Positions 1-64,000 of a DNA stretch of 64,000 nucleotides are shown piece by piece. Both the position numbers and the translations under genes were made by a program. The DNA is taken from contig JAIXWW010000011.1 in the NCBI GenBank assembly GCA_027491085.1, positions 433,151 to 497,150 on the forward strand, in the 5' to 3' direction. The notes beneath the pieces are model-generated. The model saw only the letters and a program-made list of their open reading frames with translations, was not told the origin of the DNA and made no database searches. The stretch's first letter is position 1. The number at the start of each line of letters is the position of its first letter. Origin of the DNA: Bacteroidota bacterium (lineage in GTDB: Bacteria; Bacteroidota; Bacteroidia; UKL13-3).

Positions 1-12
1 GAGTTTGCAGTT

Positions 13-345
13 TTGTATAATTGTTTTTTGGTTTTTATGGTTGATGAAGGCTTTAATGAAATTAGCGGTTGTGGTATAGATAAATCGGTTAAATTGGTCA
101 AAGAAATAGAACAAGCCACAGGCTTAAATTTATTTGACAGACTAAAAATTCAAATACTAGAAAATCAAAATATTCATATTTTCTCAAAAACAGAAGCACT
201 TAAACGAATAGAGAACAATGAACTAAGCACAGAGGCAAAGGCGTTCAATAACCAAGTAAGTGTAAAATCGCAATTTGATGCTGAATGGATAATTAACATA
301 GAAAAAGCTTGGTTTTACCCAAAAACAAAATTACAATCAGTTTAA
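13..345 (+). CDS. hypothetical protein (may be 5'-truncated by the window edge)
   Basis: ORF in the track, same strand and immediately upstream of ftsH. No motif recognised. Confidence 0.3.
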   Translation: MYNCFLVFMVDEGFNEISGCGIDKSVKLVKEIEQATGLNLFDRLKIQILENQNIHIFSKTEALKRIENNELSTEAKAFNNQVSVKSQFDAEWIINIEKAWFYPKTKLQSV

Positions 346-422
346 AATACATTTTGCTAGGTCAAAACTATTTGTAGTTTTGAAAAAATATAAAAATTAA
401 TCAAAAATAAATAATACCTTAA

Positions 423-2501
423 ATGGCCGATATCAATTCAAACGATTTAAAACCTCAAAACGAAAACAATCCTAGTCCACGCAAAAACAGCAATTTGCCT
501 AAATTCAACTTTTATTGGATTTATGCCATTATAGCTATTGTAATGATTGGCTTGTTTTTCCTACCAAAAGATTTTGCACAAAAAACAACTTGGCTTTCGG
601 TAAGAAACAACATGATTTTAACCCACGATGTTGAAAAAATTATAGTGGTTAACAAAGAAAAAGCAGAAGTTTTTATCAAGAAAAACTCTCTTTCAAATAC
701 CAAGTACAAAGATGTAAAAGGCCAAGGAAGTTTTGGAGAAACAGGACCTCAATACTATTTTGAAATAGGCGATTTACAGCAATTTGAAAAAAACATGGAT
801 GAAGTGCAAAAAGACTTTGGCCAAAATGAAAAAATTGTTGTTGAATTTGCCAATACGCGCGAAACTTCTAACTTTTTAGTAAATTGGTTACCCATTTTAT
901 TATTAATTGGTTTTACTTTCTTTATGGTACGCAGAATGAGCGGTGGATCAGGCGGAGGAGGCGGAGCCCAAATATTTAATATTGGCAAAAGCCGCGCACA
1001 ACTGTATGACAAGGAAACCAATGTAAATATTACTTTTAAAGATGTAGCTGGTTTAGACGAAGCCAAGGAAGAAGTAATGGAAATTGTTGATTTCTTGAAA
1101 AATCCAAAAAAATATACGGTACTTGGAGGAAAAATCCCTAAAGGAGCCTTATTAATTGGTTCACCAGGAACAGGAAAAACATTATTAGCTAAAGCTGTAG
1201 CTGGCGAAGCTGGAGTTCCTTTCTTCTCTCTTTCAGGTTCCGATTTTGTGGAAATGTTTGTAGGAGTGGGTGCTAGCCGTGTTCGTGATTTATTCAAACA
1301 AGCCAAAGAAAAAGCTCCTTGTATTATTTTTATTGATGAAATTGATGCTGTTGGTCGTGCACGTGGTAAAAATGCCATGCAAGGTGCTAACGATGAGCGT
1401 GAAAATACCTTAAACCAATTGCTAACCGAAATGGATGGTTTTGGTACTGATATTGGAATCATCATTCTAGCTGCAACCAACCGTCCTGATATTTTAGATT
1501 CAGCTTTATTACGTCCAGGAAGATTTGATAGACAAATTTCAATTGACAAACCAGATTTAAAAGGCCGTGCTGCTATTTTTAGAGTGCATTTAAAACCTTT
1601 GAAATTAGCTGCTGATGTTGATGAAACTAAATTAGCTACTCAAACTGCAGGTTTTGCTGGTGCCGAAATTATGAATGTTTGTAACGAAGCAGCATTAATT
1701 GCAGCTCGTAGAAACAAAGAAATGGTTGACATGGCAGATTTTCAAGCGGCTGTAGACAGGGTTATTGGCGGTTTAGAAAAGAAAAACAAAGTAATTTCTG
1801 ACCACGAAAAACAAATAGTTGCCTATCACGAAGCAGGTCATGCCATTTCAGGCTGGTTCTTAGAACATGTTGATCCATTAGTTAAAGTAAGCATTGTTCC
1901 TCGTGGAGTTGCTGCTTTAGGTTATGCTCAGTATTTACCTAAAGACCAATATTTATACACTACAGAACAAATGATAAACATGATGTGTATGACCTTGGGA
2001 GGACGAGTAGCTGAAGATATCATTTTTAACCGCATAAGTACAGGTGCGCAAAACGATTTAGAACGTATTACCAAAATGGCTTACGCAATGGTAACCATTT
2101 ATGGCATGAATGAAAAAGTTGGAAATTTAAGCTTTAACGACCCAAATAACGAATATGGTTTTACTAAACCATATAGCGATAAAACAGCTGAGTTAATCGA
2201 TCAAGAGGTAAGAGCTCTAGTGGATTTGTGCTATCAAAAGACAAAGGCCTTATTAATTGAAAAGAAAGAACTTCTTGAAATTTTAGCTCAAGAATTATTG
2301 AAAAAAGAAATAATATTCCAAGCTGATTTAGAAGTAATATTAGGTAAACGTCCGTTTGAATACCGCAACCAAGAAATTGAAGCAATGGATGCTGAAAAAC
2401 TAAAATTAGACGAAGAGGCAAAAGAGTTAGCCGATAAGAAAACAGAAACTTCGGAAATTAAAGATACTTCAAGTGAATCAATAGCTGATTCCAATATTTA
2501 A
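423..2501 (+). CDS. ftsH: ATP-dependent zinc metalloprotease FtsH
   Basis: N-terminal TM segments, Gly-rich linker, AAA Walker A GSPGTGKT, Walker B IIFIDEID, second region of homology, and HEAGHA zinc-binding HEXXH motif. 692 aa. Confidence 0.95.
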   Translation: MADINSNDLKPQNENNPSPRKNSNLPKFNFYWIYAIIAIVMIGLFFLPKDFAQKTTWLSVRNNMILTHDVEKIIVVNKEKAEVFIKKNSLSNTKYKDVKGQGSFGETGPQYYFEIGDLQQFEKNMDEVQKDFGQNEKIVVEFANTRETSNFLVNWLPILLLIGFTFFMVRRMSGGSGGGGGAQIFNIGKSRAQLYDKETNVNITFKDVAGLDEAKEEVMEIVDFLKNPKKYTVLGGKIPKGALLIGSPGTGKTLLAKAVAGEAGVPFFSLSGSDFVEMFVGVGASRVRDLFKQAKEKAPCIIFIDEIDAVGRARGKNAMQGANDERENTLNQLLTEMDGFGTDIGIIILAATNRPDILDSALLRPGRFDRQISIDKPDLKGRAAIFRVHLKPLKLAADVDETKLATQTAGFAGAEIMNVCNEAALIAARRNKEMVDMADFQAAVDRVIGGLEKKNKVISDHEKQIVAYHEAGHAISGWFLEHVDPLVKVSIVPRGVAALGYAQYLPKDQYLYTTEQMINMMCMTLGGRVAEDIIFNRISTGAQNDLERITKMAYAMVTIYGMNEKVGNLSFNDPNNEYGFTKPYSDKTAELIDQEVRALVDLCYQKTKALLIEKKELLEILAQELLKKEIIFQADLEVILGKRPFEYRNQEIEAMDAEKLKLDEEAKELADKKTETSEIKDTSSESIADSNI

Positions 2502-2525
2502 TTTTAAGAAAAATAGCTATTTAAG

Positions 2526-2562
2526 ACAGCTTTGAAATTCGATTTCAGAGCTGTTTTTTTTA
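2526..2562 (+). terminator. rho-independent terminator after ftsH
   Basis: Near-perfect hairpin cagctttgaaat/atttcagagctg followed by a T8 run. Confidence 0.6.
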
Positions 2563-2785
2563 TTTATGGTAATTAGCAAGCTGATAAAATGCTAATTAAA
2601 GACTGCTTTTCAGAATTTTACATATTTTGGTAAAATATTATTTCTACATTTCAAAATTGAACTAAAAAACTATATTGCACGTTCAAAATTCAACCAATAG
2701 TCTATAGAATATACATTTTACTTAACACAAACTTTATTTTGTAATTAATTTAAAAGCAAGTTATTTGTTATAACAAAATGTATAG

Positions 2786-4093
2786 ATGAAAAAGCAAACA
2801 ATGTTAAATTTTAAAAAACTTAGTTTATTTGTTGCCGCAAGTTCAGTAATTACAACTGTATTTGGGCAAAAAACCATTACTACCGAAGACTTACAGAATG
2901 GTCAAAATTCAATTAGTACAGCTGTTCCTTTCTTGGGTATTTCGCCAGATGCTAGGGCTGCAGCATTAGGAGATGCTGGTGTGGCAATGCCTGATGACAT
3001 TAATGCGATGCATTGGAATTTAGCTAAAACTCCTTTCAATACTAAAAATGGAGCAGTAGCAATTTCATATACTCCTTGGCTACGTAATTTAGTGCCTGAT
3101 ATTTCATTGTCTTACTTAACTGCCTATTATAAACTCGACAAGCGTTCTGCAATTGCAGGTTCGTTGCGTTACTTTTCTTTAGGTCAAATTCAATTTACAG
3201 ATAATTATGGTTCGAGTACTGGTAATTTTACACCAAATGAATTTGCTATTGATTTAGGCTATGCCACTAAGTTAAACGAAAAATTTAGTTTAGGAGTAGC
3301 TTTTAGATATATTTATTCAAATTTAGCTGGTGGATTTAACCAATCCCAAACACCAATAGATGCAGGTGTTTCGTATGCAGGTGATATTAGTGCGTACTAT
3401 AAAGATAATACTACTTTTAAGGACAAAGCTAACGGTAAAAAATACAATGTAAACTATGGTTTTGGAGCTGTTATTTCAAACATTGGTTCTAAATTAACCT
3501 ACACCTCAGCTCAATATGAAAATTTTATTCCAATTAATTTGCGTTTAGGAGGTTATGCCAATGTTGACATTGACGAATACAACAGCGTAGCATTTATGTT
3601 AGATTTAAATAAGCTATTGGTTCCAACAAATCCTGTTTACCTTAGAAATTCAAAAAATACAGCAGATTCAGTTTTAGATAAAAGTAACCCTAAACCAATT
3701 ATCACGAAAGGTATAGATCCAAATGTACCTGTGGTACAAGGAATGATTCAATCATTTTATGATGCTCCCAATGGATTCAGTGAAGAAATGTCGGAAATTA
3801 ATATTTCTACTGGTTTAGAGTATTGGTATAATAAACAATTTGCTTTAAGGGGTGGTTATTTTCATGAACCGCTTACAAAAGGAAATCGCCAATATGCAAC
3901 ATTTGGTGTTGGATTACGCTATAATGTATTTGGTTTAGATGTAGCTTATTTATGGCCTTTCCAACAACGCCATCCTTTAGAAAACACTTTACGATTTACA
4001 CTAACATTTGACTTTGATGCATTTGTAGATCAAAAGGAAGAACCTAACAAGAAAAAAACAAAAGTAGTAGAAGAAGATGCTCCATCTGAATAA
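2786..4093 (+). CDS. outer-membrane beta-barrel protein (FadL/PorV-like candidate)
   Basis: Signal peptide, alternating amphipathic beta-strand character, aromatic C-terminal region. Family assignment not verifiable by eye. Confidence 0.45.
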   Translation: MKKQTMLNFKKLSLFVAASSVITTVFGQKTITTEDLQNGQNSISTAVPFLGISPDARAAALGDAGVAMPDDINAMHWNLAKTPFNTKNGAVAISYTPWLRNLVPDISLSYLTAYYKLDKRSAIAGSLRYFSLGQIQFTDNYGSSTGNFTPNEFAIDLGYATKLNEKFSLGVAFRYIYSNLAGGFNQSQTPIDAGVSYAGDISAYYKDNTTFKDKANGKKYNVNYGFGAVISNIGSKLTYTSAQYENFIPINLRLGGYANVDIDEYNSVAFMLDLNKLLVPTNPVYLRNSKNTADSVLDKSNPKPIITKGIDPNVPVVQGMIQSFYDAPNGFSEEMSEINISTGLEYWYNKQFALRGGYFHEPLTKGNRQYATFGVGLRYNVFGLDVAYLWPFQQRHPLENTLRFTLTFDFDAFVDQKEEPNKKKTKVVEEDAPSE

Positions 4094-4103
4094 TAAAAAT
4101 TAA

Positions 4104-4577
4104 ATGAGAATAGGGTTTGGGTTTGATGTGCATCAATTGCAAGAAGGTCGTGACTTTTGGTTAGGAGGTATTAAAATTCCTGCAGAAAAAGGTATATTAG
4201 GCCACAGTGATGCAGATGTGCTTTTACATGCCATTTGTGATGCCATATTGGGCTCTTTGGCCCTTGGGGATATTGGAAAACATTTTCCTGATACTGATAG
4301 TTCGTTCAAAGGAATTGATAGTAAACTATTGCTTTTAAAAGTAATGGAATTAATTACCAATAAAGGTTATAAAATAGGAAATATTGATACAACTGTAGTG
4401 TGCCAAAAACCTAAAATTATGCCTTACGCTGATGATATGAGAAGCTGTATTGCAAAAATTTGTAATATTGGGATAGATGACATCAGCATAAAAGCAACCA
4501 CTAATGAAACCATGGGCTTTATTGGTAGAGAAGAAGGAATAGTTGCCTACTCAGTAGTACTTTTACTACCTATTTAA
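4104..4577 (+). CDS. ispF: 2-C-methyl-D-erythritol 2,4-cyclodiphosphate synthase
   Basis: N-terminus MRIGFGFDVHQL and HSDADVLLHAICDAILG are typical of IspF. 157 aa. Confidence 0.9.
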   Translation: MRIGFGFDVHQLQEGRDFWLGGIKIPAEKGILGHSDADVLLHAICDAILGSLALGDIGKHFPDTDSSFKGIDSKLLLLKVMELITNKGYKIGNIDTTVVCQKPKIMPYADDMRSCIAKICNIGIDDISIKATTNETMGFIGREEGIVAYSVVLLLPI

Positions 4578-5593
4578 TTCCATACTTTTGTACCTTCAGT
4601 ACAATTAGTACATATATCAATTTCTTTTCTGCTTTTTAAAATGGCTTTTCTAAAGTTGTTGTATTGTTGGCCAGTCCAAACACTTTTAAAACTTTGTTTA
4701 GTAATATTTCCAAAGCGATGAGTTGCGTCTTTATCAAAACAACAAGGAACAACTAAACCGTCCCAAGTAATCACACTTCCTCTCCACATTCTCCAGCATT
4801 GATTTAACAATTTATTTTTTATTTGATACCCAGATTCAGTTTTTGAATACCTGCTCAAATCTTCGTTTTCTGGAATAAATTCGTTGCTTGTTTGATAATC
4901 ATAAATTTGAGCTGTTTTTATTCCAAGTTCATCCACACCTATTTCTTTGGCTAGTTTCTTAATTTCAGGAATTTGATGCTCATTGTGCTTGAAAGCAATA
5001 AATTGCCATATAATATGCGGTGTTTGAATGCCCAGTTCCTTTTTCCATTTTAAAAGATTTTCAGTACCTTCAATCACTTTATTCAATTGTCCACCTTTTC
5101 TGTATTTACTGTAAGTTTCTTGATTGGTTCCGTCAATTGAAATTATTAATCTGTCTAAACCCGACTCAACAGTAGCTTTCGCCATTTCATCAGTAAAATA
5201 GTGTGCATTACTACTTGTGGCAGTATACAAATTTTTGGACGCTGCATACTTTACAAACTCTAGAAAACTTTTGTTTAAAAAAGGTTCACCTTGAAAATAC
5301 AAAATAAGCCATACTAGTTCGGGGTGTAATTCATCTATAATTTTTTTATACAGATCTAGATCTAACATGCCTGTATCACGAGTAAATTCTCTTAACCCAC
5401 TTGGACATTGGGGGCAACGAAGATTACAACTGGTAGTTGGTTCTATTTCCATACTTAGTGGCATACCCCACTGTATGGGTTTTTTAATGGTTTTTGAAAT
5501 ATAATAGCTGCTAAATAATTTAGCCGCATTTAATATGCGCCTGCTATTTAACTTGGAAAATAAGTTTAAACCATCCTTTAAATTTCTATTCAT
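4574..5593 (-). CDS. radical SAM protein with C-terminal SPASM-like Cys-rich domain
   Basis: CNLRCPQC (CxxxCxxC) near the N-terminus. C-terminal cluster CWRMW...CCFD...CTNC. Its 3' end overlaps ispF by 4 nt (convergent). Confidence 0.75.
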   Translation of the reverse strand: MNRNLKDGLNLFSKLNSRRILNAAKLFSSYYISKTIKKPIQWGMPLSMEIEPTTSCNLRCPQCPSGLREFTRDTGMLDLDLYKKIIDELHPELVWLILYFQGEPFLNKSFLEFVKYAASKNLYTATSSNAHYFTDEMAKATVESGLDRLIISIDGTNQETYSKYRKGGQLNKVIEGTENLLKWKKELGIQTPHIIWQFIAFKHNEHQIPEIKKLAKEIGVDELGIKTAQIYDYQTSNEFIPENEDLSRYSKTESGYQIKNKLLNQCWRMWRGSVITWDGLVVPCCFDKDATHRFGNITKQSFKSVWTGQQYNNFRKAILKSRKEIDICTNCTEGTKVWN

Positions 5594-5683
5594 GTATTAT
5601 TTCAAAAAACGACATAATTTTATTGCCAAACAAGTACTATTAATGGAATGTTGGAAAGAGGTATCAATTAAGGTTTAAGTAAT

Positions 5684-7051
5684 TTAACCGAATAAAAAAC
5701 TAAGCATTTCCTCTATCTTCCCTACTTCTATAATTTTTATTGATAAGCCTTTAGGAAGCTTATTAAATTTTGATAAATAAATAGTGGTAAAACCCAGTTT
5801 TTCAGCCTCACTCAAACGTTGTTCAATTCTATTAACAGCTCTAATTTCTCCGCTTAAGCCAACCTCTCCTACAAAACATATTTTACTATCAATGGCTATG
5901 TTTTCGTAGCTTGAAACAATAGCCGCTATAATGCTTAAATCAATTCCAGGATCTTCTACTCTTAAGCCACCAGCTATATTGATAAAAACATCTTGCATAC
6001 CCATTCGTAAACCACATTTCTTTTCTAAAATAGCCAAAAGCATGTTCAAACGTTTGGTATCGTAACCATTGCTATTACGCTGAGGTGTACCATAAACTGC
6101 TTGGCTTACCAATGCTTGCGTTTCAATGAGTAATGGACGCATGCCTTCAATGGTTGCGGCAATGGTCACCCCACTCAAGGCTTCATCACGCTGACTAATT
6201 AGTATTTCAGAAGGATTTGAAACTTCTCGCAAACCGCCATTTTGCATTTCATAAATTCCAATTTCACTCGTGCTCCCAAAGCGATTTTTAGTAGTTCTTA
6301 ATATTCGATAAACATGGTGACGGTCGCCTTCAAATTGTAAAACAGTATCTACCATATGTTCCAACAGTTTGGGACCCGCTATCGTTCCATCTTTGGTAAT
6401 ATGGCCAATTAAAAAAACTGGAGTTCCTGTTTCTTTTGCAAAACGAATCATATCACTTGCAGTTTCTTTTACTTGTGAAATACTGCCAGGAGTTGCATCT
6501 ATTAATTCACTTTGGAGTGTTTGAATAGAATCAACAATGACAATATCAGGTTGTAATTCTTGGAAAGCTTTACCTATTTTTTGGGTAGAGGTTTCGGTAA
6601 ATAAATAACAATTATCGTTTTTATAAGGTAAGCGCTCAGCACGCATTTTTATTTGAGTATCGCTTTCCTCACCACTAATATAAAGTACTTTTAAGTCTTT
6701 AAATTGCAAGGCTATTTGCAATAATAAAGTTGATTTTCCAATGCCTGGTTCACCACCAATTAAAATTACAGAGCCTGGTACCAATCCACCACCCAAAACC
6801 CTGCTAAATTCTCCATCCTTTAAAACAAGTCTTATATCATTTTTTTGTTCAACTTGATTAATTAGAACAGGCTTTAAAGCTCGTTGTGCATTACTCGTTT
6901 CTTTCCAGGTACTTTTATAATCAACTTTTTCTTTATGAATCACTTCTTCAACATAAGTGTTCCATTCACCACAACTATTGCACTTACCTACCCATTTGCT
7001 CGAAGAAGCACCGCAGTTTTTACAAAAAAAAGATGTTGAAGTTTTTGCCAT
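5684..7051 (-). CDS. radA: DNA repair protein RadA/Sms
   Basis: N-terminal C4 zinc finger CKNCG...CNSCGEW, RecA-like Walker A GEPGIGKST, Lon-like C-terminal domain. 455 aa. Confidence 0.9.
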   Translation of the reverse strand: MAKTSTSFFCKNCGASSSKWVGKCNSCGEWNTYVEEVIHKEKVDYKSTWKETSNAQRALKPVLINQVEQKNDIRLVLKDGEFSRVLGGGLVPGSVILIGGEPGIGKSTLLLQIALQFKDLKVLYISGEESDTQIKMRAERLPYKNDNCYLFTETSTQKIGKAFQELQPDIVIVDSIQTLQSELIDATPGSISQVKETASDMIRFAKETGTPVFLIGHITKDGTIAGPKLLEHMVDTVLQFEGDRHHVYRILRTTKNRFGSTSEIGIYEMQNGGLREVSNPSEILISQRDEALSGVTIAATIEGMRPLLIETQALVSQAVYGTPQRNSNGYDTKRLNMLLAILEKKCGLRMGMQDVFINIAGGLRVEDPGIDLSIIAAIVSSYENIAIDSKICFVGEVGLSGEIRAVNRIEQRLSEAEKLGFTTIYLSKFNKLPKGLSIKIIEVGKIEEMLSFLFG

Positions 7052-7222
7052 TATTAATTTACTAAAATTGTTTTTAATTAAATGGTATGCTTTTTAAAGG
7101 GAATTGTTTTTTACAATTACCACAAAATAATTCCTTTCAATTAAGATTTAGCTTGTAAAAATAAAATAAATATATTTGTTTTTTATTTTTATAAAATACA
7201 TTCTATAAATTAACACATTATT

Positions 7223-9667
7223 ATGCTGAGATATAAGACAAAATTTATTTATTTATTAATAATGCTCCTTTCAACTTTTATGCACTTAAAGGCTCAGGTA
7301 GAGAGTGAAAAAGATAGTTTAGAATCATTATTACCATATGCTAAAGATAATCAACGAGCAGATATTTATATTGGATTAGCAGAAGCAATTAAACAAAATG
7401 ACACTTTAAATGCCATTAATTATGCAAAACAAGCTTTAAAAATATCCAATTCATTAAGTTATGATAAAGGTATAGCCGGTGCTAATATCATATTAGGTTA
7501 TATTGACCGAAACAATGGGAACTATAAAAATGCAAAAATAAGGTACTTGTTTGCAGTATCCTATGCATTAAAATCAAAGGATTTAAATACGATTGCTTGG
7601 GCATATCAAAACATGGGTAATTTGTATTATATACAATCGGATTATCCCAAAGCTATGCGCTACTATTTAGGGGCTTTAAAAAAGGGTGAAGAGGCTGGCA
7701 ATTTAAAGAGAATTGCATTAGCATCTAACCAAATTGGTTCATTATACTCAAGTATAAATGACACAGATAGAGCTGCTTTTTTTTATCAAAAGGCCTTCAA
7801 TATATTAAAAGATTTAGGAGACGAAATTGCATATGCTCGCATATCCACAAATTTAGGGAATATTTATAAAAGTAAAGGTGAGTTTATTAGGGCTTTATAT
7901 CATTACAACCAAAGTTTAGAAGTTTTTAGAAGAAATAAACTTCTTACAGATATATCAGCTGTTTTGAACAATGTTGGTACAATTTATTTGGCTCAAAAAA
8001 ATATTAAAAAGGCGTTCCCTTTTATTGCAGAATCATACCTAATAGATCTACAATCAAAAGACATGCTAGCAGTTGCCATTTCTTCGATGAACTTATCGAG
8101 CTATTATTTTGAAACTAAGAAAATTGATAGTGCCATTTTTTATGGGGAAATTTCATTGAATACGGCAAAAAACAACAACTTTGGACTTGAATACACTGAG
8201 GCCTGTTTGCAATTAAGTAAAATTTACAATTCAAAAGGAAATAAAGAAAGGGCTTTTTATTATTTAAATGAAAGCAATAATTCGCAAGTGCTAAGTGCAA
8301 ACAAAGGTGCAGAAATAGAGGGCGTAAGATCGGATTTTGAAAAGGCAAAAAAAGATGAAGTATTAAATAAACTTGATGCCGAAAATAAAGAAAGTAAAAG
8401 TACAGCTATAGAAAGTAAATTAAATTCACAAAAAAAGAATGTTTTATTGCTAGTTTTGGTATGTGTTATTGTATTTTTAATATTAATAAGTATTTTATTC
8501 TTCTACTTTTTAACACAAAAGAAAAAAACTAAAAATTTAGAAATTACATCTGCATCTAAAAGCAATATCCTGAATAGAATAAATCATGAATTAAGAACCC
8601 CATTAAATTCCTTAATTAATTACAGCTATTTGGCCAATGAAAGTAAAAATCTATCTGAACTAAGGGAATACCTTTCAGGTATCAATGCATCGAGCAATGA
8701 CTTGTTATTTAGTATGAATAATATTGTAAGTTATTTACAAATTGATGCAAAGAATGATTTAGTTTTTGAAGAGCATTTTGATTTCTTAGAGGTGTTAAAA
8801 TCAATATTTAGTACATTTCAAATCCAATGCAATCAAAAAGGAATTTTATTTTCACAGTTAGTTTCACCAGAATTACCAAGGTATTTGAAAGCTGATAAAA
8901 CGAAAATTACCACAATAATTCAAAATTTATTAAACAATGCACTTAAATTCAGTGAAAATGGTGTCATTAAAATTGAAATCAAACATCTTAACCAAGATAA
9001 AATTCAAAACTATACTAAGTGCTCCATTTTAATTTCGGTTACTGATGAAGGAAAGGGCCTTAATGGTAAAACTTTAAAGGATTTAATATTAAATACTAAA
9101 AAAGAAAATAATAACGGCTTTGGGCTTGGGTTATTCATTGTAAAAAAATATGTTGAAAAACTTAACGGTTCTTTTGAATTAACTAATAATGATACAATAG
9201 GCTGCAATGCAATTGTTAAATTTGAGTCTACTATTGACAACAAAGAAGATAATGAGGACACTATCTCTAGTTTAAACAAAATTAAGCTAAGTAAAAATTT
9301 ATCCATTTTATTGGTTGAAGACGACTTAACAAATAGTTATACTTTACAAAAAATATTAGAGCGTAAAGGATATAATGTAATTTGTGTAGATAAAGGAAAG
9401 GATGCTTTTACTGAATTGCTAAAAACATCCATTGATATTGTTCTAATTGATTTAGGTTTACCTGATATGAGTGGATTAGAAGTAGCTAAATGTATTAGGC
9501 TAGGAGGAGAATTCTCTCTAGAAAAAGACATTCCAATTATTGCTTTATCAGCCAATGCGGACCCAATAGAAATGCAAGATTGCGTAAAAATTGGAATTAA
9601 TGAATACCTAACCAAACCAATAAATAAAGAGTTGTTGATTAATAAAATGTACGAATTAGTTAAATAA
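7223..9667 (+). CDS. hybrid sensor histidine kinase/response regulator with periplasmic TPR repeats
   Basis: Signal peptide, TPR-like repeats, one TM helix, H-box NHELRTPLNSL, HATPase G-box GFGLGLFIV, C-terminal receiver domain (LLVEDD...DIVLIDLGLPDMSG...KP). Confidence 0.85.
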   Translation: MLRYKTKFIYLLIMLLSTFMHLKAQVESEKDSLESLLPYAKDNQRADIYIGLAEAIKQNDTLNAINYAKQALKISNSLSYDKGIAGANIILGYIDRNNGNYKNAKIRYLFAVSYALKSKDLNTIAWAYQNMGNLYYIQSDYPKAMRYYLGALKKGEEAGNLKRIALASNQIGSLYSSINDTDRAAFFYQKAFNILKDLGDEIAYARISTNLGNIYKSKGEFIRALYHYNQSLEVFRRNKLLTDISAVLNNVGTIYLAQKNIKKAFPFIAESYLIDLQSKDMLAVAISSMNLSSYYFETKKIDSAIFYGEISLNTAKNNNFGLEYTEACLQLSKIYNSKGNKERAFYYLNESNNSQVLSANKGAEIEGVRSDFEKAKKDEVLNKLDAENKESKSTAIESKLNSQKKNVLLLVLVCVIVFLILISILFFYFLTQKKKTKNLEITSASKSNILNRINHELRTPLNSLINYSYLANESKNLSELREYLSGINASSNDLLFSMNNIVSYLQIDAKNDLVFEEHFDFLEVLKSIFSTFQIQCNQKGILFSQLVSPELPRYLKADKTKITTIIQNLLNNALKFSENGVIKIEIKHLNQDKIQNYTKCSILISVTDEGKGLNGKTLKDLILNTKKENNNGFGLGLFIVKKYVEKLNGSFELTNNDTIGCNAIVKFESTIDNKEDNEDTISSLNKIKLSKNLSILLVEDDLTNSYTLQKILERKGYNVICVDKGKDAFTELLKTSIDIVLIDLGLPDMSGLEVAKCIRLGGEFSLEKDIPIIALSANADPIEMQDCVKIGINEYLTKPINKELLINKMYELVK

Positions 9668-9831
9668 AGCTGTTATATCAATTCATGATTTTAATTTTTT
9701 TTGCACAAAAAAGCTTTAAAACCAATTTATTATAAATTTTACAAAACCAATAAAAATATTTAGTGGCTTATAAAAACGCTAGTTTTATTTAAATAAAATA
9801 GCATATTTGCCACACTTTTAAAAAAATAAAA

Positions 9832-10716
9832 ATGGCAGTTTTAGTTAATAACGATTCAAAAGTAATTGTTCAAGGATTTACAGGTAGCGAAGGAACTTTC
9901 CACGCCCAACAAATGATAGAATACGGAACCAACGTTGTTGGTGGTGTTACTCCCGGTAAAGGTGGTCAAACTCATTTAGATAGACCTGTATTTAATACAG
10001 TTAAAGATGCTGTAGAAAAAGCAAGTGCTAATACATCAATTATATTTGTGCCACCAGCTTTTGCTGCTGATGCAATTATGGAAGCAGCTGATGCTGGAAT
10101 TAAAGTAATTATTTGTATTACTGAAGGTATTCCGGTAGCTGATATGATTCCAGTAAAAGAATATATCAAATCGCGCGGTTGTACTTTAATTGGTCCAAAC
10201 TGCCCAGGAGTTATCACTCCAGGACAAGCAAAAGTTGGTATTATGCCGGGTTTTGTTTTCAAATCGGGTAGAGTTGGTATTGTTTCTAAATCTGGTACTT
10301 TAACATACGAAGCAGCTGACCAAATTGTAAAAGCTGGTTTAGGTATTTCTACTGCTATTGGTATTGGTGGTGATCCAATTATTGGAACTCCAACTAAAGA
10401 TGCAGTTGAATTATTAATGAACGATCCTGAAACTGATGCCATTATTATGATTGGTGAAATTGGTGGAAGTTACGAAGCTGATGCTGCACGTTGGATTAAA
10501 GCTAATGGTAATAAAAAACCAGTAGTGGGTTTTATAGCTGGACAAACTGCTCCTGCTGGCCGTAGAATGGGTCATGCTGGTGCAATTGTTGGTGGACATG
10601 ATGATACAGCTGCTGCTAAAATGAAAATTATGGCAGAATGTGGTGTTCATGTTGTTGATTCTCCAGCAGAAATTGGTTCAAAAATGGCTGAAGTATTAGG
10701 CTTAAAAGCTAACTAA
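9832..10716 (+). CDS. sucD: succinate--CoA ligase subunit alpha
   Basis: [24 protein letters not shown]...GVTPGKGG is typical of SucD. 294 aa. Confidence 0.95.
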
Positions 10717-10738
10717 TACATCCTAAAATATTAATAAA

Positions 10739-10774
10739 AAGAAAAGCTAATTCAATATTAGCTTTTCTTTTTTA
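10739..10774 (+). terminator. rho-independent terminator after sucD
   Basis: Perfect hairpin aaagaaaagctaat/attagcttttcttt followed by a T-run. Confidence 0.65.
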
Positions 10775-10809
10775 GGCCTCATAGTTCAATGGATAGAATA
10801 GATGTTTCC
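10775..10809 (+). repeat. 35-nt partial copy of the tRNA-Arg(CCT) 5' half (island left boundary, att-like)
   Basis: Exact 35/35 identity with 33861-33895. Identity stops inside the anticodon loop. Confidence 0.8.
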
Positions 10810-11101
10810 CATTTTTTCACTTTTTCCAGGTTATAACATCCTGATTACCTGTATTCTACATTTATTTTTCAATATTTCAGTGCAAGTTCAGCGTGCAAGA
10901 GTGAAGATTTTCAATGGATTTTTACCCCCCTACTTTGCGTCTTGAGATAGTATGTTGGAGCAATAAAAAACTCCCTGCTTTTGAAACAAGGAGTTCAACT
11001 CTCTCTAACTAATAATTTTAAAATGGTTAAATCCGAAATTCACCTAAATTAGGCTAAGAATGTTGGATTGACTTTGGCTTGTAAATTATTGTCAGAAAAA
11101 A

Positions 11102-11548
11102 TTATTTCTTTCTAAAAATCAATTTTTGATATACTGACTCCGCTTGACTAACTGCATCTTCTTTAAAATTTAATACAAAAGAAGTGTCGCATATTTCTTC
11201 TATACAGGTTTTACCATAATCATTTTTGCCAATAGTAATAAGGTATAATTTGTTATTGGAATTCTGAACACTGTATGTTCCTGTTAAAGGAACTGTATCC
11301 TTACCAATAGTTGAATAGGTTAGGTCTGGCTTTAACGTAATTACGATAGCGTCTTTTCCAATTTGTTCATAAACCAATTTGTTGTCTGAAACGTTTAAAT
11401 ATTGAGCTTTAGTTGTGCCCCAAGTACCATACAATGAAGCATAGTTAAAATTTGGGGTTGGAGTAGTTGTTGCCTCCTCTTTTTTACAAGAGAAGAAAAA
11501 AACACATAAAAGTGTGCTAATAATAATAAAACGGCTAGTTGTTTTCAT
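11102..11548 (-). CDS. hypothetical lipoprotein
   Basis: Signal peptide with lipobox-like FFSCKK. 148 aa. Confidence 0.45.
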   Translation of the reverse strand: MKTTSRFIIISTLLCVFFFSCKKEEATTTPTPNFNYASLYGTWGTTKAQYLNVSDNKLVYEQIGKDAIVITLKPDLTYSTIGKDTVPLTGTYSVQNSNNKLYLITIGKNDYGKTCIEEICDTSFVLNFKEDAVSQAESVYQKLIFRKK

Positions 11549-12140
11549 TTTTATTTATTTATTTAAACGAAAATACTTATCGGTTGATAATTATTTTGAC
11601 ATCAATTAAATAAATGAAATATAGTAATACATAATTATAATATAACTTCAGATTAACGAATTAACATTCCTAAAATTAGAAAAGAATTTAACCAGAAAGT
11701 TTGGATAAAAGGATAAACAAAATCAGAACCAATTAAATTATAATAATCCCCCAACAGCGATTATTTAGTTTAATAATAAAAGGAACACTTCAAAAAACAA
11801 AACAAAAAGCTTTTAAATGTTTCCTTAGTTACCAATTTTTTTAGGTGATAACAATCCGATTAGCAGTATTCTATATTAATTTGTTTCTAAATCACTGCAA
11901 GTTCTGCTTGCAACTTTCAGGTAATTAATCCAATAAGAGATTCAAACCTTGTAAATAATCCCTTTAAAAAAGTATATTGATTTTTAACTTTGATTCATTT
12001 GATATGAAGTTTAATAATGAATCTAAAGATTAAATCCTTAAATTCATTATTAACGAATCTTATTTATCCGATTATTTTGAAAGTTTCCATTCCTGAATGA
12101 AAACATAATTGAGTTTGCAAGTATGGATATATTTAAATCC

Positions 12141-13130
12141 TTACGAAAGTAATTTATTTTTAATAATAACTGCATCCTTACTAGAATCTAAAAACACCTC
12201 AATTGGTAGGTGATTTCCGTGAAAAAATATACTTACCAAATTACTATTTGTATTTATCTCTTTAATTTGTCGTTTTAAGTGGGTTGATGAAATTGCCTCT
12301 CCACTCCCATTTATTTGCCAAAAAATGATTTGATTTCCTCTCAAAATGAAAATCATTAATCCACTATTTCCGCCTATCTTTTCACTAATTTTTTGTCCAA
12401 TTTGGTTGAATACCCCATTTTCAAATTTTTTAATATCATAACTCCATTTTTGCATCATGCTATTTCTTTTAAAATTAAAAATAACAGTATCAGTATCAGA
12501 AATTCCTTCATTTTCCAACACCTCAATAGATTTATTGTAAATAGAATTTAAGAATTTATTATAAAATTTATCTTTATTCTCAGTTATAAATTCACTATAA
12601 TCAATATTACCAATTCTATTGGTGAAAATAAAGGGGTAAAACCTATGGGCTATTTCAAAAATCAATAATTTGTTATCTTTCAATAAAGCCTTATTTTCAA
12701 TTTCCTTCTCCAAAAAAGTTAAAAAATGAACAAATTTCCATTTTCCAACTCTTCTGTCTCCATTAGATAACAATAATTGGTATTCATCCCTTTTTTCAAA
12801 AATTCTATCACCAATAACTGATTGGCTTTTATTAGAATCATTTAAAGTTTCATAGGTGTAATTACAAATTGAACGAAAATCATTATGCATTACTTTACTT
12901 CTAATTTCTTCTATTAATTCCTCTGATATATATTCAATTTCTTCCTTACTAGCAATAAATTCGGCTACATTAGATGATTTGTTTTCTATCAATTTTGAAT
13001 ATTCGGAATAACAATTCCTATACCAAGTATCAAATTCCTTTATTTCATTTTCAAAGTTTTCTTCAATCAAAAATACGCTATCAAATCCTTTACTAATAAG
13101 GTCATAATGCTTTTCTTTTTGGTATTTCAT
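12141..13130 (-). CDS. hypothetical protein
   Basis: 329-aa ORF, no motif recognised. Confidence 0.4.
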   Translation of the reverse strand: MKYQKEKHYDLISKGFDSVFLIEENFENEIKEFDTWYRNCYSEYSKLIENKSSNVAEFIASKEEIEYISEELIEEIRSKVMHNDFRSICNYTYETLNDSNKSQSVIGDRIFEKRDEYQLLLSNGDRRVGKWKFVHFLTFLEKEIENKALLKDNKLLIFEIAHRFYPFIFTNRIGNIDYSEFITENKDKFYNKFLNSIYNKSIEVLENEGISDTDTVIFNFKRNSMMQKWSYDIKKFENGVFNQIGQKISEKIGGNSGLMIFILRGNQIIFWQINGSGEAISSTHLKRQIKEINTNSNLVSIFFHGNHLPIEVFLDSSKDAVIIKNKLLS

Positions 13131-13265
13131 TTAATGTATTATTTGTTTTTTCAGTTGGACAAAATATGTGCCAAAAAACTAAGTTAAAGCTAAAATACAT
13201 AAACTAAAAAACTTACAGATAAATAATTTTATCATTTAGATGAACACCAATTCACAAATAGAGAT

Positions 13266-13451
13266 TCAAGGTGTTTTCGGGTAATAATTTTGTCCTTGAT
13301 AATCAAGAATTGGATAATTAAATCCTAAGTTTAATAAATACCTAATGTTATCGTGATTACAGTTCAAACAATTACAATTCCAAACCATAAGGAATGAACC
13401 ACAATTAAGGCATTGATAGGTATAATTTAAGTAGTTTTCCATTTCCTTCAT
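13266..13451 (-). CDS. small Cys-rich (zinc-ribbon-like) hypothetical protein
   Basis: CLNCG...CNCLNCNH pattern. 61 aa. Could be spurious. Confidence 0.2.
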   Translation of the reverse strand: MKEMENYLNYTYQCLNCGSFLMVWNCNCLNCNHDNIRYLLNLGFNYPILDYQGQNYYPKTP

Positions 13452-13550
13452 TAGTGAAATATAATTAATTTATTTTTTGAATTACTGCCAAATATAGAAG
13501 GCTGTATTCTTAAAATAATATCAATATTTTAGCCAATTATTACATTTTTA

Positions 13551-14000
13551 ATGGAGTTAATTTTTAAAGTTGCAGAGATACAAGTAAAATATAAACCTAG
13601 AAAAAAGTTAGGACCCAAAATAGACGACTCAAACGAAGCCGCCACTATCCTGAGAACACACTATAACCAAGATACCATTCACCTTCAGGAAGAATTCATT
13701 GTTTTATATTTAAACAATGCTTCAAATGTTATAGGAGTTTATAAATCATCCGTAGGAGGAATAAGTTCAACCATAGTTGATATTAGAATCATTTTAGCCG
13801 TAGGGTTGAAACTAGCTTGCTCTTCTATTATTCTATCCCATAATCATCCTTCAGGAAATATGAAGCCTTCAAATGATGATATTAGACTTACCAAAAAAAT
13901 ATACGAAGCAGGAAAAATCCTTGATATCATTATCATAGACCATATCATCATATGCTCCAATTCAAAATATTATAGCCTTGCAGAAAATAATGATTTCTAA
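13551..14000 (+). CDS. RadC-like JAB/MPN domain protein
   Basis: JAMM-type motif ILSHNHPSGNMKPSNDD...DHIII in a 149-aa protein. Family is common on integrative elements. Confidence 0.8.
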   Translation: MELIFKVAEIQVKYKPRKKLGPKIDDSNEAATILRTHYNQDTIHLQEEFIVLYLNNASNVIGVYKSSVGGISSTIVDIRIILAVGLKLACSSIILSHNHPSGNMKPSNDDIRLTKKIYEAGKILDIIIIDHIIICSNSKYYSLAENNDF

Positions 14001-14445
14001 AGTTTATTATCATATACAATAAATCTATTTAAGACTATTTTTCTTTGACCAGAACAATCCATTTTACAATTTAGAGTAGTTATTCAACTTTTAAAAAACA
14101 ACTCACCAGAATAAAGAAAATTGGTTGAAGGTACTTATAGTCTTGAGATAATATGTTAAAATATTTTTACATATAAATCTTTACTTTTTATTCCTAATCC
14201 TTATATTACAGCATACCTAGATATATTTGGTCTAAGGTATTGCTCCTTTTAGCTTATTTAACATACTTAACTAATATATAAATAGCTTAACTAGAACATT
14301 ACCACTAGAACCTTAAAGCTCTTTACTAGCTTGCTTCTAGGTATATTAATATAGGTCTTTAAATAAATATAATCTAGTATTATTCTAGTGTGTCTAGACC
14401 ATTTAATGTAAAGATGCTTTATTTATAAATTAACTATTTATTGGT

Positions 14446-14751
14446 ATGAGAAGTTTAAAACTAGTTGGTAATTCAATCTTTAACAAGATGATTGAAAATA
14501 ATTATTACCTGATAAATAATCACCTTCTATTCAAGTATTCTGGTGTTGAAATAGACCCAAACAATCGTAAAATAGTTATGGGTGAAGGTAAGTTCGTAAA
14601 TACATTAAATGGTAATTTAACAATGCTAGAAGACCCTTTAGAAAAAATTGAAATTATACCATTCAATCAGGTAAATACAATTCAATACATATCTTCAATT
14701 GATTTTGATGAACTATTAAATGATTCATACTATAACTACAATCAAATATGA
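14446..14751 (+). CDS. hypothetical protein
   Basis: ORF whose stop overlaps the start of the next ORF (ATGA), operon-like. Confidence 0.3.
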   Translation: MRSLKLVGNSIFNKMIENNYYLINNHLLFKYSGVEIDPNNRKIVMGEGKFVNTLNGNLTMLEDPLEKIEIIPFNQVNTIQYISSIDFDELLNDSYYNYNQI

Positions 14752-14963
14752 CATTTAATGAACTAAAATCACAAATAGACCAACTTGACCAAAAACAACT
14801 TAATCAAGAGGTTTATATCCGTTTTATTGATAACAAATTAAACTTTCAATTCATTCAACTTATATCCATTAAACATAGTGGCATAGAAAAAGATGGTATT
14901 AATTGGGCTTGGATGTTTGCTGAAAAACTTCCTACCAAACAAAAATATCAATTCAACAACTAA
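14748..14963 (+). CDS. hypothetical protein
   Basis: 71-aa ORF translationally coupled to the upstream ORF. Confidence 0.3.
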   Translation: MTFNELKSQIDQLDQKQLNQEVYIRFIDNKLNFQFIQLISIKHSGIEKDGINWAWMFAEKLPTKQKYQFNN

Positions 14964-15067
14964 TAAGAGTTTATTGTTAAATCAATAAGTTATTAATACC
15001 CCTATAAACAAAAAATGGTGTCATTTATAAGTGACACCAATTCATTGATAAAACAATCTATAAAGGA

Positions 15068-15676
15068 TTACAATACCCCCCAATCAACCACTATTTGTGT
15101 GGTATCATTATGCTTTCCCCTTTTTAACATATAATCAAAACAATCTTTTTTCTTTTCCCTATCAAACTTCTTAAACAAGTCATCTATATTTCCCCTTATT
15201 TGTTTTTTATAATCAGTCATCTTTATTGATTTATCCTTCTTCATAATCACAAAATGTATATGGTTAGGTCTATCAAATAATGTCTCATTCTCATACTTTA
15301 ACATCCTATGAACTGAATAAAATATCGTAAATCCTGAATTTGATATAAAATCCTTTAATCGCTCAGGAGACCATTCAGTTACAGGACTTACACAACAAAA
15401 ATAATCCCATTCAATTGAACGAAACCATTCCCAATAACTTTCATATTTTACATTATTTAATAAATTAACATAGCCCTGTTCTTGTGGTTTATAAGTTCTC
15501 TCTATTACTTTATCCAATAACCTTATATCAACTCTATACCTATTGTTTGCTCCGGGCTTCCCTCCTCCTTTAATATACTGAGGATATTTGGGTTTTAATT
15601 TTCTTACCTTTTCTTTTAACCACCTAGTTTTTAAAGTGGTATATTTTGATAATTCTGTGATTGTAAATGTTTTCAT
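15068..15676 (-). CDS. hypothetical protein with HUH-like motif (possible Rep/relaxase-like)
   Basis: HIHFVI (His-hydrophobic-His-hydrophobic x3) followed by DYKKQ Tyr/Lys. N-terminal basic HTH-like segment. 202 aa. Confidence 0.35.
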   Translation of the reverse strand: MKTFTITELSKYTTLKTRWLKEKVRKLKPKYPQYIKGGGKPGANNRYRVDIRLLDKVIERTYKPQEQGYVNLLNNVKYESYWEWFRSIEWDYFCCVSPVTEWSPERLKDFISNSGFTIFYSVHRMLKYENETLFDRPNHIHFVIMKKDKSIKMTDYKKQIRGNIDDLFKKFDREKKKDCFDYMLKRGKHNDTTQIVVDWGVL

Positions 15677-16065
15677 CTATTAAGGTTTTTGTGCTATAAG
15701 ACCAACTATATTTTATATGAAGTTAATTGTCTTTATTATTAGAAGACTAGAATAAGCATAGGTGGTCTTATTAGCACTTGAAAAATTTAATTTTTACTTA
15801 TTCCTATTGTATAAATAGGCAGTAATTCAGAAATTGTAAAGTAATCTCAATAAATAAAAATGCCTAAACTATTCTAGCCATTAATTCAAGGAAATTATTA
15901 AGGTAGGTTACTCATGAGTAAATTGAATTAGGGAGCCCCCCATAAGATAGGATACCCCCCTCTCCCCCTATTGATTGTTTGTTAATATGAGATTATGTTT
16001 AAAATTATTTTAACTGTATGGGTTCATATTTAGGTAGATTTTATATTACTTAACTATTTATCAAT

Positions 16066-16623
16066 ATGAATGCTTTTGAGTTTATCATCAACTATAAAAA
16101 ACTATTATCTATGATTGAGCAAGTGGCTCAACCTCAATTCCTGAAATACACATATAAATTAAGGAAGGAAAAACCTTGGTCTTTAATCAAATCTAATACT
16201 ACTTTCAACTCTGAATTAGAAGCTTTGGGGTTTGTATTTTCAAACGTCTTAAATTTGTTTTATGAGGATTTGAAAAACCTTGATTTTGACGATGATGAAT
16301 TTCTATTGTATGCTGATGATTGGTTTATGCAAGCAATGAACCTTGAATTTGGAAAGTCAAAAAATACCTTAAAGGATAACCCTTTAGTTTGGATAACTGA
16401 TTTATCTAGGGACACAAAAAGAAAGGAATTCAACTTTAAAATTGAAGTGTTTTATGATAAAAAAACTAAATCAGTTAAAAAACTAATGGTATCAGGGTTT
16501 AATAAGAAAACCAAAAAGCTTATAGGGTATTCAACTGCAATATTTTTAGGTGAGAATATTGATGATTTAATAAAAGAAATCAATGATATGGCTATTCTTA
16601 TTTTTAAAGAATATAAACCTTAA
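16066..16623 (+). CDS. hypothetical protein
   Basis: 185-aa ORF, no motif recognised. Confidence 0.35.
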   Translation: MNAFEFIINYKKLLSMIEQVAQPQFLKYTYKLRKEKPWSLIKSNTTFNSELEALGFVFSNVLNLFYEDLKNLDFDDDEFLLYADDWFMQAMNLEFGKSKNTLKDNPLVWITDLSRDTKRKEFNFKIEVFYDKKTKSVKKLMVSGFNKKTKKLIGYSTAIFLGENIDDLIKEINDMAILIFKEYKP

Positions 16624-17306
16624 ATCAATCGTTTAACTATTCCTGGACTAAACTCACAACCATTTCTTGTTTTATAACCATTCTCGTTGAGTAGTCTTGA
16701 TATTTGAGAATAATGAACATAACCATTCTTCATCTTAAAATGTTCAATAAATGTTTTAGCCATTTTCCAATTTGGATTTTCTTCTCTATTTCTTTTAACA
16801 GCAACTCTTCCCTTTGCTTTGGCTTCTTCAGTTAAGTTTTGAGGGGACCCAAGTTTTCGTGTTTTCTTTAATTCCTGTAAAGCACTTTTGGTTCTTTGTG
16901 AGATGAGTTCTCTTTCATATTGTGCCATAGTTCCAAAAATACCTAGCGTTAGTGTATTGAGTTCTGGAAGAGCCAAACAATGAAGTTTAACTCCTCTTCT
17001 ATGAATAGCGAATAAAAACTCTACTTCCCTACTTAATCTATCCAATTTTGTAAATAACAAAACATACCCATTCTTTTCGCATAAGTTAAGGGCTTTATCC
17101 AAACCAGGTCTTTGATTGTTCTTTCCGCTCTCTTGTTCTAAAATAGTATTTACCAACGAACCATTATTCCTTGATATAAAATCTAAAATCTGTGTTTGTT
17201 GTTCTTCTAATCCAAGATTTTGTTTTCCTGTGCTCGTTCTAACATAAGCTATATATTTTTCCATTTTCTGATCCTTTTTGCTAATGTAAGGATCCTTTTT
17301 GAACAA
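16620..17306 (-). CDS. serine recombinase (resolvase/invertase family)
   Basis: N-terminal catalytic domain YVRTSTGKQ (catalytic Ser) and LDRLSRE motif, C-terminal HTH. Likely true start is MEKYIAYV at ~17264. Confidence 0.85.
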   Translation of the reverse strand: MFKKDPYISKKDQKMEKYIAYVRTSTGKQNLGLEEQQTQILDFISRNNGSLVNTILEQESGKNNQRPGLDKALNLCEKNGYVLLFTKLDRLSREVEFLFAIHRRGVKLHCLALPELNTLTLGIFGTMAQYERELISQRTKSALQELKKTRKLGSPQNLTEEAKAKGRVAVKRNREENPNWKMAKTFIEHFKMKNGYVHYSQISRLLNENGYKTRNGCEFSPGIVKRLI

Positions 17307-17384
17307 TCTCTAAATGAGGATTTAAAAGTTGCTAAATATTCTGATTTTGCTCAATACATAAGGCAGTTTGAAAAGTTTTGGACA

Positions 17385-17415
17385 TAAAAAAAAGCAAGGA
17401 TTACTTGCTTTTTTT
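17385..17415. terminator. bidirectional hairpin terminator
   Basis: aaaaaaaagcaaggattacttgcttttttt: stem gcaag/cttgc with A-run and T-run on either side. Confidence 0.5.
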
Positions 17416-17422
17416 ACTTAGT

Positions 17423-17983
17423 TTATTTTGGAGATATTTTTCCTTCGTCATTAAAATACAAATCTTTTTTATTTTGCTTCTCTCTCATACGTTCCCTAAA
17501 ACCAACTGGCATTTTTAGAAACTCTGTTTCAAAAATAGAATCTCTTCCTTCTTCTAAGTCATTTAAAAATAAAGCCATTGGAAACTTTTTAAGAATACCT
17601 TTCTGAATTGCTTCAAGTGCTTTTTGTTCAATTATTTTGTTATCAATCCCTGCCTTAAAATCTTCAGTAGTTGCAACATAAACCATAATTTGATTTTTTT
17701 TTCCTTTATATGGAAAGGAAGATATTGCCCTAAAATATGGCTTGGGCTTTATTCCGTTTTTATCTTTTCTAGGTTCGGGATTTACTATTGAAATATTAAT
17801 TTTAGGTTCTAAATATGCCATCCACATTTCATAATTAGATTTTAAATATTCTAACTGAAGTGTTAATTTTTTAATATTTTCTTCCCTATCACTTATTTTT
17901 CGTTTATAGTAACTCATTAGCCCTGATTTTTTCTTAGATACAGGTGTCATTATAGTTTCATCCTTTAACTTATTTTTTTCCAT
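17423..17983 (-). CDS. hypothetical protein
   Basis: 186-aa ORF, charged and coiled-coil-like. Confidence 0.4.
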   Translation of the reverse strand: MEKNKLKDETIMTPVSKKKSGLMSYYKRKISDREENIKKLTLQLEYLKSNYEMWMAYLEPKINISIVNPEPRKDKNGIKPKPYFRAISSFPYKGKKNQIMVYVATTEDFKAGIDNKIIEQKALEAIQKGILKKFPMALFLNDLEEGRDSIFETEFLKMPVGFRERMREKQNKKDLYFNDEGKISPK

Positions 17984-18003
17984 ATTTTATACTTAAAAAT
18001 CAT

Positions 18004-18160
18004 ACATACGCAAATATATGATTATTTTATATATGTCAAAATGGAGGTAACAATAATTTAACAAATGTCCTTTAAGTCAGTGTTTAATGAATTTTATTAA
18101 TCATCAAAAATATTTCAAAATAAAAAAACATACATAAATATAAATTTTATTTGCGTATGT
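18004..18160. promoter_or_regulatory. 13-bp inverted repeat pair (plus a direct near-copy at 18128) upstream of the ParB-MTase gene
   Basis: acatacgcaaata at 18004-18016 and its reverse complement tatttgcgtatgt at 18148-18160. A third near-copy acatacataaata sits at 18128-18140. Confidence 0.5.
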
Positions 18161-18203
18161 TTATTATGTATTGTACTTTTGAAAACTCAAATTAGAAATA
18201 TTT

Positions 18204-19838
18204 ATGGCAAAAAAAGTAAAATCAGTAAGCATTTCGGATGCTGAATCCAAAAAAGAAAGTGGATTATCGGTTGAAGTCACCAATGAACTTATTATCTCTA
18301 GAGAAGAGGTTAATCCAAACAACAATTTATGCAGTCCCTGTAATTATGAAGGTATTAAACGAATTGAACTTGACAGAGAAATTAAATGGGTAAAAACAAC
18401 AGACTTAAAACCATCATCCCATCACATTGAGATTTATTCCGAAGAGAAGATTTTAGACGATGCTCTTATAAACTCAATAAAAAATAAAGGGATAATTACA
18501 CCTTTATTAATTACTTCTAACCATATTATTATTTCTGGAGTTAGGAGATTTAAAGTAGCACTATTGTTAAATATGGAGGTTGTTCCTGTAATTTACAATA
18601 CCAATGATGAATTAAATGTTGCTGATGTTGTATCCAGTAATATTAGTCGCATAAAAAAATATTCGGTTTTATATAAAGAGTACAAAGTATTAAAAAAAGC
18701 ATACGGCATTAGCCAAGGAACTAGAACAGATTTGGTTCATAAGGGAAAAAAATCTCAGGAAAAAATAAACACTATTTTAGGTGTTTCAAGAGCTACCATT
18801 GCACGACTTTGTAAAATAGAAAGATTAGCCTCTCAATTATTTAATTCAGATACGGAAAAGCTAAATGAAATTTGGTCGCAAGTAGATAATCCCAAAAAAG
18901 GAATAATGGCTGTTTTAAGGTATCTTACCAACATAAAACACGAAAGAAACAATTCAAATGGTGAAGTTGAAAATCTATTTGGAAATGGATATACCATTTA
19001 CAATTCATCATCAGCACTAATGAATGAATTGGATTCTAATACAGTTGATTTACATATTACAAGCCCTCCATATTGGGGCGGAATACGAAATTATAACCTA
19101 GGCGAAAATGAATTAGGTTGGGAAAGTAATGTTGATGATTTTGTAAAAAATCTTGTTGAACATTTTGAAGCTACTAGAAGGGTTTTAAAACCAACAGGTA
19201 GCTTGGTCGTAAATTTAGGTGATAGCGTTGATAAATCAAAAAATCATAATGCTCTAGCTCCATTCAGATTTGCTTTAAAAATGGTAGAAAAAGGTTGGCA
19301 TTTAGCAGGCACTTATATTTGGATGAAGCCAAGATTTACACCTTCAACACCTAAAAACAAACCAATTTCAACTTTTGAAATAATATTTCACTTTGGAAAA
19401 AAACCTCAATATGAATTTTATAAAGATTGGATGTCAAATCCTTCAGATCCAATCTATAATCCGCTGATATTTGGAAAACCAAATAAACCAAAATATTTAA
19501 AAGATATCTTTGATTTACGTGAAATAAATGAAGGGGGAATAATTAAATGGAACAGTTCAAATACAACCGAAATTAATAAGAAATGTAAAGAAAGAGGAAT
19601 AGAACAAAACCACAATGCAACTTTCCCTTTAATGATACCCTCTATTTTTATTAATCTAACTACAAAACCCGGTGATTTAGTTATTGATGGGTTTAATGGA
19701 ACTGCAAGCACAGGAGCTGCTTGTCAAGTATTAGGAAGAAACTACGTGGGATTTGAATTGAATAAGAATTACATATCAGTTTCCAAAGTTAGACTTGAAA
19801 GCATTGAAGAAGAATTAAACAATAAAATGGCAGCTTAA
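18204..19838 (+). CDS. ParB-like nuclease domain fused to DNA methyltransferase (N4-C/N6-A, beta-class-like)
   Basis: N-terminal ParB/Srx motif ISGVRRFKVA. Methyltransferase catalytic motif SPPY (HITSPPYWGG). AdoMet motif VIDGFNGTASTGAA. 544 aa. Confidence 0.85.
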   Translation: MAKKVKSVSISDAESKKESGLSVEVTNELIISREEVNPNNNLCSPCNYEGIKRIELDREIKWVKTTDLKPSSHHIEIYSEEKILDDALINSIKNKGIITPLLITSNHIIISGVRRFKVALLLNMEVVPVIYNTNDELNVADVVSSNISRIKKYSVLYKEYKVLKKAYGISQGTRTDLVHKGKKSQEKINTILGVSRATIARLCKIERLASQLFNSDTEKLNEIWSQVDNPKKGIMAVLRYLTNIKHERNNSNGEVENLFGNGYTIYNSSSALMNELDSNTVDLHITSPPYWGGIRNYNLGENELGWESNVDDFVKNLVEHFEATRRVLKPTGSLVVNLGDSVDKSKNHNALAPFRFALKMVEKGWHLAGTYIWMKPRFTPSTPKNKPISTFEIIFHFGKKPQYEFYKDWMSNPSDPIYNPLIFGKPNKPKYLKDIFDLREINEGGIIKWNSSNTTEINKKCKERGIEQNHNATFPLMIPSIFINLTTKPGDLVIDGFNGTASTGAACQVLGRNYVGFELNKNYISVSKVRLESIEEELNNKMAA

Positions 19839-19899
19839 ATCAATTAAGATAGCCCTGAAATATGGGCTATCATTTAACATTTTAGAACCCCAAAATAGG

Positions 19900-20148
19900 A
19901 TGAAAATAGAATGGATTGAGATATCAAAAATTAAACTTTCTGATAAAAAAATGATATGTACCAATGATTTAGTATTAATGGATAATTCTATCCCCCAAAC
20001 CAAACTGTTAGTTGATGAAAACTATAACTTATTGGATAACTACAATGAATACTTAGGCTATTTAAAAAATAAAAATAAAACGGTTCCAGTAATCATATCA
20101 TCGGTAATGGATAACTTTTATATTAACGAATACTTACAAGCTGCATAG
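19900..20148 (+). CDS. hypothetical small protein
   Basis: 82-aa ORF between the MTase and the integrase. Confidence 0.25.
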   Translation: MKIEWIEISKIKLSDKKMICTNDLVLMDNSIPQTKLLVDENYNLLDNYNEYLGYLKNKNKTVPVIISSVMDNFYINEYLQAA

Positions 20149-20194
20149 ATATTTAAGCATTGAATAAATTAAAAATATAGAGGATATTAGCAAT

Positions 20195-21658
20195 ATGACA
20201 AAAGTATCAATCATCTTAATGCCACAAGGTAAAAACTCTAATACGGGTAGAATTTGTAAAATGATTTCAGAAAAAGGAAAAGTCCACAGGTTATCAATCG
20301 GATATACAATACCAATAGACGACTGGTGTGTTAAAACTAAAAGAGTTAAAAATACCAATTCAAATTCAACAATTATAAATTCAATCATAGAAAATATTAT
20401 GTCGGGAGACGTTACTAAACACAAAAAATATGAAGATTGTATTCTATGCTTTATGGAAAACGAGTTGGAATTAGGTCATTTAGATAAAACAATAAAATAT
20501 AGTACTTACAAAAAGTATAATACTATTGCAAAGTCTTTCAGAAAGGCAATGGTGAAATTGGAAATGCTCAAGATAACAATAAACGATGTTATAGGCCTAG
20601 AAAAACTAAAATCAATAATAAGTATCATCTCTATCAACGAAAGTAGAAATGGCAAAAGAAAAACCACCTTAAATAATTATTTGGTGGTCTTTTCTACATA
20701 TGTAAAAAAATGGTTTCAGAAGAATAACGGAAGTCCAACTGCTGATTTTAGCTTTATTCATAAAGAATCAAAAAAAGTGATACTCGGACACGCCAATTAT
20801 ATTACAAAAGATGAACTTACAATATTTGAAAATTATTATCCCAAAGGTATTAAAAATGGAACTATTCAAACAATTACTAAATCCATCTTTCTTAGCCAAT
20901 ATTATATCGGTGGTATAAGAATAAGCGACATTCTAACCCTTACAAATTCACAATTTAAAGCAAAAGGAATACTTATTAGAATGAGGAAAAATGGAGAAAC
21001 AAGAATCTATCCATATTCATTTGAACTCGTATTGGCATTAAGACCACTTTATCCCTACCAATATAACTCAGTAATTGAAAACTTAAATTTAGGGTCAATA
21101 AAATTACCTGCAACAATTGTAGCTGCAATGATTCGTTCTAATATAGAACTCCACAATTATAACTTAGAAGATATTGATAAAAAGATTAGTCAATTAGAAT
21201 ATTCATTATCACTTGAACACAAACAACTTGTTGATGAACTTGAAAGGTTAAAACAAATAATCAAAGGCTTAATTAAAGAAGAGTTTTTCAAACAAATACA
21301 AAACTTAACCGAAGGTTTTATCTTTCCATTGTTAGAATACGATATGTTCAAAAACCATTTAGATAGACCTGATTTATTTGACAAAGATTTAAGCTATGCA
21401 ATCCATAGAGCTACTTGTAAATATAACTCTAATCTGAAAGTCATTTGTAAAACAATAGGAATTAACCGAAAACTAACAAGTCATTCACCCAGACATTCAA
21501 TAGCTCTTCACTTAATGGAAAGGGGAGCAACCACACCCATCATTCAAGATGTTTTAGGACAAAGGAACCTTTCCTCAACGGCTGTATATCTTCAACAAAG
21601 ATTACCTTCCAATAATATTGGTGTGGGAATGGGATTGATACACGGAAGTAAACTGTAA
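20195..21658 (+). CDS. tyrosine-type site-specific integrase (Bacteroidota type with N-terminal arm-binding domain)
   Basis: C-terminal catalytic region HSPRHSIALHLMERG...LGQRNLSSTAVYLQ (R, HxxR, Tyr nucleophile). N-terminus KVSIILMPQGK is typical of Bacteroidota integrases. Confidence 0.9.
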   Translation: MTKVSIILMPQGKNSNTGRICKMISEKGKVHRLSIGYTIPIDDWCVKTKRVKNTNSNSTIINSIIENIMSGDVTKHKKYEDCILCFMENELELGHLDKTIKYSTYKKYNTIAKSFRKAMVKLEMLKITINDVIGLEKLKSIISIISINESRNGKRKTTLNNYLVVFSTYVKKWFQKNNGSPTADFSFIHKESKKVILGHANYITKDELTIFENYYPKGIKNGTIQTITKSIFLSQYYIGGIRISDILTLTNSQFKAKGILIRMRKNGETRIYPYSFELVLALRPLYPYQYNSVIENLNLGSIKLPATIVAAMIRSNIELHNYNLEDIDKKISQLEYSLSLEHKQLVDELERLKQIIKGLIKEEFFKQIQNLTEGFIFPLLEYDMFKNHLDRPDLFDKDLSYAIHRATCKYNSNLKVICKTIGINRKLTSHSPRHSIALHLMERGATTPIIQDVLGQRNLSSTAVYLQQRLPSNNIGVGMGLIHGSKL

Positions 21659-21682
21659 AACCTATTATAGATTTATAAGTAA
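21601..21682 (+). repeat. direct repeat copy 1 (integrase 3' end)
   Basis: ~82 bp, ~95% identical to 27831-27912. A further 15-bp match (cttcatatcatttga) follows after a 61-bp indel. Confidence 0.8.
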
Positions 21683-22010
21683 ATTAAATTACTGCTTATA
21701 TGATTAATATTCAGGAGAGTGCCTATACTATAGACAAAACTAACTTCATATCATTTGAATCTATGTTATTTTGTTATTTTTGTTATTGAATTTATTATGG
21801 TGCTTGGTTTTGAGGAAGCATTTACATAAAAGTATTTTTTTGAAAGGACGTGTATATGTCCACGTAAATTTGACTTTTTTTTATTGCATAATATATTTGT
21901 CAATGATTTCTCGCAAGTAGTTTTATCGATTTATTGCTAATTACCAAAATCATTAGTAGTGGTAAAACAAATGTTCATTGACATGGAGCCAAAATTTATT
22001 TTTTAGTTGA

Positions 22011-22670
22011 TTGGCGATTTTATTAAAACTAAAAAAGAAAATGAATATAACACAAAAAAGAAGCCCATTAAAATCCCTTTTAACGAATTATGATTTCCGA
22101 CATTATCTTAAAGATGGGAGAGTTAAAAAATTAGTTTGGTATTTGCTAGAGCTTGACAAAAAACAAAATATAGAAATAAATGAAGAAATAATTCTAGAAA
22201 TTTATGATAACTTGACGCATTATAAAACTCAAGAAATCTCAGTTCCAAGATTTGTTTATCATGGAAGTCATAATCTGAACAGAGAATCTATACTTTCAAA
22301 AGGCTTAATTGCATTTGAGAATCGTTGTACAGGAGTTTTTGCAAGTATTCCCAATAGTTTCAATCCAATGGAAGCTTCTCATTTTTATCCCTCAGTTTGT
22401 GGCGATACCGACTTATCTGAATCTAATTTAGATTTTTGGCAGATAGATACATTTCAACTACCCCCATTGACTTGGTTTGTCGACCCATATACACCTTCGC
22501 ATAGAAGCCTATGGATTTTCACATTCAATAATATTCCTCCTTTTGCATTAAAACTATACAAGGCAAAAAGAATTGGAAATTACTTAGACAGGTTTTCATT
22601 ATATCCGATTGAAGATGTAAACAGCGAATTGAAAAAAATAAAAAAGAAGAAAATTGAATTGTATTACTAA
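22011..22670 (+). CDS. putative PARP-like (H-Y-E class) ADP-ribosyltransferase domain protein
   Basis: YHGSHNLNRESILSKGLIAF resembles PARP catalytic [22 protein letters not shown] (H-G-S NAD-binding motif). C-terminal Y..IEDVN..LKK resembles the PARP Glu-containing region. Possible real start at Met 22041. Confidence 0.4.
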   Translation: MAILLKLKKKMNITQKRSPLKSLLTNYDFRHYLKDGRVKKLVWYLLELDKKQNIEINEEIILEIYDNLTHYKTQEISVPRFVYHGSHNLNRESILSKGLIAFENRCTGVFASIPNSFNPMEASHFYPSVCGDTDLSESNLDFWQIDTFQLPPLTWFVDPYTPSHRSLWIFTFNNIPPFALKLYKAKRIGNYLDRFSLYPIEDVNSELKKIKKKKIELYY

Positions 22671-23193
22671 AAAAACAAATAGATATAATATGGAAAATCA
22701 GAAAAACGAAAGAAAAATTTTATATATAGACATGGATGGTGTTCTAGCTGATTTTGAATCATCAATTAAAAGATACTTACCTGAATGGGATAACTTATCT
22801 GATGAAGAAAAGGGAGATAGAACCGATGATATTTGCGGTTCAGTACCAAACTTTTTCCTTGAATTGGAACCTATTCATGGAGCATTAGATGCTGTTAAAA
22901 ACTTAGCAGAATTTTTTGATGTTTACTTTCTATCGGCAGCTATGTGGAATGTGCCTGAAAGTTATACAGAGAAAAGACTTTGGATTGAAAAACATTTTGA
23001 CAGCTCTTTTAGAAAGAAACTAATCCTTACACACAGAAAAAACTTAAACATTGGAGATTACTTAATTGACGATAGGACATCACATGGTGCAGGCGATTTT
23101 ATGGGTGAACACATTCATTTTGGAACCCAAAAATTTCCCAATTGGACAGTAGTTGAAGAATACCTAAGTAAAGTGGTTATGAACAATCAATAA
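22654..23193 (+). CDS. 5'(3')-deoxyribonucleotidase-like HAD hydrolase (NT5C family)
   Basis: HAD motif I IDMDGVLADF (DxD), downstream LIDDR aspartates. Overlaps the upstream ORF. 179 aa. Confidence 0.7.
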   Translation: MNCITKKTNRYNMENQKNERKILYIDMDGVLADFESSIKRYLPEWDNLSDEEKGDRTDDICGSVPNFFLELEPIHGALDAVKNLAEFFDVYFLSAAMWNVPESYTEKRLWIEKHFDSSFRKKLILTHRKNLNIGDYLIDDRTSHGAGDFMGEHIHFGTQKFPNWTVVEEYLSKVVMNNQ

Positions 23194-23205
23194 AAAATAA
23201 ATTAT

Positions 23206-23961
23206 ATGAAAATAATATTTCAGCATCCGCCAACAGGAACTAAAGATCCTTTTAAAGATTTTGAACCGTGGAATCCTCGCCATTATCCGAAAGGCGGGGG
23301 AGTTTATATTTATGGATTAAAATTACATATAGATAATGAGCTAAAATTTGTTCCACTTTATGTTGGGAAACATAATACTAATGTTGGTAGAAGAGTATTT
23401 GAACATTATTATCAGGAAAGAATGCCTGGTAATAGCTGTAAAGAAATATTTGATTTAACCAACATTAAATCATTAGATGATATTAGGACTCTTTATGAAG
23501 CCATGAATAAATATGATAGTGTGAAAGGGAAACCTTTAGTTAGGATTAGTAACGAAAAACTGATTTGGTTTAATGATAAAGATTTCTTTAATACATACAT
23601 TTCAAAAAGCTTAGGTAAATATGTCTCTTTAAGTAATTATATATCAGGTTCTGGTCATCTTGCAAGTTTGTATCCAAAAGTTGGCGATTTTGATTCAATG
23701 ATTTCTAAAGATAAAACCATTTCAGAATATATTGATAACCTTCGCAATAAAATAATAGCTACTAAATCCTTATATAATGAAAATTTCTACTATCTCTATG
23801 TAGATAATATTTCCAGAGAAGATCTTTTAATTTATGAAAATTCAACAAAAATTGCCCTACAAGAGCTTGGAATATTTACAACGGCTTGGGCTAATAAAGA
23901 GGGAAATTCATCAATAATAAACTTTGATGAAATTTTTTCTAAGTTGATAAATCTAAAATAA
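23206..23961 (+). CDS. hypothetical protein with N-terminal GIY-YIG-like motif
   Basis: GGGVYIYGL...PLYVGKHNTNVGRRVFEHY matches the GIY-(10-11)-YIG...R...E pattern. 251 aa. Confidence 0.4.
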   Translation: MKIIFQHPPTGTKDPFKDFEPWNPRHYPKGGGVYIYGLKLHIDNELKFVPLYVGKHNTNVGRRVFEHYYQERMPGNSCKEIFDLTNIKSLDDIRTLYEAMNKYDSVKGKPLVRISNEKLIWFNDKDFFNTYISKSLGKYVSLSNYISGSGHLASLYPKVGDFDSMISKDKTISEYIDNLRNKIIATKSLYNENFYYLYVDNISREDLLIYENSTKIALQELGIFTTAWANKEGNSSIINFDEIFSKLINLK

Positions 23962-24064
23962 ACGTTTAAAGTGATGATGTTGCTTAAAAATCAGTTTGAT
24001 ATTTTAATTTAGAAATTCCAATTAGTAAAAAAAAGACATTTAAATATTTTAAAATACAACATAT

Positions 24065-24973
24065 ATGAAAACTACAAATTTTGAAGAAATCTTAAAGAAA
24101 GTTGAAACCTTATTTAATACTCACCAAATGAACCTAACTGGTACGTCCAACTATGAGGATAAAAGTGGTATTTTTTTCCATAAACTCGAACAAAAAGTTA
24201 TTCCAATTTATTCCCAAGATGAACTTATTAAATTTAAAGAGGGAGAACCATCACCTATTCTAGGTGCTTATTTAATTGAAACAGAATCTAACCCACGCTT
24301 TATGCTCTTTAATGATTCAATAAACGATTTGAGTATAAAATATGCTGATGAAAGGTCAGTCATTAACGGAGTGGATATTAGAAATTCGTCAGGGTTTATT
24401 ACAGCTGAACATCCAGATCCACCAGGCCTTTATCCTGAGGAAGCCAAAAACCGCATTGAAATTATAGTAAAACTTCAACTCCATATTTTTCATACTCTTC
24501 ATTATGCTTTTGGAGCATGGAAAACTCCCTTTTTTACAGAATTAAGCATAAGTTATATAAATAACTTAGTTAATTGTATTACAAAAAGAACTATTAATGA
24601 TGATAAAAATTTACTAGACTGCTACGCCTATATAAACAAAATTCCTGCTGAAGAACTAATTATCGAAAATTATTCTCAATTTTCAAAATATATTTTTGCC
24701 TTTGACCAATCCGATTGGAAGGAGATAGTTAATCTAGGCGTCTTAATTAATAAAATTCCTGAAAGCATTTGGAGTGGTTTTGTTCAAGCAAAACCAAAGG
24801 TAGCATTAAAAGACTATTTGTTAGATCATAAATCAGAAATTCAAGATTCATTTATTAATTGGGCAAAGAATAATACAGATGAACAACCTTTCTCTAAAAT
24901 TAAAGAATATTTAACTATTGAAAATACTGAAAAGTATCGTGGTAGTATAAAAGCAGGAGGATTCGGTATATGA
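24065..24973 (+). CDS. hypothetical protein
   Basis: 302-aa ORF, no motif recognised. Stop overlaps the next start. Confidence 0.4.
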   Translation: MKTTNFEEILKKVETLFNTHQMNLTGTSNYEDKSGIFFHKLEQKVIPIYSQDELIKFKEGEPSPILGAYLIETESNPRFMLFNDSINDLSIKYADERSVINGVDIRNSSGFITAEHPDPPGLYPEEAKNRIEIIVKLQLHIFHTLHYAFGAWKTPFFTELSISYINNLVNCITKRTINDDKNLLDCYAYINKIPAEELIIENYSQFSKYIFAFDQSDWKEIVNLGVLINKIPESIWSGFVQAKPKVALKDYLLDHKSEIQDSFINWAKNNTDEQPFSKIKEYLTIENTEKYRGSIKAGGFGI

Positions 24974-25632
24974 ACTCCCTCACCCTCATAGAACAATCTG
25001 GGTTCAAAATCAATCCACCTAAAATTGTATTTGTGCCATTTACAGAAGAAAAACTTCAAGGGATTAGCACTAGAGAGTTTGGTAGTCCTTACGAAAATAT
25101 GGATGACAAAATTGGTGGCAATTTGTATTTATGGCTGCAACAAACCAATTCTGTTTTATGGCAAATAAGTGATGAACAGGTATTGATTTTTGCAAATACA
25201 GTTGAAAAGTTAGGTGAGCGTTTTGCCACACTAATGAAGTTACCAAAAGAAGAGGGTAAAGCGGTATGTATAGAAATGGTTAAATCCTTAGCCATTTCTA
25301 CTTATATTATTGAAAATAGTATCTTTAAAATACAAGGCAATTGGCTGTTAAAATACCGCAATAAAGAACTAGGGGGTACTCTTCAATACTTCTTGCTTTG
25401 GCTCACCAAACATGAGCTTCAAGGGAATATTCAAGCCAACAAAGCCTTGGATATTTACATCGAAAAATTTGCCAAGAATGTTAATTTGGATTTGTTTAGT
25501 AATTACCCTTCAAGTGAAATTATGGAGGCATTTATTTATTGCTTTTTTAGAGGAAATAACGAAACAAAAATGCTATTTGCTAAACTAGAAAATCCTAACT
25601 ATTCTCTAAATGAACTCATTACTATTCCATAA
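24970..25632 (+). CDS. hypothetical protein
   Basis: 220-aa ORF, translationally coupled to the previous ORF. Confidence 0.4.
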   Translation: MNSLTLIEQSGFKINPPKIVFVPFTEEKLQGISTREFGSPYENMDDKIGGNLYLWLQQTNSVLWQISDEQVLIFANTVEKLGERFATLMKLPKEEGKAVCIEMVKSLAISTYIIENSIFKIQGNWLLKYRNKELGGTLQYFLLWLTKHELQGNIQANKALDIYIEKFAKNVNLDLFSNYPSSEIMEAFIYCFFRGNNETKMLFAKLENPNYSLNELITIP

Positions 25633-26077
25633 TAAAAGCACAATGAATTCAGATAAATGGAAGATTTATGTTAATGGCTATAAAAATGAAATAGACCTAT
25701 ACCATCGTATTGATAGTGATTGGCTAGAAGGGGGTATAAAATTATATTTGGGAAATGAGGAATATAGCATTCCCTTAAGTCTATTATTAGTGGAAGAGTT
25801 ACATGATTTTCTCAATTGGTTAATAAAAAAACAAAGTGGTATTGAAACCATTCCAATTTTTCAATTTATGGATACAGAACTTTGTTTTGAAACAGTTACT
25901 TCAGATAATGAATTTTATTTAAAATTGAATTTAAACAGAATCAATAAAAAGCAAATCTCTATAATATCGCAAATTTCAGGACCTCAGTCGGAAATGCGTT
26001 CAATAATTGAAGAATTAAACTCGCTAATAACTAAATATCCTTGCCGTTGTAACAATCAACATATTATACTTAAATAA
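25610..26077 (+). CDS. hypothetical protein
   Basis: 155-aa ORF overlapping the previous ORF. Ends convergent with the NT5C-like paralog. Confidence 0.35.
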   Translation: MNSLLFHNKSTMNSDKWKIYVNGYKNEIDLYHRIDSDWLEGGIKLYLGNEEYSIPLSLLLVEELHDFLNWLIKKQSGIETIPIFQFMDTELCFETVTSDNEFYLKLNLNRINKKQISIISQISGPQSEMRSIIEELNSLITKYPCRCNNQHIILK

Positions 26078-26618
26078 TAAGTTTCCCTTTATTTTTTGGT
26101 TCAAATGTTTCAGGCCAAAACACTTCATAATTATCAATTAGGTATACCAATACTTTGTCCCAGTCTTTAAACTCCTCACTGCCTAAAGGAATGAGTTCAT
26201 TTATAAATTTATCCGAACCATTATTTCCTTTGCGGTCTATCAAATAATGGCCCACTTGCAAATCTTTTCTGTGGCTTAAAATTAGTTTTTTTCTAAAGTT
26301 TTCTCCAAAGTGATTTTCAACCCAAATTCTCTTATCAGTATACATATTGGGTATATCCCAACAAGGCGCAGAAATAAAATAAATATCGTAAAAATTACTC
26401 AAGCTATTAATGGATTGAATAGCAAGATTGATAGGTGATAGATTTTGATAATAATGAGGGTATTCTAAATATACGTTTTTAAGGGCAACTTCTTTTTCTG
26501 TTTCAAATAAATGCTCCCAATTATTTACTCTTTTCATTACATTATCAGAAAGATCAACCACTATATCGTCAAGTTCTATTAAGAGTAGTTTTTTACGTAA
26601 AGTTACTTTCTTTATCAT
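26070..26618 (-). CDS. NT5C-like HAD paralog, probably catalytically degenerate
   Basis: Clear paralog of 22654-23193 (YFISAPCWDIPNMYTDKRIWVENHF...KKLILSHRKDL versus YFLSAAMWNVPESYTEKRLWIEKHF...KKLILTHRKNL). Motif I is IELDD instead of IDMDG. Confidence 0.6.
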   Translation of the reverse strand: MIKKVTLRKKLLLIELDDIVVDLSDNVMKRVNNWEHLFETEKEVALKNVYLEYPHYYQNLSPINLAIQSINSLSNFYDIYFISAPCWDIPNMYTDKRIWVENHFGENFRKKLILSHRKDLQVGHYLIDRKGNNGSDKFINELIPLGSEEFKDWDKVLVYLIDNYEVFWPETFEPKNKGKLII

Positions 26619-26629
26619 ATGGCTAAGTT

Positions 26630-27187
26630 TTAAAATTTAATAAAGTTTTGCAACCAGATAGTGGCACATTCAAAACGATTTTTAGAATTACCTAAAACTA
26701 CTTTTCTAACTGAAGTGTGAGTTAAGTTGGGGTTCAAGATGTTTGATCTGTGTCCTCTACTTTGTGAAGAGTAATCTATTAAAGCTATTAAGATTGAGGC
26801 TCTAATGCTAGTACCATATGTGATATTTTCACCTATACTTTTGCAAGGGATTTTCAACCATGAATAAGTTCTATCGTGATCCATATCTCTTTTTGTGCTA
26901 TCCGCTAAGTGTTTGTTAGCTTCTTTACGAACTTCCTCAGAGATTTTGTAAGCAGGAAGGGGTTTCATTGAATCCAACAATGGGATAAGTTCCTTGATAG
27001 CTATTTCTCTTTCTGGTGCAAATCTTGTTGAATTTGCGTAAGCTTTAACATATTGAATGTAAGCTTTAGGATTGGTTCTTATCAGGTTGATTTCGTTTAT
27101 GTATGCCAGTTCTTCTGCTGAATGTTGTCCAAAACAACAAATAGGTGCAAAAAAAATAAATATAACTATGTTTCTTATTTTGTCCAT
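26630..27187 (-). CDS. secreted CAP-domain (YkwD-like) protein
   Basis: Signal peptide. SRGHRSNILNPNLTH matches the bacterial CAP/YkwD signature GHR.NILNP. Confidence 0.6.
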   Translation of the reverse strand: MDKIRNIVIFIFFAPICCFGQHSAEELAYINEINLIRTNPKAYIQYVKAYANSTRFAPEREIAIKELIPLLDSMKPLPAYKISEEVRKEANKHLADSTKRDMDHDRTYSWLKIPCKSIGENITYGTSIRASILIALIDYSSQSRGHRSNILNPNLTHTSVRKVVLGNSKNRFECATIWLQNFIKF

Positions 27188-27744
27188 GATCTGTTAAGGT
27201 ATATATGAAAATCAGTATAAATATCCTTTAATAACTTAATATCTCTTCGCAAGGTTCTTTCAGTAACTTGGTTTTCTTCACAATATTTATCTATATCTAA
27301 TTGTCTATTTTTTAACGTAGAAACATATAAATTAATTATTCTTCTATACTTTTGAAGCATTAGGCTTTGCCTATTTGATTGTTGCCGAATAAAATCTTTC
27401 TTATTCATAATTATCTTATCTAAACCCTCCAATTTTTCATTTATTATAATAGTATATTTTTTAATTGAACTATCTAATTTTAAATGAGGTGCTCCAATAA
27501 GGACTATAGATAATTCGTTAATTTGTTCATAGGGTACTATTTGATTAAAGTCTTCCAAAATTTTTTCATTTAGTAAATTAGAATCTACAATTATCAAAAA
27601 TGAAGGAACGGCAATAAAATCTTCAATTTTGGTAACCTCATAGTATTCAATGTCACTTTCTGATTTAATGGTTTTTAACTGTTCAATTAATAACTCATTT
27701 TTACTATAAATAAGGATTGTATTCTCTTTGTTAAATTGATTCAT
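27175..27744 (-). CDS. putative transcriptional regulator (receiver-like N-terminus, C-terminal HTH)
   Basis: C-terminal VTERTLRRDIKLLK resembles a DeoR/HTH_11-type helix-turn-helix. Overlaps the CAP gene by 13 nt. Confidence 0.4.
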   Translation of the reverse strand: MNQFNKENTILIYSKNELLIEQLKTIKSESDIEYYEVTKIEDFIAVPSFLIIVDSNLLNEKILEDFNQIVPYEQINELSIVLIGAPHLKLDSSIKKYTIIINEKLEGLDKIIMNKKDFIRQQSNRQSLMLQKYRRIINLYVSTLKNRQLDIDKYCEENQVTERTLRRDIKLLKDIYTDFHIYLNRSWTK

Positions 27745-27830
27745 ATTTCGAAAATAATGCTATTTTCAATTATTAAAAGTTTATTAGGTCCTATATTTGT
27801 CCATTATACCATTTCATAAACTATTTTTCT

Positions 27831-27927
27831 ATTACCTTCCAACAATATTGGTGTAGGAATGGGGTTGATACACGGAAGTAAACTGTATAACCTATTATAG
27901 ATTTATAAGTAACTTCATATCATTTGA
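27831..27927 (+). repeat. direct repeat copy 2: remnant of an integrase 3' end (no integrase ORF attached)
   Basis: Encodes ...PSNNIGVGMGLIHGSKL, matching the last ~19 codons of the integrase at 20195-21658, then a shared downstream segment. Confidence 0.8.
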
Positions 27928-28094
27928 GTATAAGTTAAACACATCTTTTCTAAAGTTAATTAAACCCTCCGAGGATTGATAATGGAATTCAATGGATTTT
28001 GGATACTTCTTTACTATTTTAGAATCCCTAATCCAATTTCAGAATAAATGTATAGTGAGAAAAGTAAATTCCTAAATTGATTTTAACTGTGTTC

Positions 28095-28562
28095 TTACTT
28101 TTTAATTTCTTTAAAAAGAACATATACAAATTGGTTGTTTTCTGCATCAAATGAAATTAAAAATTCCATTCCATTTATAAAACCAGAAGAAGATTCGTGT
28201 ATTATTTCATTACTTTTAGTAATAATGTCATTTTTCTCTTTTGATTTAGTTTCAGAAGTAACTATCAACAAATCTGTAGTAATATTTGAACCATTAATAA
28301 AATTACTTGCCTGACTTCTTGCTTTAACATTAGCAACCCTGCTCATAATAGATTCACTTGAATATTTTCCTTTATCAAGTATTACAACGGAAATCAAATA
28401 ATTTTTTGTCGCATCATTTAATAATTTTACTCCCTCAAACTTACTTTCTTCGTACATTCTTTTGACATAATTTGCAATGGATTGATTTGACCTAATTGTC
28501 TGTGAAGAAATTTGAGAATTAAACTTAAAAATAAATAAAATTGAAAATACTAAATATCTCAT
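28095..28562 (-). CDS. secreted hypothetical protein
   Basis: Signal peptide. 155 aa. Confidence 0.4.
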   Translation of the reverse strand: MRYLVFSILFIFKFNSQISSQTIRSNQSIANYVKRMYEESKFEGVKLLNDATKNYLISVVILDKGKYSSESIMSRVANVKARSQASNFINGSNITTDLLIVTSETKSKEKNDIITKSNEIIHESSSGFINGMEFLISFDAENNQFVYVLFKEIKK

Positions 28563-28578
28563 AATGTTAAAAAAATAA

Positions 28579-29319
28579 TTAGTATTTTATACAACGAACC
28601 GAAAAACCACATCCTAAATCTTTACCTCTATAATCATCTAATAACCCTTTTTCTTGATCATTAAATAATCTAAAATAACCAGCATACCTATTTCCAATTT
28701 TACTGCTGCTCCACCATATTCCAGTTTTACCATATGTCAAAAAAATTGTATTCTGTATTTTGGAAGTTCCATCCATATTACCATAATGATCAATATGTAA
28801 TCCTGGGAGTGCATTAAAACCAGTACTGTTATAATACTTTTTTGCATAATTAACCTTACTATTTGATTCTATGGCATATTCAGGTAATTCCATTTTTTTA
28901 CCATCCATTAATTTTACTATTTCCCAACCTTCTTTACTTTTTAGTTTAGAACCGTCACCCCCAACTTCATCTATTAATTCCTTCCACTCCTCAATTGAGG
29001 GAACATGCCAACCTTCAGGGGCTAAACCTCTTTTGTCATTCACTGCATACCAGTTATATAGTTTGCCGTATTTTTCATTATTTGTTGGGTCAAAATGTAA
29101 ATAACACCAAGCAGGGGTTTCATCATCATTAGCTTTTTTCCAATCTTCACGTGATTTTGCCTCTGGAATAATATCTCCATTTTTAAAATGGTTTACATCC
29201 AAATTTTTAACCATCCAGACTTGAATACCTATTTTAACGCTGTTATTAATTTCACTTTGCGCAATACTTTTAAATGTTATAGTTAAAAGTATTATACTAA
29301 TTATAATATTTTTTTTCAT
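28579..29319 (-). CDS. Fibrobacter succinogenes major paralogous (Fib_succ_major) domain protein
   Basis: Signal peptide. IGIQVWMVKNLDVNHFKNGD and C-terminal GFSVRCIKY match the Fib_succ_major signature (G.QVWM.eNL ... SVRC). Confidence 0.7.
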   Translation of the reverse strand: MKKNIIISIILLTITFKSIAQSEINNSVKIGIQVWMVKNLDVNHFKNGDIIPEAKSREDWKKANDDETPAWCYLHFDPTNNEKYGKLYNWYAVNDKRGLAPEGWHVPSIEEWKELIDEVGGDGSKLKSKEGWEIVKLMDGKKMELPEYAIESNSKVNYAKKYYNSTGFNALPGLHIDHYGNMDGTSKIQNTIFLTYGKTGIWWSSSKIGNRYAGYFRLFNDQEKGLLDDYRGKDLGCGFSVRCIKY

Positions 29320-29363
29320 TATTTAAGATGTTAACATTAAAGAATATATCAAAAATCCTCAGC

Positions 29364-30515
29364 CTAATCTATTCCAATTGGATAGATTTTAATACTTTCA
29401 ATTCTTTTTATTTTATCCAAGTCTTCGACTCTATAAAAGTTTATAGTCTTCTTTTGTGGTATTGAAAGGTCAATTAGAAAATCAAATGGTTTTGTGAATA
29501 TTATTTTACCCGATTTTAAATTAATAGTTGCTCTATCACTATTGTAGGGTTTAATTATTTTCTGAAAATTATTAATGCCATTATTAAAGCCATCACTAAT
29601 TGAATAAAATGATTTAAAATTATTACTATAAAAATTATTTTCATACCCAACATCTTTTTTGTTTTGAGCGTTTGAATCGTATTTTTTGTATCTAAGAAAA
29701 TTAACAATTGAAAATTTTTCAAAACCATAATCCACTACAGCACTTTTCCTTAATTCATCAAACTCATTCAATTGTTCGTTCAAAATTTTGTTGCAATCCT
29801 TATATAAAATACACTCTATTGAACTTGACTTGTTTAAAGCGATTATATATTCATCGGTTTGAATACCCATACTCTTGTATTCAATTGATTGACTTTTACT
29901 AAGAGACAATGATTTTAAGGAACTAACAATGTAATTTGTAAAGGATTTATAATTTTCTACATTGGGTTGAATTTGAATTTCACAATAAAATCCGCTTACA
30001 AGTATTTTACTCATTTTAAAATCATATTCATAATAATTATTCTTTGTCTTTGATAAGTCTACAACTTTGAAAAGATTTTTTAAAGCCGTTAATGTTGCAC
30101 TTCTATTCAGCTCAATATTTGTAATATTGGAGGCAAAGAGCGAACCGTTTACTTTAACTTCAGAATGACCCTTTTGTTGACAGTATTCAACAATTTTATT
30201 TAATGACACTATTGCTGTTATAGAAACACTATAATTAAATTGGTCAATTAAGTATTCTCCATTAATTTGATAACTTTTAATATTTCCGTTTGATATTGAC
30301 TCAATATTTTCACTAATTAATTCATCATTTATTATTGTTGAACTAGATGTTAAATATGCACCTGAAACTTGTTCAATTGCAGATCTTAATGCTACTCTAA
30401 TAGCATCTTCCTTATTTTTACCTATGGCTGAGGTTTTAATTTCCACTTCATTCCCAGCATTAACACTAAAAGTGAAAAATAATTGAATTAATAAAATAGT
30501 AATTGTTTTTTTCAT
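29364..30515 (-). CDS. secreted hypothetical protein
   Basis: Signal peptide. 383 aa. Tightly spaced with neighbours. Confidence 0.45.
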   Translation of the reverse strand: MKKTITILLIQLFFTFSVNAGNEVEIKTSAIGKNKEDAIRVALRSAIEQVSGAYLTSSSTIINDELISENIESISNGNIKSYQINGEYLIDQFNYSVSITAIVSLNKIVEYCQQKGHSEVKVNGSLFASNITNIELNRSATLTALKNLFKVVDLSKTKNNYYEYDFKMSKILVSGFYCEIQIQPNVENYKSFTNYIVSSLKSLSLSKSQSIEYKSMGIQTDEYIIALNKSSSIECILYKDCNKILNEQLNEFDELRKSAVVDYGFEKFSIVNFLRYKKYDSNAQNKKDVGYENNFYSNNFKSFYSISDGFNNGINNFQKIIKPYNSDRATINLKSGKIIFTKPFDFLIDLSIPQKKTINFYRVEDLDKIKRIESIKIYPIGID

Positions 30516-30533
30516 TGTTTTAAAAATTATAGT

Positions 30534-31514
30534 TTACCAAATAATATTGTATGTGTATCTTGTGGGTTGATTTTTGTAGTATTCAATTGAAATTTCCTTA
30601 TAAGCTTGAATTCTTTTTTGCTCTAAATCATATTCTCTTTCTTTTGAAATTTTCTCAACTTGAATTTTTTCATTATATCTTCTAATTTCCTCTGCTTCAG
30701 CATTTTTTTTATCTAGTGCTACTTTGTTTTGAAAAATTAAAATCAAAGAATCTACTTCATTCATACATTTAGATTCAATATTTATAGAACTTACTATTTG
30801 AAAAATCTCACTTAGAGAATTTTGATTAATTACCCAAATTGATTTTATTTGTTTTAGCTTACTTTCACAATCAAAATCAATCATATTTTGATAAATTTTT
30901 GAACTCAAACTAATACATTTGTTGTGACATTCTAAACATGCATTAGGAACAGAGTTTAACAAATAAATTGCCTCTCTAAAATTATGTTGTAACTCTAAAT
31001 TTGATGCTTCTAGTAAAATTGATTCACAATTATTAGCGTAGTAGTTAATTATTTTTTCCCTTCCCTCTTTAAAAAATAATGTTAAATCCGATGAATTCGT
31101 TTTTAAGTTTTTAAGGGCATTTAGTTGCGCTTTAATTTCTGACTCACCTACACCTTTCAAAGTGAAAGAAATATTTGAATACAATCTATTATCAATGGCA
31201 TCACCTATATAAAATGAAACTATAATTTTAATTGCAATTAATTTTATAGCTCCTGTAATAACTTCTTTATTCAATAAAGTTATTTTATTTGTGAATACAA
31301 ATCTTGGATTAATACTATTACCTGACATACCATTATTTGTTAAAATTGTATTCATTTGATTTGAAAGCATGCCCTTTGCATCCGAGCTTAAATCATTTGA
31401 ATTAATAATGGGATTTAAAATTATTCTGTAAATTTCCGGGTTATTTGATTCATTTTTCTGAGCTTTTAACTCACAGAATTGGATCGATAATAAAAAAACT
31501 ATTAAATATTTCAT
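30534..31514 (-). CDS. secreted hypothetical protein
   Basis: Signal peptide. 326 aa. Coiled-coil-like C-terminus. Confidence 0.45.
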   Translation of the reverse strand: MKYLIVFLLSIQFCELKAQKNESNNPEIYRIILNPIINSNDLSSDAKGMLSNQMNTILTNNGMSGNSINPRFVFTNKITLLNKEVITGAIKLIAIKIIVSFYIGDAIDNRLYSNISFTLKGVGESEIKAQLNALKNLKTNSSDLTLFFKEGREKIINYYANNCESILLEASNLELQHNFREAIYLLNSVPNACLECHNKCISLSSKIYQNMIDFDCESKLKQIKSIWVINQNSLSEIFQIVSSINIESKCMNEVDSLILIFQNKVALDKKNAEAEEIRRYNEKIQVEKISKEREYDLEQKRIQAYKEISIEYYKNQPTRYTYNIIW

Positions 31515-31515
31515 T

Positions 31516-32463
31516 TTATTTTTCTCCTATTACTAAAATTGACTCGCCAAGCCCCCGGATCATCAACTTGCTTGTTATTAAATATGGTTCCTTTTTTAAT
31601 TCTAGCTGTAAACCTCGTAGAAATTTTCTAGCATCTAAAGGTAATCCATCTTTAATAGTAGGTATTCTTACTTGCTCAAAAAGCATGAAATTCTCATTTG
31701 CATCAGTCAAGTTATAAGTACTATTAATTGAATTTTTTGAAACCCATTCTTCAATTATTTGATTAACTTCTTTTCCCCCAATTTCATCTTCTAAATTTTT
31801 ATCCCAATTGTCCCATTTTTTTATCCTAATCACAACCTCTCTTCCATTGATTTGTATATCACTGAAATAGTCTTTCAATTGTTTTAAAAATGGATTTAAG
31901 TTCTTTTTTATGGCATTTTCTAAAATTGTTGCCATAACTTTATTTTCATTCATTTTACATGTGCCACTAGAAACCGCTACTCTTTTACTCGTATATGCGT
32001 CTAAAGCTTCTAATGTAAATGAAATTGAGTTATCTGAATTTAAATTCCACCATATTTGAATAATTAAATCTGCCTTTGCTTGTTTAATGATTTTATCAAG
32101 AGGTGATTCTGAAATATCTGAATTTGATTTTGTACTAGATGTAACCAAATCTTCTCCAGAAATTTTGGATAGATTTTTTATCTCTTGCTCTGCATCTTTT
32201 AATCTAAATCCATTATCAATCATTAATTGACCAATCTTAGAGATTACTAAGCCAATTTCGGTGTCTTCTTGAAATGCTCTTTTATAATCTGGTGTTTTAA
32301 TTGATAAGCCTTGATTTTCAGTTTTTGACATAAAATATCTTTGTTCACACCAATTATCAGAGGGAATCACCATTAAAGTTGGCATTTTGTTTTGACTTAG
32401 AGCTGCAGCTATCCCTAGATGACAAAAAATTAAGAATAGAAATCTTATAAAAAGTAGTTTCAT
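31516..32463 (-). CDS. secreted hypothetical protein
   Basis: Signal peptide. 315 aa. Start is 2 nt from the stop of the downstream gene. Confidence 0.45.
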   Translation of the reverse strand: MKLLFIRFLFLIFCHLGIAAALSQNKMPTLMVIPSDNWCEQRYFMSKTENQGLSIKTPDYKRAFQEDTEIGLVISKIGQLMIDNGFRLKDAEQEIKNLSKISGEDLVTSSTKSNSDISESPLDKIIKQAKADLIIQIWWNLNSDNSISFTLEALDAYTSKRVAVSSGTCKMNENKVMATILENAIKKNLNPFLKQLKDYFSDIQINGREVVIRIKKWDNWDKNLEDEIGGKEVNQIIEEWVSKNSINSTYNLTDANENFMLFEQVRIPTIKDGLPLDARKFLRGLQLELKKEPYLITSKLMIRGLGESILVIGEK

Positions 32464-32683
32464 TAATTTATTTTATTAAATACAATTAGCTTATTGATGG
32501 TTTACATTATTTGTAAAAAGTTGAATACTCATTATTTCTTAATTAAATCTGATTTCAACTTATTTGTTAACAAAAGCTTTACTCCTTTTGGCTCAGGTAC
32601 AATAGCTGGCTTTGGATGTTTAAGTTTTACTTTTTTACTTTTCAAGTTTATAGATGGTTAATTATCATTGTGTTTAAAATTAG

Positions 32684-33142
32684 CTAAATCTCTAAAAAAT
32701 CAGGATCCATTGAAATCAATGTAATTGTTTCAAAATTATTTTGATTGAATTTGCTCCAACTCAAAATCAAACTTTCAATCAACCTTGCTCTTTCAAACTG
32801 TCTCATTTCAAACTCTGGTTTGATATTGTTTTCAGGTTGTAAAATATTATTATCTCCGTTGGTTGCTAAGTGTTTTTTACCTTTTTGGTTTGCTTCTTTT
32901 AACCAATCGTGAATGGTGCTTCGTAATTTCTCATCCGAACATTGACTTGAATCTATAAACCTAATAAGCCTATTTGAATGATTTGGATAATTAATTGGTT
33001 GAGCAGATAAAAAAGGGTTATCATAAATACCAATTTGTTTGGTTGTTCTACTCATTTCCATTCCGTAGTGCCCGAATACCAATGAATAGTCAGTATTCGT
33101 CAATTGAAAAATGTCTCCTTGTATTTTGATTAATTTGAGCAA
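32684..33142 (-). CDS. hypothetical protein (weak macro-domain-like N-terminus)
   Basis: IKIQGDIFQ resembles the macro-domain start I.VV.GDIT, but the following Gly-rich NAD-ribose motif is not conserved. Confidence 0.35.
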   Translation of the reverse strand: MLKLIKIQGDIFQLTNTDYSLVFGHYGMEMSRTTKQIGIYDNPFLSAQPINYPNHSNRLIRFIDSSQCSDEKLRSTIHDWLKEANQKGKKHLATNGDNNILQPENNIKPEFEMRQFERARLIESLILSWSKFNQNNFETITLISMDPDFLEI

Positions 33143-33237
33143 AGTTTATTTCTTTAACAACTGATTAAGTTACAAATAAAATAATTTAATTATCAATTTA
33201 ATAATTTTTTTATCATTAAGTAAGTAAATATATCATA

Positions 33238-33639
33238 GTGACAAAATATTATAATGTAACCTTGTGTATGCATATCGGCTTACGAATTAAGATTGCTAGA
33301 ATTAGTAAAGAACTTAAGCAAGAGGAGCTTGCAGAAATGATAAATAAAACACGCCCTCTCATTTCAAGTATAGAACAAACAGGTAAAGCCAGCCATTATA
33401 CATTAAAGAAAATATGTGAAGTTTTGGATTTAGATATCAATGAATTAGAGTCTTCAGTTGTATCCGAATCATCAGAATTAAACGTCAATCAACGTGAGCA
33501 ATTATTAAGTTTAAAAAATAGAATAAAAGAAATAGAAGAGGACAATGATAACTTAAGGTCACTTGTTTCTGCACAATCAGAATTAATAAAAAAACAAAAG
33601 GAATTCATTAATAAACAAAGTAAAAATCTTAAATTTTAA
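33238..33639 (+). CDS. XRE-family HTH transcriptional regulator with coiled-coil tail
   Basis: IGLRIKIARISKELKQEELAEMINKTRPLISSIEQ is a Cro/C1-type HTH. Sits adjacent to the island right end. Confidence 0.7.
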   Translation: MTKYYNVTLCMHIGLRIKIARISKELKQEELAEMINKTRPLISSIEQTGKASHYTLKKICEVLDLDINELESSVVSESSELNVNQREQLLSLKNRIKEIEEDNDNLRSLVSAQSELIKKQKEFINKQSKNLKF

Positions 33640-33860
33640 TTATTCAGTTTATTATCAAAACTTTTTATTCGTTTAACTTCCTATCTATTGACACCAAGTC
33701 AAAAACCCCTTATTAATTATTAATGCACCTTACTTAATTTTTTTGCATTCTAGGGTGCAAATTGATTACTTTTGAAGACTAAAATTGCAATAATGCAAGA
33801 AAATTAACTAGATTTGTAAGTAAGTAAATCCATAAATCACTCTTTTTCAAGTTTTTATAT

Positions 33861-33932
33861 GGCCTCATAGTTCAATGGATAGAATAGATGTTTCCTAAAC
33901 ATTTGATATGAGTTCGATTCTCGTTGAGGCTA
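33861..33932 (+). tRNA. tRNA-Arg (anticodon CCT)
   Basis: Manual cloverleaf: acceptor GGCCTCA/TGAGGCT (G1-U wobble), D-stem GTTC/GAAT, anticodon stem GATGT/ACATT with loop TTCCTAA (U33, anticodon CCT, A37), T-loop TTCGATT. Confidence 0.8.
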
Positions 33933-33951
33933 CTATTATTAATTAGAGTAC

Positions 33952-34200
33952 ATGTATTTTGTTTACATACTTTATTCTAAAGCTTTTGACAAATACTATA
34001 TAGGCCATACTAGTTCTATTGAGCGAAGAATTAAAGAACATAATCAAGGGTTTAATAAGTCAACTAAACCTTATATCCCTTGGGAATTATTGGATTCGGT
34101 TAAAAAAAATGAAAAGGCTGAAGCCTATCAACTTGAACTAAAACTCAAGAATCTTTCAAAAGTCAGAAAATTAGATTTCGTAAAAAAATATTGTAAATAA
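33952..34200 (+). CDS. GIY-YIG nuclease family protein (small)
   Basis: FVYILYS...YYIGHTSSIERRIKEHNQG is the canonical GIY-YIG motif set. 82 aa. Confidence 0.8.
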   Translation: MYFVYILYSKAFDKYYIGHTSSIERRIKEHNQGFNKSTKPYIPWELLDSVKKNEKAEAYQLELKLKNLSKVRKLDFVKKYCK

Positions 34201-34275
34201 CTTTCATTAGTTGATGTTTTCACTGACGTGGCAAAGCCAGTCAGGATGCTGACATGCTTCGCTTCGTCAGCACCT

Positions 34276-34313
34276 AAACTTTTGATATGGGTTCGAATCC
34301 CTCCAGCTCTACT
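34276..34313 (+). repeat. tRNA-like 3' half remnant
   Basis: aaacttttgatatgggttcgaatccctccagctctact resembles the tRNA-Arg 3' half (aaacatttgatatgagttcgattctcgttgaggctact), about 70% identity, with a T-loop GGTTCGAATCC. No matching 5' acceptor strand found. Confidence 0.4.
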
Positions 34314-34399
34314 TATATGTAAAAAGCCTACTCAATTTTTGGGTAGGCTTTTGTATTATTAATAAAAAATAATTACTTGCACAAAACAAAAATATAATA

Positions 34400-36004
34400 A
34401 TGATAATAATGCCATTTAAAAAGAGTTATTTACTTAGTGCGTTTAGCATAATTACTACTTGCGTAAGTGCTCAAAAAAAAGCACCCGAAAATTGGTTTAA
34501 TTTGGACCCAAAAGATAATAAAGTATATGGTGTAAGTACCGAAAAAACGTACAATGAATTATTAAAAGGTAAAAAACCTAATCCAGTAATAGTAGCTGTA
34601 ATTGATGGGGGAACCGAGGTATCTCATATTGACTTAAAAAATGTAATTTGGTATAACTCAAAAGAAATTGCAGGTAACAAACAAGATGATGACAATAACG
34701 GATATATTGATGATATAAATGGGTGGAATTTTATAGGAGGGAAAGATACCAATGTGGTTCAAGACAACTTGGAGATTACTAGAATATACAATTCCTATAA
34801 CAAAAAATTTGCTGGTTTGACTGAAGCCGAAGTTTTAAATTCAGATAAAGATGAATATAAATTATATAAAAAAGCTGAACTTATTTATAAAAAAAAATAT
34901 GAAAATGCTGAAAGATTATACATGGTTTACAGCAAAATTGAAGAAAGTATATTAAAATTAAAAACCTATTTAGGTACTGATAAGCCAACTATAGCACAAA
35001 TAAAAACTTACCCTGCAAAAGAAACATTTGATAAAATAGCATTAGATAATGTATTGATAACGGTTAAACAAAATAAAAGTATCAATGATTTACTTGTTGA
35101 AATTGGTGAAGGAAAAAATTATTTTAAAACACAATTAGATTATCACTTAAGCAAGGATTTTGATAGCAGAAAAATTATTGGTGATAATTATGCAGATTTA
35201 ACTGAAAGTATTTACGGCAATAATTATGTAAGTGGTCCCAAAGGTGATCATGGTACCCACGTAGCTGGAATAATAGCTGCAACCCGAAACAACAATAAAG
35301 GTATAAATGGAGTTGCCGATAATGCGCAAATAATGATTTTAAGGGTTGTTCCTGATGGTGATGAAAGGGACAAGGATGTAGCAAATGCAATAAAATATGC
35401 TGTTGATAATGGTGCTAAAATTATTAATATGAGTTTTGGCAAGGCATTATCTCCAAACAAAACATATGTGGATGAAGCTATTAAATATGCAATGGATAAA
35501 GATGTATTGGTAATACATGCAGCAGGAAATGATAACCAAAATATTGATACTATAGAAAATTATCCTACTGCTAGGTATTATAATTCTGAATTAAGCGCAA
35601 GGGCTTGGATTGAAGTAGGAGCTTCAAGTTGGAAACAAAAAAAATACCTTACGGCAACATTTAGCAATTACGGAAAAAAAACAGTGGATGTTTTTGCACC
35701 AGGAGTTGATATTTATTCATGTATTCCTGAAAGTAAATATGCTACTTTTAACGGTACAAGTATGGCCGCTCCTGTGGTAGCAGGTATGGCCGCTGTTTTA
35801 CGCTCTTATTTTCCTGATATTACTGCCGAGCAAACTAAAAGTTTGATTAACGAATCAGCAATTAAGTATAATAAAAAAGTATTTATTCCAAGTACAAAAG
35901 TAAAGGTAAAACTGTCGGATATCTGTATTACAGGAGGCATTGCAAACTTATACAATGCGGTACAACTAGGTATAAAAAAAGGCTACAAACTATCAGAAAA
36001 ATAA
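34400..36004 (+). CDS. secreted subtilisin-like serine peptidase (S8 family)
   Basis: Catalytic triad motifs VAVIDGGTE (Asp), HGTHVAGIIAA (His), GTSMAAPVVAG (Ser). Signal peptide. Confidence 0.9.
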   Translation: MIIMPFKKSYLLSAFSIITTCVSAQKKAPENWFNLDPKDNKVYGVSTEKTYNELLKGKKPNPVIVAVIDGGTEVSHIDLKNVIWYNSKEIAGNKQDDDNNGYIDDINGWNFIGGKDTNVVQDNLEITRIYNSYNKKFAGLTEAEVLNSDKDEYKLYKKAELIYKKKYENAERLYMVYSKIEESILKLKTYLGTDKPTIAQIKTYPAKETFDKIALDNVLITVKQNKSINDLLVEIGEGKNYFKTQLDYHLSKDFDSRKIIGDNYADLTESIYGNNYVSGPKGDHGTHVAGIIAATRNNNKGINGVADNAQIMILRVVPDGDERDKDVANAIKYAVDNGAKIINMSFGKALSPNKTYVDEAIKYAMDKDVLVIHAAGNDNQNIDTIENYPTARYYNSELSARAWIEVGASSWKQKKYLTATFSNYGKKTVDVFAPGVDIYSCIPESKYATFNGTSMAAPVVAGMAAVLRSYFPDITAEQTKSLINESAIKYNKKVFIPSTKVKVKLSDICITGGIANLYNAVQLGIKKGYKLSEK

Positions 36005-36011
36005 AAGCACT

Positions 36012-37184
36012 TTAATTTTTGTTCTTACTTATCAATATGGTTTCATATAAATATATGTTTATATGGAACCATATAAAAATACAAGGCACTGCTTTTAGTA
36101 CATAAGGCACTATAATGTGTACTCGAACGTATGGTGGAAATAAATCGGTTGGCGAAAGGCTAGTAAGTAAAATACAACTGATTAGTAAACCTTTTTTAAG
36201 TTTACTTGAGGGCATTAATAAATAATACAAAGCCACACCTACCAAGGCTATATTAAACGTACTCGATTCGGCTTTATGGTTAAAAATAATTACCCAAATA
36301 CAGCTATTGGCAAAAAGTAAAGTACGCTGTGTAGCTGTATTGTTTTTTATAAACAATAAAATGCTTGTGCCCAATATCAATAAGCCTGCACCAACTACAG
36401 CAGTTTTATTTGGTTCAATAAAAAACCAAGTTTTTATCCAACCCATTACCGAAAGACCATAACTTACCGAGTGATCTTGCTGAAGCATTAACCACCAACT
36501 TTTGTATAAAAAAATCAACTGATTTGGGCTAACTACTACTAACGGAATTAACAGCAATACCACAAACCAAATAATTGACCATAAAATAAATTTAGGCTTT
36601 TGGTTATACAATAAAAACAATGGAAAAAGTATCAAACCAAATAATTTTATAAATACTGAAAGCATGAGCATTAATGCTGCCCAATGCGGTTTTTCTGACT
36701 CGAAAAAATGATAAGCAAACAGGAACAAAGTAACCATTAATATATTGGTTTGTGCGCTTTGTAAACTGGTTAATGTTTCAAAAAAAATCAATAATAAAGC
36801 TATTTGTTTTTGGGTGATGTTTAAGATATTTAGTTTAAAAATAGCCCATAACAACAAAATGGTACTTATTAAATTCCAAACTACCAAACCAAGCCAATCA
36901 GGTAAAATAGCAAATGGAGCCATGGCCAAAGCAAAAGCAGGACTGTATTTAAATAAATCGTATTGATCGGTTAAATGATGGATGTAAAGGTCTTTGTAAT
37001 CAATTAAATGGATGAACGAATATTTGAAAATTACATAGTTGTTATAATGCGTGTAAGTGCCACCAAATGTATTATTGGGCAATAAATATAAATGCAAACT
37101 AGCCACTATAGTAGCTAATATATAAAGCCCAATGAGGGTTTTATCTTGCATAAAAAATGCTTTGATTTTTTGCAGTTTTTCCAT
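36012..37184 (-). CDS. polytopic membrane protein (DUF2029/GT87-like putative glycosyltransferase)
   Basis: About 10 predicted TM helices, 390 aa. Family call is tentative. Confidence 0.45.
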   Translation of the reverse strand: MEKLQKIKAFFMQDKTLIGLYILATIVASLHLYLLPNNTFGGTYTHYNNYVIFKYSFIHLIDYKDLYIHHLTDQYDLFKYSPAFALAMAPFAILPDWLGLVVWNLISTILLLWAIFKLNILNITQKQIALLLIFFETLTSLQSAQTNILMVTLFLFAYHFFESEKPHWAALMLMLSVFIKLFGLILFPLFLLYNQKPKFILWSIIWFVVLLLIPLVVVSPNQLIFLYKSWWLMLQQDHSVSYGLSVMGWIKTWFFIEPNKTAVVGAGLLILGTSILLFIKNNTATQRTLLFANSCIWVIIFNHKAESSTFNIALVGVALYYLLMPSSKLKKGLLISCILLTSLSPTDLFPPYVRVHIIVPYVLKAVPCIFIWFHINIYLYETILISKNKN

Positions 37185-37187
37185 CTT

Positions 37188-38741
37188 TTAATTATTTCCA
37201 GCCCAAGTTTCTCTATCAAGGCTTCGGTATTGAATGGCTTCGGCTAAATGTTCTGTTTTTATTTCTTCGCTTCCCGCTAAATCGCTAATAGTTCTGGCTA
37301 CTTTTAAAATTCTATCATAAGCCCTGGCCGAAAGTTGTAATTTGTTCATGGCAGTTTTAAGTAAGGTTTGGCCAATATTACTTATTTGGCATAACTCGCG
37401 CACTTGTGTACTGCTCATTTGTGCATTGCAATAAATATTGGGATTATTGGCAAAACGCGCACTTTGCACCAACCTTGCTTTAATTACTCTTTCTCTAATG
37501 TTTTCGCTTTTTTCGGCTTTGCGTGTATCGGCCAGTTGGTCAAAATTAACAGGCGTAACTTCTATGTGAATGTCTATTCTGTCTAATAACGGTCCAGAAA
37601 CTTTACTCAAGTATTTTTGAACTACGGTAGTGCCGCAAACACAATCTTTCTCAGGATGGTTAAAATAACCACATGGGCAAGGATTCATACTGGCTACCAA
37701 CATAAAACTAGCAGGATATTCAATGCTAAATTTGGCCCTTGAAATGGTTACTCGCCTTTCTTCTAATGGCTGACGCATTACTTCTAAAACGGTTCGTTTA
37801 AATTCAGGTAATTCGTCTAAAAACAATACGCCATTGTGTGCCAAACTTATTTCGCCTGGCTGAGGCACATTGCCACCCCCAACTAAAGCAATATCAGAAA
37901 TGGTGTGATGAGGCGCTCTGAAAGGGCGCATGTATAATAGCGATGAACCGCCTTTTAATCTGCCTGCCACCGAATGTATTTTGGTAGTTTCTAAGGCTTC
38001 GTGTAAGTTTAATGGAGGCAAAATGCTTGGTAAACGTTTGGCCAACATGGTTTTTCCAGCTCCCGGAGGTCCAATCAAAATAACGTTATGACCACCAGCT
38101 GCTGCAATTTCTAATGCACGTTTTATATTTTCTTGGCCTTTTACATCGGCAAAATCGTCTTCGTTTAAAGCTAAATTTTCTTCAAATTCTTTGCGTGTAT
38201 CAATTTCATAACGAGATAAATGTGATTCGTCCCCATTAAAAAACTCAATGATTTCGCGGATATGAGTAGCACCATATACTTTTAAGTTATTTACAATGGC
38301 AGCTTCTTTGGCATTTTCTTGTGGTAAAATAAATCCTTCAAAACCCTCTTGGCGCGCTTTTATGGCTATAGGCAATGCGCCTTTTATAGGTTTTAAATAA
38401 CCATCAAGGCTTAGCTCGCCCATAATGATGTATTTCTCAATATTATCAGCCACCAATTGGTAGGAAGCTGCTAAATAACCAATGGCAATAGTGGCATCGT
38501 ACGATGAACCTTCTTTTCTAATATCGGCCGGAGCCATATTAATTACTACTTTTTGCCTTGGAATTTTATAGTGGTTATTTTTTAATGCAGTTTCTATTCT
38601 ATGTTGACTTTCTTTTACTGCATTATCGGGTAAGCCCACTAAAAAATAACCTACCCCATTGCCTTCGCTTACATTTACTTCTACTGTAATGGTAACTGCA
38701 TCTACACCATAAACGGCACTTCCAAAAGTTCTAACAAGCAT
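37188..38741 (-). CDS. YifB/ComM family Mg-chelatase-like AAA ATPase
   Basis: Lon-like N-terminal domain ([15 protein letters not shown]), Walker [14 protein letters not shown], chelatase-like core. 517 aa. Confidence 0.9.
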
Positions 38742-38882
38742 GTTTTATTTATGTAAATAATATTATTAGCAATTATAAGCCGAAACCCAATTTTAAACAA
38801 GAAACCAATTAAAATAGTAAAATATCTTCTCTTATCTATTACTTAAATACATCACCAAATCTTAATATTTATTCTTAACAAA

Positions 38883-38913
38883 AAAGCCTCGAACATTACT
38901 TCGAGGCTTTTTA
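38883..38913. terminator. hairpin terminator downstream of glyQS
   Basis: Perfect stem aaaagcctcgaa/ttcgaggctttt with flanking A- and T-runs. Confidence 0.6.
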
Positions 38914-40389
38914 TTATTTGCTTAATATATCTTTCCAGCTTATGGCTTTATCCAAAATAGATTTGATATCAGCTATTGGAATTCGCTCTTGAAGCATTGA
39001 ATCGCGGTAACGAATGGTAACCGTTTGGTTTTCTAAACTTTCATGGTCAACTGTTATACAGAAAGGAGTTCCCAAGGCATCTTGTCTGCGGTAACGCTTA
39101 CCAATAGCATCTTTTTCTTCGTAAAAACAATTGTAATCAAACTTCAAATCATCAATTATTTTACGAGCTACTTCTGGCAATCCATCTTTTTTAGTTAAAG
39201 GGAAAATAGCCACTTTATAAGGTGCTAAAATTGGAGGTAAAGCCAATACTACGCGGGTATCTTTTTTATCACCCTCTCCTACTTCTTCCTCCTTGTAACT
39301 AGCGCAAAGGGTATATAAAAACAACCTGTCTAAACCAATACTGGTTTCAATTACATAAGGAATATAATTTCCGTATGGTTTACCATTTTCATCTAAATCA
39401 GCATCAAAATACTGCATTTTTTTGCCTGATAAATCTTGATGGCTTTTTAAATCAAAATCGGTACGAGAGTGAATACCTTCTACTTCTTTAAATCCAAAAG
39501 GAAAATCAAATTCAATATCAACTGCTGCATCGGCATAATGGGCTAGTTTAACATGGTCGTGGTAACGGTAACTATCTTTATCAAAACCAAGTGCTAAATG
39601 CCATTTTAAGCGTGCTTCTTTCCAATATTCAAACCATTTTTTTTGTGTACCCGGACGAACAAAAAACTGCATTTCCATTTGTTCAAATTCACGCATACGC
39701 ATAATAAATTGGCGTGCAATGATTTCATTTCTGAATGCTTTACCAGTTTGCGCAATTCCAAACGGAATTTTCATTCTTCCGCTTTTTTGAACATTTAAAA
39801 AATTAACAAAAATACCTTGAGCTGTTTCCGGACGTAAGTAAATTTTATCTGCATCTTCGGCCATTGCACCCATTTCGGTGCTAAACATTAAGTTAAATTG
39901 GCGAACATCAGTCCAATTGCGAGTTCCACTAATTGGGCAAGCTATTTCGTGTTGCTCAATTAAGGTTTTTAATTGTGCCAAATCATTTGCTAGTAAAGCA
40001 GCATCTAAAGCATTTTGTAATTCATCAGCTTTATTGGTTTTGCCATCTTTTTGGTATTTAGCAATTTTATCTTCTAATAAATTATCAGCTCTATAGCGTT
40101 TTTTGCTATCTTTATTATCAATCATAGGGTCGCTAAAACCATCAATATGGCCACTGGCTTTCCAAGTTTTTGGATGCATAAAAATAGCAGCATCAAGCCC
40201 CACAATATTATCGTGCATTTGCACCATAAATTTCCACCAATATTGGCGTAAATTATTTTTTAACTCTACTCCATTTTGGCCGTAATCATACACTGCGCCC
40301 AAACCATTATCATAAATTTCGCTGCTGGTAAATACAAAACCATATTCCTTGCAATGCGATACTACTTTTTTGAATACTTCTTCGCTCAT
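38914..40389 (-). CDS. glyQS: glycine--tRNA ligase (homodimeric class II)
   Basis: N-terminal VVSHCKEYGFVFTSSEIYDNGLGAVYDYGQNG, class II motifs, C-terminal anticodon-binding domain. 491 aa. Confidence 0.95.
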   Translation of the reverse strand: MSEEVFKKVVSHCKEYGFVFTSSEIYDNGLGAVYDYGQNGVELKNNLRQYWWKFMVQMHDNIVGLDAAIFMHPKTWKASGHIDGFSDPMIDNKDSKKRYRADNLLEDKIAKYQKDGKTNKADELQNALDAALLANDLAQLKTLIEQHEIACPISGTRNWTDVRQFNLMFSTEMGAMAEDADKIYLRPETAQGIFVNFLNVQKSGRMKIPFGIAQTGKAFRNEIIARQFIMRMREFEQMEMQFFVRPGTQKKWFEYWKEARLKWHLALGFDKDSYRYHDHVKLAHYADAAVDIEFDFPFGFKEVEGIHSRTDFDLKSHQDLSGKKMQYFDADLDENGKPYGNYIPYVIETSIGLDRLFLYTLCASYKEEEVGEGDKKDTRVVLALPPILAPYKVAIFPLTKKDGLPEVARKIIDDLKFDYNCFYEEKDAIGKRYRRQDALGTPFCITVDHESLENQTVTIRYRDSMLQERIPIADIKSILDKAISWKDILSK

Positions 40390-40437
40390 AAATTGGGCTG
40401 CAAAATAAGCAAATCTTTTTAAAATGATGTCTGAATT

Positions 40438-41316
40438 TTAGCTAGCAAAAATCTTCAAACTTTGTTTAAATATTTTAAAATGAATGTCTTTTTCTAGGAC
40501 CATTGCTTCTCCATCTATATTTGCCACTTCCTTAATGGATCGGGTTATGCTTATCTGGTTGGTTTTAAATGTTTGTACAAATGGCAAGTCGCTTACATCG
40601 CCTTTAAATAATTTGTAAGCAATCAATGGTACTTGCCATATTTTAAAAGAATTGAATATCACAACATCAAAAAGACCATCATTATATATGGCTTTTGGAG
40701 CGGCATAGGCGTTATTGCCAAACTGAGTTCCATTACATATACATACCATAAAAGCCTTTACATTAGTTTGTTGGTCGTTATAATGTAAAGTGTAGTTTTT
40801 GTTTTTATAATTCGCAAATTCTTTTAGTGTAATTTTAGTATAAGTTTTAAACCCTCTTGATTTGGCTTTCGAAAATAAATCAGCAATATGCGCATCAAAA
40901 CCTACACCCGCAATATTGATAAAAAACTGATTATTGGCTTTACAAGTATCAATGACTTTGATTTTTTGTTGATTGATGAGTTGTAAGGCTTTTTCGGGAT
41001 TAGTTGGAATAGCTAGTTCTCGCGCCAATCCATTGCCACTACCCATAGGAATTACACCAAAAATTTTATTGGTATTTACTAAATATTGCGCCACATTGTT
41101 TATAGTACCATCGCCACCAACAGCTATTACAATATCAGCTTCCATAGCACTTGCGGCAGCCAAATGATGATTGCTTTCTTGTCCTTGGGTATAAAAAATT
41201 TGAATGTCAAATTGGTTTTTATCTAAGATTTTAAAAATTAAATCCGGTATATGTGTTTTACTTAATCCGCCCGAAATGGGGTTGATAATGAAATGAATTT
41301 TTTGTTTAACTATCAC
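40438..41316 (-). CDS. diacylglycerol kinase family lipid kinase (YegS-like)
   Basis: DAGK catalytic domain with GGDGT motif (IVIAVGGDGTINNV). 292 aa. Confidence 0.85.
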   Translation of the reverse strand: MIVKQKIHFIINPISGGLSKTHIPDLIFKILDKNQFDIQIFYTQGQESNHHLAAASAMEADIVIAVGGDGTINNVAQYLVNTNKIFGVIPMGSGNGLARELAIPTNPEKALQLINQQKIKVIDTCKANNQFFINIAGVGFDAHIADLFSKAKSRGFKTYTKITLKEFANYKNKNYTLHYNDQQTNVKAFMVCICNGTQFGNNAYAAPKAIYNDGLFDVVIFNSFKIWQVPLIAYKLFKGDVSDLPFVQTFKTNQISITRSIKEVANIDGEAMVLEKDIHFKIFKQSLKIFAS

Positions 41317-41594
41317 TGTAAAATAAAATTACTTTTATCAAATAATAACTACCCTTAAAAAATCAAACCATGAGGCCAAAAATTGTGAAAAGGACTTCTA
41401 TTTAATATAAAATTTAGGAGAGCAAATTAAGTATATAAAAATATATTTATGGAAAAAAAATAGAGCAATAAAGTACACCATATCAAGGCCATTAATGAGG
41501 CATGAAATAAACAAAACATCCATACAACCATTTTAACAATGTTGGTGACTAATTGGTATTGCGCAATTTGTTTCACTTTTAAAAAAATCAAATT

Positions 41595-42164
41595 ATGAAA
41601 TTACCATTTACATTAAGCATCATATTACTTTTAGTTGGACAAATAATATTGGCTCAAAATACCCAAACAGTTCTGAATAAAATATCAGGAACTGTTACCG
41701 ATGAAATAAACTTACCACTAGCCAACGCCACAGTAACCATTTATAATAATACTAAACTCTACCAAACCCAAACTGATTCTAACGGAAACTATTGTGTAGC
41801 CTGTGTTCCAAATGGTGGGTTTGTAATGCTTGTTAACTCTATAAATCATGAAGAAGAAAACCAATTCATAAGCTTGAATGAAAATGTTTCTTCCATTTCA
41901 ATTCAAGATTTTTCACTTTTCTCTTCAAGGCAAACATGCACCATGTCTATTTGCAGAGGATGGAGGGTTCAAGAGCCAATCAATCCGCTTTTAAGAGCAC
42001 CAAAACCAAACATCAATACCATCGCGGCTTATATGCGTGGAGTTGACTCGCGTAATGGCGAAACACCAAGCATTATGGGTGCTCGTCCTGAAAATACTGC
42101 CTATTATTTGGATGGTGTTCGTTTAGCAGGAATGGACCAAAGTATAGCCATAATTGGCAAATAA
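41595..42164 (+). CDS. CarboxypepD_reg-like domain protein; possible N-terminal fragment of a SusC/TonB-dependent receptor
   Basis: Signal peptide, ISGTVTDEINLPLANATVTIYN (carboxypeptidase regulatory-like), then RGVDSR...SIMGARPENTAYYLDGVRL resembling the start of a TonB plug. ORF ends at 189 aa. Confidence 0.45.
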   Translation: MKLPFTLSIILLLVGQIILAQNTQTVLNKISGTVTDEINLPLANATVTIYNNTKLYQTQTDSNGNYCVACVPNGGFVMLVNSINHEEENQFISLNENVSSISIQDFSLFSSRQTCTMSICRGWRVQEPINPLLRAPKPNINTIAAYMRGVDSRNGETPSIMGARPENTAYYLDGVRLAGMDQSIAIIGK

Positions 42165-42218
42165 ATGAGGTTGGTTAAATACATATAAACTCTTGCCATA
42201 CTTGTAATTGGCCTAAAC

Positions 42219-42617
42219 TTGTTTGCCCAATCAGATACTGTTCAATATGGCAAATTGGAAGTGAAAGTAATTGATGCAAAAACGAAGAAGCCAATTGAAT
42301 ATGCTATGGTAACCATAGAAAATGACAGTTTTAAAAAATCGCATTGTTCAGATAGTAATGGTTTGTTTATATTAGACAAAGTTACTTTTGGCATATATAA
42401 TATTTATTCATCATTCACTGGTTATTCCAAAATGAAATTACAAAATGTTTGTATTAACAAGGATTCTATTACTTATTTAAAATTTGAAATGATTTATTCA
42501 GGAAAAAATTCTTGTATGCATTGTGATTTAAAGTTACCACTAAAGGTTTTCATTAAACCTGACGAACCAACCCAACAAAATTTGAATAATAAGCAAATTA
42601 TGCGCATGCCGTTTTGA
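42219..42617 (+). CDS. small CarboxypepD_reg-like domain protein
   Basis: KLEVKVIDAKTKKPIEYAMVTIENDSF resembles the same regulatory-like fold. 132 aa. Confidence 0.35.
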   Translation: MFAQSDTVQYGKLEVKVIDAKTKKPIEYAMVTIENDSFKKSHCSDSNGLFILDKVTFGIYNIYSSFTGYSKMKLQNVCINKDSITYLKFEMIYSGKNSCMHCDLKLPLKVFIKPDEPTQQNLNNKQIMRMPF

Positions 42618-42811
42618 TTTAAAGATAGTGTCTGAACCATGATTTATTTGAATTTTTTGATTATTTTGATTTAAATGAAAGTTTAATAATATTTGGTATG
42701 GCAACTAGAAAACATCTAAAATGTTAAATTATTCAAGAAACAATATATTTGAGGCAAAAATTAAATAATCGAAAAATATCTAAAGTATTTTGCGATTTTA
42801 GAATGTTTTAG

Positions 42812-43210
42812 ATGATTAAAAAAGAATACAAATACTCTGAATTAACTGGTAAAATTATTGGTTGCGCAATGACTGTGCATAAAAGCCTAGGTAATGGCTT
42901 TCAGGAATTAATATACCAAAGGGCATTAGAAATAGAAATGAAAATGGCTGGAATATCTTTTGCAAGAGAATTTGAAATGCCTATTTTTTATAGGGAAGAG
43001 CAAATAGGTACAAGGCGTGTAGATTTTTTAGTTGATGGTGTTATTTCTGTTGAATTAAAGGCTATTTTAGAATTGGAAGATGTTCATTTTGCTCAAGCAA
43101 TTAACTACTTAGAAGCGTATAATTTAGAAATTGGTTTACTAATCAATTTTGGCGAAACGAGTTTGAATTTTAAACGACTAAACAATAAAAAATATAAGGC
43201 TAAACTGTAA
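42812..43210 (+). CDS. GxxExxY family protein (PD-(D/E)xK-like)
   Basis: TGKIIGCAMTVHKSLGNGFQELIYQRALEIE carries the G..E..Y signature. 132 aa. Confidence 0.85.
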   Translation: MIKKEYKYSELTGKIIGCAMTVHKSLGNGFQELIYQRALEIEMKMAGISFAREFEMPIFYREEQIGTRRVDFLVDGVISVELKAILELEDVHFAQAINYLEAYNLEIGLLINFGETSLNFKRLNNKKYKAKL

Positions 43211-43440
43211 TTTTTAATTAAGGAGTTTCTAATGATTAGTTATGATTATGATTAAACAATTGTAAAACAAATCAAACCAATCTTCTTAATCAAAAAAATC
43301 ACAGTTCAGACTACCCAAAATAATAAAATTAGGTTAATGGCTTAAATGGCATACCTTTGTGTACTTTTAATGAGTAAATAAATTATTCTTCTCCAATTAT
43401 TTAGGTGCATTAAAAGTATTACAAACAATACAATTAATTA

Positions 43441-44718
43441 ATGAAATTTACTGATTTGCAGTTAATAGAGCCTATTTTAAAGGCATTAACTGACGAGGGT
43501 TACGAAACCCCAACTCCAATCCAACAACAAGCAATTCCGATAGTATTAAACAAAATAGATTTATTGGGCTGCGCCCAAACAGGAACAGGCAAAACAGCTG
43601 CTTTTGCCATTCCAATGTTACAAAATTTATATAAAACTAAAAGTAACGAAAAAGGATTTAAAAAAATAAAAGCTTTGGTGTTAACACCTACAAGAGAGCT
43701 TGCCATTCAAATTGACGAAAGTTTTAAAGCTTACGGCAGATACACAGGCATTACCAGCACTGTTATATTTGGTGGTGTAGGTCAAAAACCGCAAACCGAT
43801 GCTTTGCGCAGAGGTATTGATATTTTAATAGCTACTCCAGGCCGTTTGCTAGATTTAATGAACCAAGGTTATGTTGATTTACGAAGCTTAGAGGTTTTTG
43901 TACTTGATGAAGCCGACCGTATGTTAGACATGGGATTTGTGAACGATGTAAAAAAAGTAATTGCCAAATTACCTTTTAAACGTCAAACACTTTTCTTTTC
44001 GGCTACCATGCCGCCTGAAATTACTAAATTGGCTAATACCATTTTACACAAACCCGAAAAGGTAGAGGTTACTCCGGTATCGTCAACAGCCGAAACCATT
44101 AAGCAAGCCGTTTATTTTGTAGATAAAAATAACAAACGCAATTTATTGGTTGATATTTTAAATGATAAAACCATCAAATCGGCTTTGGTATTTACCAGAA
44201 CCAAACATGTGGCCGATAAAATTTCGAAAGAATTAGCAAAAGCAGGTATTAAATCGGCAGCTATACATGGTAATAAATCGCAAAATGCGAGACAAAAAGC
44301 ATTAAGCGATTTTAAAGACAATACCATTAGGGCTTTGGTAGCTACTGATATTGCAGCGCGCGGAATTGACATTGACGATTTAACGCATGTTATCAATTAC
44401 GATTTACCTAATGTTCCTGAATCGTATGTACACAGAATTGGTAGAACAGGTAGAGCAGGTGCCAAAGGTATTGCTTTATCGTTTTGCGATTTTGAAGAAA
44501 AAGCGTATTTAAAGGATATTCAGAAGGTAATTAATATTTCAATTCCAGTAATTGATGACCACGATTACCCAATGCAAGATTTTGAAATAAAGCCTAAGGA
44601 ACAACCTAGAGGCCGTTCGCCACGCAGCGACCAACAACCAAGAGGTAATAGACCTAAAAGCAATACTAACCAAGCTAAGCCAAGTAATGGTAGCGCAAAG
44701 CGATATGCGCAACGATAA
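43441..44718 (+). CDS. DEAD-box ATP-dependent RNA helicase
   Basis: Q-motif, Walker A AQTGTGKT, DEAD box VLDEAD, SAT, HRIGRTGR, basic RG-rich C-tail. Confidence 0.95.
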   Translation: MKFTDLQLIEPILKALTDEGYETPTPIQQQAIPIVLNKIDLLGCAQTGTGKTAAFAIPMLQNLYKTKSNEKGFKKIKALVLTPTRELAIQIDESFKAYGRYTGITSTVIFGGVGQKPQTDALRRGIDILIATPGRLLDLMNQGYVDLRSLEVFVLDEADRMLDMGFVNDVKKVIAKLPFKRQTLFFSATMPPEITKLANTILHKPEKVEVTPVSSTAETIKQAVYFVDKNNKRNLLVDILNDKTIKSALVFTRTKHVADKISKELAKAGIKSAAIHGNKSQNARQKALSDFKDNTIRALVATDIAARGIDIDDLTHVINYDLPNVPESYVHRIGRTGRAGAKGIALSFCDFEEKAYLKDIQKVINISIPVIDDHDYPMQDFEIKPKEQPRGRSPRSDQQPRGNRPKSNTNQAKPSNGSAKRYAQR

Positions 44719-44723
44719 TAAAA

Positions 44724-44759
44724 AAAGCCCATTTGAAAATTTTCAAATGGGCTTTTTTG
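44724..44759. terminator. bidirectional terminator between convergent genes
   Basis: Perfect hairpin gcccatttgaaaa/ttttcaaatgggc flanked by an A-run and a T-run. Confidence 0.65.
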
Positions 44760-44761
44760 TG

Positions 44762-45859
44762 CTATGAATACTTATCGTTGAATTTTATTTTAATATCGGT
44801 AGCAATTTGTTTCACTTCTTGCTCTTGGTTTTTATCACAAATTAAAAGCACATCAGGAGTATCTACTATGATTAAGTCTTTCACCGATTTTATGGCTATT
44901 ATTTTGTTCCCTAGTGTTTCAGCTTTGTTTACCAAACATCCATCTACATTGTAAAGAAATACATTTTTTCCTTTAATGGCATTGTCGTTTTCGTCTTTTG
45001 TCGATATTTCGTACAATGAGGTCCAAGTGCCTAAATCACTCCAACCAAACTCGCTTGGAATTACAAAAACATTTTCAGCTTTTTCCATAATTCCATAATC
45101 AATACTTATACTTCTACATTGCTCATAAAATGCTCTAATAGTTTCGGCTTCATTTTCTGTAAATAAACTTTGTGAGGCACTTTCAAAAATATCATATTGC
45201 TCAGGCAAATGTTGTTTAAAAGCTTTTTTAATGGATGAAATAGACCATATAAAAATACCTGCGTTCCATAAAAAATCGCCACTTTCCATAAAGGTTTTGG
45301 CTATTTCCAAGGTAGGCTTCTCAGTAAATGTTTTTACTTTATGGATATCAGCTGTTACCGTTTCCTCAATATATTGAATATAACCATATCCAGTATCAGG
45401 TCTACTTGGTCTGATTCCTAAAGTAACCAACGAGGGACTTTTATGGGCATAGGCCATTGCTTCGTTCACATAATTTAAAAATTTTTCTTCATCTAAAATT
45501 AAGTGATCACTAGGTGCTACTATACAAGCAGCGTGGGTATTTAATTTATGAATTTTGGCACTTGCATATGCTATACAAGCGGCAGTATTTTTTGCAGTTG
45601 GCTCGCCTAAAATTCTGTCTTCAGGCATATCAGGTAATTGCTCTTTAACTAATGGGATATAAGCTGCATTGGTAACTATAAATATATTTTCAGGCAAAAA
45701 AGCTTTTAAAAACCTATCATAAGTTTGTTGCATTAACGTTTTGCCTGTACCTAAAATATCTAGAAATTGCTTTGGATAGGTACTTCTGCTAGCTGGCCAA
45801 AAACGACTTCCAACTCCACCTGCCATAATTATGGCATAATTATTCTTATTTTTTTCCAT
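44762..45859 (-). CDS. mannose-1-phosphate guanylyltransferase
   Basis: Nucleotidyltransferase motif IIMAGGVGSRFWPASR. 365 aa. Confidence 0.85.
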   Translation of the reverse strand: MEKNKNNYAIIMAGGVGSRFWPASRSTYPKQFLDILGTGKTLMQQTYDRFLKAFLPENIFIVTNAAYIPLVKEQLPDMPEDRILGEPTAKNTAACIAYASAKIHKLNTHAACIVAPSDHLILDEEKFLNYVNEAMAYAHKSPSLVTLGIRPSRPDTGYGYIQYIEETVTADIHKVKTFTEKPTLEIAKTFMESGDFLWNAGIFIWSISSIKKAFKQHLPEQYDIFESASQSLFTENEAETIRAFYEQCRSISIDYGIMEKAENVFVIPSEFGWSDLGTWTSLYEISTKDENDNAIKGKNVFLYNVDGCLVNKAETLGNKIIAIKSVKDLIIVDTPDVLLICDKNQEQEVKQIATDIKIKFNDKYS

Positions 45860-46094
45860 TAATTAATCTAAAGTTGAAATAGAATGAATTCTATTTTGGC
45901 TGGCAATTTACTTTATTTTTAAAGTTTTATAAAAATTTATTTTACCATCATATAAAATTAATATCTTTAGTCTAATCCACACATTTTCAGAAAAACAGCT
46001 ATTTAAACGTAAGTAAATCCAATAGATTTAATGTATGAATGATACTTTGATTAACAGTTAAATAATTTAAATTGCTAACCTTTTAAAAATAGGT

Positions 46095-48215
46095 ATGAAA
46101 AAATACGTTTTACTAACTTTAACTTTTATTTCAATTGGCTTGTTCCAAAGCCATAAAACGGATGAAGGCATGTTTCCTTTGTCGGAACTTAAAAATATTA
46201 ACCTTAAAAAGGTGGGTTTAAAAATTAAACCTATCGAATTGTATAACCCAAATGGAGTTAGCATAGTTGACGCCATTGTGCGCGTGGGCGGCTGTACCGG
46301 CAGTTTTGTAAGCAACGATGGTTTAATTGTTACCAATCACCACTGTGCTTTTAGTTTTGTAGCTGCCATTAGCGATACCGTTAACGATTATATAAAAAAT
46401 GGCTATTTGGCCCGCACTCACAACCAAGAAGCGCAAGCCAAAGGTTTGGTTTGTAAAATAGCTGCTAGCTACGAAGATGTGTCAACCAAAGTATTGCAAG
46501 GCACACAAGGCACTGCTGATGCTGCTGAAAGGTTAAAAATAATTGCCAATAATTTAAAAACCATTACCGATGCAGAAAATAAAGCCAATCCAACTTTAAG
46601 CTGCGAAATTTCGGAAATGTTTACTGGTCGCACTTATGTATTATTCCGCTATAAATTATTAAAAGATGTACGCTTGGTTTATGTGCCTGCCCGCAGCATA
46701 GGCGAGTTTGGAGGCGAAAGAGACAATTGGGTTTGGCCTCGTCATAGTGGCGATTTTGCTTTTTTAAGAGCTTATGTAGCTCCTGATGGAAGTGCAGCTG
46801 AATATTCGCCAAACAATGTGCCTTACAAACCAGCTAAACATTTGGTTATAAATCCTAAAGGTGTTAACGAAAACGATTTTGTGTTTGTATTGGGTTACCC
46901 AGGCCGCACATACCGCCATCAGCCTGCTGCATTTTATAAATACCACGAACAATATATGTTGCAATACATTATTAATATATACGATTGGCAGATTGAGGAA
47001 ATGGAGAAATTGAGCAAAGGCAATCAAACTTTGGCTATAAAATATGCTTCACGCATAAAACAATTGGCTAATACTACCAAAAATTTCAAAGGCAAATTAC
47101 AAGGATTTAGAAGGACTGGTTTAACAGCTAAAAAATACAAAGATGAAGCTGCTTTGCAAGATTTTTTAGCTAAAGATGAAGTTTTAAAAGCCACTTATAG
47201 CAATGTTATTCCGCGTATCAATGTTTTGTATGACAAAATTTTAAAATACGCACCTCGTAATTTATGGTACGATCAAATTTACAGCGTAACTCCAATGTTA
47301 TCAATGGCTGCGGCAATTGATAATTTTAAAAATACTTACCAATTACTAAAAAATGATGCAGAAAGAACCGATTTTAAACTAAAACAAGGTTTAAAATTGA
47401 AGCAAGCATTATCGGTAGCGTTTAGTAAATACGATGAGCCTTTTGAAATGGCTGCCTTTAAAAAAATGCAAGCCGATGCCAAACAATTTAATAAAGATAA
47501 CAGAGTTGAAACTTTTGAAAAAAGTATCAATGCTGATGAATTGTACAGTAAAACCATTTTTAAAGATACCAAAATGATTGAAAAACTGGCTAATGAAGAC
47601 ATTGAAAAGCTTTTTGCATTGCAAGATCCATTGTTAGATTTAGCTGCTAGCTTAAATAAAGAAATCAATTTTTACGATGAGCAAGATAAAAAACGTGAAG
47701 CTGAATTGAATTTATTAATGGCTAAATATGTAGATGCAAAATCGGTATTCCAAAATAAAAACTTTGTGCCTGATGCCAATGCAACTTTGCGTTTTACTTA
47801 TGGTTATGTAAAAGGTTATTCGCCAAACGATGCTGAATACCATGGTCCATTTACAAGCTTACGTGGTGTGGTTGAAAAAGAAGATGGAGTTGATTATGAA
47901 TTGTTACCTTTAATTAAAGAATTGTACGCAGCTAAAGAGTATGGCGATTTGTTAAAACCAAGCTTAGGCGATTTGCCTGTTAACTTTTTATATAATTTAG
48001 ATACTACAGGCGGAAATAGTGGAAGCCCAGTAATGAATGCCAAAGGCGAGTTAGTGGGAATTAATTTTGATAGAGCTTATACGGCAACCATTAATGATTA
48101 CGCTTGGAACGAAAGCTACAGCCGAAGCGTAGCAGTGGATATTCGTTATGTGCTTTGGGTATTACAAAAAGTGGCTAAAGCCAATGAGTTAAACGATGAG
48201 TTAGTTAAGAAATAA
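46095..48215 (+). CDS. S46 family dipeptidyl-peptidase (DPP7/DPP11-like)
   Basis: Signal peptide, TNHHC (His), C-terminal GGNSGSPV (Ser). 706 aa is typical of S46. Confidence 0.85.
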   Translation: MKKYVLLTLTFISIGLFQSHKTDEGMFPLSELKNINLKKVGLKIKPIELYNPNGVSIVDAIVRVGGCTGSFVSNDGLIVTNHHCAFSFVAAISDTVNDYIKNGYLARTHNQEAQAKGLVCKIAASYEDVSTKVLQGTQGTADAAERLKIIANNLKTITDAENKANPTLSCEISEMFTGRTYVLFRYKLLKDVRLVYVPARSIGEFGGERDNWVWPRHSGDFAFLRAYVAPDGSAAEYSPNNVPYKPAKHLVINPKGVNENDFVFVLGYPGRTYRHQPAAFYKYHEQYMLQYIINIYDWQIEEMEKLSKGNQTLAIKYASRIKQLANTTKNFKGKLQGFRRTGLTAKKYKDEAALQDFLAKDEVLKATYSNVIPRINVLYDKILKYAPRNLWYDQIYSVTPMLSMAAAIDNFKNTYQLLKNDAERTDFKLKQGLKLKQALSVAFSKYDEPFEMAAFKKMQADAKQFNKDNRVETFEKSINADELYSKTIFKDTKMIEKLANEDIEKLFALQDPLLDLAASLNKEINFYDEQDKKREAELNLLMAKYVDAKSVFQNKNFVPDANATLRFTYGYVKGYSPNDAEYHGPFTSLRGVVEKEDGVDYELLPLIKELYAAKEYGDLLKPSLGDLPVNFLYNLDTTGGNSGSPVMNAKGELVGINFDRAYTATINDYAWNESYSRSVAVDIRYVLWVLQKVAKANELNDELVKK

Positions 48216-48535
48216 CCTTTAGTATGTTATTACGGTAGTTTAAAGTTTGAAATACTGTAATAACTATAATTATTTGCAAAAGTTAACGTTTTCAAACCTT
48301 GTTGTTTTGTCATAAATTATTCTTACAATTTTATTTCAAGATTATACATATATTGGGTTGATTTTAGGTTTTGAGACCCGATAGATAAATAGGATGTAAC
48401 AGAACTCTTATTACATTTCTAATTTTACCTATTTTATTAATATTAGGGGAAAAAACTTTACAAAAAAATCATACAAAAAAACCTTTGTGTTTGTGTAAAA
48501 TTGCATTCACATTTTTAAAATAAGCATTTATAGCA

Positions 48536-49939
48536 TTGACAGCACAACTTCGTAACAGGTACACCGATTTAATTCATCAAACTTTCTTTTTTCCGCGCCA
48601 TGGATTTGAAGTAATGGATAATCATTTGCATTTTAATGGCATTGATTTGATGGAATTGGTTAAAGAATATGGAACTCCCTTAAAATTTAGTTATTTACCA
48701 AAAATTAGTAGCCAAATTCAAAAAGCTAATCAACTTTTTGAAAAAGCCATTACCAAACATAACTATTCGGGAAAGTACTTTTACTGTTATTGCACCAAAA
48801 GCTCTCATTTTAGTTTTGTGCTAAACGAAGCGCTTAAAAACAATGTAGATATTGAAACTTCGAGCGCTTTCGATTTAGAAATATTGTCTAAACTAAACCA
48901 AGAAGGTAAGTTTAATACCGATAAATACATTATTTGTAATGGTTTTAAAAATGAGGTATACGCTACCAATATAGCTAAAACAGTAAATAATGGTTTTCAG
49001 AACTTAATTTGTGTGCTTGATAATCCAGAAGAATTTGATTTAATAGCCAGCAAAACTACCAATATTACTAAGCTAGGTATGCGTATAGCTACTGAAGAAG
49101 AACCCAATTTTTCGGTTTATACTTCTCGCTTAGGAATGAGTTATAAAAAAGTGGTTGATTTATACAATTCGAAAATAAAAGACAATGAATTGTTTAAGTT
49201 AAAAATGGTTCACTTTTTTGTAAACTCAGGCATAAAAGATACTACCTATTTTTGGAGTGAGTTAACCCGATTGGTGCATGTTTATTGCGACTTAAAAGAA
49301 GTTTGTCCTGAGTTAGATACCATTGATATAGGCGGTGGAATGCCAATTTACACCTCGCTTGGTGTAGAATACGATTATGAATACATGATTGACCAAATTG
49401 TATTTTACATCAAAACCATTTGCGAAAGCCGTGAACTAGATGCACCAAATATTTTTACCGAATTTGGCTCGTTTACCGTTGGTGAAAGTGGAGGTATTTT
49501 GTATTCGGTAATTGGCGAAAAAGAGCAAAACGACAAAGAAAAATGGTTAATGATTGATAGTTCATTTATTACCACATTGCCCGATACTTGGGGAATAGGA
49601 CAAAAGTTTATTTTGTTAGCAGTAAACAATTGGGATAAAGAATTTCAACGCATTAACTTAGGTGGTTTAACTTGCGATAGCCAAGATTTTTACAATAGCG
49701 ATACCAATACCAACCAAGTATTTATGCCAAAAACAGGCGAAGGCGAACCTTTGGTAATGGGCTTTTTTCATACTGGTGCTTACCAAGAAAGTTTGGGCGG
49801 ATATGGTGGAATTCAACATTGTTTAATACCTGCACCCAAACATATTATTATTGATAAAAACGAGGACGGAACTTTAAAATACGAGGTTTTTGCGGAGCAA
49901 CAAACTCCTGAAAGTATGCTTAAAGTATTGGGTTATTAA
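48536..49939 (+). CDS. fold-type III PLP-dependent decarboxylase (arginine/ornithine decarboxylase-like)
   Basis: DIGGGMPI Gly-rich motif, C-terminal beta-sandwich-like region. 467 aa. Substrate not assignable by eye. Confidence 0.55.
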   Translation: MTAQLRNRYTDLIHQTFFFPRHGFEVMDNHLHFNGIDLMELVKEYGTPLKFSYLPKISSQIQKANQLFEKAITKHNYSGKYFYCYCTKSSHFSFVLNEALKNNVDIETSSAFDLEILSKLNQEGKFNTDKYIICNGFKNEVYATNIAKTVNNGFQNLICVLDNPEEFDLIASKTTNITKLGMRIATEEEPNFSVYTSRLGMSYKKVVDLYNSKIKDNELFKLKMVHFFVNSGIKDTTYFWSELTRLVHVYCDLKEVCPELDTIDIGGGMPIYTSLGVEYDYEYMIDQIVFYIKTICESRELDAPNIFTEFGSFTVGESGGILYSVIGEKEQNDKEKWLMIDSSFITTLPDTWGIGQKFILLAVNNWDKEFQRINLGGLTCDSQDFYNSDTNTNQVFMPKTGEGEPLVMGFFHTGAYQESLGGYGGIQHCLIPAPKHIIIDKNEDGTLKYEVFAEQQTPESMLKVLGY

Positions 49940-49950
49940 TTGCTTGCAAC

Positions 49951-50598
49951 ATGATTAAAGCAATTATATTCGACATGGACGGCCTTTTGGTTGATTCAGA
50001 ACCTTATTGGAAAATTGCCGAAAAAATATGTTTTGGCAAATTAGGCTTAACGCTTACTGATGAACTGCTAAGACAAGTAATGGGCTTTAGGCTAAATGAG
50101 GTAGTGGAACATTGGTACAATTACCAACCTTGGGGCGAAAAAAACTTTGAAGCTGTAGAAGCAGATGTATTAGAAACGGTTAAGCAATTGATAGCAGATA
50201 ATGCAAACGCATTGCCTGGCGTGGTTGATACTTTGGAGCTTTGTAAAGCCAATGGTTATAAAATAGCTTTGGCCTCTTCAAGTGCTATGAGTTTAATAAA
50301 TGTGGTGGTTGATAAATTAAACATTCGCCAGTATTTTGATTTATTGGTGAGTGCCGAAAATGAGCCTTATGGCAAACCACATCCGAGTGTATTTTTAACT
50401 ACTGCCAATCAATTAAATGTACTGCCAACTGAATGTTTGGTTTTTGAAGATTCAGTTAACGGAATGGTGGCAGCAAAAGCAGCTAGAATGAAATGCATAG
50501 TGGTTCCTGAAGCAGAAAAACAAAACGAACCTTACTGGCATTTAGCCAATTACCAATTAAAAACTTTAGAGGATTTTAAATTAGAGATGTTGCACTAA
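49951..50598 (+). CDS. HAD-IA family phosphatase
   Basis: Motif [15 protein letters not shown]. Motif [13 protein letters not shown]. 215 aa. Confidence 0.85.
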
Positions 50599-51002
50599 AA
50601 ACTTCTATTAGTTTTAACCCATTCTTTGATGTAATCGGCTATATCTTGTGTATTGGTGCCAGGTGTAAAAAGTTTGCCAACCCCAATTTTTGTTAATTCT
50701 TCAATATCTTCATTAGGGATTATTCCTCCTCCAGTTAACAACACATCGTTCATGCCTTCTTGTTTCATTAATTGCAACAATTTAGGGAAAACAGTATTAT
50801 GAGCACCTGAAAGAATACTCACACCAATGGCATCAACATCTTCTTGCAAAGCAGCTTGTACCACCATTTCGGGTGTTTGGCGTAAGCCTGTATAAATTAC
50901 TTCCATTCCAGCATCGCGTAAGGCTGTTGCTATTACTTTTGCGCCTCTATCGTGGCCATCTAAACCTACTTTTGCTACTAAAACTCTAACCGGACGTTGC
51001 AT
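50595..51002 (-). CDS. stand-alone cobalamin (B12)-binding domain protein (methylmalonyl-CoA mutase C-terminal-like)
   Basis: DxHxxG motif in [15 protein letters not shown]. Rossmann-like fold. 135 aa. Confidence 0.8.
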
Positions 51003-51634
51003 TATTTTTTTAATTTTTTAGGGGTAATTTTATTAAACTTTATGAGCATTTGTGGTTTTTCGCTTTCCATAAATGCTAAAAATTGATTGTCATCCATTTC
51101 GTAGTAATTAATGGTGTCGCTGTTATGGGTGTAAAATGCTTCTCTTTCTTTAATTGGCAATGAATTAATGGTGGTTCTTCCTGTTTTATATACCGACACA
51201 AAATTTAAATATTTTGCTAAATTATCAGTTTTTACATTTTCAACACCCATGTATGGCATGTAATGCAAGCCATTTTTTTGCAATTTAAAATAACCTATTG
51301 TCCAATAGCCTTGGTTATCGGCTTTTAACGAACTTAATACATAATAACTACCCAACTTTGAAAGTACTAGACTATCGCTTAAAGTATTTTCAAAATTACC
51401 ATCTTTATCTATTTCGTGAATGCTGTTTTTATCAATGGTTAACAACAAAATGCTATCTTTTTTTGAGCCAGTAAGTAAACCTGCAAAAAAACTAATATTC
51501 AGCTTATAATCGCCCTGCATTTCGGCAGGGAAACTGCTTAAACGTTGGCCTGGCCACCTGTCGAAATAATTATTGCTTCCGCAAGAGGAAATAATAAGTA
51601 TTAAAGCTACAAAAGGAATAATTAGTTTTTTCAT
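51002..51634 (-). CDS. hypothetical lipoprotein
   Basis: Signal peptide with SSCGS lipobox. Stop overlaps the start of the B12-domain gene. Confidence 0.4.
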
Positions 51635-51641
51635 AATGGTA

Positions 51642-53195
51642 TTATTTAATACGACTCAAAGCATTTTCTAGCCTTGTAATAGTAGATTCTTTTCCAAACA
51701 AAGCAGCCATTTCAAAAATAGGTGGGCCACCTGCTACCCCACTTAAGCAAACCCTAAACATTTGTAAAAAATCTTTATTTGCCACTTCATTTCTTTCAAG
51801 AGCTTGGTTGTAAGCAGCTTCAATATTGGCATGGTCAAAATTTGAAACATTGCGAAGCAATTCAATTAAATCATTTATTACCAAAGGCGATTTTTCGTTC
51901 CAACGTTTTTTAATTACTGTTTCGTCATAAACAGTTGGCTCCACAAAAAAGTAATTGCTATAGTCCCAAAGTTCTTTTATAAAACTAATTTTTTCTTTAA
52001 CCAAAGCGCAAACTTGTTCTAAGTATTGTTTTTCAGCTTTGATATTATAGTTAGCCAATTGCTTTTCAAGTTCTAAAGCCAAAACTGAATTATCAACTTT
52101 ACGGATATACTGTTGGTTATACCACTTAGCTTTATTTTGATCAAATTTGGCACCATGCTTACTTACTCTCTCTAAAGTAAATGCTTCAGCTAATTCTTCT
52201 TTGGTAAACAATTCTTGGTGCGTACCAGGATTCCAACCTAAAAAGGCCAATAAGTTTACTACTGCCTCTGGCAAATAACCACTTTGTTTGTATCCGCTTG
52301 AAATTTCACCACTATTTGGATCTTTCCATTCTAAAGGAAATACAGGGAAACCTAATTTATCACCATCGCGTTTGCTTAATTTTCCGTTACCATCGGGTTT
52401 TAACAATAATGGTAAATGAGCAAATTTTGGCATTACATTTTCCCAACCTAAATAACGGTACAATAACACGTGTAATGGCGCTGATGGCAACCACTCTTCA
52501 CCACGAATTACATGTGTAATTTGCATGCTGTAATCATCTACAATATTAGCCATGTGGTAAGTTGGCATACCATCCGACTTAAATAAAACTTTATCATCCA
52601 TAGTTGAGGTATTTACCGTAACCCAACCTCTAATTTCATCGTGAAACTTAACTTCCTCTTTGCGAGGTAATTTTATTCTAACCACATAAGCATCGCCATT
52701 TTCTAAACGTCTTTTAGTTTCGTCTTCTGGCAATGTTAAACTGTTAATCATGGTAGTGCGAGTAATGGCATCGTACTTCGAATCAACGTTAGAGGCTTTT
52801 AACCTATCGCGCATGGCATCTAGCTCTTCTGCTGTATCAAAAGCATAATAAGCATAACCATCATTAATAAGTTGGTCAACATATTTTTTATACATTGGCT
52901 TTCTATCGCTTTGGCGGTATGGTGCAAATGGACCATCACCAAAACCAATGCCTTCGTTAGGCTCAATGCCAACCCATTTTAAACTTTCAATAATATATTC
53001 TTCGGCACCTGGCACAAAACGACCTTGGTCGGTATCTTCAATACGAAGGATAAAATCGCCACCATGTTTTTTGGCAAATAAGTAATTGTATAAAGCAGTG
53101 CGAACACCACCAATGTGTAAAGCGCCTGTAGGACTAGGAGCAAATCTAACTCTAACTTTTCTTTCTGTCATAATTATGCGCAGCGAAGATAACAA
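51642..53195 (-). CDS. gltX: glutamate--tRNA ligase
   Basis: RFAPSPTGALHIGGVRTALYNY (HIGH) and KLSKR (KMSKS). Probable real start at MTERKV (~53171). Confidence 0.95.
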   Translation of the reverse strand: MLSSLRIIMTERKVRVRFAPSPTGALHIGGVRTALYNYLFAKKHGGDFILRIEDTDQGRFVPGAEEYIIESLKWVGIEPNEGIGFGDGPFAPYRQSDRKPMYKKYVDQLINDGYAYYAFDTAEELDAMRDRLKASNVDSKYDAITRTTMINSLTLPEDETKRRLENGDAYVVRIKLPRKEEVKFHDEIRGWVTVNTSTMDDKVLFKSDGMPTYHMANIVDDYSMQITHVIRGEEWLPSAPLHVLLYRYLGWENVMPKFAHLPLLLKPDGNGKLSKRDGDKLGFPVFPLEWKDPNSGEISSGYKQSGYLPEAVVNLLAFLGWNPGTHQELFTKEELAEAFTLERVSKHGAKFDQNKAKWYNQQYIRKVDNSVLALELEKQLANYNIKAEKQYLEQVCALVKEKISFIKELWDYSNYFFVEPTVYDETVIKKRWNEKSPLVINDLIELLRNVSNFDHANIEAAYNQALERNEVANKDFLQMFRVCLSGVAGGPPIFEMAALFGKESTITRLENALSRIK

Positions 53196-53269
53196 TGATT
53201 TGAAGATAGAGAAAGGATTTTTGTTGGTTATTTTATATTGGTGGTAAGAAACACAAAAACCCCATAAAA

Positions 53270-53293
53270 AAAGCCGCTTTTAGCGGCTTTTTT
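53270..53293 (-). terminator. hairpin terminator after tig
   Basis: aaaaagccgcttttagcggcttttttg: perfect stem, T-run. Confidence 0.6.
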
Positions 53294-53314
53294 GTTTATC
53301 AATACTATTAAAGT

Positions 53315-54697
53315 TTAGTGGTTGTGGTGAGCAGCGTTGTGCTCTTCTACAATTTTCATAAACTCGTCTTTGCTAACTAATTTTTCTTCTACAGAAATCA
53401 TATCTTTAACTGCAGCATTTACTTTAATTTTAACTGCTGAGTTAATCATACGGCTACGGTAGTCTTCTTTTTTCAAACTTGGCTCAATTAATTGGTTAAT
53501 TAAATCTTCGTTTAAACCTGTCATGGCATAACCACCAAACATTTGCTTGGTATATTCAACAGCAGCAGCTCTAATATCAGCTTCTTCTATTTTAATATCA
53601 GCAGCTTTCATTATTTTTTCTTCCACTAAGTGGTTTTTTAAATAATTAGCTTCAGGCTTGTATGCTTCATCAATGTTTTCAGCATTGAATTTATCAGCAT
53701 ATCTATCCATTAACCAACGTTTTAAAAACTCGTCAGGTAAAATTACATTATGCTTAGCGACCAAAGTATCCATCATGTTATGTTCTAACAAATGGTCAGC
53801 TTGTGCAGTGTAAAATCCTTTAATATCTTCTGCTACTTTTTCTTTTAATGCTTCAAGGCTAGTAATATTTCCTGGGCCATAAGCTGCATCAAATAAATCT
53901 TGGTTAATATCGCCTTCTACATTGCGTTTAATATCCACTACTTCAAAGCTAAAGTTTTGGTTTAAATCAGCAATTCCAACTTTAGCTACACCTAAGGCAT
54001 GGCTCATTTCTTGCTCATCGTTATCAAATAAAGTGAAAATATTTACAGTTGAAGTAGCACCTTTGCTAATGCCTGTTAATAATGCTTTTGCTTCAGCATT
54101 TTTTACAGCCGATAATAACATTGGTACATTATCAGCCTTAACTCCACCTTCTAAAGCAGTTTTATCGTCAGCTAATTCTACTAAGTTTAAGTAAACCATG
54201 TCGTTTTCTTGCTCAGCAATACTTACTTCTTCTAATTTACCAAAACGTTTGCGCATACGCTCAATTTCTTCGTTTACTTCTGCTTCGTCAACACTAACAG
54301 CATATTTAGTAAACACATCGCCTTTGCCAATATTCAAATCAAATTCTGGAGCCATTCCAATATCGAATTTGAAAGTATAGTTTAAGCCTTTTTCTAATTT
54401 GTCAATTAAAGTTTCTTGGTTTAAAACTGGCTCACCTAATAAGCTAATTTTTTCACCATTAATATAATCGTATAAACCTTTAGAAGCAGCAGTATTAATT
54501 TCATCTAATAAAATGCTGTTTCCTACTTGTTTTTCAATCATACCCATTGGCGCAGTGCCTGGTCTAAAACCTGGGATGTTTGCTTTTTTTCTGTAGTCTT
54601 TTAACTTTTTGTCGTAGCTTGGCATGTAGTCAGTACTTTCAATTTGTACTGATATGGTACCATTTAAAGCGTCCTTTTTATCAAATGTAACGTTCAT
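53315..54697 (-). CDS. tig: trigger factor
   Basis: 460 aa, acidic, N-terminal ribosome-binding-like region, a middle FKBP-like domain appears plausible. Typical position near tRNA and gltX. Confidence 0.75.
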   Translation of the reverse strand: MNVTFDKKDALNGTISVQIESTDYMPSYDKKLKDYRKKANIPGFRPGTAPMGMIEKQVGNSILLDEINTAASKGLYDYINGEKISLLGEPVLNQETLIDKLEKGLNYTFKFDIGMAPEFDLNIGKGDVFTKYAVSVDEAEVNEEIERMRKRFGKLEEVSIAEQENDMVYLNLVELADDKTALEGGVKADNVPMLLSAVKNAEAKALLTGISKGATSTVNIFTLFDNDEQEMSHALGVAKVGIADLNQNFSFEVVDIKRNVEGDINQDLFDAAYGPGNITSLEALKEKVAEDIKGFYTAQADHLLEHNMMDTLVAKHNVILPDEFLKRWLMDRYADKFNAENIDEAYKPEANYLKNHLVEEKIMKAADIKIEEADIRAAAVEYTKQMFGGYAMTGLNEDLINQLIEPSLKKEDYRSRMINSAVKIKVNAAVKDMISVEEKLVSKDEFMKIVEEHNAAHHNH

Positions 54698-54725
54698 TTT
54701 TATCTATTTTTCTAAATTATAATCT

Positions 54726-54786
54726 TATTCTAAAAAAAATAAGACTGAAATATTATTTCCAGTCTTATTTCAGTTTTTGCTTTTTT
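54726..54786 (-). terminator. rho-independent terminator after tRNA-Leu (minus strand)
   Basis: Inverted repeat ctgaaata...tatttcag / agactg...cagtct followed by a T-run on the minus strand. Confidence 0.5.
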
Positions 54787-54787
54787 G

Positions 54788-54869
54788 TGCGGATGAAGGG
54801 ACTCGAACCCCCACGTCTCTCAACACCAGATCCTAAGTCTGGCGCGGCTACCAATTACGCCACATCCGC
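54788..54869 (-). tRNA. tRNA-Leu (anticodon TAG), type II with long variable arm
   Basis: Reverse complement gives acceptor GCGGATG/CATCCGC, anticodon stem CCAGA/TCTGG with loop CTTAGGA (anticodon TAG), long variable arm, T-arm GGGGG-TTCGAGT-CCCTC. Confidence 0.85.
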
Positions 54870-55077
54870 TAAAAGGACTGCAAATGTAGAAAATGTGACT
54901 TAAAATGCAATACTTATTTTTTTTGTTTTTATGATATTAGTTCAATTTTAACTGTTTAGTTCTTAAAATTATAGCATTTACTTCAATAAAAAAGATTTTA
55001 CTAACTTTAATATTACCGGGCAAAATTGGCATTTAACAAGCAATTGACCTACTTTTACGCCATTCAATAAAAAATCA

Positions 55078-56490
55078 GTGCACAGCAAACATCCGTTTAT
55101 ACACCAATTAGGAATTGCCTTAAAAAATAATTTACAAGGTTATTTATTTTTTGATGCCTTTAGCGTTAATAAAAACGAATTGGTGTTGGTATTTAACAAT
55201 ATAGATAAATGGCTAAGTATGAAACTCATCATTGAAGCACGTACTTTTTTTATCCAATTTTACGATTACCCAATTGAGCGCAAGGGTTCTACTTACATTT
55301 TATTCAACGAACTAAAAAACAGCCCATTTATTGATTTAAAACTACACGAAAACGAACGCTCATTTAGACTGGTTTTTAAAAATAACTTAAGTTTGGTGTT
55401 TAAACTTTACGGTTCGTTGGCCAATGTGCTTTTGTTTGATCATGAAAACCTTATTTCGCTTTTTAGGTCGCAAATAGAAAGTGATAAGCACCTGTTATTA
55501 AGTAATTTTACTAAATTAGAAAGTGCTGACATTCAAAATTCAATGCCGACTCGTTTTTATGTTTATGAGAACGAAAAACAATTTCCTGTTTTAAACATTG
55601 AACCCAATAATTCAGGTGAAAACAAAGAATACGATTCTGCTTTTGAAGCCTTTAATGAATTCACCAGACAATATTTAGGAAAATATTTTTTTACACAAAA
55701 AAAAGAAAAACTCATTCAGCAAAGCCAAGGTGAACTAAAACGTTGGAGACCCATAGCTGAAAATGCTTCCAACGCACTCGAATTTTTAAAAAACAATGCC
55801 CGAAACGAAGAAATTGGTCATATCATAATGGCTAATTTACATTTAATGAAAAAAGGGGAAGAAACTTTAGAAACCACCGATTTTTATACCAATCTGCCCA
55901 TAAGTATTAAACTAAAAGCCAATTTAAATCCCCAGGAAAACGCACAGTATTATTATAAAAAAGCACGTAATCAAAAAAACGAAGAGCAATTATTGGCCAC
56001 TAAAATAGAGCAAGCCAAACAAAAAATTGCCTTAAATGAAGAAAAGCTAGCTATTGTTTTAGCAGCTCAAACCATGCGCGATTTAAAGCAATTTGATTTG
56101 CCAATTGGTAAGCAAAAAAAGCAAGAAGAACAACGCGAAACATACCGCACTTTTATGCAGAATGGTTGGAAAATTTTGGTTGGAAAAAGTGCAAGCAATA
56201 ACGATGAGTTGACTTTAAAAGTTGCTCAAAAAAACGATTTATGGCTTCATGCCAAAGGAGTGAGTGGCAGCCATGTGGTTATAAAAAATCAAAATAACAA
56301 GCCATTTCCAAACGAGGTAATTCATTATGCAGCGCAATTGGCTGCTTATTATAGCAAGTCAAAAGGAAGTGCAATGGTTCCCGTAATATATACACCTAAA
56401 AAGTTTGTTCGAAAACCTAAAGGTGCCGACCCTGGGCAAGTTTTTATAGAAAAGGAAGAGTTGATTTTAGTAGAGCCTAAAATTAGTTGA
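55078..56490 (+). CDS. NFACT-family protein (RqcH/FbpA-like, DUF814-containing)
   Basis: C-terminal HAKGVSGSHVVIK...MVPVIYTPKKFVRKPKG matches the NFACT-R/DUF814 region. GTG start. Confidence 0.65.
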   Translation: MHSKHPFIHQLGIALKNNLQGYLFFDAFSVNKNELVLVFNNIDKWLSMKLIIEARTFFIQFYDYPIERKGSTYILFNELKNSPFIDLKLHENERSFRLVFKNNLSLVFKLYGSLANVLLFDHENLISLFRSQIESDKHLLLSNFTKLESADIQNSMPTRFYVYENEKQFPVLNIEPNNSGENKEYDSAFEAFNEFTRQYLGKYFFTQKKEKLIQQSQGELKRWRPIAENASNALEFLKNNARNEEIGHIIMANLHLMKKGEETLETTDFYTNLPISIKLKANLNPQENAQYYYKKARNQKNEEQLLATKIEQAKQKIALNEEKLAIVLAAQTMRDLKQFDLPIGKQKKQEEQRETYRTFMQNGWKILVGKSASNNDELTLKVAQKNDLWLHAKGVSGSHVVIKNQNNKPFPNEVIHYAAQLAAYYSKSKGSAMVPVIYTPKKFVRKPKGADPGQVFIEKEELILVEPKIS

Positions 56491-56787
56491 TTATCTTTCT
56501 TTTTCCTTAGATGAAAAAGAAACAATCCCGCAAAGCGGGACAAGGCAAAAAAATGCTTCCACGCACATCCCGAAAGCTTTCGGGACTAAGCTGGCCCGCT
56601 TTTTTGCCGGCCCAACGCACATCGTTAATGGAATATTGATACCCATACTTTCAACCAAATCTATGTATTAAAAAATAAACTTATAGAAACAGATAATTTA
56701 AAAATAATTTTTTCTATGATACCGGTTTCTAAAATTTTGATTAGCAAAATTTTGGTTTTACCTAAAATTAAGAGAACCAATTTAACA

Positions 56788-57495
56788 CTACAAATAATAC
56801 TCGCTTGTTAAGTTTTTATAGGCTTCGGTTTGGGTATTGTCTTCGTTGTAAATTATAAACTCTGATTCAGTTTCTGCTATATTTTGGTTTGAAAAACTCA
56901 TGATAACCCTATTGCTAGGTTTACTAGTTTTAGGCTTTATAAAAATAGATTCACTACAAAATAATCCTTTTTGCAAAGCCAATTTTTTAAAAATAACACC
57001 TTCGTTAACTGGTAAAATAAGTTTAAAAACTCCTTTTGCACTCAATATTTTTTGAACACAATCAATCAATTCTACAAAAGTTAAATCATTGTCATGTCTT
57101 GCTTTGGCGCGTTGCAAATCGGCTATGGAATAATTGCTTTTGCTAATAAAATAAGGCGGATTGCTTATGATTAAATCGTATTGTTTATTGGCAACAAATT
57201 GTTGCAAAGCAACCAAATGAGGTATTATTTGATTACTAAATTTTGATTTGCTAAAATTATTGCTTGCTTGTAAAAAAGCCAATTCATCTATTTCAATGGC
57301 ATCAAACTCAAGTGTTGGATTTTTTTGTGCTAACATCAAAGCCAAAATACCCGTTCCAGTTCCAATATCTAACGCATATTTTATATTATTTACCTTTGTT
57401 AATGCAGCTAACAAAACGCTATCTGTGCCTACTTTCATGGCGCAATTATCTTGTTCAATTAAAAACTGTTTGAACTGAAAATAGTTATTTGCCAT
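56788..57495 (-). CDS. tRNA (adenine37-N6)-methyltransferase-like class I MTase
   Basis: ALDIGTGTGILALMLAQK (motif I) and IISNPPYF (motif IV, N6-adenine type). 235 aa. Confidence 0.7.
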   Translation of the reverse strand: MANNYFQFKQFLIEQDNCAMKVGTDSVLLAALTKVNNIKYALDIGTGTGILALMLAQKNPTLEFDAIEIDELAFLQASNNFSKSKFSNQIIPHLVALQQFVANKQYDLIISNPPYFISKSNYSIADLQRAKARHDNDLTFVELIDCVQKILSAKGVFKLILPVNEGVIFKKLALQKGLFCSESIFIKPKTSKPSNRVIMSFSNQNIAETESEFIIYNEDNTQTEAYKNLTSEYYL

Positions 57496-57497
57496 TA

Positions 57498-60400
57498 TTA
57501 AAAAGTTTTTCCAATTACCAAAGTTTTTTTGATGGCATTGCTGCTGCCATCTGTATTAAAGTAGGTAAAATAAACTACATAAATTCCTACAGGCAATGCA
57601 CTATTTTTTTCACTTAAACCATTCCAAGTTAAGCTACCTTCAGTACCTAAAGGCAGGTTATTTAAAAGCGTTTTTACCAAAACACCTGAGCTGTTAAATA
57701 TTTGCAAAGTGCCAGTGTAATTGTTTTTATCGAACTTATATGTAAAAGTTACCAAATCGTTGGTGCCATCGTTATTAGGCGTAAAAACTTCTGGTTCTAT
57801 GCTGAGTGTTTGGTTCTTTATTTCGAAGTTTAAGTACTGCGAATTTTTATACGTTGGCGTAGCAAAACCACTTGTACTAGCTGCCGAAGTCCAGTTATTT
57901 TTATCGTTGGTTGATTTGTTAAAATCAATTCGCTCCAAGCTCGCACCTTCTTTGTTATCAATTAATGTAAAGTGCATTTTTTCGTTATAAGCCAATTCAT
58001 CATAAACAAGTTCTGGTTTGGCAAATAAAACACAAGTCCCTTCATCATCGCTAAAGCTAGGTAAGGAATTTACTGCGATGATGTTTTTAGGATAAAACAC
58101 TGCGTATTGACTTTTCAAAATTTCCGCATTCGTTGTTATGGCATAATAACTTTTAGGTAAAAGCATGTAACCATCGGGAGCTAAAGCATAAAAATTATCT
58201 ATTTTCCCTGCCTCATTTCTATTGCCAATCCAAAGGTTTTTTATATCAATAAATTGATTGGTTTTATTGTAAATTTCTACAAAGTCAACTCCATTTGGAC
58301 GAGGGTTAAATAAAATTTCATTGATAGCTATATCATTACTATCAGCAGGTTTACACAAACCAAATTCCAACTCATTTTTAACTTCAATTGTGTTGCTTGC
58401 GCAATCTTGAGTTGAATCAATTTTGATATTATAAACAGTGTTGACTTTTATGCTATCAGTAAAAGATATTTGAAGTTCAGTTAAAAAATCATCATTAAAA
58501 CTGAAAGTATAATTACCATTTATTTGCGGTGAAAAATTCAAACTGTTTTGTTTACAAATGCTGTTACTATCAAGTGTTTTGTTAAAATATAAAACCAAAT
58601 TATTTGCATCAATTGGATAAACGCGTGTAAGCAGTGGTTTTTCTGTATCTAAATTATTGCCGGCAACTGAGTTTTTAAAACCAATGGTTCCTCCAATTGC
58701 ATTATTACTGGCAGTCCAATTGCTTGCTAATCCACATGGATTTTTGGTGTCAATCATTTCTAAACTCCAACCGCCACTGGCTTTAACTGGATTATTATAC
58801 CAACTATTTTTATAACCAACTTGATGAATTATCAAATTGTTTTCGTTTAATAAAATCACTTCATCATCTGCACTTAAACTTGGAAACAATGTAACTGCTA
58901 AAACATTTTTATACGTTGAAAATGCGGGCAATTTGCTGTCATCGCAAATTGCTATAAAACTATCAGGATAAAGACGAATATTACCAATTGTGGCAACACT
59001 TGAACCACTTTTTATTTTAAAGTTATTCAATAAAATGATATTCTTGGAACGGTTATAAAGTTCAATGTATTCAGCATTTGGCAAACCAACTCCTGCAATT
59101 GGATTGGCTGAAATTTCAGTAATAATAATATCGTTTTGCTTTGCTGGTTCAATTGGAATATAAGTGAATGAAATGGCAGTATTTGTATTTATTTTATTCA
59201 ACGAACAATCAAAAGCACTATCCACTTGAATGGTATAATTTTGATTATAAACTAAAGGTTGCAAAAAAGTAAAATAAACCGAATCAAACTTGGATCCTGT
59301 GATTATTTTACTAGAAACAGGAACACCATTAACAGTTAAAACCAAACCTTGCATGGCAGCAGAATCCATTTTTTCATTGAAAACAATTACTGCATTTAAG
59401 CTATCAGTATAAAACCAACTTTTCACTTGAGGTGCAGTTAAATCGGGCTGATTGCTAGTGAAAAAGTTTGCTTTTCCTGGCGTTCCTCCAATTGGACTTT
59501 CGGATGCCAACCAATTATCAACTCCTTTGCATAAAGTATAAGGATTGATTAACTCTAAGCTCCAACCTCCCCCACTTTTAATCGAAGAATTATACCAACT
59601 TAAATCGTAATCTATTTTGTCAATTACCCTATTTTTTTCATCTAAAATTTGCACCCAATCACCATCATTATTTAAACCAGGCAAAAAAGGAACAGCCAAG
59701 GTTTTACCATAACTTTTAAATAAAGGTTCGTTGGTAGGATTAACAATAATTAAATACTCAAGCGGCTGAATGGTATAATTAGGTAATATAGCACTTGAGC
59801 TATTATCCGTTATTTTCCAACCACCTATATTGATTGGATAATTGGTTCTATTAAATAACTCAATAAACTCAGCATCGGGCAATCCATTACTTGGCGATGG
59901 ATCGGGCATAATTTCATTGATTACTACATCTGCCACAGTTGGTTTATAAAACAAAAATTTCAATGTAGAATCATTCATTTTATTGCCAACGGCATCCTCT
60001 ATATTTTTAATTAATAGTTCATAATTAGTAGTAGAAATAAAACTGCCTTCAAAAAACAATAAAACGCTTTTTAAATCTTGATTCACTTGAGCACTGATTA
60101 ATTGAGGGAAAATATTATCAAGCTCATAGTTTTGTAATTTAGAGGCAACATTACTATTTACTGTTTCCGAAAAATTTAATTTAATAATGCTATCGTTAAT
60201 TATTTCAAAGGTTTGAATTTGAGGTGGGGTAATATCAATAATTGGTGCACCAATATAAACATCGTCAAGATAAAAGTTGGTAATATTTCCAGAAGTAAAG
60301 CGTGCGAAAAACCCACTGTATGCTGTTGTTTTAAAAGTAGTATCAACCACACTTCCCTCCAATTGAAAATTACCAACGGCTGAAGTATCGCTGTATAAAA

Positions 60401-60896
60401 ACCAATTACCCGCTAAATCACGATTTACTTTTATGTTTAAAATATTATTGCTTTTGGCTATGGTTGCTGGTCTTCCAGCAATAATTCTAGTGCGTTTTGA
60501 ACCTTCTTGTTTGTATAAACTTATAGTGTCGGTATTGCCAGTACTACCACCAAATTGAATATAATAACCGTTTAAGTTGCCTTTCAAATTAGTTTGATCA
60601 GATGCAAGGAAAAACCTGCAAAAATTTTGAATACTTGGGCTTAAATTAAACCTAATCCAAAAGCGCCATTCAGTATTGCTTAACTCTGTATTTTGCGCTA
60701 CCAAACTAATATCTTTTGCAGTTCCTATTGTTCCTTTGCTTTGCAGTTGCAAGGCAGCGTTAATTTGCCAAAGACTATCATCGCCAAACCAAGTTGGGCT
60801 TTCAGTAAAATTTCCATCCGCAAAATCATCAACCAACTGCGCTTGAATGGAAAAAAAGAAAAAAATAAATACAGTAAGAAAAAATGTTCTTAACAT
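57498..60896 (-). CDS. large secreted lamin-tail-domain (LTD) repeat protein with T9SS C-terminal sorting domain
   Basis: Signal peptide. Three LTD-like segments (VINEIMPDPSP, IITEISANPIAG, INEILFNPRPNG). C-terminal beta-strand tail GIYVVYFTYFNTDGSSNAIKKTLVIGKTF is typical of a T9SS CTD. Confidence 0.7.
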   Translation of the reverse strand: MLRTFFLTVFIFFFFSIQAQLVDDFADGNFTESPTWFGDDSLWQINAALQLQSKGTIGTAKDISLVAQNTELSNTEWRFWIRFNLSPSIQNFCRFFLASDQTNLKGNLNGYYIQFGGSTGNTDTISLYKQEGSKRTRIIAGRPATIAKSNNILNIKVNRDLAGNWFLYSDTSAVGNFQLEGSVVDTTFKTTAYSGFFARFTSGNITNFYLDDVYIGAPIIDITPPQIQTFEIINDSIIKLNFSETVNSNVASKLQNYELDNIFPQLISAQVNQDLKSVLLFFEGSFISTTNYELLIKNIEDAVGNKMNDSTLKFLFYKPTVADVVINEIMPDPSPSNGLPDAEFIELFNRTNYPINIGGWKITDNSSSAILPNYTIQPLEYLIIVNPTNEPLFKSYGKTLAVPFLPGLNNDGDWVQILDEKNRVIDKIDYDLSWYNSSIKSGGGWSLELINPYTLCKGVDNWLASESPIGGTPGKANFFTSNQPDLTAPQVKSWFYTDSLNAVIVFNEKMDSAAMQGLVLTVNGVPVSSKIITGSKFDSVYFTFLQPLVYNQNYTIQVDSAFDCSLNKINTNTAISFTYIPIEPAKQNDIIITEISANPIAGVGLPNAEYIELYNRSKNIILLNNFKIKSGSSVATIGNIRLYPDSFIAICDDSKLPAFSTYKNVLAVTLFPSLSADDEVILLNENNLIIHQVGYKNSWYNNPVKASGGWSLEMIDTKNPCGLASNWTASNNAIGGTIGFKNSVAGNNLDTEKPLLTRVYPIDANNLVLYFNKTLDSNSICKQNSLNFSPQINGNYTFSFNDDFLTELQISFTDSIKVNTVYNIKIDSTQDCASNTIEVKNELEFGLCKPADSNDIAINEILFNPRPNGVDFVEIYNKTNQFIDIKNLWIGNRNEAGKIDNFYALAPDGYMLLPKSYYAITTNAEILKSQYAVFYPKNIIAVNSLPSFSDDEGTCVLFAKPELVYDELAYNEKMHFTLIDNKEGASLERIDFNKSTNDKNNWTSAASTSGFATPTYKNSQYLNFEIKNQTLSIEPEVFTPNNDGTNDLVTFTYKFDKNNYTGTLQIFNSSGVLVKTLLNNLPLGTEGSLTWNGLSEKNSALPVGIYVVYFTYFNTDGSSNAIKKTLVIGKTF

Positions 60897-60902
60897 AAAA
60901 AG

Positions 60903-63680
60903 TTACTCTTTAAGCCAAATACAAATGCCATTAGCTTTAATTGGATTACCTATTAAAGTTTTTTGGGTAATGCCATTTAAGTTTATTTCGTTGCTATTAC
61001 CAATTAGTTTCCAACGACCTTTTAAGTTCATTTTGTTGGTATCAAAACTATTTGGTTTGTTATCGTTATTAATCAATACCAATATTTTATTATCAATCAT
61101 ATAACCTAACATGGCTTTATTTTCAGGAACAATAAATTGAACAAAATTCTTTTCTAAAATAGGTTTTTTATTGTCGGGTAAAATGCTGGTTAAACTCGGT
61201 TCTGCATTAATTAACGGCTGTAAAATTTGAGTTCTTAAGCTCATTAAACCTTGCCAATAAGCATGCATGTTTTTAAAATTACTATTGGTATAAGGTTCCA
61301 TTGGCACTTTATCGGTTTGAGGCGATTTTGTTTTACCTATATTCTCCCAAATAAAATGATTGGCTTTGCGCACATTATAAGTATCACGTTTACCATGAAA
61401 ATATAACTTACCACTTGGAATTTCCTTCACAATTTCCATTAAAGGCGCTAAACCTTTACTTCGCATAAACTCGCTTCCACCATGCAATACTATTGGCCCG
61501 GGAGTTGTAAACAATAAAGTTGCTGCAATTTTATAATTAGCTTCATCTACACCAAATCTTCCGTCAAAATCGGTCGTTGCAAACTGGTCGGCTAAGGCAT
61601 AATTATCGTGAATATCCAGGTAATTTATTCCGCTATTTATATTTTTTTGCGGAGCAAATGAACAACTCAAAGCTTTGATTACATTATCACGTTCCTCTAA
61701 ATTTCCTCCTGCCCAGCCGCGGTGTTTGAGTTTATCGGTCAATTCAAAAACTGGACCTTTGTAAGCATTTCTGGTATCATCGTTAAAATAACAAATAGGT
61801 GCTGAATCTTTATACCAATGCCAATTCGGATTTTTATTATACTCGGGATCATTGCTATCAATCCATGGTTCACCATAAATTATAATATCACTAGGCAAAG
61901 CAGCTTTAAGAGCTAACAAAGTTTCTCTATCGGTTTGTCCTGCCAAGTCAATTCTAAATCCATCTACCCCAAACTCTTCAATAAAATGTTTGCATTGGTC
62001 AATAATCCAACGTTGCACCATGTAACGATTTTCGCTTTTAGTTTCGTTTCCATATTCGCCAATATGCTCTAAGTTTTTGGTTCGGTAATAATATTGTTTA
62101 TCAAAAGCATTAAAGTGAAACAAATAATTGCGGCCATCCATATTTTCGGCTGTGTGGTTAAATACAAAATCAACAATTACAGCAATGTTTTTATCATGAA
62201 ATTTTTGAACCACATCTCTAAACTGTTTGCGTTCATCACCAGGTTCGGTACCTTTTTGACGATAACGGCTTTCAATGGCAAAGCTATGTGAGGTGCGATA
62301 ACCCCAATCATAATTTTCGGTTGCAATGCCTTGTTCTATCATGTATTTATCTCTGCTAAATGCTTTTTTCCATTCGTCTTTTGGCCAATGAAGCATTTCT
62401 TGAACAGGCATTAAATGCACAGTATTAATCCCTAAATTTACCAAATGGTCAAACCCAATTGGATAACCTTTTGAATTAGTTAAACCACTAACACCCATGC
62501 CGGCAATGGTGCCTTTCGTGTTTTCATCTACGGGCAATAAGTCTGTAAAATCTTGCACATGCACTTCGTAAGCTATTACTTCTTCCATTTTAGGTCTACC
62601 ATTTTTTAATGGAGAAGCAGGATGAGTTTTTGCTGCTACCATACAAGCACCAAAACTATCATCGCTTACACGAGCATAAGGGTCACTAATATGAACAGGA
62701 TGGGTTTCAAAGAATGAATTTCCTGGATCCGTAAAACCATGTACGGTATAATCATACCAAGTGCCTTCCAAATTTTCGTTTAATGTAGTTTCCCAAACAC
62801 CTTGCTCATCTACTTTCATTTCTATAGTAGAATAAGGAGTTTTTTCGTAAAGGCTTTCGCTACCAAATTTAGGTTTGTATAAATACAATTTTACCATGGT
62901 AGCCCTTGGTGCAAAAACCCTAAAAGTGGTTTGTTTTCCATCTTCCGAAATATTTGCTCCTAGCTCTTTATTGCTTTTTAAAGTTTTAAACCAACCATCG
63001 TAAGTTACCAATGTTTTAAGTTTAAGTTTAGGTATTTCTAAGTAGTAAACCCTGCGTTTATCAACGCCTGAAATTGTATTTAAATTAAATGAAACAATTC
63101 CTTTATCGTTAAATTTAATTCTGTGACTGATGGTATCAAAAGTGCCATCTTCCAAGTTATACGAAATATCTTTGATGGCTATTTTTTCGCCTAAAGCATT
63201 GGTTAATAACAAATCGGCTTCGGTATAACTAGCGCCTTGCGGCAATCCTGCTAAACGCACATATATTTGGTTATTATCTACCAAAGTAGCTTTAACACCC
63301 AAAGGCTCAACACCTTTCATAAAAATTAAATTGCCACCTTCGGTATTGGTAGCATTTGGTGCAGGGTCAAGCCATTGACCTGCATCTATTCTAAACTTAA
63401 AAGGCATGCTAGGTTTAATTATTTCAAAATTAGGATTATATACTTTTAAAGTCCAAATATTGCCAACCTGTCTTCTCATTATCCATTTGGTATCAGCCAT
63501 ATCTTGACTCCAGTTTCTAAATGCTCCTGTTACTACAACCTTATTTTTTACCACCACATTGTAATCTTTTTCATTAAAAATAAAGGTAGTAGTGTCGTTA
63601 TTATGCGCATATCCGTTAGGCTGAGCAAAGGTTAACAAACAGTAAAAAGTAAAAATAATTGCAAAAAGTATTTTTTTCAT
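60903..63680 (-). CDS. secreted GH13-family alpha-glucan hydrolase (pullulanase/amylase-like)
   Basis: Signal peptide. GH13 conserved regions VDGFRIDLAGQ (II), IYGEPW (III), LDIHDN (IV). 925 aa. Confidence 0.75.
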   Translation of the reverse strand: MKKILFAIIFTFYCLLTFAQPNGYAHNNDTTTFIFNEKDYNVVVKNKVVVTGAFRNWSQDMADTKWIMRRQVGNIWTLKVYNPNFEIIKPSMPFKFRIDAGQWLDPAPNATNTEGGNLIFMKGVEPLGVKATLVDNNQIYVRLAGLPQGASYTEADLLLTNALGEKIAIKDISYNLEDGTFDTISHRIKFNDKGIVSFNLNTISGVDKRRVYYLEIPKLKLKTLVTYDGWFKTLKSNKELGANISEDGKQTTFRVFAPRATMVKLYLYKPKFGSESLYEKTPYSTIEMKVDEQGVWETTLNENLEGTWYDYTVHGFTDPGNSFFETHPVHISDPYARVSDDSFGACMVAAKTHPASPLKNGRPKMEEVIAYEVHVQDFTDLLPVDENTKGTIAGMGVSGLTNSKGYPIGFDHLVNLGINTVHLMPVQEMLHWPKDEWKKAFSRDKYMIEQGIATENYDWGYRTSHSFAIESRYRQKGTEPGDERKQFRDVVQKFHDKNIAVIVDFVFNHTAENMDGRNYLFHFNAFDKQYYYRTKNLEHIGEYGNETKSENRYMVQRWIIDQCKHFIEEFGVDGFRIDLAGQTDRETLLALKAALPSDIIIYGEPWIDSNDPEYNKNPNWHWYKDSAPICYFNDDTRNAYKGPVFELTDKLKHRGWAGGNLEERDNVIKALSCSFAPQKNINSGINYLDIHDNYALADQFATTDFDGRFGVDEANYKIAATLLFTTPGPIVLHGGSEFMRSKGLAPLMEIVKEIPSGKLYFHGKRDTYNVRKANHFIWENIGKTKSPQTDKVPMEPYTNSNFKNMHAYWQGLMSLRTQILQPLINAEPSLTSILPDNKKPILEKNFVQFIVPENKAMLGYMIDNKILVLINNDNKPNSFDTNKMNLKGRWKLIGNSNEINLNGITQKTLIGNPIKANGICIWLKE

Positions 63681-63734
63681 AGTGGCGAAAATCGGTATTT
63701 GTATCGAATATCAATATATTTGCCCAACAAAAAA

Positions 63735-64000
63735 ATGATTTTAGGTCCAATAAGAAAGCTGCGCGTATGGTTCGCAAAATATCCAACTGCTAAAAAATTT
63801 ATTAAATTTGGCATCGTTGGCACATCAAGTACAATGGTAAGTTTACTGGTATTTTGGTTACTTTCATTGCAGTTCCCTGCACTTAATTTATTAACCAAAG
63901 CAGCAGGTTGGTTGATGGGCTTTTTTGTGGGTTTTACTTTAAATAAATTTTGGACATACGTAGACCAAACTGATGATGGTGAAAAATATTTAATAAAATA
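63735..64000 (+). CDS. GtrA-family membrane protein (3'-truncated at the window end)
   Basis: MILGPIRKLRVWFAKYPTAKKFIKFGIVGTSSTMVSLLVFWLL has the GtrA-like N-terminus (KF..VG...T). The ORF runs off the window, so it is absent from the supplied track. Confidence 0.5.
   Translation, partial: MILGPIRKLRVWFAKYPTAKKFIKFGIVGTSSTMVSLLVFWLLSLQFPALNLLTKAAGWLMGFFVGFTLNKFWTYVDQTDDGEKYLIK

Follow-up and report, generated by a model that had tools for sequence, protein, structure and literature searches.

The 64,000-nt stretch of DNA analysed here (hereafter, the window), from an uncultured freshwater Bacteroidia bacterium, carries a segment of about 23 kb between sucD and a tRNA-Arg(CCT) gene. Is this segment an integrated mobile element, and how could it have entered a tRNA gene from the 5' side? 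We put a probability of about 0.8 on the reading that positions 10810-33860, together with one copy of a 35-nt repeat, constitute a mobile genomic island integrated by site-specific recombination at tRNA-Arg(CCT).

Boundaries of the island

The following elements delimit the segment:
10775-10809, + strand: attL core, a displaced 5' fragment of tRNA-Arg(CCT), positions 1-35 (35/35 match to 33861-33895)
10810-11101: left arm, P' side of attP, with TTCAGTGCAAGTTCAGCGTGCAAG conserved in the window, L004, L007 and L008
33640-33860: right arm, P side of attP, with TGCAA repeats and copy 4 of a junction motif (see below)
33861-33933, + strand: intact tRNA-Arg(CCT), attR (ARAGORN; Rfam tRNA, 62.8 bits; empty-site comparison with L002)

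The 35-mer GGCCTCATAGTTCAATGGATAGAATAGATGTTTCC is present in exactly two copies in the 64-kb window (10775-10809 and 33861-33895), both on the + strand, and none is expected from 100 shuffles, even with three mismatches allowed. The start-to-start distance of 23,086 nt equals the island length. The left copy begins 3 nt downstream of the sucD terminator hairpin (10736-10772). The two copies agree up to C35, the middle base of the anticodon C34-C35-T36; at the following position the left copy has C and tRNA-Arg has T. These results bear out an earlier note on this DNA, which had described an exact repeat of the tRNA-Arg 5' half ending in the middle of the anticodon. ARAGORN, which the note had proposed as a check, calls the full tRNA-Arg(CCT) at the right end, leaving the left copy uncalled; the start given in the note (33861) is correct, but with the discriminator base counted the gene ends at 33933, not 33932. 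Pfam searches also recovered the genes that the note had placed between the repeats (integrase, serine recombinase, ParB-methyltransferase, RadC and XRE) and, on identical flanks, the core genes outside them (FtsH, RadA-like, sucD and GlyRS). The G+C content of the island is 0.25-0.31, compared with 0.30-0.38 in most flanking windows.

The empty site and relatives at the same locus

A related sequence, L002, is 97.8% identical to the window over the 10.8-kb left flank and has a scarless empty site, in which the sucD terminator is directly joined to an intact tRNA-Arg followed by the window's right flank (GIY-YIG, S8 peptidase, GT87, ComM and GlyRS). Its identity is 100% to window positions 10701-10809 and 98% to 33853-34100. 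Thus, as expected of an integrative mobile element, an attB allele exists with its junction exactly at the repeat, and by this comparison the 5' half (1-35) of the tRNA at attR is island-derived and the 3' half chromosomal. The earlier note had proposed looking for such an allele; it had also considered that the repeat might belong to a dispersed element, but with two copies in the window the 35-mer is not a dispersed repeat.

Related islands in L004/L023, L007/L024 and L025 are inserted at this site too and share its junction, GTTTCC followed by CATTTTTTCAC; their flanks are about 91% and their integrases 75% identical to those of the window. The tRNA fragment and the junction of the window also recur in L004/L007/L023. 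The tRNA-Arg gene lies downstream of sucD in relatives down to 77% flank identity, either immediately 3' of it (L002, L005, L006, L010) or behind a PAS kinase gene (L001, L003). Logan unitigs break at the 35-nt repeat. A 23,111-nt island unitig, identical to the window, is present in an independent read set, and L025 is a 15,135-nt assembly unitig with the repeat at its bounds, which shows how large the island is in its simple form. Parts of the island are more similar between lineages than the surrounding chromosome (left arm of L008, 96% vs. 90.4% for the flank; lipoprotein of L012, identical vs. 89.9%), which indicates horizontal movement. Two relatives are decayed, namely L026, in which the ParB-methylase is truncated and no tRNA lies within reach, and L021, with a 206-aa integrase fragment.

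Backbone genes

Judged from sequence comparisons, the family has a common layout. The backbone is conserved, the cargo on the right side of the integrase varies, and the right end, made up of the 152-aa gene, the XRE gene and the arm, is again conserved. The lipoprotein, RadC, small serine recombinase, ParB-methylase and 487-aa tyrosine integrase belong to the conserved backbone. The genes outside the cargo are:
11102-11548, - strand: 148-aa lipoprotein gene, conserved left end (signal peptide and lipobox ...FFFSC)
12141-13130, - strand: variable 329-aa ORF, absent from L023/L025
13551-14000, + strand: RadC-like JAB domain gene, backbone (Pfam PF04002, E=5.6e-36; 89% aa identity in L023)
14446-14963, + strand: two small backbone ORFs (101 aa, 71 aa), conserved in L023, L025, L026 and the P0004 contig
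15068-15676, - strand: 202-aa backbone protein, island-family-specific, with an HUH-like HIHFVI motif
16066-16623, + strand: 185-aa backbone ORF (82-89% aa identity in L023/L026)
16620-17306, - strand: small serine recombinase of the resolvase/invertase type, 228 aa (Pfam Resolvase, E=2.7e-27)
17423-17983, - strand: 186-aa backbone ORF, with a 144-aa ORF in its place in L023
18204-19838, + strand: fusion of ParB_N and N6/N4 DNA methyltransferase, an orphan methylase (Pfam)
19900-20148, + strand: 82-aa ORF, directly upstream of the integrase in every case
20195-21658, + strand: 487-aa tyrosine integrase, presumed catalyst of integration/excision (Pfam Phage_integrase, E=8.4e-16)
32684-33142, - strand: 152-aa ORF, conserved right end (76% aa identity in L023/L025)
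33238-33639, + strand: XRE-family HTH regulator, conserved right end (Pfam HTH_3; 78% aa identity in L023/L025)

From RadC to the integrase, the genes stay together as a block even at 57% integrase identity, and the lipoprotein is 94-99% identical in L023, L025 and L008. All seven clusters of the 202-aa protein (67-97% identical) belong to this island family; its AlphaFold2 model (pLDDT 66.5) has no significant fold match in the PDB. Profile searches gave no family match for the 329-aa ORF, and PADLOC only MTase_II/oMTase matches for the ParB-methylase.

Cargo modules, fusion and the junction motif

The variable part of the island and the copies of the junction motif are arranged as follows:
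11986-12011, - strand: junction motif copy 1, left arm/backbone boundary
21742-21767, + strand: junction motif copy 2, integrase/cargo 1 boundary (exact match)
21768-27830: cargo module 1, with NT5C nucleotidases, a WapI-type immunity protein, a CAP-domain protein and unknowns (Pfam)
27831-27915, + strand: 85-nt remnant of a second integrase allele, from its 3' end (94% identical to 21601-21685)
27911-27936, + strand: junction motif copy 3, integrase remnant/cargo 2 boundary (exact match)
28095-32463, - strand: cargo module 2, five secreted proteins including Fib_succ_major and DUF6175 (Pfam)
33675-33700: junction motif copy 4, in the right arm

Cargo 1 shows 94-98% nucleotide identity to L031/L032/L027, where it stands behind a different backbone, and 61-91% amino acid identity to L026. 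This second backbone (backbone B) contains DnaB/WYL/PD-(D/E)XK/AAA genes. Homology to backbone-B elements (L008, L027, L028) stops at 12077, and homology to their cargo 1 begins again at 21737. L008, which combines backbone B with the same attL, shows no recombinase over the visible stretch of about 15 kb; shared att arms are thus not always accompanied by this integrase. In cargo 2, signal peptides were predicted in 5/5 proteins; Fib_succ_major cargo directly follows the integrase in L023/L025 and the P0004 contig.

The integrase remnant has lost the stop codon, and its three differences in the coding part are all synonymous; L026 has an equivalent remnant with the same integrase start position. 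The presence of this piece of a second allele shows that the window island is a fusion of two family members. A 26-bp imperfect palindrome, AACTTCATATCAtTTGAgTAtAAGTT, occurs in four copies in the island, at every module junction, and in none in the 41 kb of the window outside it. That it is a dedicated recombination site for the site-specific swapping or insertion of whole modules, perhaps by the highly conserved small serine recombinase, is a doubtful proposal; the modules exchanged may then be backbone A (with the integrase), backbone B, cargo 1 and cargo 2.

Present mobility

No Pfam, NCBIfam or PHROG match to type IV secretion/conjugation or relaxase genes was obtained for any island ORF, and likewise no Pfam match to capsid, terminase, portal or tail genes or a satellite packaging module. 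The 202-aa protein, with its HUH-like motif, is the ORF for which the relaxase result is least firm. The PHROGs scan, which covered ten backbone ORFs, gave a functional label only for the integrase, and no relatives of the island were found in IMG/VR. With neither conjugation nor virion genes found, movement between cells would need mobilisation in trans.

It is possible, but in our view unlikely, that the island arrived by site-specific integration and is now a fixed, immobile composite whose att sites died through fusion, accretion and decay. The window copy is indeed composite, with its integrase remnant, and L026 and L021 are decayed. The attP junction of a circular form had no exact match in metagenome_contigs or viral_contigs either, a result made uninformative by the lack of known island contigs in the same collection. 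However, the attL and attR cores are identical at 35/35 positions, integrase, XRE gene and the two arms are all conserved and undamaged, a strain as close as 97.8% has an empty site, and the identical 23,111-nt unitig comes from an independent read set. The island may have retained the capacity to excise.

The probable recombinase and its putative arm sites

The 487-aa tyrosine integrase is most likely the catalyst of integration at the tRNA. Its sequence is full length, and an alignment of six family members shows no variation at R242, H430-x-x-R433 or Y465. It has a weak Arm-DNA-bind_5 match (Pfam), shares less than 30% identity with the ordinary integrases of Bacteroidota, and belongs to a small clade of about 500-aa enzymes, none of them characterised. 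No integrases other than those of the tyrosine type are known to target tDNAs (PMC4383910), and the sublocations recognised for crossover include the anticodon loop, according to later summaries of the Williams (2002) classification. Several observations count against this assignment: five of the six family members carry Gln at the conserved His II position, the integrase lies 9-12 kb from both att sites, in agreement with the earlier note, the conserved backbone also encodes a serine recombinase, and L008 has the same attL with no recombinase in view. The internal position results from variable cargo added on the right of the integrase and from the fusion of two elements.

It is quite improbable that the small serine recombinase (16620-17306) integrates and excises the island instead. 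This backbone gene encodes the best-conserved protein between variants (96-98% aa identity in L023/L026 vs. 75% for the integrase), and there is one documented case of an S-core serine recombinase with integrase function, the resolvase-like integrase of the filamentous phage phiRSM (PMC7192596). By contrast, tDNA targeting with an anticodon-loop crossover is a signature of tyrosine integrases (PMC4383910), and every complete family member also encodes a tyrosine integrase of full length whose catalytic residues are intact. Moreover, the best family matches of the serine recombinase are invertases/resolvases, all far below their cut-offs, with the Mpi invertase family first in NCBIfam.

The tyrosine integrase probably binds TGCAAG-type repeats in both arms. 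TGCAAG was observed five times in arm DNA vs. 0.56 expected (a post hoc test), and the left arm has two GTGCAAG repeats, at 10880 and 10893, as well as the terminator of the lipoprotein gene (10968-10996, - strand). The noncoding right arm, which is also the sequence upstream of the rebuilt tRNA-Arg, is about 92% identical to that of L023/L025, compared with 78% for the adjoining XRE protein.

Model of integration

We propose that a conservative site-specific recombination took place between the island attP and the chromosomal tRNA-Arg(CCT). The attP would have carried tRNA positions 1-35 after about 230 nt of conserved right-arm DNA, so that the chromosomal 5' half was stranded beside the sucD terminator (attL) and a complete tRNA was rebuilt at the far end (attR) from the island 5' half and the chromosomal 3' half. 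The crossover would fall at the anticodon or slightly 5' of it, with position 35 as its 3' limit. Identity stops at 35, within the seven nucleotides of the anticodon loop (32-38), so that an overlap region spanning the entire loop would require tolerance of heterology. Transcription of the rebuilt tRNA-Arg would have to start in island DNA.

The opposite scenario, an ancestral segment deleted in L002 with a 35-nt repeat arising by local duplication, draws only on the presence/absence polymorphism and is effectively refuted, given that the L002 junction is the exact product of recombination within the repeat with a perfect tRNA restored, that tRNA-Arg follows sucD across distant relatives, that island parts are more alike between lineages than the chromosome, and that the same site holds different cargo and backbone.

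Comparison with known systems

The integrated island can be set beside several known elements. The Bacteroides mobilizable transposons NBU1 and NBU2 have tyrosine integrases with an N-terminal arm-binding domain and target tRNA genes. The Riemerella 10K island sits in Arg-tRNA (PMC6764341). Like them, the window island is a small Bacteroidota island with a tyrosine integrase, a tRNA target and no conjugation machinery of its own, although its integrase is distant from the ordinary ones of this phylum.

In Streptococcus thermophilus, ICESt1 and ICESt3 exemplify the accretion of integrative and cis-mobilizable elements. The window island is similarly a composite of two related elements at one att site, and backbone-B relatives that share an att arm but lack a recombinase suggest mobilisation in trans. 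Unlike ICESt1/ICESt3, it has no internal att copy or conjugation module, and its fusion point is marked by the integrase 3' remnant and the junction motif.

The layout agrees with the 5'-fragment class of Islander (PMC4383910): one end has the intact tDNA and the other a fragment in the same orientation (both +), with the 5' fragment (1-35) upstream of the rebuilt gene, as the Islander rule asks (a 3' fragment would have to lie downstream), a crossover centred on the anticodon, an internal tyrosine integrase, and a length of 23,086 nt within the 2-200 kb range. This class comprises 159/3919 islands (PMC4383910), so that the geometry called unusual in the earlier note is real but belongs to a documented minority. 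The window island differs in that its integrase, from a small uncharacterised clade, stands mid-element and not beside att, and in its host, an uncultured Bacteroidia. In the anticodon-loop class of Williams (2002), as far as summarised in later papers, one edge of the identity block lies in the loop, as at C35 here, and the block extends from there through the 3' part of the gene, which the element restores, whereas here it starts at the 5' end and extends as far as the loop, meaning that the element restores the 5' part of the tRNA.

Klebsiella arg2A-VII islands with clade I.d integrases also integrate upstream of a tRNA-Arg gene, in contrast, according to their authors, to all other genomic islands, which enter downstream of the target (bioRxiv 10.1101/2020.11.02.365908). 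Their reported sublocation is the D-loop rather than the anticodon loop, and the host phylum is unrelated. Islands with dusA-specific integrases insert into the 5' end of their target as well, but that target is protein-coding and the hosts are Proteobacteria (PMC4482086).

Significance

The mirror-image layout is rare and already documented, making this a solid, fairly ordinary find. The island is a clean, fully delimited case of the minority 5'-fragment type of tRNA integration, with attL, attR, attB and a deduced attP, and the integrases of this clade are candidate site-specific integration tools for Bacteroidota. The family illustrates island growth through cargo accretion beside the integrase, fusion of two elements, and recombinase-less relatives with the same att arm. 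If module swapping at the junction motif were true, the family would be a cassette-exchanging platform nested in a tRNA-integrating element. Finally, with the 5' half and all upstream DNA supplied by the island, integration could amount to a takeover of host tRNA-Arg(CCT) transcription, raising the question of who controls the expression of this essential-type gene once the element, not the host, provides its upstream region.

Boundaries of the island and the empty tRNA-Arg site

The comparisons uphold the proposal of an earlier note that the interval between two copies of a tRNA-Arg(CCT) start is an island, and it is a bona fide tRNA-integrated genomic island of a rare, known 5'-fragment type, mosaic and accreted. 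Its boundary features are as follows:

10736-10772, terminator hairpin of sucD
10775-10809 (+), left copy of tRNA positions 1-35 (attL), starting 3 nt beyond the hairpin
33861-33933 (+), complete tRNA-Arg(CCT) gene (attR)

The tRNA gene was confirmed by ARAGORN and scores 62.8 bits with Rfam. Its 35-nt start, GGCCTCATAGTTCAATGGATAGAATAGATGTTTCC, has a second copy on the same strand of the 64-kb window, at a distance of 23,086 nt, while no chance copy would be expected, even at three mismatches. As claimed, the repeat is exact and stops inside the anticodon: the last identical base is C35 (anticodon base 2), after which the left copy continues with CATTTTTT and the tRNA with TAAACATTTG. The G+C content is 0.25-0.31 within the island versus 0.30-0.38 in most of the flanking intervals.

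An empty site in related genomes, for which the earlier note had proposed to look, was found among contigs encoding a SucD protein identical to that of the window. In the metagenome scaffold L002, which matches the window at 97.8% identity across 10.8 kb of left flank, the sucD terminator is followed by ...TTTTTTAG, the complete tRNA-Arg(CCT) gene (L002 10944-11016) and the right flank of the window (the genes for GIY-YIG, S8 peptidase, GT87, ComM and GlyRS). The scaffold is 100% identical to window positions 10701-10809 and 98% identical to 33853-34100, and its junction matches the exact product expected from entry or exit of the 23 kb by recombination inside the 35-nt repeat. The tRNA-Arg gene also lies immediately 3' of sucD in loci L005, L006 and L010, with flank identity as low as 77%. 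A gene for a PAS histidine kinase (765-1017 aa) separates sucD from tRNA-Arg in L009 (9295-11840; flank identity 97.3%) and in the more distant L001 and L003, and is absent from the window, L002, L004, L005 and L010.

Recombinases of the island

Two recombinases are encoded in the island:

20195-21658, tyrosine recombinase (487 aa)
16620-17306, small serine recombinase of the resolvase/invertase type

The tyrosine recombinase matches the Pfam domain Phage_integrase (E=8.4e-16) and, weakly, Arm-DNA-bind_5, which is typical of Bacteroidota integrases. When six family members (48-75% identity) are aligned, all of them have R242, H430-x-x-R433 and Y465, and five have Gln in place of the second conserved His. 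A word-indexed search of 5.8 billion proteins returned five integrase clusters at 48-75% identity, beyond which only ordinary Bacteroidota integrases at <30% were found. An exhaustive HMMER search of 1.84 billion representatives gave 18 matches at E<=1e-30 and 43 at E<=1e-10, including ~30 full-length proteins of ~500 aa with 25-34% identity. Among 185,579 species-representative genomes, a first scan was empty and a scan with the family alignment detected one fragmentary relative on a 4-kb contig; no relatives were found in IMG/VR. By these searches, the integrase clade is evidently new and small.

The anticodon loop is one recognised crossover sublocation of tyrosine integrases, and tDNA targeting has been reported only for these enzymes (PMC4383910). 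Since a full-length tyrosine integrase is also present in every complete member of the island family, we infer that it is the integrating enzyme.

The island family

Related islands were found at the same place in L004/L023, L007/L024 and L025, whose flanks are ~90-91% identical to the window; all of them share with the window island the junction at which GTTTCC is followed by CATTTTTTCAC. As the L025 island is a 15,135-nt unitig with the repeat at both ends, the simple form of the island measures ~15 kb. The gene order of the family, derived by tblastn, is as follows:

Left end: attL; 148-aa lipoprotein gene (-); variable region
Next: RadC, 101-aa ORF, 71/82-aa ORF; variable region
Middle: 202-aa ORF (-), 185-aa ORF, serine recombinase (-), 186/144-aa ORF (-)
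Integrase block: ParB-methylase, 82-aa ORF, tyrosine integrase; then variable cargo
Right end: 152-aa ORF (-), XRE gene (+), right arm, tRNA

Even at 57% integrase identity (P0004 contig), the genes from RadC to the integrase form one block. Island DNA is more alike between lineages than the surrounding chromosome: the left arm of L008 has 96% identity versus 90.4% for the flank, and the lipoprotein is identical in L012 versus 89.9% for the flank. This difference suggests horizontal movement of the island, not vertical descent. In a different chromosomal context, L021 (3266-3935) encodes 206 aa of an integrase C-terminus (96% nucleotide identity with the integrase of the window). This fragment is followed by the junction motif described below and lies between a NUDIX gene on one side and genes for PorP/SprF and a 2,824-aa adhesin on the other; it is apparently a decayed family member. 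In searches for the right ends of other islands, the exact S8 peptidase and XRE proteins of the right flank and island end had no record, and the GIY-YIG protein retrieved same-strain unitigs only.

At its right end (L023 16236-16362), the L023 island has tRNA positions 1-40, TATCCGCAAAA, followed by a complete, different tRNA-Arg(CCT) allele with the acceptor stem GGTCTCG/CGAGACT. Further on (L023 16363-21458), other small ORFs, including one that encodes an FHFHLFI motif, precede a Phage_integrase ORF of 196 aa. Given this additional allele and ORF, the L004/L023 genome appears to carry a second element, stacked at this same hotspot.

Genes for conjugation, a relaxase, a capsid or packaging were not detected in the island, and an orphan methylase was the only defence-related hit by PADLOC. 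The 202-aa backbone protein, whose homologues are restricted to the island family, carries, on a predicted strand, the HUH-like motif HIHFVI; when an HUH Rep or relaxase was looked for, it had no PDB sequence match, and its predicted model, of moderate quality, had no significant fold match. The element can best be called a small integrative island that would need help for cell-to-cell transfer.

Accretion, fusion and possible exchange of modules

The internal position of the integrase, which the earlier note had pointed out, is real and can be explained by accretion and fusion. A segment of 85 nt (27831-27915) is 94% identical to 21601-21685, a stretch that spans the integrase 3' end and the adjacent downstream DNA. 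Its stop codon is lost, and because the three differences in the coding part are all synonymous in the integrase frame, the segment is evidently the remnant of a second, once-functional integrase allele. It lies between two cargo modules:

21768-27830, cargo 1, left of the remnant: NT5C, WapI immunity protein, CAP
28095-32463, cargo 2, right of the remnant: five signal-peptide proteins, including Fib_succ_major and DUF6175

Cargo 1 resembles the cargo behind the integrase of L026 (61-91% amino acid identity), and L023, L025 and the P0004 contig have cargo of type 2 directly 3' of their integrase genes. Because the remnant divides these two types, the window island is a fusion of two family members, which accounts for both its size and its mid-element integrase.

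The modules meet at a 26-bp imperfect palindrome, AACTTCATATCAtTTGAgTAtAAGTT, referred to here as the junction motif:

11986-12011 (-), junction motif
21742-21767 (+), junction motif
27911-27936 (+), junction motif
33675-33700 (+), fourth copy, with three mismatches

The motif is absent from the 41 kb of the window outside the island; at this stringency 0.96 copies are expected, and four were reached in no shuffle. It is found at every module junction of the window island and at the corresponding junctions of L008, L023, L025, L026, L027, L028, L031, L032 and L021. Cargo 1 in the window and in L026 is flanked by direct repeats that comprise the integrase 3' end and the motif and stop 2-3 nt beyond the latter. 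Whereas the motif does not vary in its left half, its right half falls into classes matching the downstream module.

Besides the window-type backbone with the integrase (backbone A), the family modules are combined with another backbone (B) at the following loci:

L008, 5058-12960
L027
L028
L031, 6800-20687
L032

Backbone B encodes a DnaB-like helicase (DnaB_C), WYL, PD-(D/E)XK and AAA ATPase proteins, with no recombinase in the ~15 kb visible. These elements have the left arm of the window as far as 12077 and its cargo 1 from 21737 on, 5 nt ahead of the motif. In L008, backbone B is located at the tRNA-Arg attL, where GTTTC is followed by TAAAAACCCC; in L031, its neighbour is an OsmC gene, and there is no tRNA within reach.

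One possibility is that the junction motif serves as a site of recombination, perhaps by the serine recombinase, whose conservation between island variants is 96-98%. Alternatively, it may be merely a short conserved sequence where homologous exchange occurs. No inversion between oppositely oriented motifs was observed, as all copies of backbone A seen have one orientation and so have those of backbone B; in more distant relatives, the motif was not found 3' of the integrase gene. A role as XRE operator is less likely, because another palindrome, of the TTATC..GATAA type, is common to the XRE promoter and the region upstream of the lipoprotein gene. A terminator hairpin was rejected for lack of a stable fold, and a degenerate tRNA fragment or secondary att site because local tRNA alignments were not robustly above shuffles.

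Attachment sites and arms

The attachment sites of the island, apart from the two boundaries, are as follows:

attB (empty chromosomal site): tRNA gene of L002, junction ...TTTTCTTTTTTAGGCCTCATAG...GTTTCCTAAACATTTG...
attP (joined site deduced for the free island): right arm, tRNA positions 1-35 and left arm, ...CTCTTTTTCAAGTTTTTATAT-GGCCTCATAGTTCAATGGATAGAATAGATGTTTCC-CATTTTTTCACTTTTTCCAGG..., with the junction sequence ...TTTTTATATGGCCTCATAG...GATGTTTCCCATTTTTTCAC...

As identity ends at position 35, the overlap region must be situated in the first half of the anticodon loop or 5' of it. The deduced attP junction had 0 exact matches in JGI metagenome contigs and IMG/VR, where a control 24-mer from the left arm also gave 0 although it is present in the JGI contigs L007 and L008. 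The 23,111-nt Logan contig L011, considered as an excised circle, has the length of window 10780..33890; a unitig at k=31 that runs from one repeat copy to the other would be this long, and the contig is therefore not evidence for excision. The exact island is present in read sets SRR16126870 and SRR16126839.

The noncoding right arm (230 nt) is ~92% identical between the window and L023/L025, against no more than 76-78% for the adjoining XRE and 152-aa proteins, a difference suggesting that the arm itself is under constraint. In the left arm, TTCAGTGCAAGTTCAGCGTGCAAG is kept in all island types, and a 19-mer related to it lies at 11896. TGCAAG/TGCAA repeats are concentrated in both arms (10880-10899, 11896-11914 and 33743-33799), with five TGCAAG observed versus 0.56 expected in 1,042 nt of arm DNA in a post hoc test. 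They include a duplicated 19-mer, TGCAAGTTCnGCnTGCAA, with one copy on each side of the lipoprotein gene. The TGCAAG/TGCAA repeats are candidate arm-type sites.

The TTATC..GATAA-type palindrome occurs in an AT-rich region of ~90 nt located upstream of the left-end lipoprotein gene (11560-11650) and in the divergent intergenic region of the 152-aa and XRE genes (33150-33240), as well as in L026 (4744-4838). It is a candidate operator linking the regulation of both island ends.

Target geometry and the rebuilt tRNA gene

Directly 3' of the intact tRNA-Arg, both island-bearing and empty-site genomes have an 82-aa GIY-YIG ORF (33952-34200) and, beyond it, a copied tRNA 3' half, which begins exactly at anticodon base C34 (whole region, window 33952-34352 and L002 11035-11440). 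This copy is 98% identical to the tRNA in L002 (11356-11401), and in the window (34273-34310) it is diverged, with a different acceptor strand; the sole terminator-like hairpin (34322-34352) comes after it. The segment looks like a classical-geometry insertion of ~380 bp at this same position of the anticodon loop, and would be either a decayed island or a small mobile unit with GIY-YIG.

At the empty site, the tRNA begins 3 nt past the sucD terminator, and no Bacteroidota-type promoter motif was seen ahead of it when the sequence was read by eye. A candidate island promoter upstream of the rebuilt tRNA, TTG-N21-TAGATTTG (33785-33816), was not accepted, as its -7 box is not conserved in L023.

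The earlier note regarded the geometry of the island, with the 5' half as the partial copy, as unusual. Its rarity stands, with 159 islands with a 5' tDNA fragment versus 3,760 with a 3' fragment in Islander, whose configuration filter expressly permits an upstream 5' fragment (PMC4383910). A Klebsiella survey describes islands with integrases of clade I.d whose insertion point is upstream of a tRNA-Arg gene, "in contrast to all other" genomic islands there (10.1101/2020.11.02.365908). The 5'-fragment geometry is thus rare but already documented, and it means that all DNA upstream of the rebuilt tRNA is derived from the island.

What the first reader, a model, noticed from the sequence alone, without database searches (positions are those of the whole stretch)
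17990..18203. 13-bp inverted repeat plus a third motif copy just upstream of the ParB-methyltransferase gene: invertible switch or operator array
acatacgcaaata (18004-16) and tatttgcgtatgt (18148-60) are perfect reverse complements flanking 131 bp of AT-rich DNA that ends 43 bp before the MTase start. A near-copy acatacataaata (18128-40) lies 7 bp from the right repeat, forming a near-palindrome. A serine recombinase of the invertase/resolvase family is encoded about 700 bp away (16620-17306). In Bacteroidota, serine invertases flip IR-flanked promoters. A phase-variable orphan MTase would act as an epigenetic switch. The alternative is operator sites for a dimeric repressor.
Basis: partly seen in the sequence, partly recalled or inferred. 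Interest (0 to 1): 0.65.

Follow-up and report, generated by a model that had tools for sequence, protein, structure and literature searches.

The report
Paired operator-like dyads at divergent promoters
The inverted repeat upstream of the ParB-methyltransferase gene is real, but it is most likely part of two palindromic protein-binding sites sitting on two back-to-back promoters of a mobile island, which is ordinary repressor-operator wiring rather than a flip-flop DNA switch.

Summary
It is incomplete: a fourth, degenerate half-site (18024-18036) makes two ~33-bp near-palindromes, O1 (18004-18036) and O2 (18128-18160), 124 bp apart centre to centre.

A perfect 13-bp inverted repeat alone is expected by chance (mean 1.12 per surrogate window). 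The repeat plus a third copy was never reached (0/300).

The dyads lie on the only two full Bacteroidota-type promoter matches in the region. O1 covers the -7 box and spacer of the leftward promoter, which serves a 186-aa gene. O2 covers the -33 of the methyltransferase promoter, whose -7 box lies outside the repeat.

Comparison with related islands favours operators:
- Half-sites are conserved while spacers change.
- A mirror-pair substitution keeps O2 symmetric but breaks the long-range repeat.

It disfavours an inverton run by the neighbouring serine recombinase:
- The recombinase is 86-98% identical in seven loci, while the repeats vary or are absent.
- All six near-identical assemblies have one orientation.

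The binder is unknown. The basic 186-aa protein is favoured only weakly. Inversion is not excluded without read data. This is an ordinary regulatory feature of low to moderate interest.

The parts
18004..18016 (+). Half-site H1 (ACATACGCAAATA), the strong half of dyad O1 and the left arm of the reported inverted repeat. It overlaps the TTTG of the leftward -7 box and the predicted start-site region.
18024..18036 (-). Half-site H2 (reverse complement ACATATATAAAAT), the degenerate partner of H1.
   Evidence: (I1); 100% conserved in L004 and L010-L013
18004..18036 (.). Dyad O1, a ~33-bp near-palindrome covering the -7 box and spacer of the leftward promoter, up to its -33.
18128..18140 (+). Half-site H3 (ACATACATAAATA), the weaker half of dyad O2 and the 'third copy' of the finding.
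18148..18160 (-). Half-site H4 (reverse complement ACATACGCAAATA), the strong half of O2 and the right arm of the reported repeat. It contains the -33 TTTG (18150-18153) of the methyltransferase promoter.
18128..18160 (.). Dyad O2, a 13-7-13 near-palindrome (11/13) lying over and upstream of the -33 of the methyltransferase promoter. Its centre is 124 bp from the centre of O1.
18011..18040 (-). Predicted leftward promoter P_L for the 186-aa gene: -33 TTTG (18040..18037), an 18-nt spacer, and -7 TATATTTG (18018..18011).
   Evidence: one of 11 full matches in 64 kb. Consensus from PMC8748976 and PMC2483708. Predicted, not mapped.
18150..18181 (+). Predicted methyltransferase promoter P_R: -33 TTTG (18150-18153), a 20-nt spacer, and -7 TACTTTTG (18174-18181).
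   Evidence: The same architecture is found in L001, L005 and L007 despite diverged spacers.
17423..17983 (-). 186-aa basic protein of unknown family, transcribed divergently from the methyltransferase gene. It is the only gene that changes together with the repeats, and is a weakly favoured candidate binder.
18204..19838 (+). ParB_N + helix-turn-helix (HTH) + N6/N4 DNA methyltransferase (544 aa). No restriction-enzyme gene was recognised among the neighbouring ORFs scanned.
17387..17415 (.). Hairpin flanked by A and T runs, terminator-like on both strands. It ends the 186-aa gene and separates it from the recombinase gene.

Best explanation
The repeats are four half-sites (consensus about ACATAYRYAAATA) arranged as two dyad-symmetric sites, O1 and O2. 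They lie in the 220-bp control region between two divergently transcribed genes of a ~23-kb integrative island. The island is inserted at tRNA-Arg in an uncultured Bacteroidia genome.

Each dyad sits on a core element of one Bacteroidota-type promoter. O1 covers the -7 box, spacer and start region of the 186-aa gene's promoter. O2 covers the -33 of the ParB-methyltransferase promoter.

The most likely mechanism (inferred) is that a dimeric DNA-binding protein occupies both dyads and blocks RNA polymerase, repressing both genes. The dyads are 124 bp apart, about 12 helical turns, so the two bound dimers may cooperate. If the binder is the 186-aa product, this is negative autoregulation coupled to methyltransferase repression. 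That wiring would give a burst of methyltransferase when the island enters a cell without repressor, followed by shut-down.

Shown: the sites, their position on consensus promoters, and their pattern of conservation.

Inferred: protein binding, the identity of the binder, and the direction of regulation.
For: Four half-sites forming two 33-bp dyads.

The ensemble is beyond chance: 0/300 and 0/200 surrogates.

Promoter placement:
- Only 11 full TTTG-N17-21-TAnnTTTG matches occur in 64 kb. Two of them are the correctly oriented divergent pair here, each overlapped by a dyad.
- The methyltransferase promoter architecture recurs in diverged relatives.

Conservation pattern:
- Window versus L004: 15 differences in 220 bp, with 0 of 52 half-site positions changed against 3 of 14 spacer positions (Fisher p = 0.008 against spacers, 0.025 against all other positions).
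- In L010-L013, O1 is unchanged. O2 carries a mirror-pair substitution (18133 C>T with 18155 G>A) and a change (18154 C>T) that creates a new symmetric match. The dyad therefore stays at 11/13 in the same register (12/13 in the best register), while long-range H1/H4 identity drops to 11/13. The rough neutral expectation for such a mirror pair is 0.026.
- A palindrome over the -33 of the methyltransferase promoter recurs with different sequence in L005 (p = 0.015), L001 (0.09) and L007 (0.10). The combined p is 0.0013, or 0.004 if L008 is counted as a failure.

Candidate binder:
- The repeats change only together with the cassette 17411-18279, which carries the 186-aa gene. The flanking recombinase and methyltransferase DNA stays 82-89% identical.
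- The 186-aa protein is basic (pI 9.6). It is predicted to have a 45-residue N-terminal helix followed by a beta-beta-beta-alpha unit with invariant Tyr, Arg and Lys residues.
- Some relatives are tandem duplications, compatible with a unit that works as a dimer.
Against: - No binder is demonstrated.
- The 186-aa protein matches no Pfam, PHROG, NCBIfam or PADLOC model and no structure at a significant level.
- One relative (L009) sits in an unrelated operon without a methyltransferase.
- The promoters are consensus matches, not mapped start sites.
- The conservation tests rest on only three closely related lineages. Co-replacement of gene and spacer in L001 may reflect linkage only.
- A multi-copy motif is significant only in the window lineage: L005 p = 0.08, and the others are not significant.
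- In-silico inversion regenerates a complete promoter facing the methyltransferase gene, so inverton geometry is not excluded.
Confidence: 0.6

Rival explanations
1. Inverton. A site-specific recombinase, the neighbouring serine recombinase or another enzyme, inverts 18017-18147 between the 13-bp arms. Because the arms carry the TTTG of the leftward -7 box, inversion would move that promoter to face the methyltransferase gene and leave the 186-aa gene without one. The result would be a phase switch.
For: - A perfect 13-bp inverted repeat flanks 131 bp.
- A serine recombinase gene lies about 700 bp away. Its best PHROG match is 'DNA invertase'.
- In-silico inversion recreates the full promoter TTTGACATATATAAAATAATCATATATTTG on the + strand at 18124-18153, in tandem with the fixed methyltransferase promoter.
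- Invertible promoters, and invertons near orphan methyltransferases, are known in Bacteroidales (PMC8748976, PMC11741434).
Against: - The recombinase is 86-98% identical across seven islands, including its C-terminal region. The repeat is nevertheless absent in L001-L003, different in L005, and not recognisable in L007 and L008.
- The recombinase scores 44 bits on the Mpi invertase model, whose cut-off is 272.
- It is not adjacent to the repeat. A gene and a terminator intervene.
- The methyltransferase keeps a fixed promoter in either orientation.
- All six near-identical assemblies from different samples are collinear.
- In L010-L013 selection kept the local dyad of O2, not the arm-to-arm identity.
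- O2 is 33 bp long with its axis on a base pair. Serine-recombinase crossover sites are symmetric about a central dinucleotide (established knowledge, not tested here).
Confidence: 0.08
2. The dyads are parS- or OB-like sites for the ParB-HTH part of the methyltransferase itself. In one version this is simple autorepression, as with M.SsoII/M.Ecl18kI or KorB. In another the dyads are loading sites from which the ParB-type clamp carries the methyltransferase along the island's own DNA.
For: - The methyltransferase carries ParB_N (28 bits) and a ParB-type HTH region (TIGR00180, residues 78-223, 41 bits).
- The inner half-site core GCAAAT/ATTTGC and the HTH (ILGVSRATIARL...) are both conserved across loci.
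- ParB-family KorB represses at palindromic operators (PMC11790492).
- M.Ecl18kI and M.SsoII bind an operator between divergent genes (PMC2760811, PMC3978073).
- ParB-fold fusions to N6_N4 methyltransferase domains are common in phages and prophages, and their function is unknown (PMC12704722).
Against: - L001-L003 have an almost identical HTH and a methyltransferase 82-84% identical, but lack the ACATAC... half-sites.
- In L010-L013 the HTH and methyltransferase domains are deleted in frame. O1 is nevertheless intact and O2 keeps its symmetry.
- The conserved TTTGC core is also simply the -33 promoter element.
- The TIGR00180 score (41 bits) is below its cut-off (58).
Confidence: 0.12
3. There is no dedicated function. 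The similarity of the two arms comes from two AT-rich promoters that share TTTG-containing elements, plus chance or a local duplication. No protein recognises the repeats.
For: - Perfect 13-bp inverted repeats arise by chance about once per window, and the other one in this window is chance.
- Palindromes of 10-11 matches out of 13 are common in AT-rich spacers.
- Both strong half-sites contain a promoter TTTG.
- The regions 17982-18023 and 18110-18151 are a 71% direct repeat (D1).
Against: - The three-copy ensemble was reached in 0/300 and 0/200 surrogates.
- Half-sites are conserved over spacers.
- A mirror-pair substitution is present in L010-L013.
- A dyad over the -33 recurs in diverged loci.
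Confidence: 0.15

Closest known systems
Methyltransferase-linked operators in divergent control regions of restriction-modification systems (M.SsoII / M.Ecl18kI regulatory site; C-protein C-boxes)
   Same: A palindromic site in the short non-coding region between a DNA methyltransferase gene and a divergently transcribed partner gene. The site overlaps promoter elements and sets expression of both genes (PMC2760811, PMC3978073, PMC3874152).
   Different: - No restriction enzyme was recognised. The divergent 186-aa family has no invariant acidic residue and no family match.
- There is no C-protein-type small HTH gene at the locus.
- There are two dyads rather than one, with 13-bp half-sites.
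- The methyltransferase's own HTH does not track the site.
Bacteroidales invertible promoters (invertons found with PhaseFinder; Mpi and local invertases)
   Same: Short inverted repeats flank about 130 bp of AT-rich DNA that holds most of a -33/-7 promoter. The locus is next to a gene on a mobile element and has a recombinase gene nearby (PMC8748976, PMC11741434).
   Different: - The recombinase does not co-vary with the repeats and is not adjacent.
- The downstream methyltransferase has a fixed promoter outside the repeat.
- Only one orientation was seen in six assemblies.
- Each arm is itself a dyad.
KorB-OB operators of plasmid RK2 (a ParB-family repressor)
   Same: A ParB-fold protein encoded on a mobile element, and palindromic sites placed at or just upstream of the upstream promoter element (PMC11790492).
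   Different: - Here the ParB fold is fused to a methyltransferase.
- Binding is untested.
- The comparative data argue against the ParB-HTH as the specificity determinant.
Exchangeable immunity-type modules of temperate phages (a repressor gene plus its operators between divergent promoters). This comparison rests on established knowledge and was not tested here.
   Same: - Multiple dyad operators of graded strength lie over divergent promoters.
- The regulator gene and its operators are replaced together as one cassette between otherwise similar elements. Here 17411-18279 is replaced in L001-L003.
   Different: - The candidate regulator has no HTH or other recognised DNA-binding fold.
- The controlled gene is an orphan methyltransferase, not a lytic operon.
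- There are only two sites.

Membership tests
Invertible promoter (inverton) | Inverted repeats flank a short segment | tested here: met
   Perfect 13-bp arms at 18004-18016 and 18148-18160, 131 bp apart. The pair alone is within chance expectation.
Invertible promoter (inverton) | The promoter is carried inside the invertible segment, so that flipping turns the downstream gene on or off | tested here: inconclusive
   The leftward promoter's -33 and spacer are inside the segment, and its -7 box straddles the arm. In-silico inversion re-forms it facing the methyltransferase gene. The methyltransferase's own promoter (-7 at 18174-18181) is outside and unaffected. So the methyltransferase would not be switched off.
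Invertible promoter (inverton) | Both orientations are present in populations or among isolates | tested here: not met
   The window, L004 and L010-L013 (six assemblies, three sequence variants, different samples) are all collinear. Power is low, because assemblies show only the majority state and no reads were available.
Invertible promoter (inverton) | A cognate recombinase is associated with, and co-varies with, the repeats | tested here: not met
   The recombinase is 86-98% identical in seven loci. The repeats are absent in L001-L003 and differ in L005, L007 and L008. A gene and a terminator separate the recombinase gene from the repeats. The Mpi model scores 44 bits against a cut-off of 272.
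Serine-invertase crossover sites (hix/gix type) | Dyad-symmetric sites of even length centred on a 2-bp crossover dinucleotide that is identical in both sites | tested here: inconclusive
   O2 is 13-7-13, that is 33 bp with its axis on base 18144. The register of O1 is ambiguous (13-7-13 or 13-6-14). The central bases differ between O1 (TATGATT) and O2 (TAAATTT). The criterion comes from established knowledge, and cleavage positions cannot be tested here.
Repressor-operator control of divergent promoters | Dyad-symmetric sites overlap core promoter elements | tested here: met
   O1 lies over the -7 box and spacer of the leftward promoter. O2 lies over the -33 of the methyltransferase promoter. 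The promoters are consensus predictions.
Repressor-operator control of divergent promoters | Half-sites are under stronger constraint than spacers, and symmetry is maintained through change | tested here: met
   0/52 half-site positions changed against 3/14 spacer positions (p = 0.008). L010-L013 carry a mirror-pair substitution plus a symmetry-creating change. The sample is small.
Repressor-operator control of divergent promoters | A sequence-specific DNA-binding protein occupies the sites and changes transcription | not testable with these tools
   This needs EMSA or footprinting and reporter assays. The candidate 186-aa protein has no recognised DNA-binding fold.
C-protein / C-box control of restriction-modification systems | A small HTH controller gene and a restriction endonuclease gene at the locus | tested here: not met
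   No HTH controller lies next to the site. The only XRE-type gene is at 33238-33639, 15 kb away, and it does not track the repeats: it is present in L001, which lacks them. No nuclease was recognised.
ParB-parS / KorB-OB | A ParB-fold protein with an HTH whose specificity matches a palindromic site | tested here: inconclusive
   ParB_N and an HTH are present in the methyltransferase. The HTH is nearly invariant while the outer half-site sequence differs or is absent. The sites persist where the HTH is deleted. Binding is untested.

The most novel reading that the evidence does not exclude
The dyads are loading sites (parS-like) for the ParB-CTPase-fold methyltransferase. The clamp would close at O1 and O2 next to its own gene and slide, methylating the island's DNA preferentially in cis just after entry into a new host. 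The same occupancy would shut off both promoters. This would give ParB-methyltransferase fusions, which are widespread in phages and prophages and have no assigned function (PMC12704722), a mechanism.
Probability: 0.07. Interest if true: 0.7.

Novelty: new member of a known kind. Interest (0 to 1): 0.25.

Why it matters
If the operator reading holds, this is a compact control module. It consists of two dyads over two divergent Bacteroidota promoters, and it governs an orphan ParB-methyltransferase on a small family of tRNA-Arg integrative islands in uncultured Bacteroidia.

It would be a worked example of how such anti-restriction-type methyltransferases are kept silent and released on transfer. 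It could also assign a DNA-binding role to a rare protein family that has no known fold. That family has 23 cluster representatives (one per 50%-identity cluster) among 1.84 billion.

The finding also shows that 'inverted repeat plus nearby recombinase' is weak evidence for phase variation in AT-rich genomes. Perfect 13-bp inverted repeats arise by chance about once per 64 kb here.

Tried and rejected
- Frpo-like single-strand promoter or hairpin: the 220-nt spacer folded as ssDNA gives z = -0.7 and -1.2 on the two strands, which is not structured.
- Known RNA families: none at E <= 1 in 17000-18600.
- Function of the 186-aa protein:
  - Pfam, PHROGs, NCBIfam and PADLOC gave nothing.
  - The AF2 model (pLDDT 76) found no match at E <= 0.001 in the PDB or BFVD libraries with Foldseek. 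Weak dsRBD-like, LptE-like and single-strand-annealing-protein-like hits had TM <= 0.27.
  - A profile search against PDB sequences found only a coiled-coil hit.
- More loci:
  - Genome contigs gave nothing in two scans.
  - Viral contigs gave nothing.
  - Metagenome contigs gave one locus in an unrelated context.
  - Plasmid and phage collections gave nothing.
  - The contigs of the 55-63% identical relatives P0123 and P0124, and of P0004, had no retrievable DNA.
- The exact window proteins could not be looked up by the look-up of encoding contigs.
- XRE regulator (33238-33639) as binder: rejected as unlikely. It is present in L001, which lacks the repeats, and was not seen on L004, which has them.
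- A degenerate O2 pattern scan of viral contigs hit only two giant-virus MAG contigs, presumably unrelated AT-rich palindromes.
- Motifs in other loci: no significant three-copy motif in L001, L007 or L008.

Full report
**What is there**

- ACATACGCAAATA lies at 18004-18016.
- Its perfect reverse complement lies at 18148-18160, with 131 bp between.
- A two-mismatch copy, ACATACATAAATA, lies at 18128-18140, 7 bp from the right arm.
- The right arm ends 43 bp before the ATG of a 544-aa ParB_N + N6/N4 methyltransferase (18204-19838).

With it the repeat finder extends the arms to 33 nt (18004-18036 and 18128-18160, 76% complementary). Each arm is itself a near-palindrome: O1 is ACATACGCAAATA-TATGATT-ATTTTATATATGT and O2 is ACATACATAAATA-TAAATTT-TATTTGCGTATGT. 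The dyad centres are 124 bp apart. The strong half-sites are the outer ones.

**Chance**

- In first-order Markov surrogates of the window, a perfect 13-bp inverted repeat with a 20-200 bp gap appears in 66% of cases (mean 1.12).
- The window has two such repeats. The other one, 14398/14601, has one arm inside a coding region and falls to 9/13 in a relative, so it is most likely chance.
- Arms with at least 4 G/C occur in 14% of surrogates. Adding a third copy with at most 2 mismatches gives 0 of 300.
- A three-copy 12-mer score inside the 220-bp spacer is reached by 0 of 200 surrogates.
- The pair alone proves nothing, but the ensemble is non-random.

**Context**

- The window comes from an uncultured 'Bacteroidia bacterium' MAG.
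- A 35-bp perfect direct repeat (10775-10809 = 33861-33895, the 5' part of tRNA-Arg-CCT) brackets a ~23-kb low-GC island.
- Its conserved backbone recurs in every related contig fetched. The order is: a 202-aa gene (-), a 185-aa gene (+), a small serine recombinase (-), a small basic protein (-), the ParB-methyltransferase (+), a small ORF, and a tyrosine integrase (+).
- The repeats lie in the 220-bp spacer between the divergent 186-aa gene (17423-17983, -) and the methyltransferase gene.
- A terminator-like hairpin (17387-17415) separates the 186-aa gene from the recombinase gene.

**Promoters**

- Bacteroidota promoters use a -33 TTTG and a -7 TAnnTTTG (PMC8748976, PMC2483708).
- The full pattern TTTG-N17-21-TAnnTTTG occurs 11 times on both strands of the 64-kb window. 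Two of those matches are a correctly oriented divergent pair in this spacer.
- P_L runs from 18040 to 18011 on the minus strand. P_R runs from 18150 to 18181 on the plus strand.
- O1 covers the -7 box, spacer and start region of P_L. The strong half-site of O2 contains the -33 of P_R.
- The P_R -7 box (TACTTTTG, 18174-18181) lies outside the repeat.
- The same P_R architecture is found in L001, L005 and L007, although the rest of the spacer is hardly alignable.
- These promoters are consensus predictions, not mapped start sites.

**Comparative evidence**

- L004 (methyltransferase 81% identical, small protein 94%):
  - It has 15 differences from the window in the 220-bp spacer.
  - None falls in the 52 half-site positions, and 3 fall in the 14 dyad-spacer positions (Fisher p = 0.008 against spacers, 0.025 against all other positions).
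- L010-L013 (small protein 92% identical; four assemblies):
  - O1 is identical to the window.
  - O2 has four half-site substitutions. 18133 C>T and 18155 G>A are a mirror pair, and 18154 C>T creates a new symmetric match.
  - The dyad therefore stays at 11/13 in the same register (12/13 in the best register), while H1/H4 identity drops to 11/13.
  - The rough neutral expectation for such a mirror pair is 0.026.
  - So selection appears to keep each local dyad, not the long-range repeat.
  - In this lineage the methyltransferase is reduced by an in-frame deletion to a 145-aa protein that keeps only the ParB-N part.
- L001-L003:
  - The flanks are 82-89% identical in DNA, but 17411-18279 is replaced. 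That segment holds the small gene, the spacer and the first 25 methyltransferase codons.
  - The small protein is only 25% identical, and the ACATAC... motif is absent.
- A palindrome over the -33 of the methyltransferase promoter recurs with different sequence:
  - L005: 11/13, p = 0.015.
  - L001: 10/13, p = 0.09.
  - L007: 10/13, p = 0.10.
  - The combined p is 0.0013, or 0.004 if L008, which has no recognisable promoter, counts as a failure.
- A multi-copy motif is significant only in the window lineage.

**Tests of the inverton reading**

Evidence against:
- The serine recombinase is 86-98% identical in seven loci, including its C-terminal region. The methyltransferase ranges from 47 to 84% and the small protein from 21 to 94%. 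An enzyme this constant should have constant sites, yet the repeats vary or are missing.
- The recombinase is a generic small serine recombinase. It has the Resolvase N-terminal domain and scores 44 bits on the Mpi model, whose cut-off is 272.
- All six near-identical assemblies are collinear.
- The methyltransferase promoter is untouched by an inversion.

Evidence that keeps it open:
- Because the arms carry the TTTG of the P_L -7 box, in-silico inversion re-forms the complete P_L facing the methyltransferase gene and removes it from the 186-aa gene. The geometry of a switch therefore exists.
- Assemblies report only the majority state.
- Without reads, inversion is unlikely but not excluded. 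I put it at about 0.08.

**Who binds**

- The XRE regulator at 33238-33639 does not track the repeats.
- The methyltransferase HTH is nearly invariant in loci with different or no dyads. The dyads also persist where the HTH is deleted.
- The 186-aa gene is the only gene that changes together with the repeats, though this may be linkage only.
- What is known about the 186-aa protein:
  - It is basic (pI 9.6).
  - Its model (pLDDT 76) has a 45-residue helix and then a beta-beta-beta-alpha unit, and the family alignment shows invariant Tyr, Arg and Lys residues.
  - It has no invariant acidic residue.
  - Its family is tiny, and some members are tandem-duplicated.
  - No family or fold match is significant.
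  - One relative sits in an unrelated operon.
- I favour it as the binder only weakly, at about 0.35.

**Mechanism, comparison and novelty**

- The best-supported reading is a repressor-operator module. A dimeric protein occupies O1 and O2, which lie about 12 helical turns apart, and occludes both promoters. This would give autoregulation plus methyltransferase repression, and by inference a burst of methyltransferase on entry into a naive cell.
- It works like several known systems: the regulatory sites of M.SsoII/M.Ecl18kI (PMC2760811, PMC3978073), C-boxes (PMC3874152), KorB-OB (PMC11790492), and phage immunity cassettes.
- It is not a member of any of these families by the tests listed in the membership table.
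- ParB-fold fusions to N6_N4 methyltransferase domains are known and enriched in phages and prophages, with no assigned function (PMC12704722).
- The feature is a new member of a known kind, and its interest is low to moderate.

Noticed in passing
window 10775-10809 and 33861-33895 (tRNA-Arg-CCT at 33861-33933): A perfect 35-bp direct repeat, equal to the 5' part of tRNA-Arg, brackets a ~23-kb low-GC island. These are likely the att sites of the integrative element that carries the finding.
   Followed up: partly
window 21601-21682 and 27831-27912: An 82-bp direct repeat (95% identical) copies the 3' end of the integrase gene and brackets about 6.2 kb of extra genes. In L004 the integrase gene is followed after about 100 bp by the tRNA-Arg region, so this looks like a nested insertion or cargo gain.
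   Followed up: partly
window 14398-14410 and 14601-14613: This is the only other perfect 13-bp inverted repeat with a long gap in the window (ACCATTTAATGTA / TACATTAAATGGT, 190 bp apart). Its right arm lies inside the 101-aa ORF, and the pair falls to 9/13 in L001. It is probably chance.
   Followed up: yes
L010 3342-3779 (also L011, L012): In this lineage the ParB-methyltransferase is reduced by an in-frame deletion to a 145-aa protein. It keeps residues 1-138 (the ParB_N part) joined to the last few residues. The variant occurs in assemblies from several samples, so the island persists without methyltransferase activity.
   Followed up: partly
window 16620-17264 and the homologous genes in L001, L004, L005, L007, L008 and L010: The serine recombinase is far more conserved (86-98% amino-acid identity, mean column identity 95%) than its neighbours (methyltransferase 47-84%, small protein 21-94%). 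Its role in the island is unknown.
   Followed up: partly
window 15690-15777 (spacer between the 202-aa and 185-aa genes): The inverted repeat TGTGCTATAAGACC ... GGTCTTATTAGCAC, with an invariant CAGAATAAGCATAG block, is conserved in all seven loci around a variable 50-70 nt interior. C-rich and G-rich blocks lie further on. It is a better candidate than the finding for a recombinase site, an origin or a 5'-UTR structure. It is collinear in all loci.
   Followed up: partly
window 17270-17280 and 17291-17301: An 11-nt direct repeat, GATCCTTTTTG, occurs twice 21 bp apart, immediately upstream of the recombinase ATG (17264). It is nearly invariant across loci. A covarying short palindrome lies next to it (17306-17323 in the window). 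Together they may be the recombinase's own control region.
   Followed up: no
L005 4842-4852 and 4925-4935: The distant relative L005 has its own perfect 11-bp inverted repeat in the same spacer (TGTGTGTTTTT / AAAAACACACA, 72 bp apart). Its dyad over the methyltransferase -33 is AAACACACAATTA-N8-TATTTGCGTGTTT. The three-copy score is borderline (p = 0.08).
   Followed up: partly
proteins P0136, P0138, P0139, P0140, P0142 and P0144 (relatives of window 17423-17983): The 186-aa protein family has only 23 cluster representatives (one per 50%-identity cluster) among 1.84 billion proteins. Six of them are 270-295 aa long and carry two copies of the domain. No member has a Pfam annotation.
   Followed up: partly
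L014 1396-1429 and L015 5372-5405 (giant-virus MAG contigs): A degenerate O2-type palindrome pattern matched exactly in two giant-virus metagenome-assembled contigs. These are presumably unrelated AT-rich palindromes.
   Followed up: no

Follow-up and report, generated by a model that had tools for sequence, protein, structure and literature searches.

Cis-mobilizable elements (CIMEs) and ICE-IME tandem accretion, exemplified by ICESt1/ICESt3 of Streptococcus thermophilus, provide a framework in which a block without integration genes, placed beside an integrase-encoding element and flanked by direct repeats from the integrase-associated region, is accounted for by accretion and subsequent decay; versions that have the block coexist with versions that lack it (PMC5704250). 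A CIME has as its repeats the 3' end of a gene that serves as chromosomal target, and it is found in tandem at the edge of an island (PMC5704250). Islander-type islands are integrated in tRNA or tmRNA genes, where they leave a regenerated gene and a displaced fragment; displacement of the 5' half is the minority configuration, recorded for 159 of 3919 islands (PMC4383910). In integrons (IntI, attI, attC), recombinase-less cargo gathers at a spot adjoining a tyrosine recombinase gene; the site lies upstream of that gene, and the cassettes are promoterless single ORFs ending in attC. Composite SCC arrays of staphylococci consist of serial blocks between direct repeats of the rlmH (orfX) 3' end, and some of these blocks carry no recombinase genes and depend on recombinases encoded by their neighbours. 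Their target is a housekeeping gene, their recombinases are serine recombinases (Ccr), their repeats are short (about 15-27 bp), and their integration sites have been defined experimentally.

In the window (the whole 64-kb stretch of DNA that was analysed), tRNA-Arg(CCT) hosts a 23-kb genomic island, 10810-33852, in which a module of ~6.2 kb with nine genes in two convergent operons lies directly 3' of the island integrase gene, int (Table 1). The module is an add-on of a broadly familiar kind and not a new type of system. It shares with SCC arrays the setting between gene-3'-end direct repeats and differs from them in its target gene, recombinase class and repeat length. The sequence at 21686-27830 is a discrete two-operon cargo module with no recognisable recombinase, and its closest analogue is a CIME. 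All the features of CIMEs named in the first sentence above recur here, with two differences: the candidate att repeats consist of the 3' end of the int gene that the island itself carries and a palindrome downstream of it, and the module is nested mid-island (10.8 kb from the left end and 6 kb from the right end), not in tandem at its edge (PMC5704250). The outer island corresponds wholly to the Islander type (PMC4383910), with tRNA-Arg as its target, an identity block of 42 nt whose end lies in the anticodon loop, an intact tDNA, a cognate fragment in the same orientation (mapped at 10775-10809), an internal tyrosine integrase, and an empty site in a relative (L008), both sides of which are colinear with the window in two alignments that overlap by 42 nt. 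It departs from most of those islands in displacing the tRNA 5' half and in carrying its integrase mid-island, away from the att site; its right arm is 84% identical to that of L017 and 80% identical to those of L020 and L021. The nested module applies the Islander logic, a regenerated gene and a displaced fragment, to a protein-coding gene, with the difference that the 'target gene' is the integrase gene and the insert has no integrase (PMC4383910).

Table 1. Features of the outer island and the nested module, with positions in the window.
Feature	Position	Strand	Evidence or remark
Island left end, displaced 5' half of tRNA-Arg(CCT)	10768..10809	+	43-nt, 95% direct repeat with 33853-33895
Tyrosine recombinase gene (int), 487 aa	20195..21658	+	Pfam PF00589, 58.7 bits
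Repeat copy 1: last 58 nt of int, stop codon, start of window-specific spacer (X)	21601..21685	+	
X' (22-nt partial duplicate of X) and degenerate Y' (21743-21767, 4 mismatches to Y consensus)	21722..21768	+	
Left module-end palindrome GGACGTGTATATGTCC, consensus GGACAT-GTAT-ATGTCC, upstream of first operon	21846..21861	.	
Module operon 1: ORFs 219 aa, 179 aa (NT5C), 251 aa, 302 aa, 220 aa, 155 aa (WapI-like immunity)	22011..26077	+	
Module operon 2: ORFs 182 aa (NT5C paralogue), 185 aa (CAP domain), 189 aa (sub-threshold C-terminal HTH)	26070..27744	-	
Right module-end palindrome GGTCCTATATTTGTCC, degenerate in window; consensus GGACA-TATAAT-TGTCC	27787..27802	.	
Right linker, palindrome to copy 2, ~28-30 nt	27803..27830	+	Homologous in window, L030, L020, L028; absent from L029
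Repeat copy 2: 19 codons of a displaced int 3' end with TAT in place of the stop, plus X	27831..27915	+	
Y, conserved 27-nt imperfect palindrome AACTTCATA-TCATTTGAG-TATAAGTT	27910..27937 (core 27912-27936)	+	
Second cargo block: ORFs 155 aa, 246 aa Fib_succ_major, 383 aa, 326 aa, 315 aa DUF6175	28095..32463	-	
Conserved right arm: 152-aa gene (-) and HTH_3 regulator gene (+)	32684..33639	.	Pfam; homology to relatives
Island right end, regenerated tRNA-Arg(CCT) 33861-33933	33853..33933	+	Island supplies 5' half, 33853-33895

An earlier, sequence-only reading had described an ~82-bp direct repeat of the int 3' end, continued by a further 15-nt segment after a 61-bp indel, with a second copy to which no ORF is attached. 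A repeat search and BLASTN of the window against itself aligned 21601-21685 with 27831-27915 (80/85 nt, 94.1% identity, E 1.4e-30) as the strongest non-trivial repeat in the 64-kb window, and neither search returned a third copy there. The further segment was recovered as an exact 18-nt match of 27910-27927 to 21741-21758. Copy 1 includes 27 nt past the int stop and completes the working int ORF; copy 2 has no ORF attached, because an in-frame TAA lies four codons upstream (27817-27819) with no intervening ATG and its own stop has changed from TAA to TAT. The two copies have three coding differences, all synonymous. That reading was right about the duplication and understated its size, since the 85-nt repeat is the eroded form of a longer duplication, about 150-170 nt, running from 58 nt before the int stop through a variable spacer to the 27-nt imperfect palindrome Y. 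Erosion in the window comprises the lost stop and a 61-nt deletion in copy 2, together with departures from Y at 4/27 positions in copy 1. The deletion lies between a pair of imperfect repeats of 22 nt (CCTATTATAGATTTATAAGTAA, 21661-21682, and CCTATACTATAGACAAAACTAA, 21722-21743), and the tail-plus-spacer length is 98 nt in copy 1, 78-104 nt in relatives and 37 nt in copy 2. Y is found 3' of int in every island of the window island's lineage, with a mean pairwise identity of 95% versus 64% for the neighbouring spacer. Y' is common to the window and L030, so it moves along with the module.

The presence of Y once 3' of every int in the lineage is what would be expected if the repeat were a mere regulatory or terminator element of integrases, an explanation that was weighed together with a chance match and an assembly artefact. 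The probability of all three taken together is close to negligible: 58 nt of the repeat (E 1e-30) are coding sequence of int, many related islands have no module, no Rfam family and no terminator-like fold was detected at the int-3'-end/Y repeat, and the same architecture is reproduced in three other assemblies. An assembly artefact in particular was ruled out by an independent Logan contig (L032), which is 100% identical to 26999-28552 and spans copy 2.

Related islands exist both with and without the block, at exactly the same position, so that the sequence enclosed by the repeats is indeed an add-on module, as had been suggested. A single copy and no module were found in at least 12 related islands (L003, L017-19, L021-27 and a P0004 contig). 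The sequence-only reading had called for a search for islands in which the integrase is followed directly by the next cluster; this order, int and then a convergent Fib_succ_major-type cluster, was found in L017-19, L021-27 and the P0004 contig, where the gene map leaves a gap of only 69 nt between int and the next gene. The contrary case envisaged in that reading, a module that is always present beside a merely regulatory repeat, thus does not hold. The second cargo block of the window is the counterpart of the cluster that adjoins int in these unoccupied islands. Two metagenomic islands, L020 and L028, carry a homologous module with the same junctions and intact repeats (149 nt, 92.7% in L020; 150 nt, 95.3% in L028) that have a common left boundary, ATTACCTTCC, and a common right boundary, ...AAGTTAT. 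L021 is the colinear unoccupied counterpart of L028, with 95.8% identity as far as the repeat, 91.2% from there on, and nothing but the module missing. The island-borne modules of the window, L020, L028 and L030 agree in their repeat boundaries and in their right-hand junction, and the right linker common to these four points to a single ancestral event. In L020 int is reduced to a 121-codon remnant beside the island's left-end gene, and in L030 there is no int left of Y'. A 96%-identical module is found in L029 in an ordinary chromosome, with no integrase and no repeat; L028 and L029 have 8,268 nt in common at 96.3% in unrelated contexts. Even conservatively, these loci form a natural series in freshwater Bacteroidota, comprising an empty tRNA site, islands that are unoccupied, occupied or backbone-deleted, and a copy of the cargo in a chromosome, and the series shows very short conserved blocks beside an integrase gene letting multi-gene cargo shuffle among genomic islands.

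The preferred explanation, to which about an even probability was assigned, is that the arrangement is a fossil of island-island accretion plus homologous exchange. Within the decay-and-accretion framework for CIMEs (PMC5704250), the composite would have formed once, through recombination of related islands at the block from the int 3' end to Y, which joined an island with cargo after its int-Y block to an island with a Fib_succ_major-type cluster. The backbone of the second island would then have been deleted, leaving behind its int 3' end and Y; we infer a founding deletion of about 11-12 kb, ending 4 codons past the catalytic Tyr codon. Copy 2 would be the orphaned 3' end of another int allele, copy 1 being the one that completes the working gene. 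Short conserved blocks (44-46 nt of int and 27 nt of Y) may subsequently have acted as portable homology, through which the module and downstream cargo would have been gained, lost and swapped among islands, most simply via host homologous recombination, and the arrangement in the window would now be decaying.

Accretion and decay are favoured by the deletions in L020 and L030, which show that wholly or partly int-removing deletions occur in the island family. Fragments of the copy-2 type differ from a working int mostly synonymously (all three coding differences in the window, 3/4 changes in L028 copy B), as expected of a once-functional allele. Near-identical modules are joined to unlike right-hand DNA, and the switch falls within the first ~18-44 nt of copy 2. 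Identity between the modules of the window and L030 is 99.6% as far as 27830; the next 44 nt contain 2 mismatches, and divergence is total from 27875. Between L020 and L028 there are 0 differences over the module's last 522 nt and the initial 18 nt of copy B, and 11 in the following 131 nt. The latter pattern agrees with crossing over between this short stretch of int and int genes on other islands. Against homologous exchange, 44 nt and 27 nt are close to the lower limit for RecA-dependent exchange, and founding intermediates were not found among the loci, neither as tandem full islands nor as an int-Y-module-right arm arrangement without copy 2. Three observations agree better with a site-specific process: Y resembles a recombinase core site in being palindromic and much more strongly conserved than the sequence around it; the edges of Y coincide with three independent junctions (the module left linker, the second cargo block of the window and the L030 left flank); and between two more distant islands, L001 and L005, homology ends 4 nt past the int stop. 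A site-specific integrant, too, has exactly this arrangement of 'regenerated gene plus displaced fragment'.

The corresponding alternative takes the repeats to be attL and attR of an element without an integrase, with the island integrase excising and inserting 'one repeat plus cargo' in trans; this was considered rather unlikely. Equally tentative is its corollary that the attachment site of such a hitchhiker overlaps the 3' end of the helper int and that a replacement 3' end is supplied, which would keep the helper gene intact as with tRNA-targeting islands. The configuration is the canonical one, the repeat lengths of 85-150 nt are within the range for tRNA-targeting islands, and the repeat boundaries are sharp and identical in three islands. 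The displaced copy decays, with the stop loss and 61-nt deletion in the window and private changes in L028 copy B, and in two independent pairs the divergence switch between near-identical modules is at the left edge of the repeat, + <=18 nt. The inverted-repeat structure and conservation of Y and the L001/L005 end point count on the same side. However, the single ancestral right junction of all island-borne copies leaves independent insertions undocumented; between L020 and L028, the left switch (after the tail, >= +46 nt) is offset from the right (<= +18 nt), unlike a single reciprocal crossover; the L029 module has no repeats; and the window has degenerate forms of both Y' and the right palindrome. 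The island's only integrase presumably serves tRNA-Arg, and the similarity of the repeat to this presumed chromosomal target (tRNA-Arg anticodon region) is not significant (p 0.04-0.37). Use of the repeat as an integrase att site with mobilisation in trans, as put forward in the sequence-only reading, is unsupported, and both repeat copies are eroded. A fuller version was considered rather unlikely: the module would be a recombinase-less island parasite whose attachment site, the 3' end of the helper int, guarantees a cognate integrase on landing, which carries a spare 3' end, and whose helper integrase has a second, self-overlapping site (int 3' end and/or Y) besides tRNA-Arg. If the integrase does act on its own 3' end, the locus would be a compact case in which a mobile element targets another element's recombinase gene, and would provide a second attachment site for a tyrosine recombinase of a rare uncharacterised clade.

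That clade consists of ~500-aa proteins, with 43 representatives at E<=1e-10 among 1.84e9. R242, K265, H430xxR433 and Y465 are invariant in the integrase alignment, and likeness to Xer or IntI is confined to the last ~50-55 residues. IntI was considered and ruled out, as the scores (TIGR02249, 32.2 bits versus a cut-off of 265; NF011946, 20.9 versus 435) are far under the integron-integrase cut-offs. The island resembles an integron in that a tyrosine recombinase gene adjoins a spot where recombinase-less cargo gathers; here the spot is at the 3' end of a gene that is not IntI, and the cargo is a nine-gene block of two convergent operons with their own promoters, promoter-proximal palindromes and no attC. 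An integron-like platform, in which the integrase and Y would form a fixed acquisition site and the module and the Fib_succ_major-type cluster would be successive 'cassettes', was judged very improbable. Cargo 3' of int does differ in otherwise similar islands (a Redoxin gene in L021; distinct lipoprotein clusters in L017, L020, L030 and the window), and both the second cargo block and the module left linker begin immediately past Y. But ~100 nt past Y are still conserved in most islands, so that Y is not a general cargo boundary, only one repeat-flanked module family was seen, and the blocks are multi-gene, with no attC-like ends, in addition to the low integrase scores.

There is a rather small chance that a mechanism other than accretion with exchange or integrase catalysis was at work. 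The cargo proper terminates at two palindromes within the span between the outer boundaries of the repeats, and in about 400 kb of loci these motifs are confined to the two ends of each module. The L029 homology begins about 10 nt outside the left palindrome and stops 1-2 nt outside the right one. Both observations would suit a palindrome-bounded mobile unit moved by a host Xer-like or hairpin-dependent enzyme, the int-3' repeat being a by-product of landing or repair, which was considered improbable. Xer-dependent dif/pdif modules have 28-bp XerC-spacer-XerD sites at their flanks; the terminal palindromes of the present module are 16 nt long, GGACA(N6)TGTCC. Each palindrome lies upstream of an inward-reading operon, near Bacteroidota-type TAnnTTTG promoter motifs, and the two are therefore equally putative operators of a shared regulator; linkers of 74 nt and ~28-30 nt separate them from the repeats, no target duplication was seen in L029, and a 150-nt duplication is not a known by-product of such insertion.

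Within the insert no attC-like element or Rfam match was found, and operon 1 ORFs gave no recombinase or defence-system matches. The module had been said to lack an integrase of its own, in agreement with the nine ORFs, among which no recombinase, relaxase or transfer protein was recognised (Pfam, E<=5 for unknowns; PADLOC, NCBIfam, PHROGs). The encoded proteins comprise two paralogous NT5C-family nucleotidases, a WapI-like immunity protein, a CAP-domain protein and five proteins without assignment.

The direct repeat that a sequence-only reading had placed around the 6.2-kb module downstream of the integrase gene (int) was recovered both by a repeat search and by BLASTN of the window against itself, as positions 21601-21685 and 27831-27915 (80 of 85 nt identical, E = 1.4e-30). 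Copy 1 consists of the final 58 nt of ORF 20195-21658 and the 27 nt past its stop codon. Copy 2 had been described as having no ORF attached, and this was borne out: an in-frame stop lies four codons upstream, a start codon is absent, and the terminal TAA has become TAT. int is completed by one repeat copy, the second being orphaned. L032, an independent contig from SRR16126839, matches window positions 26999-28552, copy 2 included, at 100% identity. The additional shared segment, reported beyond a 61-bp indel, is also real; self-BLASTN gave an exact 18-mer that is part of motif Y, a conserved 27-nt imperfect palindrome downstream of int. The 61-nt length difference is a copy-2 deletion between two 22-nt imperfect repeats, with the tail plus spacer measuring 98 nt in copy 1, 37 nt in copy 2, and 78-104 nt in relatives. 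Short-word BLAST detected no third repeat copy in the 64-kb window, and simple three-repeat tandem accretion within the window is therefore excluded. The differences between the window copies, which are synonymous only, were rejected as proof of a separate functional allele behind copy 2 because in two of the three cases it is the working copy 1 that carries the derived state, which leaves a weak signal. The signal is clearer in L028, a related island carrying the module, where copy B (the equivalent of copy 2) shows four departures from the consensus, three synonymous and one non-synonymous; this pattern suggests that copy B was formerly the end of a working int allele.

Informative loci for comparison were obtained through exact-protein look-ups. 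A genome scan with the integrase alone as query returned zero relatives, and the use of an alignment as query yielded one 4-kb contig from genomes and one partial contig from metagenomes. The proposal that the module is an insertion implied islands without it, and such islands, sharing the same backbone, were found (L017-19, L021-27, L003, and, from its gene map, the P0004 contig). These unoccupied islands have int, a single run of int 3' end, spacer, and Y, and then a convergent cluster of Fib_succ_major type, headed in L021 by a Redoxin gene. In the occupied islands L020 and L028, repeats of 149 nt (92.7%) and 150 nt (95.3%), respectively, flank a homologue of the window module, begin at the identical nucleotide (ATTACCTTCC), and end just past Y (...AAGTTAT). 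L021 pairs with L028 as its colinear unoccupied form; identity is 95.8% as far as the repeat and 91.2% from there on. L020 has lost the entire backbone and kept a 121-codon int remnant alone, and L030 and L031 carry a window-type module (96-99.6% identical) with int absent on the left and another downstream cluster on the right. An L028-type module (96.3% over 8,268 nt) was found at L029 among ordinary chromosomal genes, with RecQ, PurH, DHFR, and CdaA on one side and thiolase and Crp on the other; neither integrase nor repeat was present at this copy. As an add-on, the module is discrete and lacks a recombinase; related islands vary in carrying it, and in those that do it lies invariably at the int 3' end. 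That it is a parasite targeting the integrase gene of its helper is unlikely. A merely regulatory repeat, or an artefact, is hardly credible, being contradicted by the repeat E-value, the single-copy islands, the L021/L028 pair, and the independent contig L032.

The positions at which recombination switched partners were located from variant patterns between pairs of occupied loci. The window and L030 differ by 3 mismatches in the 1,177 nt up to 27830 and by 2 in the following 44-nt int block, and similarity is gone from 27875 on. On the right side of L020 and L028 there were 0 differences over the module's final 522 nt and the first 18 nt of copy B, followed by 11 differences in 131 nt. On their left side, an int remnant with 8% divergence passes into a module with 1% divergence, and the change occurs only past the tail. 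The right-hand switches lie at the left edge of the repeat, plus at most 18 nt, that is, within copy 2, which therefore behaves as right-hand DNA and not as module. Both these switches and the differing downstream clusters would be explained if the 44-nt int block of copy 2 had crossed over with int in another island. A single crossover point for all pairs was tried and did not fit, the left and right switches of L020 and L028 not being one reciprocal point.

The most likely origin, in which we place about even confidence, begins with the joining of two related islands. The backbone of the second island would then have been deleted, leaving its int 3' end and Y, and the composite would afterwards have spread and diversified through recombination in short conserved blocks. 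Comparable deletions were directly observed in L020 and L030, and the decay and accretion framework yielding cis-mobilizable elements fits this origin (PMC5704250). The locus works similarly to such accretion products and departs from them in one defining feature, since the repeats here are the 3' end of the island's own integrase gene; the block is in tandem at a chromosomal target in those elements, whereas here it is nested. Counting against joining and exchange, the blocks offer little length for RecA-dependent exchange, Y has the look of a functional site, and junctions cluster at Y edges and, for L001 versus L005, 4 nt past the int stop. No intermediates of joining and deletion were found among related islands. 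The main rival is the sequence-only reading, in which the neighbouring integrase would excise and insert the module at a site overlapping the integrase's own 3' end. This accounts for the canonical layout of a regenerated gene plus a displaced fragment, but independent insertions were not seen, the crossover point is inconsistent, and the repeat has no significant similarity to the integrase's presumed tRNA-Arg site (in the best local alignment to the attachment region, p is about 0.04 with Y and 0.24-0.37 with the entire repeat; 3% of random 120-nt window tiles score equally well). Such mobilization is a rather doubtful possibility.

Conservation of Y was 95%, compared with 64% for the adjoining spacer. 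The motif is an imperfect inverted repeat, with AACTTCATA and TATAAGTT flanking TCATTTGAG, and beyond it about 100 nt are likewise conserved in most islands. Folding of Y as a hairpin or terminator gave no significant structure (-2.2 kcal/mol, z = -0.5), terminator and promoter scans showed no enrichment, an Rfam scan returned the two tRNAs and nothing else, and a search for Y in viral contigs gave zero matches. A Y-like or int-like site was looked for where the variable region ends on its right and was absent. An integron-like platform at Y is very improbable, and the locus is not an integron.

The cargo proper comprises two convergent operons with a palindrome ahead of each. Across all loci fetched, palindromes of the form GGACA(N6)TGTCC occur at the module ends only, just upstream of the inward-reading operons, and the homology of the chromosomal copy L029 ends 1-10 nt outside them. 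Possible roles for them are as operators for a regulator encoded in the module or as recombination ends; the module's 189-aa protein has a weak C-terminal HTH. Mobile cargo bounded by the palindromes is, as an account of the locus, improbable. The linkers between palindrome and repeat measure 74 nt on the left and about 30 nt on the right, and the right linker is homologous across the window, L030, L020, and L028, so that one founding junction is ancestral to all island-borne copies. No paralogy of the module with the rest of the island was detected, the sole match being that of its two NT5C genes to each other, and defence-system annotation of the cargo gave no hits. In the module variant of L028 and L029, a DUF6175 gene and a gene of 385 aa (L028 13012-15233) show distant homology (27-28% identity) to the DUF6175/326-aa pair of the second cargo block in the window (30534-32463); such a gene pair is thus found both inside and downstream of the module.

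Coordinates of motif Y, the module-end palindromes, and the tRNA gene in the window and in three loci carrying the module
Feature	Window	L020	L028	L029
Motif Y	27912-27936			
Degenerate copy of Y	21743-21767			
Left palindrome, consensus GGACAT-GTAT-ATGTCC	21846-21861	10548-10563	11640-11655	9943-9958
Right palindrome, consensus GGACA-TATAAT-TGTCC	27787-27802	16278-16293	19874-19889	18134-18149
tRNA-Arg(CCT) gene	33861-33933			

The integrase is a 487-aa tyrosine recombinase (PF00589) in which R, K, HxxR, and Y465 are invariant among relatives. It is rare: among 1.84e9, the representatives related to it at E<=1e-10 number 43, of which about 30 are full-length (roughly 500 aa, 25-34% identity), and there are five 90%-identity clusters at 48-75% identity. 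Resemblance to Xer and IntI is confined to the last ~50 residues. At least four types of C-terminal tail plus spacer were distinguished (HNNTL, HGQ, HEK, and HGSKL, the last in the window). The clade is a rare, uncharacterised one of ~500-aa tyrosine recombinases, and in most members Gln replaces the conserved His/Trp before the catalytic Tyr.

The surrounding island was delimited by a 43-nt repeat (10768-10809 and 33853-33895, window self-comparison) corresponding to the 5' half of tRNA-Arg(CCT). Locus L008, retrieved by look-up of the flanking SucD, is an empty site, colinear with window positions 1-10809 (97.8%) and 33853-42625 (93.4%), with a 42-nt overlap between the two alignments; positions 10810-33852 are therefore a 23-kb island in the tRNA-Arg anticodon region. 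The 42-43-nt repeat ends in the anticodon loop, and because the 5' half of the tRNA is displaced, the present 5' half and promoter come from the island. This configuration is in the minority, with 159 of 3919 islands in Islander (PMC4383910), and the island is otherwise an ordinary tRNA island of the rarer 5'-fragment-displacing type. It encodes RadC, a small serine recombinase, a ParB-methylase, an 82-aa ORF (19900-20148), and the mid-island tyrosine recombinase, followed by the 6.2-kb stretch, a cluster on the minus strand (Fib_succ_major, DUF6175), and a gene for an HTH regulator. Type IX secretion genes (PorV, Por_Secre_tail) are present in the host, whose G+C is ~30%. Judging by record names, most of the related contigs derive from lake metagenomes, and the host is therefore presumably a freshwater Bacteroidota.

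A different island (DnaB_C-like, WYL, and PD-(D/E)XK genes) occupies the same SucD/tRNA-Arg site at L014 5020-12960 and has only the first ~1.27 kb, with a 148-aa gene, in common with the window island, which makes the site a hotspot and identifies the left-end gene as a shared module. At L017 16228-16362 the island-borne tRNA 5' half is unfused to a 3' half, 11 nt downstream comes a complete tRNA-Arg(CCT) whose acceptor stem differs, and a second Phage_integrase gene (20925-21458) follows 4.5 kb further downstream. In L008 the 3' 40 nt of tRNA-Arg (10944-11016) recur 340 nt downstream (11356-11395), bracketing an 82-aa GIY-YIG ORF, an arrangement resembling the remains of a tiny island on the opposite side of the same tRNA; the window equivalent (~33861-34300) keeps the ORF, and the tRNA 3' repeat was not detected there. 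The L021 island, or larger composite, is in a different context, between type I restriction-modification genes (hsdR left, 1-2408; hsdM right, 19651-21464), without the 148-aa and RadC left end, and with a tRNA-Arg 5'-half copy (19255-19294) and no full tRNA. The window island contains two copies (11564-11650 and 33170-33257) of a conserved ~90-nt element bearing the palindrome TTATCAA-N-TTGATAA, one upstream of the left-end 148-aa gene and one in the divergent 152-aa/HTH_3 intergenic region; the element is also at L028 4744-4831 and L017 15521-15720, and it probably serves the island's Cro/CI-like regulator as an operator region. Outside the island, a perfect 38-nt palindrome (44721-44758) separates two convergent ORFs, 43441-44718 (+) and 44762-45859 (-), and probably acts as a bidirectional terminator.
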